A DNA stretch of 64,000 nt from Octopus bimaculoides (lineage: Eukaryota). The DNA is taken from positions 6,046,147-6,110,146 of the forward strand of contig NC_068997.1 in assembly GCF_001194135.2 (NCBI RefSeq), in the 5' to 3' direction. Shown here piece after piece: positions 1 through 64,000 of the stretch. The number at the start of each line of letters is the position of its first letter. Within the stretch, counting starts at the first letter, position 1. The notes beneath the pieces are model-generated. The model searched no databases. It was not told the origin of the DNA and saw nothing but the letters and a program-made list of their open reading frames with translations. Made by a program: the position numbers and the translations under genes.

Positions 1-522
1 GAGAGTGGGTATGTATGTATGTATGTATGAATGGCTTCAATGACACACACGTGCACGCACGCAGGTTGTTTAATCGATTTTCTCGGTATATATGGGGGCT
101 AGGAAAAAATACAAACCGCATTCCAATCTATGCACCCGTCTCCACATGTGTGCCATTTTTCACGCGAATCCACCCAGCCATTTGGCTGTGAACCTCAAGA
201 CAAGAAAGAATACAACGCTCGCCCATGTCAAATTTATATTATAGAAATAGATGAGGGATGGAATTCGTGCGCTTAAAAAGCTTATGCTATTAATGAAATG
301 AAGTTAACGACATTGACTTTTATATTCATATATAACTTTTTGTTCTGTTGTGGAATTTTCATGGGTTTCGCTAGATCTCATAAATGCATAAACACGCAAA
401 CACATGAAAATGCACACGCGGATAAACATAATATACATACACACACGAACACATACGCATCTTCAAATACACAAACACGAATATGCTTGCATGTTTGCTC
501 ATGTACAAGACTTCATACTTAC

Positions 523-694
523 AGAAGAGCATGTATCATCATCAGGTTTGCATCCAATCACATTGCAACGGAAAGAGACAGCGGGAGATTTCACGAAACG
601 GAAAGCCCGAATGAGGAGTGAAATTGTCATAGGGATGGCGCCATCTTTCTTTAAGTCACCAGCAATAACGCTGAACGCATTCTTGTTGACACAA
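523..694 (-). CDS. EGF-ZP gene exon: C-terminal part of ZP-C
   Basis: Acceptor tttatttcttcatttcaccaccag and donor TCT|gtaagt; 172 nt, phase 2-0; CVNKNAFSVIAGDLKKDGAIPMTISLLIRAFRFVKSPAVSFRCNVIGCKPDDDTCSS. Confidence 0.93.
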
Positions 695-2580
695 CTGGTG
701 GTGAAATGAAGAAATAAATATGAAAATAAGATGTCGACTACATTATATTGAAACAAATGGAGAATGACATTGTGGTGTTTATAACAATTTATAATTTAGA
801 CACACTGTCTCTCTTTCTACACCAAACAGCATACATCCACATATATATTTGCAGCAGTACTTAACATTGGAAACTGTGTCAGCTCAGTAACACGATGGTC
901 ACGACATATCAGGTGATCTTAGTCTAAGGTTCAGCCAATCACTGGCGCATTTGAGTGGGTGTTAAGAATAATGGAAAATTCCATACAGTTTCGCACCAAA
1001 TCATGATTATAAATTGAGAGAGAGGAGAGCGAGCACTGGCCAAGGACAGCAGATGTTTTCGTGGTCAGCAGACAGTCATTCCAGTTTGACTTCATTTTAA
1101 AAGACCACCTCATCAAGCATGAAGACTTACGTTTTCTCTTCTCACCAAACATACATTCTCACATACTAGTTACTAGCATTCAGCATGATAGCCTTCAGCA
1201 AGTAACCTTTGTAATGTCAATATGAAAATAAATATGGTTCATTAAACTGGATCTTTTAGTTGGCTTTCTGTGCAAAATGGCACGCAACCTGAACAAATAC
1301 TCAACTCTCAGCAAACCAAGCCACACATTTGTTTTATGATTATTTCATCGCTCTTTCAATAGACACGCTGAGGGCTAAAGCTTTGCCAATGAAATAATGA
1401 AAATATCAAAACAGGTCCGGAGTTGTCTCTTCGTATTTGTTAAAATAATTAAAATTAGTTGTTGATAAAAGAAAAAGATAAAATAGTATGGAATTGTTAC
1501 AAACCTGTTCTCGATAAGTTTTATACTGCTATGTCCACCTCCAGCTTCAAAAGCTTCGCAGTCACTTACGTGGAAGTCGTTGAATACTGCACGAAAAAAA
1601 AACAGTATTGTTTTTATAATATAATAATAAAGATACACATAAATAGAAGATATGTGCACACGCGCGCGTGTAATGGTTACTAAATTTTGGCACAAGGCCA
1701 GCAATTTAAGGGAAGTGGGATAATCGATTACATAGATTCCAGAGCTTACTGGTATTTATTTTATCAACCATAAAAGGCAAAGTCAATCTAGGTGGAATTT
1801 GAACGTAAAAATTCGGAAGAAATACTGAGCGCTTTGCTCGACGCTCCATCGATTCTGCAAGCTATCACCCTTATACATATGAGATACGTCTGTAAATATG
1901 ATAAAGATATGGTCATATAATCTAATTATAAATATACGTTTTTATGTCCAAAAACGAGAAGTATACTAAACACGTTTTAATTTAACCGCTCATTCGAAGC
2001 TGAAAGTTCACACATATACGTGTGCGCGCGTACACAAGGGACATACACACATGGGAATGTTATAGACAGTCTGAAACATTAGAGAAAACAATGCAAAAAT
2101 GATGAGACTAATAAAAACGATCGATTTCATTACAGCTAACATTTAATATCCCCTGGTGAGGATCAGATGAAACGATGAAACTGCCAGTTGTAATATAATC
2201 GTCATTTGAATAAAATTTTATGTATGTATGCATGTATGTATGTATGTATGTATGTATGTATGTATGTATATATGGCTCAGTGGTTAGAGCGCCGAGCTTA
2301 CGACCGTGAGGTTGTGAGTTCTAATATCGGACCGGGCTGCGTGTTGTGTTCTAAAGCAAGACACTTTATTTCACGTTGCTCCAGTTCACTCAGCTGTAGA
2401 AATGAGTTGCGACGTCACTGATGCCAAGCTGTATCGGTCTTTGCCTTTCCCTTGGATAACACTGGTGGCGTGGAGAGGGGAGGCTGCTGGTCTTCCATAA
2501 ACAACCTTGCCCGGACTTGTGCCTCGGAGGGTAACTTTCTAGGTGCAATCTCATGGTCATTCGTGACCGAAGGGGGTCTC

Positions 2581-2632
<52 letters not shown>

Positions 2633-4718
2633 TGTACGACATCTTCATCTACCAAATCCACTCACAAGAGTTTCGGTCGCCCCGAAGCTATGGTAGAAGA
2701 TACATGCCCAAAGTGCCATGTAGTGGGACTGAACCCGAAACCATGTGGCTAGGAAGCAAGCTTCTTACCATACAGCCACGTCTGCGGCTATATTATATGA
2801 AAATATGACAGTCTACACCGCGTTTCGGTCTTGGCTGGGCCATGCACAACTGTCGTGACTGGTCTAGCTTGGGATAAAACAAAGAATAGATTGTCATATT
2901 TTCATAATATATGTGTGTATGTATGTATGTATGTATGTATGTATGTATGTATGTACGTGTGTATGTATGTGTGTATGTATGTATAAAGAAACGACGAAAA
3001 TAAAATAAACTGCCGAGATGTCAATAAAATAAACAAATAGATGACTAGCTAAATGAAAGAGAGACGCCATAATTACCTTCATTATCCCACAAAATAAAAG
3101 TCAGTTGAACCTTATCTCCTACAAACACTGCTTTCTTCAGCGGATCACCATTAGTATCCTTAATCTCAAATCCAATTGGATTGTAAATATTCTTGGTATC
3201 AGTTTTGGTCAAATTTGAACTAGAATTAATGGAATGGCAAAATTTTAATTAACGTTTGGACTTAGCAATGGCTGAATATAGTCAAACACACACACACACA
3301 CAAACACTCGTAAATTTACGTGAACTAAAGCAGTTCAATTTTAGTTCAATCAAAGCTACATATATTATCACTGGGAGTACACATGGACGCAACAGCAGTA
3401 CATACATACATACATACATACATACATGTATACACACTCACACACACATATATATATATATGTATATATGTATTTATCTGAATTAACTATTGCTTAACCA
3501 TTGTCTCACTCCGTCTCAGATGAAGGGATATAATAAATATCCTAGAAACAGCTGTAAGACCTTCTCTTTATAAATGTTCTAAAATCTTCACAGCCTTGTT
3601 TTTTTTTTTTTCATTCTGAAAAAAATTCTTATATATATATATATNNNNNNNNNNNNNNNNNNNNNNNNNNNNNNNNNNNNNNNNNNNNNNNNNNNNNNNN
3701 NNNNNNNNNNNNNNNNNNNNNNNNNNNNNNNNNNNNNNNNNNNNNNNNNNNNNNNNNNNNNNNNNNNNNNNNNNNNNNNNNNNNNNNNNNNNNNNNNNNN
3801 NNNNNNNNNNNNNNNNNNNNNNNNNNNNNNNNNNNNNNNNNNNNNNNNNNNNNNNNNNNNNNNNNNNNNNNNNNNNNNNNNNNNNNNNNNNNNNNNNNNN
3901 NNNNNNNNNNNNNNNNNNNNNNNNNNNNNNNNNNNNNNNNNNNNNNNNNNNNNNNNNNNNNNNNNNNNNNNNNNNNNNNNNNNNNNNNNNNNNNNNNNNN
4001 NNNNNNNNNNNNNNNNNNNNNNNNNNNNNNNNNNNNNNNNNNNNNNNNNNNNNNNNNNNNNNNNNNNNNNNNNNNNNNNNNNNNNNNNNNNNNNNNNNNN
4101 NNNNNNNNNNNNNNNNNNNNNNNNNNNNNNNNNNNNNNNNNNNNNNNNNNNNNNNNNNNNNNNNNNNNNNNNNNNNNNNNNNNNNNNNNNNNNNNNNNNN
4201 NNNNNNNNNNNNNNNNCTCTATTACTTTTGTTTATCACTTTTGAAATGCATAGAAATTTTACAGCTTTTCACATATATGACAATGGAGTGCCATCTTTTT
4301 CAATCAAGGTTCCATAGGTGCCAATGTTTCCAAAGCCTCTCGAGACATTTATACGGTTACTGAAAGAACTGCACGGAAATTTGTCCTCGAACGGGGACAA
4401 ATTCGGCCTTATAAGTGAATCGATTTTACGAACTCATCTACGAAGATCCGCACCAGTCTACTTGGGAAATGGACCAGTAGATGGAATGTTTTTTGTTTAA
4501 CAAGAATGTGGAGCTGAAAGCGTGGCTCGATGAATTCTTGTCACGACACGTTAATTTCTTCTGTCAAGACATTGACAAGCAAGTGGGACGTTGGTAAGAA
4601 GTCTTGAACAACAAAGAATATATTATCGACTGAATTGTTAAAATTGTTGACGAAAGATGAGGATTAAAATAAATGAAAAAAAAAAACAATAACAAACAAA
4701 TCTATCTTACAATCCAAT

Positions 4719-4749
<31 letters not shown>

Positions 4750-6424
4750 TGCGCATGTGCGTTTATGTGTGTGTTTAGGCTGCAGGATACTTTTGTTTGG
4801 AAGTCTATTGATTCTGACAATCCACCAATTCCATATCAGTAATAAAGAATATATTTGACCCTACAAGGACAATTACTCTTTTATGTTCAGCTAATGAAAG
4901 TTAAATTCTCAAAGTTAAAAAAAAACAAAAAAAAAACACACTTTTGAGAACTTTGGCACCTCTTAAATCCAACCGACCCATTTATACACAATGAACTTCT
5001 AATATTTCTTTTGATGCCAGAATTGATTTTTTGTTTAAAAACGTCTTTCAATACAGATTGTATATTTGAATAAACTTTGGTTGTCTAAAAGCTTAATCAT
5101 TAGCTTTGTCTAATTATCACATATTTGATATCATTTCATGTCAACTCACTCTTCGACAACATTGGAAGTCATAGACATAGGGTCAATAACCATCTTGAGG
5201 TTATGTTGGCAACTGACTGTGTGCAACTCATCGAAACTGTTCATGATGTCTTGGTTGTACAGCACCACGATTTCCCGCTTAAACGACACATCACCGATCT
5301 GTAAAAGGAATAAAGTGGACGCAAGTTTAAAAATGATATCATTTATATCGGTAAATATTTTTTTTTTATTCAGACATAAAAAGGGCCACACAAGCAGAGG
5401 GAGAAGAAAGAGAATGAGGTTGTGTGATGTTTATGGCCGTTTTTCTGCCTGATGCGTCGCTGTTGCCGCGCGCCCTGCAATGGTCTAATAATGAGAGAGT
5501 AATCCAACGGTGAAATCTGTATGTTAAAAATAGTTGCCAAATCTCTCTCATATCATATCATATCTCATCGTATTAAAAGGGAAGAGCACACTTGATAAAC
5601 TATATTCGAACAAAAATAAATAAATAAATAAATTAATTAATTAATTAAAAAGGAAGAAAACGGCATGGTCACAATTAGAATACTTTTGGTGAAAGATCTG
5701 CCTACCAGGTGTGACCTGGGGCTAAACAACAACAACAACAATAATAACAAAAATAACAAAATGACGAGGACGACGAACGAACCTCTTCATTCGAGTTGCT
5801 AGAAAAAGCAACCAAATTTCTCTCAAAATAAAGCTCACATTAAAAAGGGACGAGGTATTCAATGCCTGAGAGAGAAACGAGATGAATATAGCTGGTAAAC
5901 CTGATTATAGGTGTGCTCAGGAATGGATAACTTTAGCTAGATAATAACAACAGCAACATTCATCTCCGTCAATAGCAAATTAAGAGTTAATTATTAATAT
6001 TTAAATGTAAATGGGTTTATCAATATCGTATCAAAACTATATCACTATTAATAAACTATCAGTATCAATAGCTGATATTATATTGACAACAAGAAGGATG
6101 TGGTTATTTTCTGCAGTACGTTAGTGACCTTACTTACCTTTGGAATATCGCTGAAAACAGTTTGACCTTCAATCCCGGCTCCACATCCAGAAAAGTAATC
6201 CAAATTAAGTTCCCACACGTCTCCCATATTGTTGAAAGAACAGTTCGGATTATCTTCGAAATCTTTCACGAATATTTTCCCGGTGAATTGTCCGAAAGGA
6301 GCGATTTTTATAGACATCTGTGTGCTTTGGCAGTCGACGGCAACTGGGGAAAATAAAACAAAACGACGGCAAATCCTTGAGAAAATCCTATACAATTTTA
6401 TTAGGTGTTCATTTTAGAAACGGG

Positions 6425-6507
<83 letters not shown>

Positions 6508-8635
6508 TAAAAATACATATACTATGAGGAAAAGATAACAGAAATATTTATTGACGTTGAAGAAGCAAGAATTCTATAGAAATGAAGAAGTAAATTTACT
6601 CACCTCGTGAACTTTCGCATCGGTCACCATAAAAACTCGGACTACAATAACAATAAAATGTTTCATTGGCTGTCACACATGTGCCTCCATTTTGACACTT
6701 CAAACCTCCACAGTTGGGACTTGGAGAAATGCTGGCTGTAGCATGAAAAAAATTACAAAAAAAAAAAGAAGAAAATTTAGAATTTAAAAAATAGGATAAA
6801 AGTCGACGTGTCTATTGTAAAGACTCAGGTGTTGCTGGTAATATGGCGGGTAACGGTGGAAATGTATATTTTTGTTATATCGGGTTGTTATATGTTTTGT
6901 TATATAAATACGGTATTTATAGTATTATTTTTCTCTCCCCAAATTTTATGGTCAATGAATACTAATGAAATTAATATAATTTTCAAAATAAAAATTATTT
7001 AAATTAAAATACAATTAAAGCGGAATTTCCTATTTCGTATATTTAAAATAAACATATTTTATTAGTAACTGTGATATTAGTTAGTTATCGATAATTAGCT
7101 ATATGACATCACCCAATATTATCCGCAATGGCAAAAGTATATAAACCTGAACATTGTCATACGTGAGTAACACTAGTTTAGGATAACTTAACCAAGGGAG
7201 ATAAATACGATAATATCAGAATTATCTTCTTTTGTGGGACGTATAAACAAAAAGAGAGGAGAGACAAACTGCCAATGATTATAATATATTACTGGAAGGG
7301 GTGGGGGTGCAAAGAAATAGGAAGATGAAAGGTCATGCATTTGTTTTAGTTGTTCCACCATCATCATTATCAAAACCCATGAAAAACAACGGCAACGAAA
7401 AACAACAATGACAACACAAAGACACAGTAGCAGTCAAAGAAAGAAAAAGACAAACCACACACATGCTGGTTATAATGAAGAAAGAGAAGGAGGAGAAGGA
7501 GGAGGAGGGAGAGGAGGAGAAAGAGGAGGAGAAAGAGGAGGAGAAAGAGGAGAAAAAATGAAGTAGAAAGGGCAAAAGAAAGAGGAGGAGTAGGAGGACA
7601 ATGGTGGTGACGATAATGATGATGATGATGAAAAGAAGAAGAAGAAGAAGAAGAAGAAGAAGAAGAAGAAGAAGAAGAAGAAGGAGAAGAAGAAGAAGAA
7701 GAAGAAGGAGAAGAAGAAGAAGAAGAAGAAGAAGAAGAAGAAGAAGAGCAACAATAATAATAACAATAACAGAGTGAAGAAACATTGAGAATTGAGTCGA
7801 AGAGGGTGAACTTTAAAGAAGTGTCAGCGTGTTGATATTACTAGACGTAGCGTTGCGCATGTGTATGTGTGTATGTGAATCTGTGTATGTGTATAACTGT
7901 GTCTGTGTGTGTGCTATTGTATGTATGCGACTCTCTCTCTCCCCTGTCTCTCTTCTCCCCTCACTCCCTCTCTCTTCCCCCCTCTCTCTCTCTCTATATA
8001 TATATGACACACCACACCACACCATCACTCCACACCACACCATCACTCCACAACACAACACACAACACACCTCACTACACCACCACACTACATCGCACCA
8101 CCCTGCACACACTAGCATTGACCACTTCCCAGCANNNNNNNNNNNNNNNNNNNNNNNNNNNNNNNNNNNNNNNNNNNNNNNNNNNNNNNNNNNNNNNNNN
8201 NNNNNNNNNNNNNNNNNNNNNNNNNNNNNNNNNNNNNNNNNNNNNNNNNNNNNNNNNNNNNNNNNNNNNNNNNNNNNNNNNNNNNNNNNNNNNNNNNNNN
8301 NNNNNNNNNNNNNNNNNNNNNNNNNNNNNNNNNNNNNNNNNNNNNNNNNNNNNNNNNNNNNNNNNNNNNNNNNNNNNNNNNNNNNNNNNNNNNNNNNNNN
8401 NNNNNNNNNNNNNNNNNNNNNNNNNNNNNNNNNNNNNNNNNNNNNNNNNNNNNNNNNNNNNNNNNNNNNNNNNNNNNNNNNNNNNNNNNNNNNNNNNNNN
8501 NNNNNNNNNNNNNNNNNNNNNNNNNNNNNNNNNNNNNNNNNNNNNNNNNNNNNNNNNNNNNNNNNNNNNNNNNNNNNNNNNNNNNNNNNNNNNNNNNNNN
8601 NNNNNNNNNNNNNNNNNNNNNNNNNNNNNNNNNNN

Positions 8636-8666
<31 letters not shown>

Positions 8667-9029
8667 CGGGTTTGCTACCGTTACAGAGAGAGGTGTCGTA
8701 AGCATCCTGACAGTGGATAGATGGTCTCTCTGCACCGTTGCATGCATTACTTGGCTGGTAGAAAGGCAGATAAACACAGGTTAGCTGAATTAATATATTT
8801 ACATGGAATACAATACGCAGACTACGAAATAAAGAATACAAAATAAACAGAAGGAGTTATGTAATAGTCTTATCGTGACGGCTGTTTCGGTAAACCATTA
8901 CTTAAATCGTAACCATGTTCATTAGCGACCATAATATCGTAGGTGTACGGAATAACACGAGTTCTTTTAGATTCATCAGGCAAGGTCATCCTCATCGGAA
9001 GAATATCGCCACATACATACATACATACA

Positions 9030-9063
<34 letters not shown>

Positions 9064-9795
9064 CATACACACACATACATACATACGTGTGTGTGTTTGT
9101 GTATATGTGTTTGCTTGTGTGTGTGTATATATGTGTATATATGTGTTTGTGTGTGCGTGTGTATGTATACATATCAGGTTACTCTTAGTGATATTGGTAA
9201 CATGTGACCTAGTACAACGTATCGCAACTAAATACTACCAAGCCTGCTTGGTATGTTAGGGTGATTTTCGCCGGTCACTCTACGAGAGGAAAATCAAAAT
9301 CTTCAGCAGGCAGATGAACTCAGTCGAGTCAACGTCCATCTAACAGCTGGGTGTGAGAGAGATCCCTCGGTCTTCGTTTAGACATTCCTTTAAGAGAAGT
9401 AAAACTCTGATGTAAGACCTTCGACTTCGTTTGCATCTAGTGATGTAGACTAGTTCTTCATTTTGGTTAAATTCATACGTTGTTCAGAGAGGGGAAATAG
9501 CCCAGCGCTAAGCATTTCGTCACTTCAAGAAGCTTCAGGCGCAGGTATTGTTTAGTTTTTAACATCTCTATTGGCATCTCTATTATGTATTGCATAATAC
9601 GGCGTGCTGTATTGAGAAAGACAAAATACTCAATGAAAAATTCCATAATGGAATGACGTCATGCATCAGCGTTGGTGGTAACCCTTTGAACACCTATTGC
9701 TAGTTATTAGAATATATGTCCCTAAGACTAAAAAACCTGCTCATACTTAAAAGAACAATCAAACGATGGCATTATGCAAAATCGAGTCGCAGCCA

Positions 9796-9830
<35 letters not shown>

Positions 9831-10000
9831 CGCGTGTGTGTAGTCAAGGCCGAGAGTTCGCAAGCGGTAAGAATAAAACAAGAGTCATGTTTCTAAAGTT
9901 ATTTTTAAGTTTCTAACTTCCCTTAGATCAAACTTAAAACTGTAATAATCGCGTATGTGTTAGCATGTGTGTGTGTGTGTGTGTTGACATGTGTGTGTGT

Positions 10001-10032
<32 letters not shown>

Positions 10033-10781
10033 ATTTATGTGAGTGTGTATACACACACTTATGAGGGTGAGTAATTAATTATTCGCAATGCATTAATTTG
10101 GACAACTAATGATTTATCGTCGTATATGTATACCTCTGTGTTTGTGTGTGTTTGTGTTTGCGCTTACAAGGATCCGCCAGTCATATATTTAGATTCCTTG
10201 AAGCATTTTTATTCAGAATTAATCTTGTCGATCATAAAATAATGAGAAACTATATACTCCTGTGAGTTGGCTATTTGCAGCGAGCTGCCAGACTCATTGG
10301 AACACGAGACAAAATGTCTCGCACTATGTGTTCTGGCTCTTTACATCTCACGTCAAAATCGTAGTTGATAAAATAGTGTACCGGTCAGGTACTGGTATTG
10401 TTGGGATTGACAAACCTTCATCCTCAAATTTGCTGGCATTGTACCTATGTCATAAATCATCAAAGGCGGCTAGCTGGCAAATTCGTTATCGTTCTGGACA
10501 AAATGCTTAGTTCTGAGTTCAAATTCCACCGAAGTCGACTTTGCCTTTCATCCTTTCGGGGTCGAAGAAATAAGGACCTGTTGAACACTGGGTTTGATGT
10601 AATCAACTAGCCCCCCCCCCGCCCCCAGCAACATTCCAGGTCTTATGTCTATAGTAGAAAGGATTATTATCATTATTATTTCTTAGCAATATTTTTACGT
10701 TCTGAGCACAAACCCCGCGGAGGTCAACTTTGTCTTTCAGTAAGTTACTAAAATTGGTGGCATTGGGCCAAAATTTGAAAC

Positions 10782-10815
<34 letters not shown>

Positions 10816-11192
10816 GAGGGTGGAGAGGGAAGTGTTGTCTTCTAGCAAGTTTGTTGAAAGATAGGCGAATGCTGGAAGAATGGCCAGTGTGAAAGGACCA
10901 ATTCTGAGCGTGCACCTGTAAAAAGGGAATTAAAGGAAAAGGGCTCTTGCCCTGTTGTTCAGGCACCAGTGGCTTTTATGGGTTTTTCTACGAGGACCTT
11001 AACACGCCTCCCCTATTGGGAGTTTAATTTGTTTAATTTTTAACTGTTACTTATATTGTGTACACACAAAAACCCATTGTATCGTCCTGTTTTTGTCTAT
11101 TATGTTGTATGTCGTTTAATGTTTTGTATGTGAGCCCTTGGGGCTAATAAAAGAATAAATTATTATTATTATTATCATCATCATCATCATCA

Positions 11193-11253
<61 letters not shown>

Positions 11254-11863
11254 GTTGTTTTTTTTCTTCTTTCTTCAAATTTTCTTCCACTTCTCGCCGA
11301 GTGTTATCCGTACACCTAAGTCAGAGAAACTCATTGTATGCACTCCCAGTTTACACACGCAAATTCACAGGTAAAATATGTATTGTTTTCTCAGTACATG
11401 AGTCATTCCAGTTAACACGAATTTTTGCACTTCATGTAGGTATGGTAAGCCTGGTATCATTTTCAAATAGGTTTCAGTACCTTTATTATTATTATTATTA
11501 TTTACTGAAAGGACGCATGGCCTAGTGGTTAGGGTGTTGCACTCCCGATCGCGAGATTGTGGTGCGCTGTGCTCTTGAGCGAAACACTTCATCTCACGTT
11601 TCTCTACGATCACTTCGACACCTGACACGTGGTACACAGCGCACTTGTTCAGGCAACGTCATTTAATAGAGGGAGTGAGCTAAGGTACTTCACATACATT
11701 TGTTCACTTATAAACAAATCATTTGGGCAGGTCGTTCGGCTAAAGCTAAATACATCTTCGACGGCAGAGTCTATCATTTGCTGTAAATAGTGAAAGGCTG
11801 ATATCCAATAATTTATCTTTTTTGCTAGTATTTCTTCTATTATCCATATGCAGGCATCACTAT

Positions 11864-11949
<86 letters not shown>

Positions 11950-12175
11950 CGTCCGTCTGTCTGTCTGTATCCACACATATACTCGCACATAGTTCTGTTT
12001 TAATTCCTTTATGTTATAATATTACCCTAGGAGTAGGGTGTCGAATTGGTAGAATAACTAGTGTGGATCTTAAAATGTCTTTTGAGGCCTCCGTTAAATT
12101 TGCAAACCTTCTGGCATACACTGTATTCAAAGGTGTGCAGAGACATGTAGGCAGAATAGTTGGTGGAGGTTCGTT

Positions 12176-12212
<37 letters not shown>

Positions 12213-13443
12213 GAGAGAGAGNNNNNNNNNNGGGGGGAGAAATGAGAGAGAGCTAGAGACAGAAGAGGAAAGACGGAGAGTGAGAGAATGAAGACAGAGA
12301 GCATGAGAGAGAGAAAAGAGAGAAGGAGAATGAGAAAAGAAATAGCACATCGGTGGGCGAAAGGTTGTGGGTGATTTCACAAGCAGTCAGTCTTTGATTG
12401 TCGTGTATGAGGTTTGTGTACAGCAGCAGAACTGTTCTAAATATGGCAGCATTATAATATTCTTTTCTACTCTAGGCACAAGGCCCGAAATTTTGGGGGA
12501 GGAGGCCAGTCGATTAGATCGACCCCAGTACGCAACTGGTGCTTAATTTATCGATCCCGAAAGGATGAAAGGCAAAGTCGACTTCGGCGTAATTTGAACT
12601 CAGAACATAAAGACAGACCAAATACCACTAAGCATTTCGCCCAGCGTGCTAAGGTTTCTGCCATTGCTGTCTTGGCAGCATTATAATATTGTAAATCTCG
12701 CATATCTCTTGAAGAAAGTTAGCAATTCTTAGAAGTTGAAATGTTTTCTGTCTCCAAAGAGGAAGTTGTTTTATTAACCTGGCACTGAGGAGTTACACTC
12801 AAAACAGACCTTAACTGGGGTTAAAACTCATGATATAGATGGACGTTATTATTTATAGCAGGGCACTTATTGAGTCTAATATTTTAAGACACTGTGTTCG
12901 ACATACATACGTCATACATGCATGATGGTTGTCAACAAGTAAACGAGTATGATGGTCACTGACAAAGCGATGCCTGTGCGAAAGTTTTGGTTCAACAAAG
13001 CTTGCACGTCACCTCATAGCCCCTCTCCACCTTATCAACATGCTCCAGAGACAGGCCAAGGCAAGATATCCAACGCCAATATAAGCTCAGAAATGTGGGA
13101 GCACTGTTATCTCAAGCGCAAGTAAAATATCCTCAAGATGTCCAATGTCATTCCCTGCGTATCCTGTTATATATCAAAGTTGCCTTCTCCTAGAGACATG
13201 CTTTAGCAAATGCTGAGGGATGTATCGCCCTCAATGGTCTTCCAGCACGCCGGACTCCAACCCAGAATTTCTGAGAATCCATGCTTCTGCTAGATAGACG
13301 TTGAACATATAGTCTGGGTTCATCCGTCCTTTGGCAGGTCTTGTTTTTAGTCTTGCTGGGTTTCAAGTAACCCTCCTCACAAAGCTAGTCTGGTGGGTGT
13401 TCCAGTTTAGTCGCCAACGACCATCTATCTATCTATCTATCTG

Positions 13444-13492
<49 letters not shown>

Positions 13493-13643
13493 GCCTGTTT
13501 ATAGATAGTTATATATGTGTGTATGTGTGCGTGTGTGCGTATATNNNNNNNNNNNNNNNNNNNNNNNNNNNNNNNNNNNNNNNNNNNNNNNNNNNNNNNN
13601 NNNNNNNNNNNNNNNNNNNNNNATATATACATGTGTGTGCGTG

Positions 13644-13696
<53 letters not shown>

Positions 13697-15455
13697 TCAC
13701 ACACGTGCAGATGTGTGTGCGTGCGGACACACACACAACACACACACAGACACATACACACACGGAGAGAAAGTTGGGTGAAGATCGGAAAGTGAAATAT
13801 TGAATGGTGACTCGCAAAAACAACCTTCAAAAAAATCTATTTCATTCTACTAAAAAAGTATCGAGTAGTCTTTCTGTAATAATTACATTGATACAAAGTG
13901 ATAACACGCACACACACACACACACGTACATACGCACATACAATTGTAATCGACCGTGGAGAAGTGAAGTCAAACTCGATTCTAGCGGAGTTTGAAAGCA
14001 TAAACTTGAGACACAGCAATTAATTGTCCTTATTTCTTCATGCTTTCTATTTCCTTCACAGAAAATCAAAAAAGTTATGTGTAAAACGAAACATTAGAAG
14101 CAAAAATAAATAAATAAATATATAAATAAAGCTAAAAAACTTTATATCGTTGAAGGCAGATTAGAGTGTGGACTGGGGTGATAGGGTTCCAATAAGTGAG
14201 CAAATAAATGGGTAGGTGAATGAATGAGTCAGTGAGTGAGTGAACAAGTGGGAAAGTGAGCTCGTGAGCGAATGAAAGAATGACTAGGTGAGTGAATGAA
14301 AACAAAACGAAAAAGACAGGAAGAAAGAGGTAAAAAAGAGAGAGAAAGACAAATAAAGACAGAGAAGGAATCGGGTCAAAATGAACGAAAGCTAAAGCCA
14401 AGGAAGAGAGTTTAGCGTTTCATTGAAGTCAACCCTGAGTGGAGTGTGTGTAAGCAATACTCACAAGACCAAGATTTCTCACTCATCAACATATGCGGTT
14501 CATGGGCTGAAACTGAGAAGATACGTATTTAAAGTAGATGACCACTGATATACTTGTAGTCCGGTAGAGGGCAAACATTATCAGAGGCATGGGCTGGTTT
14601 GTGACAGTCAAGTTTCGGTCAAATACTGTTGGCAAAGAAAAAAATCCTAACATGGGCTATAACAAGTAACCTTAGATGCTAAGAACCTTCCTAAGTCTCC
14701 TAGCAGTCCCTAATCACTGTTTTCTGGAACTGAATTAAACAAGGTATTTTTAAAACCTACTTCCTCTATCCATCTGTTCGAATCTTTAAGGATTGTTCCT
14801 ATTGTACCTATAACTAAAGGGATACATTTTACCCACACTTTCCATAGCCTCTGTAACTCAATGGCAGAATCGTTAGCACGCCGGATGAATTACCGCCGAG
14901 TTCGACATCACCTTTCATTCTTTCGTGGTCGATAACATAAGTACCAGTTGCGCACTGGGGTCGAAGTAATCGACTTACCTAAAATTTGAAATTATTATTA
15001 TTTGCGCACTGCAGCCTATGTTATAGATCAATGCTATAAGCTAGAGCATCGTTCTGAGGTTCAATAAAATAAGTTACATTCTCGTGTTGATTTAATTGGC
15101 TATGCATCGATGCTACACTTCACATTGTGTTGCAGAATACTGGATATTCTGTCAAATTTCCGGTAATAACATCAGTTATCCTCTCTATATGCTTTCACTC
15201 TGTGCCAATAGTTAGAGACTGAGGATGTTAATAACATCCGTTAATTCCCTCTATATGCCTTACTCTATCAAAAGTTACAGATACCTGGGTTAAAAGAAGG
15301 ATGTATTTTTACCTTAATCTGAATATGGGGATATTGCAATGGGGGATGTGTTAACGGTCCAAATTCCTTTAAGACAAACTCTTCCTTTGTTTTTTTTTTG
15401 CCCCTTATCATCTTTCTTTTGTCCTTGTGTTCTCTGTATTTCTCTCTCTCTCTCA

Positions 15456-15499
<44 letters not shown>

Positions 15500-16272
15500 A
15501 AGTGAACTGGTTGTGAGCAACCGGAGTGGCAGTGACTTTAGTGAGTGTGATTCATTAAATGGAGACTAAAGTGGTACGGTGTTAGTGAAGGTGAGTTTCT
15601 AAGTTCTAATTTCAACAACATTTCTAGTATTTCAGTGTTGCTATCACAAAGGAACAATAAAATAAATGATACCAGTCATATGCTGCAGATGGATCAATCA
15701 ATTATAAAGGTTTTGTTTTGGCCTAAACCATTACTCCTTAGACTATGTGTGTTATTGCACGTGCGCATGCGCGTGTGCATGTATATATGTATATATCAAT
15801 GTATACATATATGTATGTATGTGTATATATGTGTGTGTGTATGTATGTATGTATATGTGTATGTACACACACACACACACACATACACACACACACATAC
15901 ACACACACACACGCTTTATATGCAACTGCTTGTAACCAACAGCTATTTATAGTTAGGCCTCATGGGAACTCGTCTCTTTTTACACCAGCTGATGAATCAA
16001 ATGATGAAGCATCTAGGTGTACTGGAAGATTACTACAAGGTAAATATATGCGTAATTTCTTTATATTGGAGATTAATTTCTTTCGTTTACTTATTTCACG
16101 TAGACCTAATTGGTAATCAGTTGTCGAACACACCCAGTGAACAGATTAGGCCAAGATGTGTTCCAAGAGGTTCACGATAGGCCATTCATCATACATGTAT
16201 GAATGTATGTTTATATATATACATCGTATATGTACATATAGATGTTTATGTATGTATGTATGTATGTATGTA

Positions 16273-16304
<32 letters not shown>

Positions 16305-19300
16305 TGTAATTCCAATAAAAAACTGAATATATTAGGAAAAAGGTTTTATACTGTGATTGATGTCGAAGATGAAAAATCCAGGAATGTATTCCAGAATGAA
16401 AGAAGTAAATAACTCGAGGACTATTTACAAAGGGATAAATATCAGTACGATAGTGATCATGAAGGTGGCAAACTGGCCGAAACGTTCGCCCGTCGGTCGA
16501 AATGCTTAATGAAATTTCGTCCCTTTTTACGTTCTGAGTTCAAATGCCGCCGTAGTAGACTTTGACTTTCATTCTTTCGGGGTCGATAAAATAAGTACCA
16601 GTTGAACATTGGAGTCGATGTAATCGACTTACTCCTTCCCCCAAAACTGTTGGCCTCGTGCCAAAATTTGGAAGAGATAGGTGGCGAACTGGCAGAATCG
16701 GTAGCACGCCGGGCAAAATACTTAGCGGCATTTCGTCCGTCTTTACGTTCAGAGTTCAAATTCCGTTGAGGTCGGCTTTGACTTTTATCCTTTCGGGGTC
16801 GATAAAATAAGTACCAGTGAAACACTGGGTTCAATGTAATCGACTTACCCTTTCAATTGCTGGCTTTGTGCCAAAATTTGAAACGAATATTATATCGATC
16901 ACAACTTGGTATAACACACCTCTTACTCCAAATACATCAGCGATGTGGTTAGGTATGCTAAAGACCAAATTTTTATAGCAATCTCGAATTATCTCTTGTG
17001 TCTCAACCGGTAATTTTCTTCTCATTATAATCTGTGAATTTTCTCATGATGTTTTTCAGAAATGTCGAAATTATGAAATAATATTTTATCATTCATGTAT
17101 ATTAATGTGTAATATCAATTAATTAACTCAGGTTCTGGAATATAAATTTTGAAGGCTATTCAGAAAAATATTAAGATAGGCAGACAGATGGACAGAGGCA
17201 CACAGAGAATGAGAGAGAAACAATACAAAAGAAGAGTTTATATCTTTGATAAGGTAGAACTACTAACGACACCCTTAAAATATTTCAATATTTCGTTTGT
17301 ATTCTTAACTTGTTAACTAGAATTGGTCCTTGATAATGTTTGTGGCATCCCTCTAGCAGACTGCAAAATGTTTTGTTCAAGAAGGATTTTACAAGAATTG
17401 CTTTATTTGATGGAAAAAGAAAATGCTCTAATGTGGTGATAAGCAACTGAGATAAAGCCATAAGCTAATACATAATATAGACGTTAAGTTTTGGCATCCA
17501 AAGACACGTGATAATGCATTTGCAAAGTAAGCGTGGAAACACTTGATGAGTTGACAAACAAAACTAGATGCAATCAAGACTCGAAATGAACTGAGGAGAG
17601 GAAAACATTGAATTAATGTTTAAATTTGTCCAAGACGACTAAGGGTGAAAACTCCTGGGCTCAAATAATTGAAATTAGAGTTAACTCTATTGAAATCTCA
17701 GTTCAGCAACAATGGAAATAGTCATGCATCAAGGGGAAGCGGGAAAGATTAAACTAGTCTTTTTTAGGATACAGGGACAACTGTGGACATGTTTCGATGT
17801 TATTAACCCTCCTCAGCAAAGCATATTGTTATATTAAATTGATGTTAAGTTCTGACGCTTAAAAGCCATTTGATAGTATATTAGCAAATAAAAACTGGAG
17901 TTCGAGGGAATTTATGGTGGTATGTTTTGGTTAAATAAGGTCCAATGAAGTTAGTAAATATGTATGTCTGTATTTTCTGGGGAGATGAGGATTCGGATAT
18001 TTTATGATTGACGTTTCGTCGAAGAATCATTAGATTTATGTTAACCGTCGACACCTAAATTAAAATAGATGATACGAAATGTTCATCGTTAGAACAATGC
18101 TGATAATATCGTCGTCATCATCATCATCATCGTTGTTATCGTCGTCGTCATCATCATCATCACCATTTAACGTCCATATGCCATGCTCGCATGGAGTGGA
18201 CGGTTCAACAGAATCCAAGTAGCCTGAGGGCTGTGTTGTTCTCAAATGCCTGCTTTGGTAGGGTTTTTACGACTGGATGTCTTTCCTAATGCCAACCCAT
18301 TTACAGAGTATACTGTGCGATTTTTTCTTGTGACTGACCACAAGTGAGGTCACCAAATAATTTGCAAGACAGAGAAAAGAATCTCGACTGAGTGGAGTCG
18401 TAGTGGAAAGGGAGGTGGCTTTATGACGGGTACTGAGTGGCTAAAGTATGATGCACGCAGCGCGCGCGGACACACACACACACACACACTCGCACTCGCG
18501 TCCCCCACCACTACGTATTTGTTATTCTTATCAAGTGGGTTTTGAGCAGCTGTTACCTAAAGAAACTCGAAGTTTGAAGGACATGGTTAGGTGAAATTAA
18601 AATGAAAGCGCAAATTTAGTGCAAACAAGCTCTGACGTCAAAACGATTAATAGTAATATTAATAAAACTCATTACAGAACGCAGTGCATTATGGTTAGGC
18701 AATATAATTAATTGGTTTGTTTTCATATTTGTTTTCACAATGTTTGTTAAATGTAGCCATTATGACATTTACAATTGAAATTATTGACTTTATAAAGGTA
18801 ATATTATTTTCTTATCTTTATGTCTTCCGTGCTTCATTATGCAGTTATTGGTAGTTTGTTATTTGTTGTTTTTGTGTGTTACTCTTAAGATTTTTTTTTT
18901 ATTTATGTGTGTGTTTGTGTCTTTTTTTTTTTGTTTTTCAAATAAAAATCAATTTGGTATTTAGTTTTACTTGATGCGACCACACTTCATTTTGTCTTCT
19001 GTCAATGAGTCAAACAGCTTCTCAATGCTTCTTTCCCCTTTGTTACTTTGTTGTCAAGAAATTTATTTATAATTTTTTTTTTTTTTTTAATCACTCGGAG
19101 AACGCACGAGTAGCAAAAACTCACCATCTGAAAAGATAACCACAACAATTTTTCTTTTTTTTTTTTTGCAGGTAAACAACATGAACAACAACAACAACAA
19201 CAATGATAGGCATCAACATCAATAGCGTCATTTTACTCCTCCTCCTCCTCCTCCTCCTCATCATCATCATTAACAACAACAGCAACAACAACAGCAACAG

Positions 19301-21361
19301 CAGCAGCGACAACAACGACAAAAACGACAGACAACAATGGCGACAGCATCAATATCATCATCATCATCACCATCCTCTTCATTATCCTTATCATCATCAT
19401 CACCATCATCACCATCCTCTTCATCATCATCATCATCATCACCGTCATCAATATCATCATCAACAACAATTATAACCATAAATAGTAATGACATCTGTAT
19501 TATCGTCACAAAAATGACGTGTGGGGGGGAAACTAGGAGGGGGTAATTTAAAAAGGGTGCAACGAAAGAGGATCACAGTAGCATCGAAGAACAGTAATAA
19601 GAAAAAGAGCATCATCACCATCATCATCACCATCATCATCACCATCATCATCATCGTCGTCGACGTCACCGTCATCGTCATCGTCATAGTCATCATGATC
19701 GTTGTCGTCGTTGTCGTCACCATCATCATCATCATCATATATATGATATATAGAGAGGTAGGTAGGTAATAAGGTAGGTAGGTAGGTAGGTAGGTAGGTA
19801 GTTNNNNNNNNNNNNNNNNNNNNNNNNNNNNNNNNNNNNNNNNNNNNNNNNNNNNNNNNNNNNNNNNNNNNNNNNNNNNNNNNNNNNNNNNNNNNNNNNN
19901 NNNNNNNNNNNNNNNNNNNNNNNNNNNNNNNNNNNNNNNNNNNNNNNNNNNNNNNNNNNNNNNNNNNNNNNNNNNNNNNNNNNNNNNNNNNNNNNNNNNN
20001 NNNNNNNNNNNNNNNNNNNNNNNNNNNNNNNNNNNNNNNNNNNNNNNNNNNNNNNNNNNNNNNNNNNNNNNNNNNNNNNNNNNNNNNNNNNNNNNNNNNN
20101 NNNNNNNNNNNNNNNNNNNNNNNNNNNNNNNNNNNNNNNNNNNNNNNNNNNNNNNNNNNNNNNNNNNNNNNNNNNNNNNNNNNNNNNNNNNNNNNNNNNN
20201 NNNNNNNNNNNNNNNNNNGTAGACAACCACCACATATATGTCGTATGTATGTCAATATGCATGTATATATGTGTCTATGTATGTGTGTATGTATGTATGT
20301 ATGTATGTATGTATGTGTACGAACGTGTGTACATATATATGTTTGCATGGATGTATGTAACTTTGTATGTACGTACATATAAATATGCGCGTATGAATGT
20401 CCGAATGTATGAATGCGTGTGTTTGTGCGTGCGTAAATATGTATGTATGTAACATGTAATCCATTACAACCCATTGAATGGTTAGGCTGTAGGCTGTTAA
20501 ATCGACAACTCTACCAAGCCTTGGGAGGGAGGTTTTCGCTTGCCACGCTGCATGATGAAAAACAAAACTTATCTAAGGGTGGATGAACTCAGTCGAGTCC
20601 ATATCATCTAACAGCTGGGTGTGAGAGAGACCCCCTCCTAGTCTTTGTTTAGATAGAAGTAATCTCACCTTCGACTTCGTTTGCATCCAGTGATGTAGAC
20701 TGGTTCTTGATTTTGGTCAAATGAATATGTTGTTCAGAAAGTGTGATTAGCCCAGTGCAAGACATTTAATCACTTTCAAAAGCTTCGGGCACATGTGCTG
20801 TTTGATTTTTAACATTTCTAGTAACATCTCTACCACGTGTTGCTTAATATTGCTGTGTCGAGAAAGGCAAAACATCCAATGAAAAAATCCATGATGGAAT
20901 GACGGTGTGCGCCAGTGTGGGTGGTAACTCTTTGAACTCGTATTGCAGGAGGCACTCATTGTTGCCATATTTGTGCAACAGAGTGTAGGTCCTTAGCAGG
21001 ACTGAAAATTCCTATCCGTACTGCTTATGTTTAAGACAAAAATCAAACAATGTTATTGTTCGAAATCGAGTTGTAGCCATCATTTACCTACCTGCCTGCC
21101 TTCCTGCCTGTTAGTCTGTTTGTCGGTCTGTCTGTTTGTCTGTCTGTCTGTGCAACCATTAATCCGGGCACCTTTTTTCTCCCCGTTTTTTCCCCCTCTC
21201 TCTCTATCTGTTTTCTCTCCTCATTCCTTTCCTTAGAAGAGCGTAGTCTCAAAACGTCAAAGACTTCTTCCATTTTCCCTTAGTACCAAAGTAATATACC
21301 TTGTTTGTTGTTCTCTCACCCGTCTCTCTCTTTTGATTTTTGTCTTTTGTATAGTTTTGCA

Positions 21362-21423
<62 letters not shown>

Positions 21424-22345
21424 GTCTGTCTGTCTGTCTGTCTTTTTCTCCTCTCTTAAATGCATATATGTATGTGTGTGCGCGTGCGTGCAAGTGTGTA
21501 TGTGTGTGTATACACACCATACACATATACATATATATCACACATTCTTATAAAAGCAACTGTGGCGTTTAGTAACAGAATGTCGTAAGCACCATCCTGG
21601 CCATTTTCGAAGTTAGTGTATCGTTTTCTTTGTCTCGACGTCGAGAAACCGAAAAATTTGGGAGGAAGAACCGGTGAGGCTTGCAATAAGGTCGAAAATC
21701 CGGCTGAAAAAATTGTACCTTGACGCTGTTGACACGACGCTCGCTCACCCAAACTCGGACCAGAGAGTTTAGTAGCACATCATCGTAAGCACACTCACAC
21801 ACAATCAGTAACTTTGGTGTGGTCCCTGTATCATTTTTCGAGTGTTATGGCTCATTTTCTAATATTCTTCGTTACCATCGTAACGATAATGGGCTATTAC
21901 CTTACTATCTTGTCTTACTTACCTCTTAAATATACTTACCTTGGTATATTAAAACAGAAACAATACCTTGGGTGAGGGTCTCTGTATGCTTTTTGCTAGG
22001 TATTATAGCTAAAATATGCAATGCGATACACCGTTTCATTGTACCCATTTATTCTACAAAATGAGAAAGACGCAGTCATTGTTTAATCTTTCAGATGCAA
22101 ACATAAATATATAATTTTACATCGGTGAAATGGTTAGAGGAGGTCTTCACGGTCATTTTAAGACCAAAACTAGCTTCCTAACTACATTCCTTGTCGATAT
22201 ATCGTATTCTGAATGTCGCGAAACTTTGTCATTTTCTCGGTTTTTAAGTTGTGGCACTTACGCGGTCTGTTACTAAACGTTTCAATTGAAAGAAAAGAAA
22301 TTACAAGGATAGAACTATAAAGACAACACCACCACCACCACCACC

Positions 22346-22376
<31 letters not shown>

Positions 22377-22533
22377 TCAACAACACCGACTAGATCATAT
22401 TTACATGTTAGAAGTCCACAGTCATGTCCAGTATAATTGTTGGAACATTCGCAGTAATTTGAAGTTGTTAAACACCTTCCATTCTTGGCACACGATACTC
22501 CCCAACGTCTACAATCAAAGTCGACTTTCTGAG
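523..22533 (-). CDS. Spliced gene for a secreted/membrane protein with two EGF-like domains and a ZP domain (EGF-ZP / ELDP-like). Seven exons in the window, 3'-partial, 5' exon(s) uncertain
   Basis: Exons join in frame (1013 nt = 2 + 337 codons): AQKVDFDCRRWGVSCAKNGRCLTTSNYCECSNNYTGHDCGLLTSSISPSPNCGGLKCQNGGTCVTANETFYCYCSPSFYGDRCESSRVAVDCQSTQMSIKIAPFGQFTGKIFVKDFEDNPNCSFNNMGDVWELNLDYFSGCGAGIEGQTVFSDIPKIGDVSFKREIVVLYNQDIMNSFDELHTVSCQHNLKMVIDPMSMTSNVVEDSNLTKTDTKNIYNPIGFEIKDTNGDPLKKAVFVGDKVQLTFILWDNEVFNDFHVSDCEAFEAGGGHSSIKLIENSCVNKNAFSVIAGDLKKDGAIPMTISLLIRAFRFVKSPAVSFRCNVIGCKPDDDTCSS. It has two 6-Cys EGF repeats, four ZP-N cysteines and ZP-C motifs (V-x-VGD-x-V-x-L, F-x-V-x-x-C-x-A, AFRF...V-x-F-x-C-x-V-x-x-C). 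Confidence 0.9.
1505..1586 (-). CDS. EGF-ZP gene exon: ZP-C
   Basis: Acceptor tttttttttcgtgcag and donor AACAG|gtttgt; 82 nt, phase 1-2; FNDFHVSDCEAFEAGGGHSSIKLIEN. Confidence 0.9.
1681..1870 (-). mobile_element. SINE family A, diverged
   Basis: Reverse-strand match to family A. Confidence 0.7.
2272..2580 (+). mobile_element. tRNA-derived SINE family B with a CORE-like central domain. Related copies at ~11510-11760(+), 39557-39800(+), 53110-53300(-), 58590-58870(-)
   Basis: A-box tggctcagtggttaga, B-box-like gttctaatatc, then gcaagacactttatttcacgttgctccagttcactcagctg. Confidence 0.8.
3077..3219 (-). CDS. EGF-ZP gene exon: start of ZP-C
   Basis: Acceptor ccattaattctag and donor GAAG|gtaatt; 143 nt, phase 2-1; SNLTKTDTKNIYNPIGFEIKDTNGDPLKKAVFVGDKVQLTFILWDNE. 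Not in the ORF track. Confidence 0.92.
3513..3560 (+). ncRNA. Degenerate minimal hammerhead-like motif
   Basis: gucu CAGAUGA a gggaua-uaauaaa-uauccu a GAAA cagcug UA agac. Stems I, II and III are recognisable; the core has a U4->A change. Confidence 0.4.
4330..4717 (+). mobile_element. mariner transposase 3' remnant
   Basis: 4505-4633 translates NVELKAWLDEFLSRHVNFFCQDIDKQVGRW*EVLNNKEYIID*, the mariner C-terminal motif with a stop. Confidence 0.7.
5150..5298 (-). CDS. EGF-ZP gene exon: end of ZP-N and linker
   Basis: Acceptor ctttattccttttacag and donor GA|gtgagt; 149 nt, phase 0-2; IGDVSFKREIVVLYNQDIMNSFDELHTVSCQHNLKMVIDPMSMTSNVVE. Confidence 0.92.
6138..6343 (-). CDS. EGF-ZP gene exon: start of ZP-N
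   Basis: Acceptor tttgttttattttccccag and donor AAG|gtaagt; 206 nt, phase 1-0; AVDCQSTQMSIKIAPFGQFTGKIFVKDFEDNPNCSFNNMGDVWELNLDYFSGCGAGIEGQTVFSDIPK. Confidence 0.93.
6604..6735 (-). CDS. EGF-ZP gene exon: EGF-like domain 2
   Basis: Acceptor tttttttcatgctacag and donor CGAG|gtgagt; 132 nt, phase 1-1; SISPSPNCGGLKCQNGGTCVTANETFYCYCSPSFYGDRCESSR. Confidence 0.93.
7430..7790. repeat. Compound (GAG)n/(GAT)n/(GAA)n/(AAT)n microsatellite, representative of dozens of simple repeats in the window
   Basis: Direct observation. Similar blocks at 19180-19800, 30395-30510, 38700-38830, 43470-43550, 44155-44400 and 45845-45920, plus many (CA)n/(TACA)n/(TA)n/(ATCT)n tracts. Confidence 0.97.
9313..9797 (-). 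mobile_element. Degenerate I-group LINE fragment (RT C-terminus to RNase H start), copy 1
   Basis: Colinear, diverged match to 20581-21081. Confidence 0.5.
10462..10667 (+). mobile_element. SINE family A (tRNA-like head, central gtcgactttgcctttcatcctttcggggtcga domain)
   Basis: Matches many other copies in the window. Confidence 0.85.
10816..11160 (+). mobile_element. 3' end of a Tx1/L1-type LINE
   Basis: VEREVLSSKFVER*ANAGRMASVKGPILSVHL*, then a T-rich UTR, AATAAAAGAATAAA and a (TTA)n tail. Confidence 0.5.
12030..12180 (-). mobile_element. Decayed C2H2 zinc-finger tail of an RTE-type LINE ORF2
   Basis: FEYSVCQKVCKFNGGLKRHFKIH: a single finger lacking its first Cys, with no splice context. 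Confidence 0.45.
12458..12665 (-). mobile_element. SINE family A
   Basis: Reverse-strand match to family A. Confidence 0.85.
14861..14995 (+). mobile_element. SINE family A, internally deleted
   Basis: Family A head and core. Confidence 0.75.
16462..16890 (+). mobile_element. Two tandem SINE family A copies
   Basis: Head-to-tail copies starting at 16462 and 16680. Confidence 0.88.
17781..17821 (-). ncRNA. Minimal type I hammerhead-ribozyme-like motif with intact core
   Basis: Minus strand: cuuug CUGAGGA ggguuaauaacauc GAAA caug UC cacag. Stem I has 4/5 pairs, G10.1-C11.1 is present, stem III is the palindrome ACAUGU, and the cleavage triplet is GUC. Confidence 0.55.
20581..21081 (-). mobile_element. 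Degenerate I-group LINE fragment, copy 2
   Basis: Matches 9313-9797. Broken translation has TGAHRHS (cf. TGAFRTS) and VYITGCK (cf. RNase H YTDGSK). Confidence 0.5.
21566..22279. mobile_element. Non-autonomous TIR element (MITE-like, ~714 bp)
   Basis: Termini cgtttagtaacagaatgtcgtaagcacca / revcomp cgtttagtaacagaccgcgtaagtgcca; no TSD recognised. Confidence 0.55.
22405..22533 (-). CDS. EGF-ZP gene exon: EGF-like domain 1
   Basis: Acceptor ctttctcttgtccttcttcttttgcag and donor ACAT|gtaaat; 129 nt, phase 1-1; QKVDFDCRRWGVSCAKNGRCLTTSNYCECSNNYTGHDCGLLT. Confidence 0.88.
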
Positions 22534-22679
22534 CTGCAAAAGAAGAAGGACAAGAGAAAGATGATTACAACAAATGTTATTTATTTCATATGTAAAATCA
22601 TTATTGTAAGACAGACAAATAGATAAATAAACACAAGACACGCATAATGAAATAATAACGAATGCGTAAGTGGTTGGAG

Positions 22680-22890
22680 GGAGAGTTGCTAGTCACAGTG
22701 ATGGTTAGCAGGGTTAATCACAATAGTAGTGGCAGGGTGGGGCTGCTAGTTACAATGGCATTGCAAGAGGGAGATGCTAGTTTTAACGGTAACAGCAGGA
22801 ATGCTAGTCACAATAGTGGTAGCAGGAAGAGATGCTAGTCACAATGGTGGTAGCAGGAAGAGATGCTAGTTACTATGGTGGTAGAAGTGA
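22680..22890. repeat. Degenerate ~31-bp minisatellite
   Basis: Repeated unit gatgctagtcacaatrgtggtagcaggaaga. Confidence 0.8.
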
Positions 22891-22989
22891 ATTCGTCTCC
22901 CAAACTTTAAGACGCTTTAAAAAAATTATAAACAGAAAAACGACAAACAAATAGGACCGCAAACAATTACATTTTAACAAGTAATGTGT

Positions 22990-24300
22990 GGGGGGATAAG
23001 AGAGCAGCTCTTTACTGGAGAAATTGATACAAGAAAAATAGTGGAGGAAAACGATGTGCATTTGAAAGGGAAGCTGGAGGAAGCCCTGACCGATGCGAAG
23101 CACGATGAATATTCCATCTAACTGGATAGGCCATGTGGAAGAATATGTTTATCCTTCCGGACCGAAGGTGGGGCAAGAAGATAGACAGAGCTGGGATGTC
23201 AATACATCAACCCTCAGAGTTGTGCCATGGTAGATGGGAAGATAAGGCGAGGAGAGAAGCAAAGCTAGGGTATCTCACACACCAGCCCACAGACTTGTGC
23301 TGTAACAGATCGAAAGATAAGGCGAAGATCTAGTCGCATCGCAGTAGATGGGGAAAAATCGTGAGGAGATACTGACGTTGACTGTTGGTTGTTATTTCTA
23401 CGACAGTATGGGTAGGTGGTGAGATCAGGGCTGATTGGCGATAATATATGATAAGGTGGGGGTCCGCATGAACATTTGTGTCTTAGTGAGGTTCAAAGAA
23501 CACGAGGCTATTTCGAAATTGTATTGCAGGAGCAGAAACGAAGTCAATTTGACTGGCGGTATAGAGCAGAAGGCGTAGTTGCTACACATGCGGAAGTAAA
23601 AGCCACATGAGGGTTTTCTGCTTAGAAGTGGAACAACGATGCAAAGAGGGAACAGTCTATAAGTAAAGGCAGCACAACAACAACAAACTCCAGAAGGAAG
23701 AGCAAGGCTGCTGTCATTGCTGTTTCCACAATATCGTTGGTCGTAGCTTTGAGGATAGCTAGAAAGGAAACGAAGAAAAGTAGAATGGCATGGTTTTCAG
23801 TGCTAGCAGCATCAGGTGCCAGGAAGTAGGGGGCCCGGAAAGGTGTAAATGGGGGAAAATCTCAAGAACTGTAAATACGTGGGGTAATATAGAAAGAATG
23901 GTCCTAATCTAAAACATACAGTTTACTGATAATCTTCACAGAAGGGCAAAAGTACGCCTACATGGTTGTGTGGGTCAGTAATGGAATTCATGGTTGTGAG
24001 GGTGAGTAGCGAGAAATTGGTGCAGATACTGAATGAATTGAAAAAGTGCAACAGAAAAGTTATATTCATTAAAGTCGAGATTGGCAAGGATTACACCCAG
24101 CATAAAAATTATAGACGTTTGTTGAAAACCACACCAGAAATTAATCAACAGCTCAAGAAAGTTACTCAGAAGATGTAGGAGATTTCAGAGTAAGGCTCAA
24201 ACCGAACATAGTTAGGTTCAGAGAAGCCTATTTGTAAAAGGGAAACCAAAGCGGAAAATGGTCGGGTGCCATATGGTACCCTGATTCAACCATGCTAGCA
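22990..24300 (-). mobile_element. Highly degenerate retroelement fragment, probably Penelope-like
   Basis: Frameshifted pieces resemble the PLE GIY-YIG C-terminal region (near 23060-23130) and the N-terminal region; many stops. Confidence 0.35.
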
Positions 24301-24412
24301 GGTTTGGCACTTGTGCGTGTGTGGGGCGGGGTGAGTTGCCCATATTTGTTTTGTATACAAAATTTTTAACCAGTCTTGATATATTATATGACAGTTCTCC
24401 TACACTACTTGA

Positions 24413-24465
<53 letters not shown>

Positions 24466-24540
24466 GTCTGTCTATCTGTCTGTCTGTCTGTCTGTCTATG
24501 TGTGCGTATGTATGTGTGTGTGCGTGCGTGCGCGTGTATA

Positions 24541-25832
24541 TACGACGGAGTGCCCAAAAGTAACCGGAAACACTCTCTATGGAACAAGCCAGTTGTAGTT
24601 CAGACTTCCGCCGCTAGAAACCACTTGAAGTGACTCTCAGGCATAAGTGTGCCGACCGGCATCTACTAGTGAGGTCGTACTGCTACGTGGTGTGCCATTG
24701 TTTTGTAGTGCTTCTCCCTTGTTCGTCAATTTTTGCGATGGCTGAAACGAAGGAACAACGTTCTTCCGTAAAATTTTGTTTCCTGCTGGGGAAAAAGGGC
24801 GGCCGAAACAGTTGTCATGCTTCAAATAGCTTAGAAGGACGCTGCCATGATCAAAACACAAGTTTGCGAGTGGTTTCCACGCTTAAAGAATCGTCATTTG
24901 TTGCTCGAAGACCAATCTCGTTCACGGTGACCGTCGACCTCCCGAACGAATGAAAACATCCCGAAAATTCATGAACTGATCCTGGAGGATCATCGCCGAA
25001 CAATTGACGAACTTGTTGATATGATTGGTATGTCCTGGAGCTCCTCCCAACAAATTTTGCGCGAGGAATTGTGACTGAAAAGAGTTGCAGCAAAATTTGT
25101 GCCTTGCTTGCTCACAGAAGATCCAAAGCAGTCACGACTGAATGTGTGTTGTGAACTGAAAGAACAGTTGGAAGTTGATCCGGATCTTTTTTCGAAGCTG
25201 GTGCTACAATCCGGAAACGAAGCAGCAATCAAGTCAATGGAAGCATTCAATGACACTACGCCTTTAAAAAGCGCGTCAAGTGAAGCCCAATGTCAAGACG
25301 ATGCTGATTTGCTTCATGGATGCGAAAGGAATTGTCCACACAGAATTTGTTCCTCTTGGCCAAACATTTTACCTGGAAGTTCTGAAGCGTCTGCGAGACG
25401 CAGTGAGACGAAAACGCTCCAATCTGTGGTAAAGTGGATAGTAGTGGTTTCATCACGACAATGCGCTTGTGCACACCGCCTTGAGTGTGAGATAGTTATT
25501 GACCAAAAATGGCATGACCCCGTTTGCTCACCCTCTCTATTCACCCGATATTGCTCCCTGCTACTTTTTTATTCCCCTGAATGAAAAAAAGTCCTTAAAG
25601 GAAAACGTTTTGCAGATGTGGAAGAGGTGAAGAAAAAAAAAAAGACAGAGGCGTTAAAAGGTATCACTTCGCAAAAGTTCCAGCACTACTTCGAACAGTG
25701 CAAAACGCGTCTGGACTGATGCATTTCTTCAAATGGAGAATGTTTTAAAGGTGATAAAAGTGTAAACGTGTAAAAGTAAGTAAATAAAATGATATTGCAA
25801 AATTTTGATTTCTTTTGGGCACCACCTCGTGT
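24541..25832 (+). mobile_element. Near full-length degenerate mariner with both TIRs
   Basis: TA-flanked TIRs tacgacggagtgcccaaaag / tacacgaggtggtgcccaaaag. Broken transposase MAETKEQRSSVKFCFLLGK...AKFVPCLLTEDPK...NPETKQQSSQWK. Confidence 0.88.
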
Positions 25833-26930
25833 ATATGTGTGTGTGTGTGTGCGTGTGTGTGTGTGATTGAATACACACGCGCGTGCATACACATTCGCGC
25901 ATGTGCGCGTACGCACATATATCCAATGTTATGTGATTCTTTCATTTATATTACACGTAATTTATGTATGCATGTCTGTGACCAAGAAAGAAAAGGTTAT
26001 TATTATTACTGAGTGATCAGCACACTCCATGAAAGGGACTCGCAGGTACAAATACAAATGGCTGCCCAGCTGACAAGGGTACATCAGGAACATGCATCAC
26101 AACCGCGTGTGCAACATGATGATCTCATATCAAGATAAACAGCGCATGATCTTGCAAGTGGGGCTCAGTCAGAATTTTTTTCGGATCGAATAGCCTATCC
26201 TAGGTCGTTTAAGGATGATGAACGAGACACTCATGTTTCCAGAATTAAGAGCAGAAGTCATGAGAACCACTGCACCGTACTTCATCATCATCATCACTGG
26301 ATGTTACCGAGACAAAGTTTTGCAGAGAAGTTTTCCGTCTTGTGTGCGGATTATCTTCGAACAGGGGAGGTCAGCAGCTTCCCCTTGCTGGTTTGGCATC
26401 TACAGACTAGACTAGTTTCAGGGTGTTGCCCCTTGTCAATGCAGAGCAGCCGAATCCAGCAGACGTCGCTACTGACTATCTGTAGGAAGGTTATTTATCT
26501 AATTTCAGTGGAATACATCCACTGGTTTTCAGAAATAGAGATATTAATATTTCTAAGTCTCTCTAAAGGAGACTACGGCAGCGGTACTGGATATTAATAA
26601 TTATCGCCAAGCCAACATGAAACTAGTCTAGTCTGCAGATGCCAAACAAGAAGTACTGCATGTCGTTTCCAAATTTCTAGAAACATACATACATAACACC
26701 AAATATATATGCATACATACATACATACATACATACATAACATCAAATATATACCCATACACATACACACACACATGTATACACAAATATATATAATTGT
26801 ACATCTATAATGTGTGTATAATAAATAGTTTGATTTGGCTCTACGAAGCATAATGTTTCGCAGGCTTCTAGCAGAAACATAGCTCGTTCAAGTTCAGATT
26901 ACCTAATGGAGGAATATACATCGGCACTGG

Positions 26931-26982
<52 letters not shown>

Positions 26983-27062
26983 GTATGTATGTACATACAT
27001 ACATACATATAGGTATTGTACACACACATATCCATACATACATACGTACATACATATATATA

Positions 27063-28205
27063 CATGGTGCAGTGAATAATTGTTGTCTAAATTACACAAA
27101 AATGAAAATAACACTGACATCTCATTTTAACAGATATATTAACCAAAATTACGTAAAAATATCTTGAAATACTAAAGAGTAAATTTATTCAATAAAACCG
27201 CCATTGGCTTCAACCACGGCCTCCAGGCGACTTTGGAATCTCCTGTAGCTCTTCTGGACGGTCTCCTTGTTTAAGTTGGTGAACGTTGCTATAATTCTTG
27301 CCTACAGTTCATCTTTGGTGTTACAAGGAGTTTTGTTGGTCTCTCGCTCAACTATGGCACACACATAATAATCAGCGGGGTTGCAGTCTGGGGAGTTAGG
27401 TAGCCTGATGTTAGGGGTGACGTGGTCACGGAAATTGTCTGATAGCCATGACTGGGGACTCCTGCTTGTGAGGCATGGTGCAGAGTCCTGTTGCCAGACA
27501 TAGGGTCTTCCAGCAGCCACCCTCTTGACCCAGGGAAGCACTAATCCTTCCAGGCACACGATGTAGGCCTCCATGTCGAGTGTGAGGCTGTGAAGGAAGA
27601 TGAATGGAGGCATAATGTTGCCATTAGTAGTGATCACTCCAAACACCATGATGTTGATTGGATGTTTGATTTTTATCACTCTCGGTACATGTTTTGAGGA
27701 TATGGTAAGCCAACGGTTGTTCTGTGTGTTCACCATCTAAGCCTAGCAGACATTTTTCTCGTCTGAGAAAAACCAAAGCATGTTTGGTTGGAGGGAATGC
27801 TTGAGTTTTTTCAAAAGCTTCCTAGCGCGTTCTTTCCTCTTGTCTTTGATGGCTTGGGATAAAAAATTGGCCCTTCTTTCTCATCTTGCATGAGGAATAC
27901 CGAATGTCTTCATGCACTACCTGCCTGATAAGAAACTCTCATGTCCCTGGCGATGGACCTGATTGACTTGGAGGAATTGTTGTCAATCATGGCCTGGATC
28001 TCACCAACAAATCCAGGAGTTCTTTTCTTATTAGAACAATCAGAGTGAGTTTTCCGAGTTGCCGTACCTTCGTAATAACCATTAGACTCATCCAACTGTT
28101 TCTGAATCCTTTGCATTGTCTTCAGATTGACACCTATGTTCGTATTACAGTTTCCGGCGTGAATGCCAAGCAGTACTGCATGTCGTTTCCAAATTTCTAG
28201 AAACA
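27063..28205 (-). mobile_element. maT (DD37D) Tc1/mariner-superfamily transposon, degenerate, 5' end lost
   Basis: WFFSDEKN, VWQQDSAP...PNSPDCNPAD with exactly 37 residues between the second and third catalytic D; TA|CATGGTG terminus at 27061. Confidence 0.85.
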
Positions 28206-28269
28206 TACATACATAACATCAAATATATATGCATACATACATACATAACATCAAATATATACCCATACA

Positions 28270-28319
<50 letters not shown>

Positions 28320-28440
28320 TGCACAAATATATATTATTGTACATCTATAATGTGTGTATGATAAATATACATACAAATATGTATTTATATGCATATATTA
28401 ACATCCTATACATACATACATTCATACATACATACATGAT

Positions 28441-29413
28441 AGTAACATCGATCATCAAAGCAGTTTATCATAGACCAATAGCTGGATTACTACCTCCCAC
28501 TTTGAAGGGTATGTATTTGCAATCCAGGAACAGGAAATATCAACTACATATCTGATGCACAAAAGAGATAGAGATGCAGGGAAAACCATAAAATGTGACA
28601 ACCGATGCAAACTTTGTGGAGTTCACACTGAAGATATGCATATCATAAGCAGTTGTCCGAAAATGTCATCACGGTATTATCTGCCGATGAGACATGATGT
28701 TATAGCTAGGACACTATATAATGAAATCCTTCGGAAGGATAGCCCCCGAAGATAAAGAAATGAGAAATCACAATATGGTGGAAGCCATAACCACTCATAA
28801 TAAAAATGAGTACTGGTGGAATGTCCCAGTGAAAACCTCAATAAAATGTAAACACAACAGGCCTGATATAATGATTTGGGATAGAGAAAAGAAAGTGTGC
28901 ACAGTTGAGGAAATTAGCTACCCAATGGATGTTAACATAAAGCTGAAGATCAGTAAAAAAGAGAACACCAATGCTGAACTATTGAGAAATCTGCAGTTAC
29001 TCTATCCAGATTACAAGTTCAAGTTTATACTTGTAAATATTGGTACACCGAGATATGTAACACACTACCTAAATACCAATCTTGAGAAATTAGGCTTCTC
29101 AAAACCAGAAAGGAGACTGCTAATTCGAAGACTACAGATCCAATCCGTCACTGGAACTGTAAAAATCTGTAAAACTCTCCGGAAGTTTATCATTTAAATA
29201 TATACAAGCATGTTTAGATATGCAACTATATTCATGAGAATACATACATAAAACATACAAATCTTCACATGCATACATACATACAAACATAATACATACA
29301 TACATACATACATGCATACAAACAAACAAAAATATCGTGTTGTTGATGTTGAAATTCCAATGAAGGAGTTCTTTCTCTATTGGGAAGAAATCTTGAAATA
29401 AACTGAATAATGA
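28441..29413 (+). mobile_element. R4/Dong-type non-LTR retrotransposon 3' fragment (CCHC knuckle and RLE endonuclease)
   Basis: FAIQEQEI, CKLCGVHTEDMHIISSC, RHD, WWNVPV, HNRPDIMIWD...EEIS; 3' UTR matches the copy at 54676-56640. Confidence 0.88.
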
Positions 29414-29461
29414 TATACATACATACATACATGCACATATACAAATTCACACACGAATATA

Positions 29462-29492
<31 letters not shown>

Positions 29493-29496
29493 TTGT

Positions 29497-29802
29497 TCTT
29501 TCTCGAGCCATGCCTGGCTCATAAGGGCCGGTTTCCCGGTTTCATTGGCCTATGGGTTCCCCACCTGAACGGGACGCCGGTCTGTCGCAGGTGAGCTGCT
29601 AGATGCAGGAGGAAAGAGTGAGAGAAAGTTGTTGCCAAAGAGTCAGCAGAAGTTCGCCATTACCTTCTGCTGGAGCCGCGTGGAGCCGCGTGGAGCCTAG
29701 GTGTTTCGCTCATAAACACACACGTCACCCGGTCTGAGATTCGAAGCTGCGATTCCTTGACCGCGAGTCCGCTGCTGTAACCACTAGGCCATGTGCCTCC
29801 AC
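29497..29802 (-). mobile_element. tRNA-derived SINE
   Basis: Revcomp head gtggaggcacatggcctagtggtta...ttcgaatc followed by a non-tRNA body. Confidence 0.75.
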
Positions 29803-31006
29803 ACATATATATAGGATCTTAGCTATCAGTCCAGTGCGCAGGTGCTCGCGGCTGGGGATGACCCAAATAATTCGAAACTGTGTCAATCGCGCGATCCTGT
29901 TATTTGCTGGAGGGTAGTAGGGGTTCGGTCCCCCTGCTAGCGATATATCATATAAAGAGGGTGCAGAGCTTTGCACTGATAACCAGCTGGCGGAGAATCT
30001 GCCTGGGGTTAAGTTAGTAGTAACATTCAACTGCCACTTTGTTGTGGGAATTCGCTTTACTGTTTATATATATATATCTGTGTGTGTATGTGTCCATAAA
30101 ACATACGTACACACCTGTGTACATACAAGTGTGTTTGTATGCTTTATCCCACCTTAGAGCAATGTTGTTAATCATTCTTTTACGTCAGAAATATATTAGA
30201 ATTCTTTAGATACTTACTTTTAATGTTCCCCCACTCATCCTTCCTCCTCTTCTCCTTCTTTTCCCTTCCCACCTCCCTCGTTCTCACCTTCTTTTTCTCT
30301 TCCATTGTAACATCTAGTTTAGTCACGTAATATTCTCAATAAGCGCGCGCACACACACATACATATGTATACCTATATCACTGTGTGTATGTATGTCTCT
30401 CTCTCTGTGTCTCTCTCTCTGTGTCTCTCTCTCTGTGTCTCTCTCTCTGTGTCTCTCTCTCTGTGTCTCTCTCTCTGTGTCTCTCTCTCTGTGTCTCTCT
30501 CTCTGTGTCTNNNNNNNNNNNNNNNNNNNNNNNNNNNNNNNNNNNNNNNNNNNNNNNNNNNNNNNNNNNNNNNNNNNNNNNNNNNNNNNNNNNNNNNNNN
30601 NNNNNNNNNNNNNNNNNNNNNNNNNNNNNNNNNNNNNNNNNNNNNNNNNNNNNNNNNNNNNNNNNNNNNNNNNNNNNNNNNNNNNNNNNNNNNNNNNNNN
30701 NNNNNNNNNNNNNNNNNNNNNNNNNNNNNNNNNNNNNNNNNNNNNNNNNNNNNNNNNNNNNNNNNNNNNNNNNNNNNNNNNNNNNNNNNNNNNNNNNNNN
30801 NNNNNNNNNNNNNNNNNNNNNNNNNNNNNNNNNNNNNNNNNNNNNNNNNNNNNNNNNNNNNNNNNNNNNNNNNNNNNNNNNNNNNNNNNNATACGTAAAT
30901 ACACTCATATATACATATATATGTGTGCGTGTGTGTGTGTGAATGTGTGTGTGAGTACAATGTATTTGTGTGTATATAAATATATAATAAATATTTTAGT
31001 ATATAT

Positions 31007-31058
<52 letters not shown>

Positions 31059-31544
31059 AATACATACATACATGTATTCACACATATATCACGATGTGTG
31101 TGTGTGTGAATGATGAATGGAGTAATTGTTATTACATTTATTCCATGGTTTACAGTAATTTGAATAACGTGTGTGGAGTGACAAGTTAAATATCATGTAT
31201 GAAGGCATAAATGAAAACAATGGTATAGTCGTGTCCATTATATAATGCATGTTACATAATGACTATCACAGTCATTTAGTTATAACCGAATGAACGAATA
31301 TAATACAATTGCAAATTGGTTATTTCACTTATGTAGAAAAAATATCTTATATCTTATTTGTCAAAGTTTGAAAAATAAGATATTATCTTAACGCTTTACG
31401 GGGAAGAGAAAGTGCCTCAACGTTTCAGACGTCACTGCTTCATCAGAAGAAAGAAAGAGAGCATAGAGTGTAAAGAGAAAGAGAGATAGTCCGAGAAAGA
31501 AAACTAGCGAAGGTTAGAAACCAAGTGGGAATGCTGTTCTATGG

Positions 31545-31578
<34 letters not shown>

Positions 31579-32084
31579 TGTATGTATGTNNNNNNNNNNA
31601 TGTATGTATGTATGTATGTATGTATGTATGTATGTATGTATGTACGTCCATGACAAAAATCGCAAACTGCAGCATACACGTGATCACAAAAACACAAATT
31701 TCGCAACTTGCGAAGTAAACACAGCGATGTCATTGGGTACACTGCTACTTGAAGGTCTCTGCTAGCACTCACAGCGCACGCAACCGTGTACTGTCATCTG
31801 TTGGCGCGCTACAGAGCTAGTTAGGGAACTTTTTTATACCACCTTGTAGATACAAGATACAGAAGATTTTGAGTTATACAGTAGTTACTCCGAGTTTTAA
31901 AGAGACGAAAGTTCTCGAGCGATAGAAATAGAAAAGAGAAATGATGCTTAAATTCAACTTACAAAAAATGGGTGTTATTTCTAATAATATTGTAATAAAA
32001 TCCCTTTGAATAACAGACAAAGTTTCGGTATTGAGAGTACTTCTTAAATAATTCTATAGATATATATGAATAAACATATACAGC

Positions 32085-32410
32085 ACTTATCAGGAGTATC
32101 AAGTATAGGTCAGGAATATAAAAAGCCAACAATCACTCGCGAACGAGTATATCTTGGTATCATGTATAATATATACGCTTCTATTTTATAAAAATATTGG
32201 TTATAGAGTATCAGTTTGTAAAAAAAATAAGCCGAGGAGTATCAGTCTGTAAAAAGATAAGTCAAAGATTATCGATATATGCGATATATACGAATACAGG
32301 TGAAGACGTGTCAATATATAAGAATATAGGCTAGGAGTGTCGATGTTAAGGTATATAGATCAAGGGTATCGAGGTATAAGAATATAGGTCGGGTGTATCG
32401 ATATATATGA
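32085..32410. repeat. Degenerate ~30-bp tandem repeats abutting the PLE fragment
   Basis: Recurrent aagaatataggyyrggrgtrtcgag-like units. Confidence 0.5.
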
Positions 32411-33045
32411 AACGAAATCAGGAGTAAAGAGGCTGGGCTTGCATTTGAAATTAGTGTTCGTGAGTCCTTGACCATGCTGGTGTATAAGGGTGGTGAGGTT
32501 TTTGAGAGTTTTTGTTGTTTATAGTTGGTGATAATTTCATAGAAAGAGTTGTCGTTTAGTAAGGAGAGTGCTAGGTGTTTGTAAAAATCTGTGTCCATTA
32601 GGACTACAGTACTACATTTGTCAGCTTCTTTGATAGTAAGGCTTTTGTCCTGTTGTAAGTATCTTAGGTTTCTCCATTCTTTGCTATTAAAGTTTGATTT
32701 GACCTTGGTTTTGGGCGGGGTAAAAGGGAAACTCTGGATGTGGTTGCAAAAATCGTCCAGTGCTTTATTTCTTCCTTTGGAACTACTATATCGGATAGAC
32801 GAGCCTCCCTTTGCGTAGAAGAGTAGCAGTCCATAAAGAACAAATAAATCTCCCTCAACACCGCCAAATTCCACTCAGTGGCCACATAGACTCTTGCGCC
32901 AGAAACAAAAACCCTAAATTCCTTATATTCCCTTTCTATCAATGTAAAGACCGAATCTCTACACAAGAAAGAATCAACAAGGAGAATTTTTTCATAGAGA
33001 AATTCCAACCACTTCTTAACACACACTATCCAAATTTCTATATCT
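32410..33045 (-). mobile_element. Penelope-like element ORF fragment (region N-terminal to RT)
   Basis: SNFNSKEWRNLRYLQQDKSLTIKEADKCSTVVLMDTDFYKHLALSLLNDNSFY, the typical PLE IK-x-ADKG-x-x-VV-x-MD segment. Confidence 0.8.
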
Positions 33046-34320
33046 GTTAACAGTGCTTCTCAGGTAGACAAACTGATCAACTACACCAAGTCGTTTACCA
33101 TACACATAGATATTTAGTTCCCTATACTGCTTACCAGGGGCAGGTTGGTACATGACAACAGTTTTCTTGAGACTGACTGTCAATCCTAAGGCAGTGCAAG
33201 CATCAGAGAATGCATTCAAAATGTGTTGCATATTAATTTCTGTGTGTGTTACTAGCTCACAATCATCTGCATACAGAAGGTTTCTTATGATAGAGGTAAA
33301 TACCTTTGTTTTTACCGCAAAGCGTCTGATATTAGATATGCTGCCAGCGGTTCGATAATGGATGTAAACACCATATCTGCAATTTCTGAACGCAATACAG
33401 AAAACCATCGCAAGATATGTGGCAAATAGGGTCGGTGCCAGAATATCACCCTGTTTCATTCCATTTTTTTATTGAGATGGGCTCCGACATTTTACCTCTA
33501 ACATTAACCCTACCCTCCATGTCTTCATGAAAAGACCTAACCAAAGCAAGGAACTTTTCAGGACAACCAAGTTTCAGGAGGACTTTCCACAGTGCATTTC
33601 TATTAACGGTATCAAAAGCTTTTGTCAGATCGACAAAAACCTGATATAACTCCAGACCCTGTTCCACACACTTCTCCTGAAGCTGTCTAGCTGAGAAGAT
33701 CATATCAGTAGTGCCGCGTCCCACACGAAAGCCAGATTGACTTTCTGGAAGAACACAATCTGCAACGTGTTTCTGCAGACGATCCAAAAGTATCCTGTAT
33801 GAAACCTTTCCTATGACAGAAAGCAATGATATTCCCCTATAGTTACCACAATCATTCCTGTTGCCTTTTCCCTTATATAAGACCACGATTATTGTATCTC
33901 TCCAGTCCTCAGGTAAAGATTCACTATCCCATATCCTGCCAAACAAGGAGTAAAGTTGCTGTTGAAGTTTCTCACCGCCATGCTGTAACAACTCCGCATG
34001 TATACCATCCATACCCAGAGACCTCCCATTATTCATCCTTGAGACAGACACCGCAACTTCTTCCAACATTGGTGGTTCCGTGAGAGCCGCCTTCACAGGT
34101 AACCCAGGGATGAAAGTTCATCAAAGTATTCTCGCCACCTTCGCAGAATTCCTTGTGAATCACGAAGAAGTTCTTTACCATCCCTGCTACGAAGTGGTGT
34201 CATCAGAAAAGAAGTCGGTCCATAAAACTCTCGCAAGAGACCATATAACAGCTTTGTGTTATTGGAATTCGATGCCGCCTGTATCTCATCGGCCTTCTTA
34301 CTCCACCAGGTATCCCTCAT
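33046..34320 (-). mobile_element. RTE-clade LINE fragment, reverse transcriptase region, frameshifted
   Basis: CGNYRGISLL, PESQSGFR...GTTDMIF, FVDLTKAFDTVNR, GVKQGDILAPTLF-like, LLYADDC. Confidence 0.92.
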
Positions 34321-35388
34321 TGACAGTTATTTCTTCAAAGCTATAATGGAAGTGACAAAGGAGCATATTCGGCATATTTTGCTTTATAACTTCAATAACG
34401 CAACGGAAAGTGTAAGGAATATAAATGCAGGATATGGGGATCGGACAATAAGCGTAAGCCAGTGTCAATGGTGGTTCCAGAAATTCCGAGCCGGAAACTA
34501 CAGCCTAGAAGACGAGCCTCGTCCTGGAAGAGCTGCAGAGCGCGACGAGGACGTCCTGCAAACCCTGGTGGAACAAAATCCCATCGTAACTATTGAGGAA
34601 TTAGCAGAGAAGCTTGGATTTGGTCATTCAACCATTCATCAACACCTGCGTGCAATCGGAAAAGTCAGCAAATTGGGTCAGTGGGTTCCTCACAAACTTT
34701 CCAACTCTAATCGCGTGCAGAGAGTGAATGTGTGCTCTTCTTTGCTGTTACGTCTCACGAATGAACCTTTTTTTCGACTGAATAGTGACTGGTGACCAGA
34801 AATGGGTTCTCTATAAAAATACCAGGCGCTGAAGACAGTGTATAGGGAACGGAGAAACAGCGGCACCCCAGGCTAAAGAAGGTCTTCACCCACATAAGGT
34901 TTTGTTATCTGTTTGGTGGGATATGAAAGATTTAGTTCACTTTGAACTTTTAAACCCAAACCAAACGTCAAAAAAGATCAACTGCGAGCAGCATGAGCGC
35001 AAGAAGAAAAACGCCCATCTTTGGTTTGAAGACGAAAGATGTTTTTCCATCAAGATGATGCTCAGTTACATACAGCGAAGATGACATTCCTACCATATTC
35101 ACGGGACATTGCCCCATCTGATTATCATTTATTCCGCAGTCTTCAAAATCATTTGGACGGAAAAAATATGAATTCTGTAGACGAGGTCAGAACATTATTG
35201 GGGGAGTATTTTTCGTCACTGACAAATGAATTTTGGAAGAGGGGCCTTGCAAGTCTACCAGATAGATAGAAGAGCATTGTAGAATATGAAAAAGAGTATA
35301 TTTTAGATTAAAAAAGAACTTAATTTATCATAATTTTGAAAAATAAAATAAATATAAAAAAACGCATTATTTATAGGATGACCCAGTA
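34321..35388 (+). mobile_element. Degenerate mariner, 5' TIR missing, 3' TIR present
   Basis: MEVTKEHIRHILLY...WVPHKL...VTGDQKWV...YSRDIAPSDYHLF; ends aacgcattattttataggatgacccag|ta. Confidence 0.9.
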
Positions 35389-35864
35389 TACATTACGCAT
35401 ACAAGCATGTATACATATATACATACATTCACGCAAACGCCCAAACACACACACGATAGCACACGAGACCGGTCGCAACAGCAGGTACCTGACAGCGATG
35501 CCTGAGTCGGACTGACTAATAATTTCTTGTCATCTTTTTTTTTTCTTGATGATTTAGGTTTAACTTAAAACTGCTTTAATCTTCTTGCTGTTAGCTTTGT
35601 TCATCTATGGGGTTAATGCGTGAAGATTTACAAGTGCATAGGGTGATGGGCAAGAATGTAGAGCACTGAGGATTATGTGTGTGTGTGTACGTGTGTGAGT
35701 TCGCGCGCGCACACACACACACTGAGTCAGAGTCTAAATAAACTTATGAAAATTAGGCTTTTATTTTATGTTGTAATTGATGTCGTCGATGGGGAAAATC
35801 CAACAAAAACAAGAATGTATAAACAGATAACCTGTATATAGTTTAGAGAAATCTAGATAGGTAC

Positions 35865-36005
35865 AGGCGTGGCTGTGTGGTAAGATGGTTGCTTCCTAAA
35901 TACGTGGTTCTGGTTCAGTTCCACTGCGAGGCACCTTGACCAAGTGTCTTCTACTAAGGCTTCGGGCCGACTAAAGCCTTGTGAGTAGATAGGGTAGACG
36001 GAAAC
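35865..36005 (+). mobile_element. SINE family C (gtggctgtgtggtaaga...). Other copies at 2645-2788(-), 59092-59252(-), 62700-62842(-)
   Basis: Repeated tRNA-like head plus accttgggcaagtgtcttctact core. Confidence 0.82.
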
Positions 36006-37375
36006 AGATTCAAAATAACCTCCCCCTCGCTTCCACCTGAACTCTAACTAAAAAACAGTTCACATTAAGCCAAGCTGGTTGAAGGACCCTGAACGAAGCT
36101 GCACACTAAATTATGCCCGGTTGCATATGCAACTGCTCATACCCTGGTCTGTGGAAACACGCGTAGGTCTCCGTAACCATAAAAATGTGGTGTATGACGT
36201 TGTAAAATAGAAGGAAATAAATTTCGAGGGTATACCAGTCTTTCGCTTGCAACAGCCGGTTCTTTTGATCAAACTATCGTATCTCCAGCTGCTTCAAATG
36301 CTAAGATATCAAAAATTGTCAAAGTGTAGTACAACGGTTTTGCTATGGAATGGTGAAACCATTTTTTCGTTTTCTGAAAAATCAACGTTTTGGACTTACG
36401 ACATTTTTACATAACAGCAACGATATATATATCTATATATATATATGCAGGCTAATACAAGACCCACATTAAACTCCTCACTCGTATCACGATCGAACCA
36501 AGAGTTTAACTATGGTCTGTCCTTAGCACTTACTTAGCATTACCTGCTACTCTTTGGGTCTTCTAGATACCAATACCATTTATATATAACGTATGTATGT
36601 ATGTATGTATGTATGTATGTATGTATGTATGTATGTATGTATATGTATATATATATATATATATATATANNNNNNNNNNNNNNNNNNNNNNNNNNNNNNN
36701 NNNNNNNNNNNNNNNNNNNNNNNNNNNNNNNNNNNNNNNNNNNNNNNNNNNNNNNNNNNNNNNNNNNNNNNNNNNNNNNNNNNNNNNNNNNNNNNNNNNN
36801 NNNNNNNNNNNNNNNNNNNNNNNNNNNNNNNNNNNNNNNNNNNNNNNNNNNNNNNNNNNNNNNNNNNNNNNNNNNNNNNNNNNNNNNNNNNNNNNNNNNN
36901 NNNNNNNNNNNNNNNNNNNNNNNNNNNNNNNNNNNNNNNNNNNNNNNNNNNNNNNNNNNNNNNNNNNNNNNNNNNNNNNNNNNNNNNNNNNNNNNNNNNN
37001 NNNNNNNNNNNNNNNNNNNNNNNNNNNNNNNNNNNNNNNNNNNNNNNNNNNNNNNNNNNNNNNNNNNNNNNNNNNNNNNNNNNNNNNNNNNNNNNNNNNN
37101 NNNNNNNNNNNNNNNNNNNNNNNNNNNNNNNNNNNNNNNNNNNNNNNNNNNNNNNNNNNNNNNNNNNNNNNNNNNNNNNNNNNNNNNNNNNNNNNNNNNN
37201 NNNNNNNNNNNNNNNNNNNNNNNNNNNNNNNNNNNNNNNNNNNNNNNNNNNNNNNNNNNNNNNNNNNNNNNNNNNNNNNNNNNNNNNNNNNNNNNNNNNN
37301 NNNNNNNNNNNNNNNNNNNNNNNNNNNNNNNNNNNNNNNNNNNNNNNNNNNNNNNNNNNNNNNNNNNNNNNNNNN

Positions 37376-37438
<63 letters not shown>

Positions 37439-37774
37439 CCCATTTTCTGCGCTTAGTCGATCAATTTCAGTTTCCTAAAGACGAATTCCTTCAGTACACC
37501 CTCTACTGACCTTCATTCCCCGCGTCTATTCTATCCTGTCTTAGAAGAAACCAATACAATAATCCATTAGAACTTAATGAGACAGACAGATTGATTCACC
37601 AGCTGACATACCAAAATAACAATAGAATCTTTAACAATGAGTGACATACCAATATTAAGTGATTCTAATACAGAAGTGAACTTTAAAATGTAAGTAATTT
37701 ATAGACGGACATCATCATTGCAGTGATATCCTCTGCGTATTTAATACGCACCGCGTTAAAAAAACAGAAATTAC

Positions 37775-37826
37775 CTTGTATTTCGCCAATACAAGTCAGT
37801 ATGATACAAACTTCGAAAATATATAA
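37775..37826 (-). CDS. Candidate signal-peptide exon of the EGF-ZP gene
   Basis: Donor CAAG|gtaatt is phase 1 and matches the EGF1 exon. It reads LYIFEVCIILTCIGEIQ(A)|QKVDFDC. Weak acceptor (attggtag, or ttttcgaag with the exon starting at 37810) and no in-frame ATG inside. Confidence 0.4.
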
Positions 37827-37847
37827 CTACCAATATATGTACTCGAG

Positions 37848-37884
<37 letters not shown>

Positions 37885-38958
37885 CGTACATATGTGCATA
37901 GATATATATACATACATGCGTGTATGTATATATATAAACAAATAGTGAATGAGTATATGCATATATACGTACAGGTATGTGCATACCGACATCCACCTGT
38001 ATGTATAGGTGCATATCTGGGTACAGGACATTGCAAACAAACATAGACGGGAAAACACACGAGCCACATAGAGAACATTCTACTTCATCAGCTACCCACG
38101 TTTTAACACCGGCGTTTCGACGAGCTTCGGGCAGGACGCATCGTTAAAACGGCTCATACCTGTGTGTGTATGTATGTATATATAAACTTTAGGCTAATTC
38201 AAGCATGTTGGGACATATTTCAACTTCTAGAAGCAAATTCACTGCAGTTTCTATAAATGACACCTATTGAATCAGAAACTCGTGTCTATGACTGTTCCCT
38301 TGCCCCCAAACAATAAGCCTGTCCTTTTTTTTAGTGGCATATCATCTTTAGAGAATTCTTGATTCGTGAGGTTATCATCCGTTCTCATAAAGATTTGTTG
38401 TCAAATGCGATTTGGTAATTGTGACACATCTTCCAGACGGAGAGAGAATTTTAATAAATCAAGAATTACGCCGTATGCTAATTGATATACCTATATTTGT
38501 CTATGTTGTTTACGTATTGGCATCTTTTAGTTATTTCTTTTAGCTGACTTTTGTTTAATATATATTTGTGCGTGCGCGCGTTTAAAACACATATACATAT
38601 ATGTATATTTATGTATGTAGATAGGTAAGTACTATATGTTTGAATATTTATATGTGTGTGTGTGTGTGTATATGCATATCTTCTATCTATCTATCAATCT
38701 AGCAGTCTATCTGTCTGTCTGTCTTCTTCTTCTTCTTCTTCTTCTTCTTCTTCTTCTTCTTCTTCTTCTTCTTCTTCTTCTTCTTCTTCTTCTTCTTCTT
38801 CTTCTTTCTCTCTCTCTCTCTCTCTCTCTTTATATATATACTTTGGGTATGGTAGATGAGTTCAGCAAAAATTTAGATTCAGATGAATATGATACTTAAG
38901 TTGAGGCACCAGAATTTAGTACGGTATTATCCATACAATTTCGAAGTAAGGTGATTAA

Positions 38959-39510
38959 AATCAAAATAAGCAACAAGGATATCCAGAGGTAACGCAGTAC
39001 GATCGTATCATGCAACTCCATTTAATTGAATAATGCATTCATTACATCAATTTAAAATGCAGAGCAATCCTCAGCTGCACAAAGACATAGAATTTAATTA
39101 AATTAGAACAGAAGGACACCTTAATATAATTATACCTAAAATCTCTAGGAAGTTAAGGAGATAGGCAAAGAACATGTTGCCCCTACTTCAGCAGAGAAGT
39201 TACTAAATTATCAAGAAGACTCTGCCTATCACTGATTTTATTTGTTTTTATGGGGTAAGTTTTAACTTATAGACTAGTTTATCAAATCCTTGTATATCTA
39301 AGGTTGAGAGAATAAAGGGCAGTATATGTTAGGGGTAGGGCTGAGAGAGCAGACATAAATCATTATTGGTATAGTCATAAAAACCTTTGTGCAGCTGAGG
39401 ATTGCTCTGCATTTCAAATTGATGTAATGATTGCATTGTTCTATTAAATGGCGTTGCATGAAACGGTCGTACTGCATTACCTCTTGATATCCTTGTTGCA
39501 TATTTTGATA
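38959..39510. mobile_element. MITE-like element with ~125-bp inverted arms
   Basis: 38959-39084 is the reverse complement of 39385-39510; the right end runs into an N gap. Confidence 0.8.
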
Positions 39511-39863
39511 NNNNNNNNNNNNNNNNNNNNNNNNNNNNNNNNNNNNNNNNNNNNNNATGGGGGCGTATGGCTTAGGGTGCTGCATTTATCATTGTAAGAG
39601 CATGGTTTCAATCCCTGAACCGGCTGATGAGTTGTGTCCTTGAGCATAACTCTTCATTTCTTGTTGCTCCAGTCCAATCAACTGGCAAAAATGAGTAATC
39701 CTGCGACGGACCGGCGTCCCATCCAGTGGGGATTCAATATTCTACAGAATCCTGGAAACCGGCCATATGAGCCTATGGCTCGGGAACGACCTTTGACCCT
39801 TTTTTTGACTATGTATATGTGCATAGTACTTTATTGTCAACATTCGAAGATATCTGGTTGACA

Positions 39864-40083
39864 AAGATGACGAGCTGGCAGAATAGTTAGCACGCCGGGC
39901 GAAATGCTTAGCGGTATTTCGTCTGTCTTTAAGTTATGAGTTCGAATTCCGCTGAAGTCGACTTTGACTTTCATCCTTCCGGGATCGATAAATTAAGTAC
40001 CAGTTGCGTACTGAGGTCAAGCTAATCGATTGGCCCCCTATCCCAAAATTTCGGACCTTGTGCTTAGAGTAGAAAAGGATATT
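39864..40083 (+). mobile_element. SINE family A
   Basis: Full-length match. Confidence 0.85.
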
Positions 40084-40574
40084 CATGTTGACAGACATCA
40101 TAAAAAAGAGTTAAGTTTCTTTAGATCCAGAGAATGCATTCTAGCTAGGATTTCCCTTTCATTTATGTTTCTAAATGTGTTGGGAAAGGCATGAGTGCCA
40201 CACAGTCCCATTTCCTTATCCTTGAAGTCGGTGAATTTTTTGCCTTAAACACTTGAGGCTTACTAAACATTTACCATCTCTGTCAAGCTGTCGATCTATC
40301 AATTTGTTCATCCATCCAACCAGCCAGCCATCAAATCATTCAGCTATGCAACCATTTATCTAACCATCCATCCATGTAGCCATTGATCGCTCTATCGCTC
40401 GAACGATTCACCCTCCCTCTTTCCATCCATCCTCCACCCATCCTCAGAAGGGCTAAATACCACCATAAATATGAACAATTCTGGACGTACTGCACAGACA
40501 GACTGTACGGATAACTTCATGAACCAGTGACCGCAGAAGACAGTGCACTTTTAATGGCATAAAATAGATATAAA

Positions 40575-40740
40575 GCACCAGATAACGAAATAAGAGAATA
40601 ACGGGAAAACAGAACAACGGGATAACGGAAAAATGGAATAACGGAACAACAGAACAACAAAATTACAAAATAACAGAATTACCAAATAACTAAATGAATT
40701 AAAGGACTAAAGAATTAAAGACATTAAAGAATGAAACCAA
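40575..40740. repeat. Degenerate 8-bp tandem repeat (gaataacg / gaattaaa)
   Basis: Visible 8-nt periodicity. Confidence 0.7.
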
Positions 40741-41403
40741 ATTATTGCGAAGAGATAGCTACTTACAGTAAATCAACGTCATCATAAGAAGGGGCTGTAT
40801 ATATTCCAGTAGATACATCGTTAAGGACAAATGTTGGAGGTTAAATTTTATTGGTACCTGATGCTCCAGCACTGTTTGATTTTAGCGCAATGCGCCTCTC
40901 TTTAAAACGGGGAGGAATGGGCTCTTCAAAGACAAATTAGAGAAGGGACAAAAGTACCTCCTTGTCGGTGATAGCTTGAACCTGTTTGAAAGGGAAAAAA
41001 GGCGGAGCGTGGTCCTTTCGGTGGGTCGACTTAGATGTCGTAGGTAAGGAAGGTTTTTTCGTTTTAATTATAGCTGTAATGTCAGTGATATAGGGATAAT
41101 AAAACTCTCTCTCTCTCTGTCACACACACACACACACGACCATATATATTTATATCACTACACACGCACACGTACGTACGCACGCATATACGTATGTGTG
41201 TACGTACGCATGTATGTATGTNNNNNNNNNNTATGTGTGTACGTACGCATGTATGTATGTATGTATGTGTGTGTGTATGTATGTATGTATGTATGTATGT
41301 GTGTGTGTATGTGTGTTTGTGTAAATATACTTGCATACCGAAACACAGACATATTCGTACATACATAAATACATGCATGCAAACATGCATGCATGTGTGT
41401 GTG

Positions 41404-41445
<42 letters not shown>

Positions 41446-41523
41446 NNNNNNNNNNNNNNNNNNNNNNNNNNNNNNNNNNNATATATATATGAATATGTGT
41501 ACGTGTGTTTGTGCGTGCGTGTG

Positions 41524-41584
<61 letters not shown>

Positions 41585-42417
41585 GAGCGTGTGTGATGAA
41601 ATGATAGACACAAAGGGCTGCCATGATCCGATGTGTCACGCTAGTAAAGCATTTACGTGAGATTTCTCCACACGCACAGCAAATTACTGCAAGATTAAGA
41701 AATATAATGAACACTGGGTGTGATTAATTCGACATACTTGCTCTTGTGGCTGTTGTTCTTGTTGTTGTTATGGCTGTTGCAGTTGTTTTTGTTGTGCCAA
41801 TTATCGTTGTTGCTGTTGTTGATTTATACTTTATGGGTTTCAGCAAAGATTTAAGGACTGAGTCATGACATAAAATCAGATTAATGCGGTTCACGTTCGG
41901 TTGTACAGCTGCAAAAACGACATGTGTTGGAAATAAAGTGGGCGAGAAGAAACCTCCAGAGAATTGACGATATGTTAGAAAATGGTTGAGCCATGGTGGC
42001 GTAGGTAGCTCTTAACTCTGGAGGTCTAACAGCCATTGTAGTAGAAATAGAAGAGGAAAGGTGAAGAAAATATGTGTCTTTGTGAGCTATAGCAGTGTGG
42101 TTCTCATAGTGACCAATACTAGGCATCCATTCCATCCACTCCCCCACTGTACAATATTCTTTTACTTGTTTTAGTCATTAAGTTGCGGTCATGCGGAGGC
42201 ACCGCCTCGAAGAATTTCTAATCGAAAGAATCGATCACACCCATTATCATTTTTTAAAAGCCTGGTACATATTCTATTGTTATCTTTTGCCGAACCACNN
42301 NNNNNNNNNNNNNNNNNNNNNNNNNNNNNNNNNNNNNNNNNNNNNNNNNNNNNNNNNNNNNNNNNNNNNNNNNNNNNNNNNNNNNNNNNNNNNNNNNNNN
42401 NNNNNNNNNNNNNNNNN

Positions 42418-42452
<35 letters not shown>

Positions 42453-42689
42453 TTATACTTTTTTTTGTTTCAGTCATTAGACTTGAAGAATTCTTAATAG
42501 AATGAATCACATTACTATTTTTTAAGCCTGGTACTTATTCTATAGGTAATTTTTGCCGAACCGCTAAGTTACGGGGGTCGTAAACACACTAATACCAGTT
42601 GTCAAGCGGTGGCGGGAGACAAACATACATACACACTTGTGTATATATACGACAGGCTGCTTTCAGTTTCGTCTACCAAATCCACTCAC

Positions 42690-43270
42690 AAGACCCCAAG
42701 GAGTTCGTTTCTAACAAAAATACAAAGCTCCGTCATTGGAAAACAATGCCACATTTTAAATCTGAGAAAAGTCTTGCAGAGTTTTACTGTTCCACTTACA
42801 GATTGCAAGTTGGTTGGTTGATTTCTTTTCCTGAAGAATCCAAGCTTATCCAGATTGACAGTTAAGCCTTTACATACAAAATCAGATGCTCCAATTATTA
42901 TTGGTATAAATATAAATTTGTAATCCGGATTTAGAAGCTTGGAGATTTTGAAGTAGTTGTCCATAGTTATCTTCTTTCTCTTTGATTTTCAAGGAGATAT
43001 TCACATCAGCAGGACAGCTGACTCCCATGACGGTACATACCTTCTCTTGTTTATCTCAAACATCAGTATCCGGCTTGTTTTGCTTACTCTTGACAGATGT
43101 TTTGACGGGACCGTTCCACCAGTATTCCTTGTGCTGACATTTGTGTACATTTTCAATAACAAGGGGAGATGTTCGTGGGTCAGAAGGCAGTAACAAAAGA
43201 GGCCTGAACAAACCTCTTGCTGAATATATATAAAGTTTAGCAATTGAAGTAGGTCAACGAAAAACAAAGC
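42690..43270 (-). mobile_element. Internally deleted RLE (R4-like) LINE fragment
   Basis: LLNPDYKFIFIPIIIGA...NLDKLGF...LQSVSGTVKLCKTFL, homologous to the C-terminus at 28980-29197. Confidence 0.75.
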
Positions 43271-43468
43271 ATTGACCTTTCCACGACCAGAGTAGGTCTC
43301 AGAGGTTAATTCATCCTAATTAATCTCCAAGTGCAGAGAGGGGAAAAGAAATGATTATCTGACAATCATGAAAAATGTGGATTCGGTTTCGAATCTTCTC
43401 AGCTGCTGTAGCTGGTCCTTAAAAGTGTGTATATGAATAATTTTATTGTATGCCCTGACGCATATTAT

Positions 43469-43556
<88 letters not shown>

Positions 43557-43817
43557 CTGCATCTTTGTTACAGTCACTTGCCGAGACACATCTAGCATCC
43601 TGGGACGAGTGAAGGATAAGAGATGTGACAGAAAGCTTGCGGAGGGGAGGTAGTGAAATATCTTCATGTAATGCAACACAAATATTTAAATGGATAGGGT
43701 TTTTCTAAGGTTGTGGGCAGTACTTGTCAGCATAATTTTTTTATTTCTCTGAGACATGGTTCTCCTGTGATTTTATCACGATGTTTCTGACATCTCTTTT
43801 TTTTTTTTTATCATGTA

Positions 43818-44155
43818 GTCGACTTTGCCTTTCATCCTTTCGAGACCGATAAAATAAATATCAGTTGAGTATTCGACTAACCCCCTCCACCAAGTTTCAG
43901 GCCTTGTGCCTATAGTAGAAAGGATTATTATTATTATTAAGGCGGCGAGCTGGCAGAATCATTAGCACGCTGGACGAAATGCCTAGCGGCATTTCGTCCG
44001 TCTTTGCGTTCTGAGTTCAAATTCTGCTGAGGTCGACTTTGCCTTTCATCCTTTCGGGGTTGATAAAATAAGTATCAGTGGAGTACTGGGGTTGATGTAA
44101 TCAACTAACACCCTCCCACAAAATTTCAGGTCTTGTACCTATAGTAGGAAGGATT
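43818..44155 (+). mobile_element. SINE family A: a partial copy plus a full copy
   Basis: Core at 43818; full copy from 43939. Confidence 0.85.
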
Positions 44156-44303
44156 CTTCTTCTTCTTCTTCTTCTTCTTCTTCTTCTTCTTCTTCTTCTT
44201 TTTCTTCTCCTCCTCCTCCTCCTCCTCCTCCTCCTNNNNNNNNNNNNNNNNNNNNNNNNNNNNNNNNNNNNNNNNNNNNNNNNNNNNTCTTCTTCTTCTT
44301 CTT

Positions 44304-44401
<98 letters not shown>

Positions 44402-46244
44402 GCTTTTGAAATTTTTTGTATCCACCCGTTTTATCTTGCGATGGAAAAATAAAATTTAGCTTTAGATATTTCTGTGTTTCATTTTCTAAATATCCGTTCA
44501 CTTGTACGTTTCTTCAACGATATGGCCTTTTCTTCTGTCCTGCTCTCGCTATCCAGAATTTTAAAGATATTTCCGAAAAGTTGGTAAACAAGTATATGGA
44601 TATAAGAAAATTGTCGAAAAGGAAAAATGAAATAAATACTGACGCTTAAACAAGTAGACCTATGCATTTTCACTATACAGAAAAGAAATGACAATTTCAC
44701 AAATTGTGTTGAGAAACATGCAAACATGTTGAATATGGGTCAACTCAAAAAAGGATGGATTCTGGAGAGGCACCAGTATGTCAGGAAATCAACCGACTCC
44801 TTGCCTGAAGAGTTTATTCAAGAAAGGGCAAAAGAAAAAGTGATAGGTTTGCACGTAGAAAAACAAAGTGGTTTTCAATGTGCCTTCAAAATTAAGAGTT
44901 GAAGGAGGTTCTGAATTAAATAGCAAAACGTTTGTTAACATTGTAAAATAAAAAGAAGCTACTCGATTTGAGCCAGCTCAAGGAAAATGAAAATCCGTAT
45001 GGTAGGTATGTAACAAAAGGCAGTACATCCTTGCCTGACAAATTTATCAAGAAAAGAGCAAAGAGAAATAAATCGCCTCATTCTCATCACCAGGAGCCGA
45101 TGAAAACATAGATCACTACGCAACCGAGGTGGGAATGTAGCTCCTTTTAAAGTAGAGTACTGTTCAGAAGTCACATTCAGCTGTGACATCCTATCGTCTT
45201 ATGACGATGTAGAGGTGTCGAAAAACGGATAAGGCAGAGAAACTACTAAAAAAAACGGTACAAAAAGGAGTGAACTTAGACAGAAAGCAGGCAAAAGTCT
45301 GGATGTCCCTCATTAAGGAGGCTAAACCTCTATGAGGTGTTGGGCATTTTACTGAAAAGAAAACACTACTTGATCTTATACCGGCTCTGATAAAAGACGA
45401 ACAGTAGGGCATACTGTGCTGATTAGTGAAGAACGGGCCATGACTATCATTCTTATTTAAAAACCAAGAAAATTATTAACAGTCTTCTAGCAGTGAAAAA
45501 GGCTTTAGGATACTTCACAGATTGGCTAGGGAGATAGTTGCTTACGGGAAGTTTGCAAATCCAGTTTCCGGAAGTGATTGAAGAAAAAGGTGTCTGATCC
45601 TACCCAGGTGGCGGATTATCATTCGTATGTAACAAGCTAGATGTCCCTTATTTGTATTTCTTCCTTTATTTATATTTCTTTATTTGTATCAAATTTTTAA
45701 TAGGGCTTAAAATATATTTTTCATTACGTTTTCATCACACGCCACCACTTCATGTATGAATATCTCCACTACGTCATGTAACCCTTTTATTTTTGTGACA
45801 CGCTTTGTATTAAATAAATAAGCCCTGTTGGCAAATAAAAGAAATGATTATCATCATCGTCATCGTCATCATCATCATCATCATCATCATTATCATTATC
45901 ATCATCATTACCATCATCATCTTAATTTTGTTGTTTGGCCTCGAAGTTTCCCACGGTCCTTAATGTTAATGTCTGGGAATTATGAAAGGCGAGAAAAAAA
46001 AGGAAGACGATATTACATACAAACACATACATGCAGACATACTCTCTCTCTCTCCTTCTCTCTCTCTATCTCACACACACACACACACATACGCACACAC
46101 ATACACACATATACACAAATACATATATACGTGCATACACAACTGGTTTTAATCTTCCCATTCGTAAAGAAATTAAATTCTTTCCTTTTTAGAGGCTTAC
46201 TGAGCTGAGCTGAATTACGTTGTATTACTCAACATGATAATCAT

Positions 46245-46328
<84 letters not shown>

Positions 46329-46968
46329 GCACGCACGCACGCACTCACACAAACATACACACACGCGCGTGCACGCACAGACATACACACAGGTGCACCT
46401 GTACACATATATGTGCACATCTATATGCATACATATGCACATACATATATATGTACACATGTATATACATGCATGTAAGCATGCACATAGATGCGCACAT
46501 ACATGTATATATATATATATATCTATATCTATACACACAAGTAGAAATACATGTACACATATACATACATGCTTACGTACACGCGCATGCATGCAGGCAT
46601 TCACACTCGCACACACACACGTGCGCGCACACACACACACATAAAGGCATATACACACATGCGCATACAAACATATGCACATATACAGAAGCACGCGCTC
46701 ACACATACACACATGCATGAACTCACACACACATGTGTATACACTCATACGCACAAACATGTACACAGATATGTACATATATACACACATTTATGCACAT
46801 ACACTCATACATGCACATACATTCTTCTTCCGGTTGACCATCAAAATCCGATTATGCCATCCACTCCCAAAAAGATGACATTTTTTGATGACTAAACAAT
46901 CCTATCGTAGACCACCAATTTCTGTTGCAAGTAGTGTGTTTATATGCGATGTATATGTGATGTGTGTG

Positions 46969-47015
<47 letters not shown>

Positions 47016-47018
47016 GTA

Positions 47019-48338
47019 ACTAGCAAAGGCACCCGGCGTTGCCCGGGAATGAAATTGTTGCTTATATACTGGAAGAAGAAAAGCAAAATATACTGTATAG
47101 AAATTTGAGGACATTCTGTAGATGGACTCTCAGATGAATGATGGCTGGGCGCCTCTCATGAATGGGAAAATTGAAGATGCGCCAAAAAGCCTCATTGGTA
47201 CTTGGAAACTTTTACAAAAATTAAAATGGGGAATAAATGAAAAAAAATGATTTACGTGNNNNNNNNNNNNNNNNNNNNNNNNNNNNNNNNNNNNNNNNNN
47301 NNNNNNNNNNNNNNNNNNNNNNNNNNNNNNNNNNNNNNNNNNNNNNNNNNNNNNNNNNNNNNNNNNNNNNNNNNNNNNNNNNNNNNNNNNNNNNNNNNNN
47401 NNNNNNNNNNNNNNNNNNNNNNNNNNNNNNNNNNNNNNNNNNNNNNNNNNNNNNNNNNNNNNNNNNNNNNNNNNNNNNNNNNNNNNNNNNNNNNNNNNNN
47501 NNNNNNNNNNNNNNNNNNNNNNNNNNNNNNNNNNNNNNNNNNNNNNNNNNNNNNNNNNNNNNNNNNNNNNNNNNNNNNNNNNNNNNNNNNNNNNNNNNNN
47601 NNNNNNNNNNNNNNNNNNNNNNNNNNNNNNNNNNNNNNNNNNNNNNNNNNNNNNNNNNNNNNNNNNNNNNNNNNNNNNNNNNNNNNNNNNNNNNNNNNNN
47701 NNNNNNNNNNNNNNNNNNNNGTACATGCATAAATATGCATACATCTTTGTGTGTGAGTGTGTGTGTATGAGAGAGAGAGAGAGAGAGAGAGTAAATACTA
47801 CATACACACCGCTCTCTCACTCTGTCTCACACACACACACACGCACACACGCACACATACACACGCACACATACATACACACGCACACATACATCCAAAA
47901 ATGATGGACGCATATGACAACACACCCCTTGACTCACTCACACTCTGTCTCTTATAAACACACACATACATAAATGTATACAAACATATTTACAAAGACA
48001 CACGTGTGTATGCGTGCGCGCGTGTGTATGCGTGCGCGCGTGTGTTGCGTGTGAGAGAGAGAGAGAGAGGGGTTGAGAGAGAATATTGCGAAGAATGAAT
48101 GAAATTAACATGAAATGAAAAAGTCGTATAAATAAAAGCTCTTGTACGGAATGTTTAAAGTTGTGGACTTAGTAAATATTTCGAACATTTTTTTAAAGAA
48201 GTGAATCATAAATATGAAAAGCCTGACATTTATCCGAGGTCAAATTATTCATGCATCACAAGTATGGAAGCATTTGTTGAAGTCGATTTCACGTGAAAAG
48301 CGAATACACAGACATCTCTGTTTTATATATTAGAAGAT
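47019..48338 (+). mobile_element. Non-autonomous Helitron/Helentron-like element with internal microsatellites and a gap
   Basis: 5' actagcaaaggcacccggcgttgcccggg (subterminal hairpin); 3' acagacatctctgttttatatattagaagat. A related 5' end occurs at 52877. Confidence 0.5.
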
Positions 48339-48448
48339 GTATATGTGATTTACATATATTTGATTACTGAGAACATGCAGATGTGGTTCACAAGGACACA
48401 GTTTAGATTATAACCCCTTCTGTACACTATGTATATTTGATGTATATG

Positions 48449-48497
<49 letters not shown>

Positions 48498-48986
48498 NNN
48501 NNNNNNNNNNNNNNNNNNNNNNNNNNNNNNNNNNNNNNNNNNNNNNNNNNNNNNNNNNNNNNNNNNNNNNNNNNNNNNNNNNNNNNNNNNNNNNNNNNNN
48601 NNNNNNNNNNNNNNNNNNNNNNNNNNNNNNNNNNNNNNNNNNNNNNNNNNNNNNNNNNNNNNNNNNNNNNNNNNNNNNNNNNNNNNNNNNNNNNNNNNNN
48701 NNNNNNNNNNNNNNNNNNNNNNNNNNNNNNNNNNNNNNNNNNNNNNNNNNNNNNNNNNNNNNNNNNNNNNNNNNNNNNNNNNNNNNNNNNNNNNNNNNNN
48801 NNNNNNNNNNNNNNNNNNNNNNNNNNNNNNNNNNNNNNNNNNNNNNNNNNNNNNNNNNNNNNNNNNNNNNNNNNNNNNNNNNNNNNNNNNNNNNNNNNNN
48901 NNNNNNNNNNNNNNNNNNNNNNNNNNNNNNNNNNNNNNNNNNNNNNNNNNNNNNNNNNNNNNNNNNNNNNNNNNNNNNNNNNNATT

Positions 48987-49198
48987 ATAGTTAAAATTAG
49001 TTAAAGTAGGGTACCAACGGCCGTTTCTGGGAGTTCATTGCGGAAAAAAATAAAAAGATATAATACCCATTATTTGGCAATTCCTCCCGAAGAAGGAGGA
49101 ATTACCAGATAATGGGTATTATATCCCTTTATTTTTTTTCCCTGCAATGAACCCCCAAAAACAGCCGTTGGTACCCTACTTTAAGTAATTTTTACTAT
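48987..49198. repeat. Foldback palindrome with ~100-bp arms and a 7-nt loop
   Basis: 48987-49087 pairs with 49095-49198 around the loop cgaagaa; mismatches are mostly transitions. Confidence 0.92.
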
Positions 49199-49229
49199 CA
49201 CACTCAAGTCAGGTAATTGTCAACATGCA

Positions 49230-49960
49230 CTAGAGGTAGACCATGTGGAAGTGCTCCAAAAACTTTCTATGGCGACTGTAGGTCACCCAAGTTTCGCAGG
49301 TTTAGGGGAGGGTGGTGATACAGACCATTTGATATACGGCGTCCTTTGTAAAAGAAGGAAGACCTTTATATAGTTAAAAACTTCTGTACCTAAATCTCTC
49401 AAAAGTAGTCGATATGTGTTTAGTGCAGTCTTAAATGTCGTCTTCATTATTGCTATCCAAAGTGATAATACTCTCCAAATATTTAAACGATGATAGTCCT
49501 GATAGCTGTGCCTTTCCATCAGTAAAAACAAGTTGACTGCGTAGGACATTGACTGTCCATTAGCAGATCACATCTGTTTTTATGGTGTTGACTGTGCCAG
49601 CTTCTTCCTGTTTAATGTTCTCACAGCTTCAGCATTGTATGGGTCAAAAGGGCATTATCGTATTTACATAATAGCTCTAGAACCCGCCCTCTGCAATGCT
49701 AGACCCACCTGATGTTAAGATATTGTCGCTTTGTCTGAAGTAGATTACTAGACCGCTACTATCTTCAGTTTCATGGTGGAGAAGCCTGCTCGCACGTAGG
49801 AAAAATATGTTTAAGAACACTAGTGCTAATACATATCCTGTCTCACTCCTTTGTGTACAAGGAAGAGCTCGGACCTTTGTCCCCCTATCGATCCAAGCAG
49901 TCAACCCATTGCAGAACAAGTGGAAGATGTTTAATTTGTTGAGACACCAAACCTAAGGAG
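49230..49960 (-). mobile_element. Degenerate LTR-retrotransposon (Gypsy-like) integrase relic
   Basis: STP*...SANGQS (cf. TPYHPQSNG), TFKTAL...FLLLQRTPY...VSP (cf. L-x-x-YR-x-TP...G-x-SP). Confidence 0.5.
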
Positions 49961-50474
49961 GACATTACACTTGGACACTTTTGGAAGTGTCAAATACTTC
50001 GCAGAGGTCGAGAAAGACCATAAATAAGTCCTGATGTTGCTCCTGACACTTTTCTTCAAGTTACCAGGCTGTGAAGATCATGTTCTTCTTTTTCCTAAAT
50101 CCACATTGCGCCACAGTAAGTACTGACTCTGTGATACTGCTTCTGTTGTTTAGGAAGCAGCAACTTAGAAACAAAAGAAAGAAAGGACGTGGTTCTTATT
50201 GTGGCCTGTTGTGACATCAGCTCAGTCCATCAGCCATTAGAGGAGAAGTCAACAAGATTAATTTGATGATATCTCTAACCCAACGCTTAAAGACATATGC
50301 ACAAAGTAACTTTGGCCACTGACACTAGCAGAAGGCTGGGAGAGGGGAACGCAATAGGTAATACGTACCACAGAAAACGAGTTGATAGACGAAAATGGAG
50401 AATAAAATCCGGTCCATGGTACACATTAATGAACTTATGTATAGGCATAGTCATACACGTGCACACACACGCAT

Positions 50475-50520
<46 letters not shown>

Positions 50521-51016
50521 NNNNNNNNNNNNNNNNNNNNNNNNNNNNNNNNNNNNNNNNNNNNNNNNNNNNNNNNNNNNNNNNNNNNNNNNNNNNNNNN
50601 NNNNNNNNNNNNNNNNNNNNNNNNNNNNNNNNNNNNNNNNNNNNNNNNNNNNNNNNNNNNNNNNNNNNNNNNNNNNNNNNNNNNNNNNNNNNNNNNNNNN
50701 NNNNNNNNNNNNNNNNNNNNNNNNNNNNNNNNNNNNNNNNNNNNNNNNNNNNNNNNNNNNNNNNNNNNNNNNNNNNNNNNNNNNNNNNNNNNNNNNNNNN
50801 NNNNNNNNNNNNNNNNNNNNNNNNNNNNNNNNNNNNNNNNNNNNNNNNNNNNNNNNNNNNNNNNNNNNNNNNNNNNNNNNNNNNNNNNNNNNNNNNNNNN
50901 NNNNNNNNNNNNNNNNNNNNNNNNNNNNNNNNNNNNNNNNNNNNNNNNNNNNNNNNNNNNNNNNNNNNNNNNNNNNNNNNNNNNNNNNNNNNNNNNNNNN
51001 NNNNNNNNNNNNNNTG

Positions 51017-51058
<42 letters not shown>

Positions 51059-51060
51059 CT

Positions 51061-51255
51061 TTCTACTATAAGCACAAGGCCTGAAATTTTGGGGCAGGGG
51101 ATTAGTCAATTGCATCGACCCCAGTGTTTCGCTGGTACTTAATTTATCGACCCCGAAAGGATGAAAAGTAAAGTCGGCCTCGGCGGAATGTGAACTCAGA
51201 ACGTAAAGAAGGACGAAATGCTGGAAAGCATTTTGTCCGACGCAGTAAAGATTTT
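51061..51255 (-). mobile_element. SINE family A
   Basis: Reverse-strand match. Confidence 0.82.
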
Positions 51256-51453
51256 GATTTTAGCACAAGGACAGCAATTTTGGGTGAGAGAATTAGTTAA
51301 TTACATCAATCCAGTACTTTACTAGTACTTTATCTTAAAGTCAACATCAGCTACAATTTGAAGTCGCATGGCAGTTTTAATATAGTTTCTCTGTATTTTC
51401 ATGTTGTATCCCTATTTGTGTCTCTATACTATGTGTCAGAATTGTGTCCCAGC

Positions 51454-51658
51454 AAGGTGGCGTGCTAGTAGAATCGTCACATGTCGGACAAAATGCTTAG
51501 TGGTATTTCTTCCGGCTCCTTACGTTCTGAGTTCAAATGCCGCCGAAATTGACTTTTCCCTTCATCTTCTCTGAGTCGATAAAATAAGTATCGGTTGGGC
51601 ACATGCAATCGACTTCCTCCTTCTCCTCAAAATTACCGGCCTCGTGCTAAAATTTGAA
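51454..51658 (+). mobile_element. SINE family A
   Basis: Forward match, divergently oriented to 51061-51255. Confidence 0.8.
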
Positions 51659-52120
51659 TGAAAAACAGTCAGAAAGAAATTCTGTGTCCTTGTGCTTTTT
51701 CTCTATATTGAGACTTCATGTTATACATTTATCCTACCACTTCACGTTGTGTTTCACACACTACAAAAAAAAATTAAGTATTTTAGCAGTATTTTAACTA
51801 TATGATAATCATGCAGAAGATATTTTGTGGAAAATTTCTTGTCATTGTTATAACTTGCCTTATCATTGAATTATTTTCACGTAAACTATTTATTCTTCGA
51901 CTCATTCTGTAGTCTGTTTGTTGTGCGAAGACAATGTTTCATCGATGAGGTCTTCTAAGATTTAAACAATAGCAGAATTGTCTGTATAACTACCAAACGT
52001 CAGGTACACTACTTTATCTCTTCTAGCTATCTCTATTTAAATTTTGACCAATTGAAAAATCGGAGTTCTTTCCCTTAAGTCTTTTTCTGTATTCTAATGA
52101 CGATTCTTATTACAATTTAC

Positions 52121-52753
52121 GGATCTATTTTAAAACGGGGGAGCCAGTTTTCATTTATGTTTTATGTAGTGTTTTTGGTACGGAAAGACTTTCAAACTTC
52201 GTATACTTATCTATTTTGTGTTATAGAACAGAAAAATATTTTTGTATTCGAATTTATTTCATGTAAAAAATTGTCTTATTTCGATAATTTCTACTAATCA
52301 CTGACGTCTATTCAGTTGAAAACAGTTAGCGCTGTAACGCTGTATATCGTATTAATCCCCTAACCCTAACTAGACTGTTAACCGTAACCCTAACTCTAGA
52401 ATCCGAACTCTAAAATTGTTACACACATAGACACGCACAGCGTAATTTATTATATAAACAATATATGCGTATAAATTACGATTAAACCGGATGAAATATG
52501 TCACAGGGAATAACATTTTTATGACCGCCCAGCAGTAACTCTATTGAGCTGAATAGACGTCAGTGATTGGTTGAAATTACAGAAATACGACAACTTTAAC
52601 ATGGAATAACTTGCGAATTCCTTTTTTTTTTGTTAAGAAGACTAAGAGTAAAAGATGTTTTATATGACACATTCTACCAGTGTCCCAAGTTTCAAAGTGT
52701 TTCGTTAGTGTTTCGTTAAGAAAATACTGGCGCCCCCGTTTTAAAATAGATCC
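52121..52753. mobile_element. Non-autonomous DNA transposon with GG-starting TIRs and an 8-bp TSD (Merlin-like)
   Basis: 28-bp TIRs GGATCTATTTTAAAACGGGGG(A/C)GCCAGT match at 27/28 positions; perfect TSD caatttac at 52113-52120 and 52754-52761. Confidence 0.88.
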
Positions 52754-53359
52754 CAATTTACAAGTATGATAGACTGAATTTACACCTATATGAAGAATTT
52801 TAGATGTTTTTTTTTATATATACGTGACTCGGAAGCCAGCTCCTTAACCACACAGCTACACTTGCACCTGTTTAACACTAGCAGTAATACCCGTCGTTGA
52901 TCGGGTAGTTACTTTTACTGTTTCTCATGCAGAGAAGCTAGAAAAAATGGGTATACTATATAGAAGAATAGCTTTACGGAATCCAGGTAGCTGCGATGGT
53001 CATAATGAAAAAGGATCACTCCGTCGGTTTCGACGACGAGGGTCTCAGCTGATACGATCAATGGAACACCCTGCTCATGAAATTAACGTGCAAGTGATTG
53101 AGCAATCCACAGACACATGTACCCCTAACGTAGTTCTCATGGAGACTCAGCGTGACACATAGCGTGACAAGGCCGACCCTTTGAAATACAGGTACTACTC
53201 ATTTTTGCCAGCTGAGTGAACTGGAGCAATGTGAAATAAAGTGTCTTGCTCAAGAACACAACGCGTCGCCGGGAATCGAACTCACGACCTTACGTGAGTC
53301 TTAACCAGATGACATCGCTCGATCTTCAGGTTATGAAGTCCAAGATCATGGTGTGGTAA

Positions 53360-53990
53360 TGTAGGATTTTGTAATCTTGGAAGGACCTGTGAGGTCTGTC
53401 TCGATAGGGGTAATCAATCAATAGTAATCTAATACTGCGTCTTTACATTAGTTGCACCAGACCACGAATTTGTGGGACCATAAGGTTGGGAAGAGGGTAT
53501 ATCGTAATAGGCAAGATCTGTCCTCAGTGAAGATTATTGATCCAAGGTACGTGAATAGGTGTGTAGTGACGTCATTTGGCGCCAAAATACAGTCGCCATT
53601 ACTGCGTTTTCATCCACGCATGCGCAGGGAATAGTTCCGGAAGGAACACGGGAAGAGTCCCATGCGCATGCGTGGAATTCAACATCTAAACATTCCCGCT
53701 TTTTTCATTCTCTTTTCTCGCCGGCCGGCGAAGAGGTAACACAGGTCCAACAGAGCTCTCTCACATGAGCGTGGTCGTATCAAGCTGTCTCTCCAACATT
53801 CCAACTCTGGGGACAGCTCACAACAACATTCCGGCGTCTCAGCAACCATGCCTGTTTTCCGCCATGAATAAATATTGTTATGTTTCTGGTTTAGAGACTG
53901 CGTTATCCGTTCTTAAATTTTTCCTTAAAGTTTGATGTGAGGAATTAGTTATTTAACCTAAAGGTTGAATAAAGAAAGATATTTCTTACA
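53360..53990 (+). mobile_element. Probable solo LTR
   Basis: TGTAGGA...TCTTACA inverted termini, AATAAA near 53867 and 53968, CpG-rich interior. TSD imperfect (ggtaa/ggtgt). Confidence 0.45.
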
Positions 53991-54675
53991 GGTGTGTAGA
54001 TGGTGAATTTTCAAACTCACCTCGGATGGAATTTGAACTCACATCGCAGCTTTAATAGTCTCCCCTATCCCTGCGCCTACCCACCATTTATGCAGAATAA
54101 TTGTTGGCGCTGGGTGGATATCAAGTTGAACACGGGTTTCTATCCCCCAGGAAATGTACTCTTGTCACAACAACAGCATTAACATTAATAGCAACAAAAG
54201 CAACAAAACCATTATTACGTCGTGTCCATTATATATATTTTATTATGATTTTGGGTATTTTTTCGTTCTTGTTTTAATCTTTCTTTTTAAAACCCTGTTT
54301 ATTTTGCACCTTTTTTAAAATTTTGTGGTCATTAACCCCTTATCTAATTCACTGCAATAGGGGACAATTATCCCTCTTTTTGTTTTGTTCAAGCTCAAGG
54401 CTATAGAAGGCTATACAAAACAAAATATAATCTGAAAATAGCGGTTAAAATCCTGCATTAAAATCCTCACAATAACAAACACAAAGACAATAATGATAAG
54501 AAGAGAAAAAGACTGTGGATGAGGTGTATGAAGAGAATTAAGGGAAAAGGAAGCTAATGATCATAGGCGAAAAACGAAATTCAAGAAAGATAGAAAGGGA
54601 TGAGAGACGAAACGAAAAGAAATAGATTTAACAATTATTTAATAAAAATCAATATTTATGTCTGTCTGTCTGTAT

Positions 54676-56640
54676 GTCATTATTCAGTTTTATTTCAAGA
54701 TTTCTTGCCAATTGAGAAAGAGCCGGTCTCTAACTTAGATCCAAGGTTCCTTCATTGGAATTTCAACATCAACAGGGTATGTATGCATGCATATATGTAT
54801 GTATGTATACGCGCAGATTTTATGTTTGTTTTATGTATGTCTTCTCATGCATATACTTGCATATCTAGACATGCTCATCTATACTTAAATGATAAACTTC
54901 TGGAAAGGTTTCTGCAGGTTTCTTAATAGTTCAGCCTAGGTATTCTCCTTTTCACTGATCTCAGCTTTATGTTAACATCCACTGGGCCGCTGATTTCCAC
55001 AACTGTACGCAATTTCTCTTCTCTATCCCAAATCATTATATCAGGTCTATTGAGTTTACATTTTATTGAGGTTTTCACTGGGACATTCCACCAGTACTCC
55101 TTTTTATTATGAGTGGCTATGGCTTCCACCATACTGTGATTTCTCATTTTTTTATCCTCGGGCTTATCCTTCCGAAGGATTTCATTATATAGTGTCCTAG
55201 CTACAGCATCTTGTCTCATTGGTTCATAATACTGTGATGACATTTTTGAACAACAGTTTATGATGTGGGTGATATCTTCCACAAAGTCTGCATCAGTTGT
55301 CACATTTTATTGCTTCTCCTGCATTTCTGTTCCTTTTGTGCATCAGATATTTGGTTGATATTTCCTGTTCCTGGATTGCAAACGTATATCGTTCGAAGTG
55401 GGAGATAGCAATCTGGTTGTTAGTTCATGATAAACAGCTTTGGCTGTCAATGTTACTATCATCTCGGAGCTTTCTACTAACATATCCATGCATGGTCTTC
55501 CACTCATATTTGCTCATCTTTCATCTAATGATATGTTGCGGTAGGGTTGTGCCAGACAAGAAATGCTGTTCAAGTAGCTGTCTTCCAAGTCTTATGATGT
55601 TACCAGCCTCATCTGTGCAAACTTGGTCAGGGATGAACATCGACACTTGATGGCTAAAAGATGCTGCCGAAGGGATATGATACGACATTCAATGGCAATT
55701 TGGATCGATGTTAAGCCTCTGCCGCCTTGTTTTCGTTTTATGTAGGGACAGTCTATGTTACTGTTGATGTGAAAATTATGTGTGCTGGTTAGTATCTTCC
55801 GGGTTTTCACATCAATGGCTCGGATCTCATCAAGCATCCAATCAAGCAGCCCAAATGTTGGTATGGCACTGCAAACACATTGCGGGCCACTGTTTTATTG
55901 AATGCAGAGAGTTCCGAGGTTCAAATTTTCTTTATTCGGCTGTAATATTCTTTAGTGAGACGTGTTTTGTTACAGATACCATTGTAAGATATGTTTTCAT
56001 CCACTCCTAGATACTTGTAACATTTCTCATTAGATATATGGGAAACAATTAAGTCATTGATGGAGATGTTGCTAGTTTGGTTTACAGTTTTCCCTCTTTC
56101 ACAAACATATAGCAACATTTCTCCTGACCAAATTCCAGTCCTATAACTTTTGAGAATGTTGTAACCAGGTCAAGACTATTTTTCATCTCATGCATATTCT
56201 TTGGATATAGTTTCAAATCATCCACGAAGAAAGTGTGTAATTTTAGTATTTCCGTTTCCTTGTGAACCAGTGAGATATCTTTTCTGACTTCCTTAATATG
56301 AACGACAAGGGGTTTACAGAAAGTATAAACAACATCACAGAGAGACTGCGATATTATATTCTATCAGTGATAATACAGTGACTCCTTGTGTTTAATTTCA
56401 AGATGGTGGCCCACGATGAAGTTAGATCAGTTATGGCTTTGATTATGCTTACTGGGACTTAAGCAAGTTGAAGGGCTTCTAGAAACCATGAGTGGGAAAC
56501 AGAGTTAATGACTTTCTTGTAGTTTAACCACATTGAAACTAGGTTCCTTCTATGCTCTCGCACTTCTGACATTACAGTTTTGTTTATTAACGATTGCTCG
56601 GCTCATCCCCAGACTCCTTTCTTCCCAACCGCTTACTCTG
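54676..56640 (-). mobile_element. R4/Dong-type RLE LINE: degenerate RT, CCHC, RLE and 3' UTR
   Basis: YKYLGVDEN, LDEIRAIDVKTRKIL, RKQGGRGL, WWNVPVKTSIKCKLNRPDIMIWD; 3' UTR shared with 28441-29413. Confidence 0.9.
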
Positions 56641-57703
56641 CTGTAATGACGTTATTGCTTTCACAATTGTCTTGGAGGAAGAGGTTTAAACATGTTGTAC
56701 AGTGGCGGCTCATATATAGGCACTGTGGAACTGCAGCACCCCTTGTTTCCACTCGATATTACCGATAACATTCAATATAATGAGTCCCTTTTTCTTTAAT
56801 TCTTTCTTTATATTTGTACATTAAATAACCCTTAAACTTAATGTCAGAAGCCATCCCCTAGTTTACGAAAAAATACAAAAATCCTTGTACAGAACTGTGC
56901 GTTTCACAGTTCTAGCGACGCGGCGTTTGGCTGTTGTGCGCATGCTCACATGTCCGAGATAGGAAGCTGCACACTAGGGACAGAGAGAGAGAGAGAGAGA
57001 GAGAGCACTGTGGTTCACGCAGTGCCGACCCTGGTGTGCTGGTGAAAAGTAATGTTTCTTTTTGACTCCGCGTGTGTTGTTGTGTTGTGCTTAAAAACGT
57101 GTTTATATTCTTGAATGTGATAAAGTATAGAATTAGATTATTATCCTGCTTCCAGCTTCAGTGGTGCTGCCAAGATTTGAAAAACAGGGCAAATTTGTCC
57201 CCTTATTTTGTAATTTAGGGGGGATTTTTGAAAAACAAGGGGAATTTGTGGCGGTGTTCAGTGAACAAATTAAACACACTACCCGGCAGTGACTAAAACA
57301 CGAAGCGATCAAGTTAATGCATAAATTTTTTCTTTATATGTTTGTTTCCTTTTACACAATATTAAAACAACGGCTAAAAATTTTCTGAAGCAGCAACCCC
57401 ACTAATTTTATCTACCCACCAACATCGCTTGACAACTGATACTGGTGTGTTTATGCCCCATAATCTAGCGGTTCGGCAAAAGAGACTGATAGAATAAGTA
57501 CTAGGCTTACAAAGAATAAGANNNNNNNNNNAAAAGAGACTGATAGAATAAGTACTAGGCTTACAAAGAATAAGACCTGGGGTCGATTTGCTCGACTAAA
57601 GGCGGTGCTCCAGCATGGCCGCAGTCAAATGACTGGAACAAGTAAAGGAGTAAAGGAATATATATATATACACACATACATACATGTACATATATGTATA
57701 TAC

Positions 57704-57755
<52 letters not shown>

Positions 57756-57765
57756 NNNNNNNNNN

Positions 57766-57798
<33 letters not shown>

Positions 57799-57880
57799 TA
57801 CAATAGAAAATCTCAGAAAATATGATGGCGCTCGGTCATACATGCACATTTGCTAGTATCGTCGAATTTGCAACAGGAAT

Positions 57881-57938
57881 ATCATACTGATGAGGTAATG
57901 AAGAGTTTTTCCTTCTAAACCAGAAACATGTATATGAT
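57881..57938 (+). ncRNA. Minimal type I hammerhead-ribozyme-like motif
   Basis: aucaua CUGAUGA ggu...acc a GAAA caug UA uaugau. It has a 6-bp stem I, palindromic stem III ACAUGU and a GUA triplet, with one extra A before GAAA. Confidence 0.5.
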
Positions 57939-58904
57939 TAACTGTGGCTAGTTTAGTTTGTTATTTTTCTTCTTGTTTTGCCTATGTGAGTTGCAGGTAA
58001 CTGTTATCTGTTGGAGTTTCAGCATTTTAGCTGCTATTTCTGAACTTCGGTATGTGGTGAAGCAACTTGTTGCTGATCCCTTAATTTTGTTTATATATAT
58101 ATATATATATACACACATATATATAATATATATGATGTATATATTTGTACACACGTACGTACATAGATACATACATACATCCATAGGTACTTTTTGGTTA
58201 TCTCCCCCCCCTTTAAAAAAACTGGCTTATCTCCCCACTAAAAGATCGAGTTAAAGTGGCGACAACAGATTGGGTTAAAAGACTTTAAATTCAATACTTC
58301 AACAGATTGTGACGTTTGGCCTCCCCAATAGTATGATTTGTCATAAAAATATTATTAGATTCAGTAAGATATTTAATTTTTTTCAGTTTTCATGTTTATT
58401 AACTTTTTCATTTTTTTGTTTTGTTTTATTGCAGCTTAAACAGTTTTCTCAGTTGAAGGAGATAACCAAAAGTACCGATATTTCTCGTAAAATGGAGAGA
58501 AATAAGTCAATTTTTTAATGGTGGTGAAATAACTAAAAAGTACCCATACATACATACATACATGCATACATACATACATACATGCATACATACATACATA
58601 CATACATATTGGACTCTTCCGTCGAAGACGATGTATGAGCGTTCAGCTTGCCCAACAACCGGCACAAATGATTTGCTTAAAATGATCAAATGTTCGTGCC
58701 GCACATTAACTCACTTTCCTCATCAAATCGACGTTGTCTGTACAGATGCGCTTTGTACCACGCATCAAATGTCGAAGTGATCGCAGAGCAACATGAAATG
58801 AAGTGTAATGCCCAAGAACACAACACACCACCCGGTCTAGGAATTGAAACTACGATCTCGCCTTCGTAGATACAATGTTCTATCCATTAGGTTTTACTTG
58901 TTTC

Positions 58905-59065
58905 AATCATTACACAGTGACCATGCCGGGGCACCGCCTTGAGTTTTAGTCGAACGAATCGACCTCTGTACTTATTTTTTAAGTTTCGTAGTTATTCTAT
59001 GGTCTCTTTTGCCGAACAGCTAAGCTATGGGGACCGTTTGTCAAGCGGTGGCGGGGGAGAAACAC
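58905..59065. mobile_element. Short interspersed family D (ggcaccgcc...gccgaaccgctaag). Other copies at 42165-42298, 42465-42630, 62372-62460 and 57420-57650 (opposite strand)
   Basis: Multi-copy motif visible by eye. Confidence 0.75.
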
Positions 59066-59885
59066 AGACAGACACACACGCGCGCGCGCACGACCGGTTT
59101 CTTGCAGTTTCCGTCTACCAAATCTGCTCACAAGGCTTTGATCAGCCCGAGGCTATAGTAGTAGACACTAACCTAAGGTACCATGCAGTGGGACGGAACC
59201 CGGAACCGTATGGTTGGGAAACAAACCTGTTACCACACACCCACGCCTGCGCCTATGGTGCCTATTATATATACACAAGTCAGTGAACAAATAAATAAAT
59301 AAAAAATGTAATACTCAACTCATTTGATAGGAATAATATATGTTTGATAGCATTTTAACTCAACTCTGCATGATTAAAGTTTCGTGAGCACATAGGACAC
59401 GCCACGGAACTTTAATCATGTGAAACTGAGTCAAGATCGCTGACCACTACATTTATATATTTTTTTCTCCTGGTTTCTCTTCTTATTTCTTTCTGTGTTC
59501 CTTTCAGTTGAAGAGCGTAGCTCGAAACGTCAAAGACTTTCTCTATTCCCGAGCGTTAAACTAATACATCCATTTGTTGTTTACACCACCTGTTGTTTTT
59601 TCGTAAATTCTCTCTTATTAAAGATGTATATATATATGTATGTATGTATGTTTCTTTTTTAATCCTTTGAATTCTTCCCCAAAGCAGAGGTTGGTTTATC
59701 TAACAAAGAAACAAAGCTTCATGGCTGTAATTAAGATGACAGTAACACTAAAGAGTTACATGTTAAACTTTAGAAAAGTCTTGCATACTTTAACTGTTTA
59801 TTATCTCTCTATCCATCTGTCTGTGTGTCCATCCATCTATTTTTGTGTAGGTCAGTGTTGTATTAGTTTGTAGCCCAAGGCGTAG

Positions 59886-60269
59886 GCCCTTGACATGTTT
59901 ACACAAATCAGTAAAATATCTCTCCTAAACTGATGAAAATGAGGTCACAATTACACAAATCTTTCTTCAAAGTTTTTGAGAATTCATTAGTAAAACCAGA
60001 TACTTACAATGGTTGTATTGAATAAGCTTGAACAGGTGTAAAAGTGAATAGTGGTGTTGGTATGGCGATAAGTAAAATAGTACCTCAGGCCCCGGGATAC
60101 TATTTACAGGAATACCAACACATTTACACCTGTTACGGCTTAAACGATACAGCCGTTGCAAATATCTTAATGATATCTCAAAGGTTTCAGTACAGATTTG
60201 AGCAATTGTGACCTCGTTTCATTAGTTTAGGAGAGATATTTCTGTGATTTATGTAAACGTGTCAAGGGC
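59886..60269. mobile_element. MITE with ~80-bp TIRs
   Basis: gcccttgacatgtttacacaaatca...aatatctctcctaaactgatgaaaatgaggtcacaatt is mirrored at 60195-60269. Confidence 0.8.
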
Positions 60270-60662
60270 TCGCATTACACATATACTTAGTGAAATGTTC
60301 TACCTTGGATTCATTATACACACATACACACACATTGCGTGTGAAGATAATACAGATAAAGAGCTGAAGGGAGAGTAAATGTATGTATGTATGTACATGC
60401 AATACTTTGTTTTTGCCTTCCATTTGTTTCTCACACTCTTATACAATCGATTGTGTGCACTCATAATAAGTAGGAAAGTGTGAGTGTGTGCGCAATTCTT
60501 TTTATCTCTTTCACTTTCTTACATTCTCTAATTCACACACACACAATATTTCATGCCGAAATGCACACACACACACACACACATTATACGTGGGTGGATG
60601 AAGACAAACAGAAAGACTGACACAGAGATCATAGATAGATAGACAGACAGATAAGGTGACGG

Positions 60663-61000
60663 CAGGGCCGAATCTACCATTAGGCGAACTAGGCCACCGC
60701 CTAGGGCGGCAACATCTAGGGGGCGACAAAATCTGGGAATGTCTTGGGAAATGCTGACTTAGGAGAGAAAGAGTTTAAGAAATTTATAATTATAAAGTGA
60801 TAATTTTGTTGTTATAATAGAAAATTCACTTATCAAATCATCAGCAATTAGTTAGTAAAGTTTGATAAAGATTTCAGTTACACATACACTTCCGAAATAC
60901 AATGTTCCCGCTAAGGCTTCGGCCCGCTGCGCAGCCTAGTTGTTTGAAAATTACCGCCCGGTTTAATTTGAGCCCCCCCCCCCCCGAAAACAATTGAATT
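60663..61000 (+). mobile_element. hAT-like non-autonomous element, left end only
   Basis: cagggccgaatctaccattaggc...gcctagggcggca terminus; no matching right TIR seen. Confidence 0.4.
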
Positions 61001-61629
61001 TCGAAATTTAACATAATATGTGTATATTTTTACAATCGTTGTTAAAATATTCAAAAGAATGTATAATATACTTAACAGTTGTAATAAATTGTATAATGGC
61101 GAATTGGTTTGCCGGCGAGCTGACTCTATCCCTATATGGTATATACATTAGTAACGTGCTAATGTTTCGGCAAAAAATAAAAAGCAGGATCGGTTAGGCA
61201 TCAGCAAAATTTTTATATCGTAGTTTTGGTACGTGTGGACAGCGGGGGTTTTTTTGGTGGGGTGGGGAGAATTTTTCTTACGAATTTAATCACGGGAGAA
61301 GCCAAGAAGTTTTTTTCCATGGGCATATCCCATTAGGATTTTTAGCTCCTTTTTCACTTAATATCAATCATATGATCGATAATTATTTAATAAATATTTA
61401 TATTAAATTCTTATATAATTTTTGCTTCAAGAAACCATTTAAATTCTATGAGTAAGGCTTGTCAAATTTGAGTAATGTACTCAGTTATATTGAACTAGAC
61501 TTAAACTGTTTTTGTAATCTATATTATAAAATAGAATTGTGTACATATATTTATACATATATACATACACACACACACATATATATATATACACATACAT
61601 ACATATATATATACATACATAATATAATA

Positions 61630-61662
<33 letters not shown>

Positions 61663-61723
61663 GCATATATACATACGTACATTACATACTTACATCTATA
61701 CGTATATATATATATATATATAC

Positions 61724-61758
<35 letters not shown>

Positions 61759-62481
61759 TATGTGGGCACAGGGCGTCACAAAACGTGTACAACAACAAAA
61801 ATACGAAGTACGAGTACATGGAATATGAACTATTTTTTTTTGAATAGCGAAAGACACAAATGGAAAACAAAACAAAAAAAACATAAAGAACGACCCGTCA
61901 TCAGTTGTTGGCTGTTTTTCTACTCACGTATTTCGAGCATTTAACAACAATATACGCTTTCGATGTTGCTCCTGCAAAGCAAATTTGATAAAATTTGGGA
62001 TTTTGCGGAGGGCCAAAATTGGTAACACAAACAAGACAGTGAAAACAAACAGTTAGGGCTGCTAAGCCTAAATGAGGTTGTGGTGGCGAACGCGTTAATC
62101 AAGCTTGGACAGAAGACAGACAAGAACACGTCTTTCTTGTTCCAGCTACAATGAAGAGAAAGAAACACAAGTTAGAAGAAAGAAAGATGGCCGATGGTCA
62201 CGTGGGAGCCATGTGAGCAAGGGAAGAGGAGTGAAGGAGAGAGAGTGACAGAGTAATAGGGTAGAATAGTGGGAGAAGAGGAGGTAAAAGAATAAGAGAG
62301 AGAAAGACAGAAAAACGAAAGAGTTAAAAGATCATATAGAGTGCTATTGCTCTCTTTTGCCAAATTCTATTGCTCTCTTTGCCAAATCGCTAAGTTACGA
62401 TGTCGTAAACCACCAGCATCGGTTGTCAAGCGATGGTGGGGGAGACAAGCACAGACATACAAATACATACACGCGCGTGCG

Positions 62482-62516
<35 letters not shown>

Positions 62517-62544
62517 TGACACGTAAAAGCACCCACTACACTCT

Positions 62545-62695
62545 CTGAGTGGTTGGCGTTAGGAAGGGCATCCAGCTGTAGAAACTCTGCCAAATCAGAC
62601 TGGAGCCTGGTGTTGCCATCCGGTTTCACCAGTCCTCAGTCAAATCGTCCAACCCATGCTAGCTTGGAAAGCGGACGTTAAACAATGATGATGAT
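62545..62695 (+). mobile_element. SINE family E with an RTE-like 3' tail. Reverse copy at ~18160-18350
   Basis: ggttggcgttaggaagggcatccagctg...catgctagc...ggacgttaaac(gat)n. Confidence 0.75.
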
Positions 62696-62849
62696 ATATA
62701 CAACGGGCTTCTTTCAGTTTCCATCTACCAAATCCATTCACAAGGCTCTGGTCGACCTGAGGCTGTAGTAGAAGACACTTGCCGATGTTGCCACGCAGTG
62801 GAACTAAACCCAGAACTATGTGGTTGGGAAATAAGCTTGCTGTAGTTGG

Positions 62850-63428
62850 ACCAAAATGAAGCACCGAAAACCATCCCCAAACCCGAGTTCTTCAAAAAGA
62901 AGGTTATAGTGACTGTTTGGTGGTGTACTGCTGGACTCAGCCACTATAACTTCTTAAAACCCGGAAAAACAATTACTGAAGAAACATATTGCCAAAATGA
63001 ATGAAAAACTGCTATTCTTCCGTCCCAGACTGGTCAATAGAAGAGAGTCAATCATTCTTCCTGACAATGCTCGACCATACTAATGACGCTCCAGAAGTTG
63101 AGGGAACTTGGCTACGAAGTTCTTCCCCACCCAGCTTATTCCCCAGACCTTTCTCCTATGGACCACCACTTTTTCAAGCACCTTGATGGTTTTCTGCGAG
63201 AGAAGGAGTTCAAATATCAAACCAATGCTGAAAGTGCGTTCAAAGAGTTCACCAGCACCAGAACTCCAGATTTTTATGTTAACGGAATAAAAAAACTTCT
63301 AACTCATTGGCAAAAATGTGTTGATTGTTATGGTACTTATTTTGATGAATAACATTTCCACATTGTTGAAATGTATTGTGATGAATTTTACATTTGAAAA
63401 CGTTGCTTACTTTTTACACAGCCTGATA
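62850..63428 (+). mobile_element. mariner 3' remnant with TIR
   Basis: LRELGYEVLPHPAYSPDLSPMDHHFF...WQKCVDCYGTYFDE*; ends tttttacacagcctga|ta. Confidence 0.88.
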
Positions 63429-63463
63429 TATACATATATACAAACATACACATATATACACAC

Positions 63464-63496
<33 letters not shown>

Positions 63497-63539
63497 AAGA
63501 GCTGTAGAATCTTGCATGCATTAATTTCACCTCTACTTA

Positions 63540-64000
63540 TTAATAACTAGTGTTTCTTTCCAGGTAAACTGACATCTGACTGACATGGCTGCTATATTGG
63601 AGGATGACGCTCCAGCTTTATCAACAGTGCAAAAGTAGGCAGTTGAATTTAGTAGGGTAAAGGAGTGTCTAGAAGATGACTCGAGGTCTGGATGTCCTGC
63701 AACTGCCACCACCGGGAAAACATTGATTGTGTTCACTATATGGTGATGGATGACAGGTGACTGACTAAAACTCAAATAGCCAATACAATTAGCATATCTC
63801 ATGAGAGGGTTGAGAATATTCTGCACAATGAACTAGGCATGACAAAGGTAAGGTTTCTGCTTAGATATTTGATTAAAAGCACACCAGGTTGATCACATCA
63901 TGGGGAAAATCTGATGTTGTTTGAGGCAGATTCAGCAGATTTCCTTGAGTGTTTCCTAATCCAGGATGAGTGTTGGCTTCATCACTTTGAGCTAGAAACA
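63540..64000 (+). mobile_element. mariner 5' remnant running off the window end
   Basis: Broken HTH region (APALSTVQK*A-x-EF...LEDDSRSGCP) leading to FLIQDECWLHHFELE (cf. FVT-x-DETW-x-HH-x-x-PE). Confidence 0.75.

What the first reader, a model, noticed from the sequence alone, without database searches (positions are those of the whole stretch)
523..22533. EGF-EGF-ZP gene with shell-matrix-protein architecture in an apparently shell-less cephalopod genome
Seen in sequence: seven phase-compatible exons encode two EGF repeats followed by a complete ZP-N and most of ZP-C. Three of these exons do not appear in the ORF track. Established: EGF+ZP proteins (Lottia EGF-like domain-containing proteins, bivalve EGF-like/EGFZP) are molluscan shell-matrix components, and ZP modules polymerise into extracellular matrices. 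Inference: if this is Octopus, an intact copy suggests a retained non-biomineral role, for example in stylet, skin or sucker cuticle, egg envelope or beak matrix.
Basis: partly seen in the sequence, partly recalled or inferred. Interest (0 to 1): 0.7.

Follow-up and report, generated by a model that had tools for sequence, protein, structure and literature searches.

The report
Octopus EGF-EGF-ZP gene, already annotated

Summary
Seven minus-strand exons between 22533 and 523 have GT-AG borders and compatible phases. They encode two EGF domains, a complete ZP-N and all of ZP-C except its last cysteine.

All five N runs lie in introns. The spliced peptide is collinear and gapless against the Argonauta hians orthologue and cuttlefish transcripts, so no coding exon is hidden in a gap.

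- the first coding exon (start codon and signal peptide) at 40818-40767;
- a conserved 48-nt alternative cassette exon at 14512-14465;
- two final exons 2.9 and 5.0 kb left of the window, carrying the last Cys, an RKRR furin site, the hydrophobic patch, the transmembrane helix and the tail.

The window is 100% identical to O. bimaculoides CM046617.1. The 355-aa model is identical to RefSeq XP_014769935.1/XP_014769934.1.

PF00100 does not hit. VERL_C and CUT_N do, as do solved ZPD and uromodulin sequences (E 1e-24), and the predicted fold matches ZP modules.

The closest non-cephalopod relatives are Haliotis and Lottia ELDP2. Purifying selection is strong (pN 0.036 against pS 0.67 versus Argonauta).

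Setiamarga et al. (bioRxiv 2021) and Shimizu et al. (2022) already report this gene in octopuses. Its role in octopus remains untested.

The parts
40767..40818 (-). Coding exon 1: ATG plus signal peptide MYLLEYIQPLLMMTLIY(S), 52 nt, ends in phase 1. It lies outside the finder's range.
   Evidence: tblastn match of 17/17 residues to A. hians P0001. Donor is ACT|GTAAGT. Identical to P0152 residues 1-17. The same N-terminus is encoded in the Sepia transcripts upstream of the called Met.
40819..40907 (-). At least 89 nt of 5' UTR contiguous with exon 1, conserved with the cuttlefish 5' UTR and the A. hians upstream sequence.
   Evidence: blastn: window 40777-40907 matches L002 350-480 (75%), and window 40760-41059 matches L001 10059-9765 (72%). 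A sensitive blastn re-run gave window 40777-40907 = L002 340-470.
22405..22533 (-). Coding exon 2: EGF-like domain 1 (6 Cys), 129 nt, phase 1 to 1.
   Evidence: Splice sites. Pfam EGF_Teneurin and EGF_2 hits. 86.5% nucleotide identity to the A. hians exon.
14465..14512 (-). Alternative cassette exon, 48 nt, phase 1 to 1. It encodes FSAHEPHMLMSEKSWS and inserts a disordered 16-aa linker between EGF1 and EGF2. Present in the 490-aa isoform, skipped in the 474-aa isoform.
   Evidence: Sequence and cag|TT...T|gtgagt borders. Present in P0152 (O. bimaculoides X1), O. sinensis X1/X2 and Sepia P0163. The exon and flanking intron are 84.5% identical to A. hians intron DNA. AF2 pLDDT is below 50 over residues 67-78.
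6604..6735 (-). Coding exon 3: EGF-like domain 2 (6 Cys), 132 nt, phase 1 to 1.
   Evidence: Pfam PF00008 EGF at 25.7 bits (cut-off 21.5) and EGF_2 at 25.1 bits.
6138..6343 (-). Coding exon 4: first part of ZP-N, with Cys 1-3 of the ZP module. 206 nt, phase 1 to 0.
   Evidence: The CUT_N (ZP-N type) hit starts here.
5150..5298 (-). Coding exon 5: end of ZP-N (Cys 4) and start of the interdomain linker. 149 nt, phase 0 to 2.
   Evidence: CUT_N covers residues 106-204 of the 355-aa model.
3077..3219 (-). Coding exon 6: interdomain linker and first strands of ZP-C. 143 nt, phase 2 to 1.
   Evidence: VERL_C (ZP-C type) covers residues 181-350 of the model.
1505..1586 (-). Coding exon 7: ZP-C, including Cys 5 (VSDCEAF). 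82 nt, phase 1 to 2.
523..694 (-). Coding exon 8: ZP-C with four more Cys (NSC, FRC, GC, DTC). 172 nt, phase 2 to 0. This is the last exon inside the window. The last ZP-C Cys, RKRR, the hydrophobic patch, the transmembrane helix and the tail are in two exons at window -2895..-3047 and -5025..-5231 (CM046617.1, about 6043251-6043099 and 6041121-6040915).
   Evidence: Locus L008.

Best explanation
[quoted passage not shown] This is the cephalopod member of the molluscan EGFZP family.

**The product.** It is a type-I membrane precursor laid out as follows: signal peptide, EGF1, an optional 16-aa linker from a conserved cassette exon, EGF2, ZP-N, linker, ZP-C (10 Cys in the ZP module), an RKRR furin-type site, an external hydrophobic strand, a transmembrane helix, and a short tail with an invariant C-terminal motif.

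**Most likely mechanism (inferred by analogy with uromodulin and ZPD).** The precursor travels to the apical surface of an epithelium. Cleavage at RKRR releases the blocking hydrophobic strand. The ectodomain then either polymerises through its ZP module into an apical extracellular-matrix filament or binds other matrix proteins.

**Shown here:** gene structure, identity, intactness, domain folds, strong purifying selection, and transcription in cuttlefish larvae.

**Inferred:** cleavage, polymerisation, and the tissue where it acts.

In a shell-less octopus the role is probably a non-mineral apical matrix, or the shell-sac/stylet matrix. It is not a decaying relic.
For: **Gene model.** Eight in-window constitutive exons with GT-AG borders, in frame. 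The model is 355/355 identical to P0152/P0158, that is XP_014769934.1/XP_014769935.1. The window is 100% identical to CM046617.1.

**Domains.**
- Pfam gives EGF, EGF_2, CUT_N and VERL_C.
- A family profile hits solved ZPD ('uromodulin', 28yj) at E 1.1e-24 and human uromodulin at about 1e-14, over EGF2 plus the ZP module.
- The AF2 model has mean pLDDT 79.8. It places a beta-strand at 402-413, after the RKRR site, and a transmembrane helix at 433-467.
- The top Foldseek hits are ZPD, endoglin, uromodulin, betaglycan and ZP2 ZP modules.

**Family.** 538 hits at E<=1e-3 among 1.84 billion representatives. The best non-cephalopod hits are Haliotis ELDP2 (5e-66) and Lottia ELDP2 B3A0S3 (3e-47). The 12 EGF Cys, most ZP Cys and the R..R cleavage site are invariant or nearly invariant across 42 family members.

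**Constraint.**
- pN 0.036 against pS 0.67 versus A. hians.
- pN 0.10 against pS 0.82 versus Sepia.
- ZP-N is 95% identical between octopus and cuttlefish.

**Synteny and expression.**
- FBPase is the tail-to-tail neighbour in both Octopus and Argonauta.
- Full-length transcripts of both splice forms occur in 90 and 15 blocks of the Logan collection (one block per run for the six places shown). The six runs shown include ones that papers list as Sepia esculenta whole larvae.

**Literature.**
- EGFZP is conserved in cephalopods including O. bimaculoides and O. vulgaris. The family has an RRRR/RKRR site between ZP and the transmembrane helix, and the ZP domain pulls down eight shell-matrix proteins (PMC9290575).
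- The Nautilus shell proteome contains the orthologue (PMC8700984).
Against: - PF00100 itself gives no hit, and CUT_N is 0.3 bits under its cut-off.
- There are no octopus tissue-expression or protein data. I found none in the literature.
- No full-length transcript contigs for the Octopus proteins are in the collection.
- Some ZP modules, such as endoglin and betaglycan, do not polymerise. Shimizu et al. think most EGFZP stays at the cell surface.
- The invariant cytoplasmic tail (GIVDFKIPRVTN) suggests that the membrane-bound form also matters.
- The Foldseek TM-scores for the whole chain are low (about 0.2) because domain orientations differ.
Confidence: 0.9

Rival explanations
1. The protein acts mainly as a membrane-tethered cell-surface protein, either an adhesion or co-receptor molecule or an anchor for matrix proteins. 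This would resemble endoglin, betaglycan or some Drosophila apical ZP proteins, rather than a shed, filament-forming matrix subunit.
For: - The transmembrane helix and cytoplasmic tail are conserved. The last 12 residues are identical in Octopus, Argonauta and Sepia.
- Endoglin and betaglycan ZP modules are among the top fold matches.
- Shimizu et al. state that most EGFZP probably remains at the cell surface, and that its ZP domain binds other matrix proteins (PMC9290575).
Against: - An RKRR site followed by a hydrophobic beta-strand is invariant across the family. That is the hallmark of polymerising ZP precursors.
- The best sequence matches among solved structures are the filament formers ZPD and uromodulin.
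- Lottia and Nautilus orthologues are found occluded in shell, so they are released from the cell (PMC9290575, PMC8700984).
Confidence: 0.3
2. The gene is retained for the vestigial shell. It would be expressed in the embryonic shell field and shell sac and contribute to the stylets, so its role is still 'shell' matrix rather than a new one.
For: - The family is expressed in mantle epithelium in bivalves and limpets and occurs in Nautilus and Lottia shells (PMC9290575, PMC8700984).
- The cuttlefish orthologue is transcribed in larvae, which are building a cuttlebone.
- From general knowledge: octopods keep a shell sac.
Against: - EGF-ZP was reported absent from the Spirula shell and argonaut eggcase proteomes (bioRxiv 10.1101/2021.07.10.451900).
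- Conservation at 83-95% across coleoids with very different shell remnants is higher than usual for shell-matrix proteins.
- Whole-larva RNA-seq says nothing about tissue.
Confidence: 0.25
3. It is an egg-envelope or gamete-recognition ZP protein, functionally like abalone VERL/VEZP.
For: The best Pfam ZP-C match is VERL_C, and the best solved relative is the egg-coat protein ZPD.
Against: - Gamete-recognition ZP proteins typically evolve fast. This one has pN 0.036 at saturated pS.
- It is transcribed in larvae.
- Shimizu et al. place VEZP in a separate ZP clade from EGFZP.
Confidence: 0.05
4. It is a decaying relic or an assembly artefact: a pseudogene, or exons joined wrongly across the assembly gaps.
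For: Nine N runs lie within the gene span, and the original 449-aa gene model (A0A0L8HS11) had a different, probably wrong, N-terminus.
Against: - All splice sites are canonical and the frame is open.
- The model is gapless and collinear with A. hians genomic DNA and Sepia transcripts.
- The protein is strongly constrained, and the alternative exon is conserved.
Confidence: 0.01

Closest known systems
[quoted passage not shown]
   Same: It is the same gene. The window DNA is 100% identical to CM046617.1, and the spliced model is 355/355 identical.
   Different: Nothing differs. The window lacks only the last two coding exons. The older 449-aa UniProt model has a different N-terminus without a signal peptide or EGF1.
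[quoted passage not shown] 2022, PMC9290575)
   Same: - The layout is the same: signal peptide, 2 EGF, ZP, furin site, transmembrane helix.
- The Cys framework is conserved.
- It is the third-ranked representative cluster in an exhaustive HMM scan, at E 2.8e-47.
   Different: - Only about 28% identity.
- The Lottia and Nautilus proteins are proven shell-occluded proteins. The octopus protein has no mineral shell to enter.
- One-to-one orthology against paralogues is unresolved in my tree.
- The coleoid proteins are far more conserved among themselves (83-95%).
Vertebrate uromodulin and ZPD (PDB 4wrn, 6tqk, 6zs5, 28yj)
   Same: - An EGF domain directly precedes a 10-Cys ZP module.
- A consensus cleavage site is followed by an external hydrophobic strand and then a membrane anchor.
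- Profile E-values are 1e-24 and 1e-14, and these are the top Foldseek hits.
   Different: - About 12-19% identity.
- Uromodulin is GPI-anchored, is cleaved by hepsin and has extra domains (EGF I-III, D8C).
- The octopus protein has a transmembrane helix, a cytoplasmic tail and a furin-type RKRR site.
- Polymerisation is not shown for any EGFZP.
Abalone VERL/VEZP egg-envelope ZP proteins (Pfam PF25272 VERL_C)
   Same: The ZP-C region scores above the VERL_C gathering cut-off (31 bits against 27.2).
   Different: - VERL/VEZP proteins lack the tandem EGF pair.
- They form a separate clade in Shimizu et al.
- They evolve rapidly, whereas this protein is strongly constrained.

Membership tests
Molluscan EGFZP (ELDP1/2, LUSP-17) | N-terminal signal peptide | tested here: met
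   Exon 1 encodes MYLLEYIQPLLMMTLIYS, which forms a hydrophobic helix at residues 3-15 in the AF2 model. It is 17/17 identical in Argonauta despite saturated synonymous sites, and it is also encoded in Sepia. No dedicated signal-peptide predictor was available.
Molluscan EGFZP (ELDP1/2, LUSP-17) | Two tandem EGF-like domains, 6 Cys each | tested here: met
   Pfam EGF and EGF_2 are above cut-off for EGF2. EGF_Teneurin scores 23.8 bits (cut-off 24.3) for EGF1. All 12 Cys are invariant or nearly invariant in 42 family members.
Molluscan EGFZP (ELDP1/2, LUSP-17) | One ZP module (ZP-N plus ZP-C) after the EGF pair | tested here: met
   VERL_C scores 31 bits (cut-off 27.2) and CUT_N 26.7 bits (cut-off 27). 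The profile hits solved ZPD/uromodulin at E 1e-24. The top Foldseek hits are ZP modules with probability 1.00.
   No PF00100 hit at E<=1 for the window model, for P0001 or for P0002. In this Pfam copy the ZP-N and ZP-C halves are matched by the separate models CUT_N and VERL_C instead.
Molluscan EGFZP (ELDP1/2, LUSP-17) | Furin-type site (RRRR/RKRR) between ZP and a C-terminal transmembrane helix | tested here: met
   In the full-length protein from the same locus (off-window exons, L008), RKRR is at 383-386 and the transmembrane segment at about 439-460. R383 is nearly invariant and R386 invariant in the family.
Molluscan EGFZP (ELDP1/2, LUSP-17) | Groups with named EGFZP proteins rather than another ZP clade | tested here: inconclusive
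   The family-level result is clear. The nearest representatives are Haliotis, Lottia and Patella ELDP2, and nearly all full-length hits are molluscan ELDP1/2. A BLOSUM62 NJ tree puts the coleoid clade next to the Haliotis/Lottia/Patella ELDP2 group. However, the bootstrap for any particular sister is 20% or less. Shimizu et al. 2022 place the O. bimaculoides and O. vulgaris proteins in the EGFZP clade.
Shell-matrix protein (functional class) | Protein recovered from a biomineral matrix | not testable with these tools
   Proteomics are needed. The literature reports it in Lottia and Nautilus shells, but not in argonaut eggcase or Spirula shell.
Polymerising ZP-module precursors (uromodulin/ZP type) | 10-Cys ZP module, cleavage site, external hydrophobic patch, membrane anchor | tested here: met
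   There are 4 Cys in ZP-N and 6 in ZP-C. RKRR is followed by a beta-strand at 402-413 (block pLDDT about 85), then a transmembrane helix.
Polymerising ZP-module precursors (uromodulin/ZP type) | Actual cleavage and filament formation | not testable with these tools
   This requires protein biochemistry and EM.

The most novel reading that the evidence does not exclude
In coleoid cephalopods the ancestral shell-associated EGFZP protein may have taken on an essential, shell-independent apical-matrix role, for example in sucker or skin cuticle, the gut or radular lining, or a statocyst matrix.

Three observations would fit this:
- its unusually high conservation (ZP-N is 95% identical between octopus and cuttlefish);
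- its invariant cytoplasmic tail;
- a 16-aa cassette exon between the EGF domains whose alternative use has been kept since the split of the octopus and cuttlefish lineages.
Probability: 0.3. Interest if true: 0.45.

Novelty: already known. Interest (0 to 1): 0.2.

Why it matters
The gene marks what happens to the conserved conchiferan shell toolkit when the shell is lost. Here one toolkit member stays intact and tightly constrained in octopods, which points to a function beyond mineral deposition.

That conclusion is already in the literature at the level of 'the gene is present'.
- an exact exon map on the assembly and a clean bill for the gaps;
- a measure of constraint;
- the conserved alternative exon;
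- structural support for a uromodulin-like precursor.

The open question is where and how the protein acts in an octopus. That question is directly testable.

Tried and rejected
- I used P0001/P0002 and later P0152 instead.
- **First AlphaFold run.** With a two-sequence alignment it was useless (pLDDT 33.9). The 42-sequence run worked.
- **Word-indexed search.** The homologue search with the 42-sequence profile returned only six proteins. It did, however, deliver the O. bimaculoides entry.
- **Was the window Argonauta?** I considered this because of the 95.5% protein identity. It is rejected, because only exons align to the A. hians locus, at 80-88% nucleotide identity. One search then settled the identity as O. 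bimaculoides.
- **Was P0002 another octopod?** I first assumed so. Papers that list its SRA runs show it is Sepia esculenta.
- **NJ bootstrap.** It could not resolve which gastropod EGFZP is sister to the coleoid clade.
- **Literature searches.** Searches for octopus tissue expression of this gene, and for EGFZP in stylet, cuttlebone or gladius, found nothing beyond the three papers cited.
- **Apparent conserved block.** The block at 46602-46856 against A. hians sits in low-complexity microsatellite-like sequence, so I did not pursue it.
- **RNA genes.** Rfam and tRNA scans of the window were empty.
- **491-aa isoform.** I could not derive the 'YV' junction of XP_014769933.1 from the window sequence and left it.

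Full report
**1. What is in the sequence**

The window is AT-rich (38% G+C), full of microsatellites, and holds 18 N runs. It looks like a eukaryotic short-read scaffold.

Stop-to-stop reading frames on the minus strand showed Cys-rich EGF-like and ZP-like peptides where the finder said they were. A draft concatenation of these found two close relatives:
- P0002, a product of RNA-seq assemblies.

I ran tblastn of these proteins against the window and then inspected the junctions by hand. This gave eight constitutive coding exons in the window. All have GT donors, and exons 2-8 have AG acceptors. All are phase-compatible.

| Exon | Coordinates (minus strand) |
|---|---|
| e1 | 40818-40767 |
| e2 | 22533-22405 |
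| e3 | 6735-6604 |
| e4 | 6343-6138 |
| e5 | 5298-5150 |
| e6 | 3219-3077 |
| e7 | 1586-1505 |
| e8 | 694-523 |

The finder's seven exons are e2 to e8, and its end coordinates are exact. It missed e1, which carries the ATG and the signal peptide 18 kb further upstream.

**2. The gaps**

The five N runs flagged by the scan program all fall in introns.
- One lies between e5 and e6.
- Four lie in the long interval between e2 and e3.
- Four more lie between e1 and e2.

The 355-aa spliced product aligns end to end, without any gap, to the A. hians protein (339/355 identical). It aligns likewise to the cuttlefish product over its 342 aligned residues, 305 of them identical. The exons also occur in the same order and orientation in the independently assembled A. 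hians locus L001. So no coding exon is hidden in a gap, and the reading frame is continuous across all of them.

**3. Which organism and which gene**

Only exons align to the A. hians locus, at 80-88% nucleotide identity. The introns do not align and are about twice as long. The window is therefore not Argonauta.

[quoted passage not shown] Its locus L008 (GCA_001194135.2, CM046617.1) is 100% identical to the window in every block between N runs. The window corresponds to CM046617.1:6046147-6110146.

Apart from the alternative exon described below, my model is 355/355 identical to the RefSeq protein. The same cluster holds XP_014769935.1 (474 aa), several O. sinensis isoforms and an O. vulgaris protein.

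The two remaining coding exons lie 2.9 and 5.0 kb beyond window position 1. They encode the last ZP-C cysteine, GRKRR, a conserved hydrophobic stretch, a transmembrane helix and the tail. A fructose-1,6-bisphosphatase gene lies tail-to-tail downstream in both Octopus and Argonauta, which supports orthology.

**4.

A block of about 150 nt in the e2/e3 intron is 84.5% identical to the syntenic A. hians intron. It contains a 48-nt, phase 1-1 cassette exon at 14512-14465, with borders cag|TT...T|gtgagt. The exon encodes FSAHEPHMLMSEKSWS.

That peptide is present in the 490-aa O. bimaculoides isoform, in O. sinensis X1/X2, and as FSAQQPHMLMSESSWS in the 476-aa variant of P0002. The structure model predicts it to be a disordered linker between the two EGF domains.

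**5. Domain identity**

Pfam gives EGF and EGF_2 for the EGF pair. It gives CUT_N (a ZP-N model; 26.7 bits against a cut-off of 27) and VERL_C (a ZP-C model; 31 bits against 27.2). It gives no PF00100 hit.
- A profile of 42 family members matches the solved ZPD egg-coat subunit (28yj, E 1.1e-24) and human uromodulin (about 1e-14), across EGF2, ZP-N and ZP-C.
- AlphaFold2 with that alignment gives mean pLDDT 79.8.
- Foldseek's best PDB matches are ZPD, endoglin, uromodulin, betaglycan and ZP2 ZP modules.
- The ZP module has 4 + 6 cysteines. RKRR sits 9 residues after the last one.
- A confident beta-strand at 402-413 follows the cleavage site, where polymerising ZP precursors carry their external hydrophobic patch. 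A transmembrane helix follows that.

**6. Family**

An exhaustive HMM scan of 1.84 billion representative proteins found 538 hits at E<=1e-3. The best outside cephalopods are Haliotis rufescens ELDP2 (5e-66) and Lottia gigantea ELDP2, B3A0S3, which is the shell-matrix protein itself (2.8e-47). Patella, Pomacea, Aplysia, Mercenaria, Pinctada and chiton proteins follow.

A BLOSUM62 NJ tree puts the coleoid clade next to the Haliotis/Lottia/Patella ELDP2 group. With bootstrap, only the coleoid clade is supported (100/100). Its sister is unresolved.

Shimizu et al. 2022 (PMC9290575) place the O. bimaculoides and O. vulgaris proteins in the EGFZP clade with gastropods and a scaphopod. Family membership is therefore firm. 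One-to-one orthology to ELDP2 is not shown here.

**7. Constraint and expression**

| Comparison | pN | pS |
|---|---|---|
| Octopus vs A. hians | 0.036 | 0.67 |
| Octopus vs P0002 | 0.10 | 0.82 |

- ZP-N is 95% identical between octopus and P0002.
- The signal peptide is 17/17 identical to Argonauta although nearly all of its synonymous sites differ.

P0002 comes from Sepia esculenta. Three of its six listed SRA runs appear in papers on whole S. esculenta larvae. The Sepia transcripts encode the same N-terminus upstream of the Met that the gene caller chose.

The protein and its alternative exon are thus conserved across the octopus and cuttlefish lineages. It is transcribed in cuttlefish larvae. 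I found no octopus expression data.

**8. How it probably works**

By analogy with uromodulin and ZPD, the likely sequence of events is:
1. The precursor reaches the apical membrane.
2. A furin-type protease cuts at RKRR.
3. The hydrophobic strand leaves.
4. The ZP module polymerises, or binds other matrix proteins.

Shimizu et al. showed binding of the Pinctada ZP domain to eight shell-matrix proteins.

Shown here are the gene, its integrity, the folds, the motifs and the selective constraint. Inferred are cleavage, polymerisation and the tissue of action.

The main rival is a membrane-tethered role, which the invariant tail favours. A role in the shell sac or stylets cannot be separated from a new non-shell role with these data. 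An egg-coat role is unlikely given the slow evolution and the larval transcripts. A pseudogene or an assembly artefact is excluded.

**9. Novelty**

The gene is annotated in RefSeq. Setiamarga et al. [quoted passage not shown] They discuss its non-use in the eggcase. The Nautilus shell proteome paper lists the O. bimaculoides protein as the best hit of a Nautilus shell protein (PMC8700984).

The finding is a correct reading of a known gene, and the idea it raises is already published.

**10. Verdict**

The finding is real, accurately delimited (though incomplete at both ends) and correctly interpreted. It is already known, so interest is low.

Noticed in passing
window 14300-14700 (minus strand), core 14465-14512: A cassette exon with conserved flanking intron sequence, 84.5% identical to the Argonauta intron. 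It inserts 16 disordered residues between EGF1 and EGF2. Both splice forms are found in Octopus and in the cuttlefish Sepia esculenta.
   Followed up: yes
window 33016-34096 (-) and 34256-34795 (+), inside intron 1: Transposable-element remnants. Two adjacent ORFs in different frames match RVT_1 reverse transcriptase (E 8e-17 and 1e-7). Next to them, an ORF matches the Mos1/mariner transposase HTH_48 domain (E 1e-16).
   Followed up: partly
window 28721-29197 (+), 54923-55303 (-) and 54899-55462: A dispersed repeat with a related ORF (…NHNMVEAITTHNKNEYWWNVPVKTSIKCKHNRPDIMIWDRE…) occurs twice in the window, about 84% identical at the DNA level. It has no Pfam match and is probably part of a retroelement.
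   Followed up: partly
window about 19090-19212 (-): The older O. bimaculoides gene model (UniProt A0A0L8HS11, 449 aa) starts with MLFTCKKKKRKIVVVIFSD, which is encoded here inside the e2/e3 intron. It lacks the signal peptide and EGF1. It is probably a mis-predicted first exon.
   Followed up: partly
L008 58619-66050 and L001 32640-40866 (off-window, downstream of the gene): A fructose-1,6-bisphosphatase gene lies tail-to-tail with the EGFZP gene in both Octopus bimaculoides and Argonauta hians, so the microsynteny is conserved.
   Followed up: no
C-terminus of the full-length protein (off-window exon, L008 55844-56050): The last 12 residues, GIVDFKIPRVTN, are identical in Octopus, Argonauta and Sepia, although the rest of the tail varies. 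This is an unexplained conserved cytoplasmic motif.
   Followed up: no
whole window: Coding sequence is very sparse: about 1.1 kb of CDS in more than 40 kb. There are abundant (TG/CA)n, (TATG)n-type and poly-codon microsatellites. Several N runs are flanked by such repeats, which probably caused the assembly breaks.
   Followed up: no
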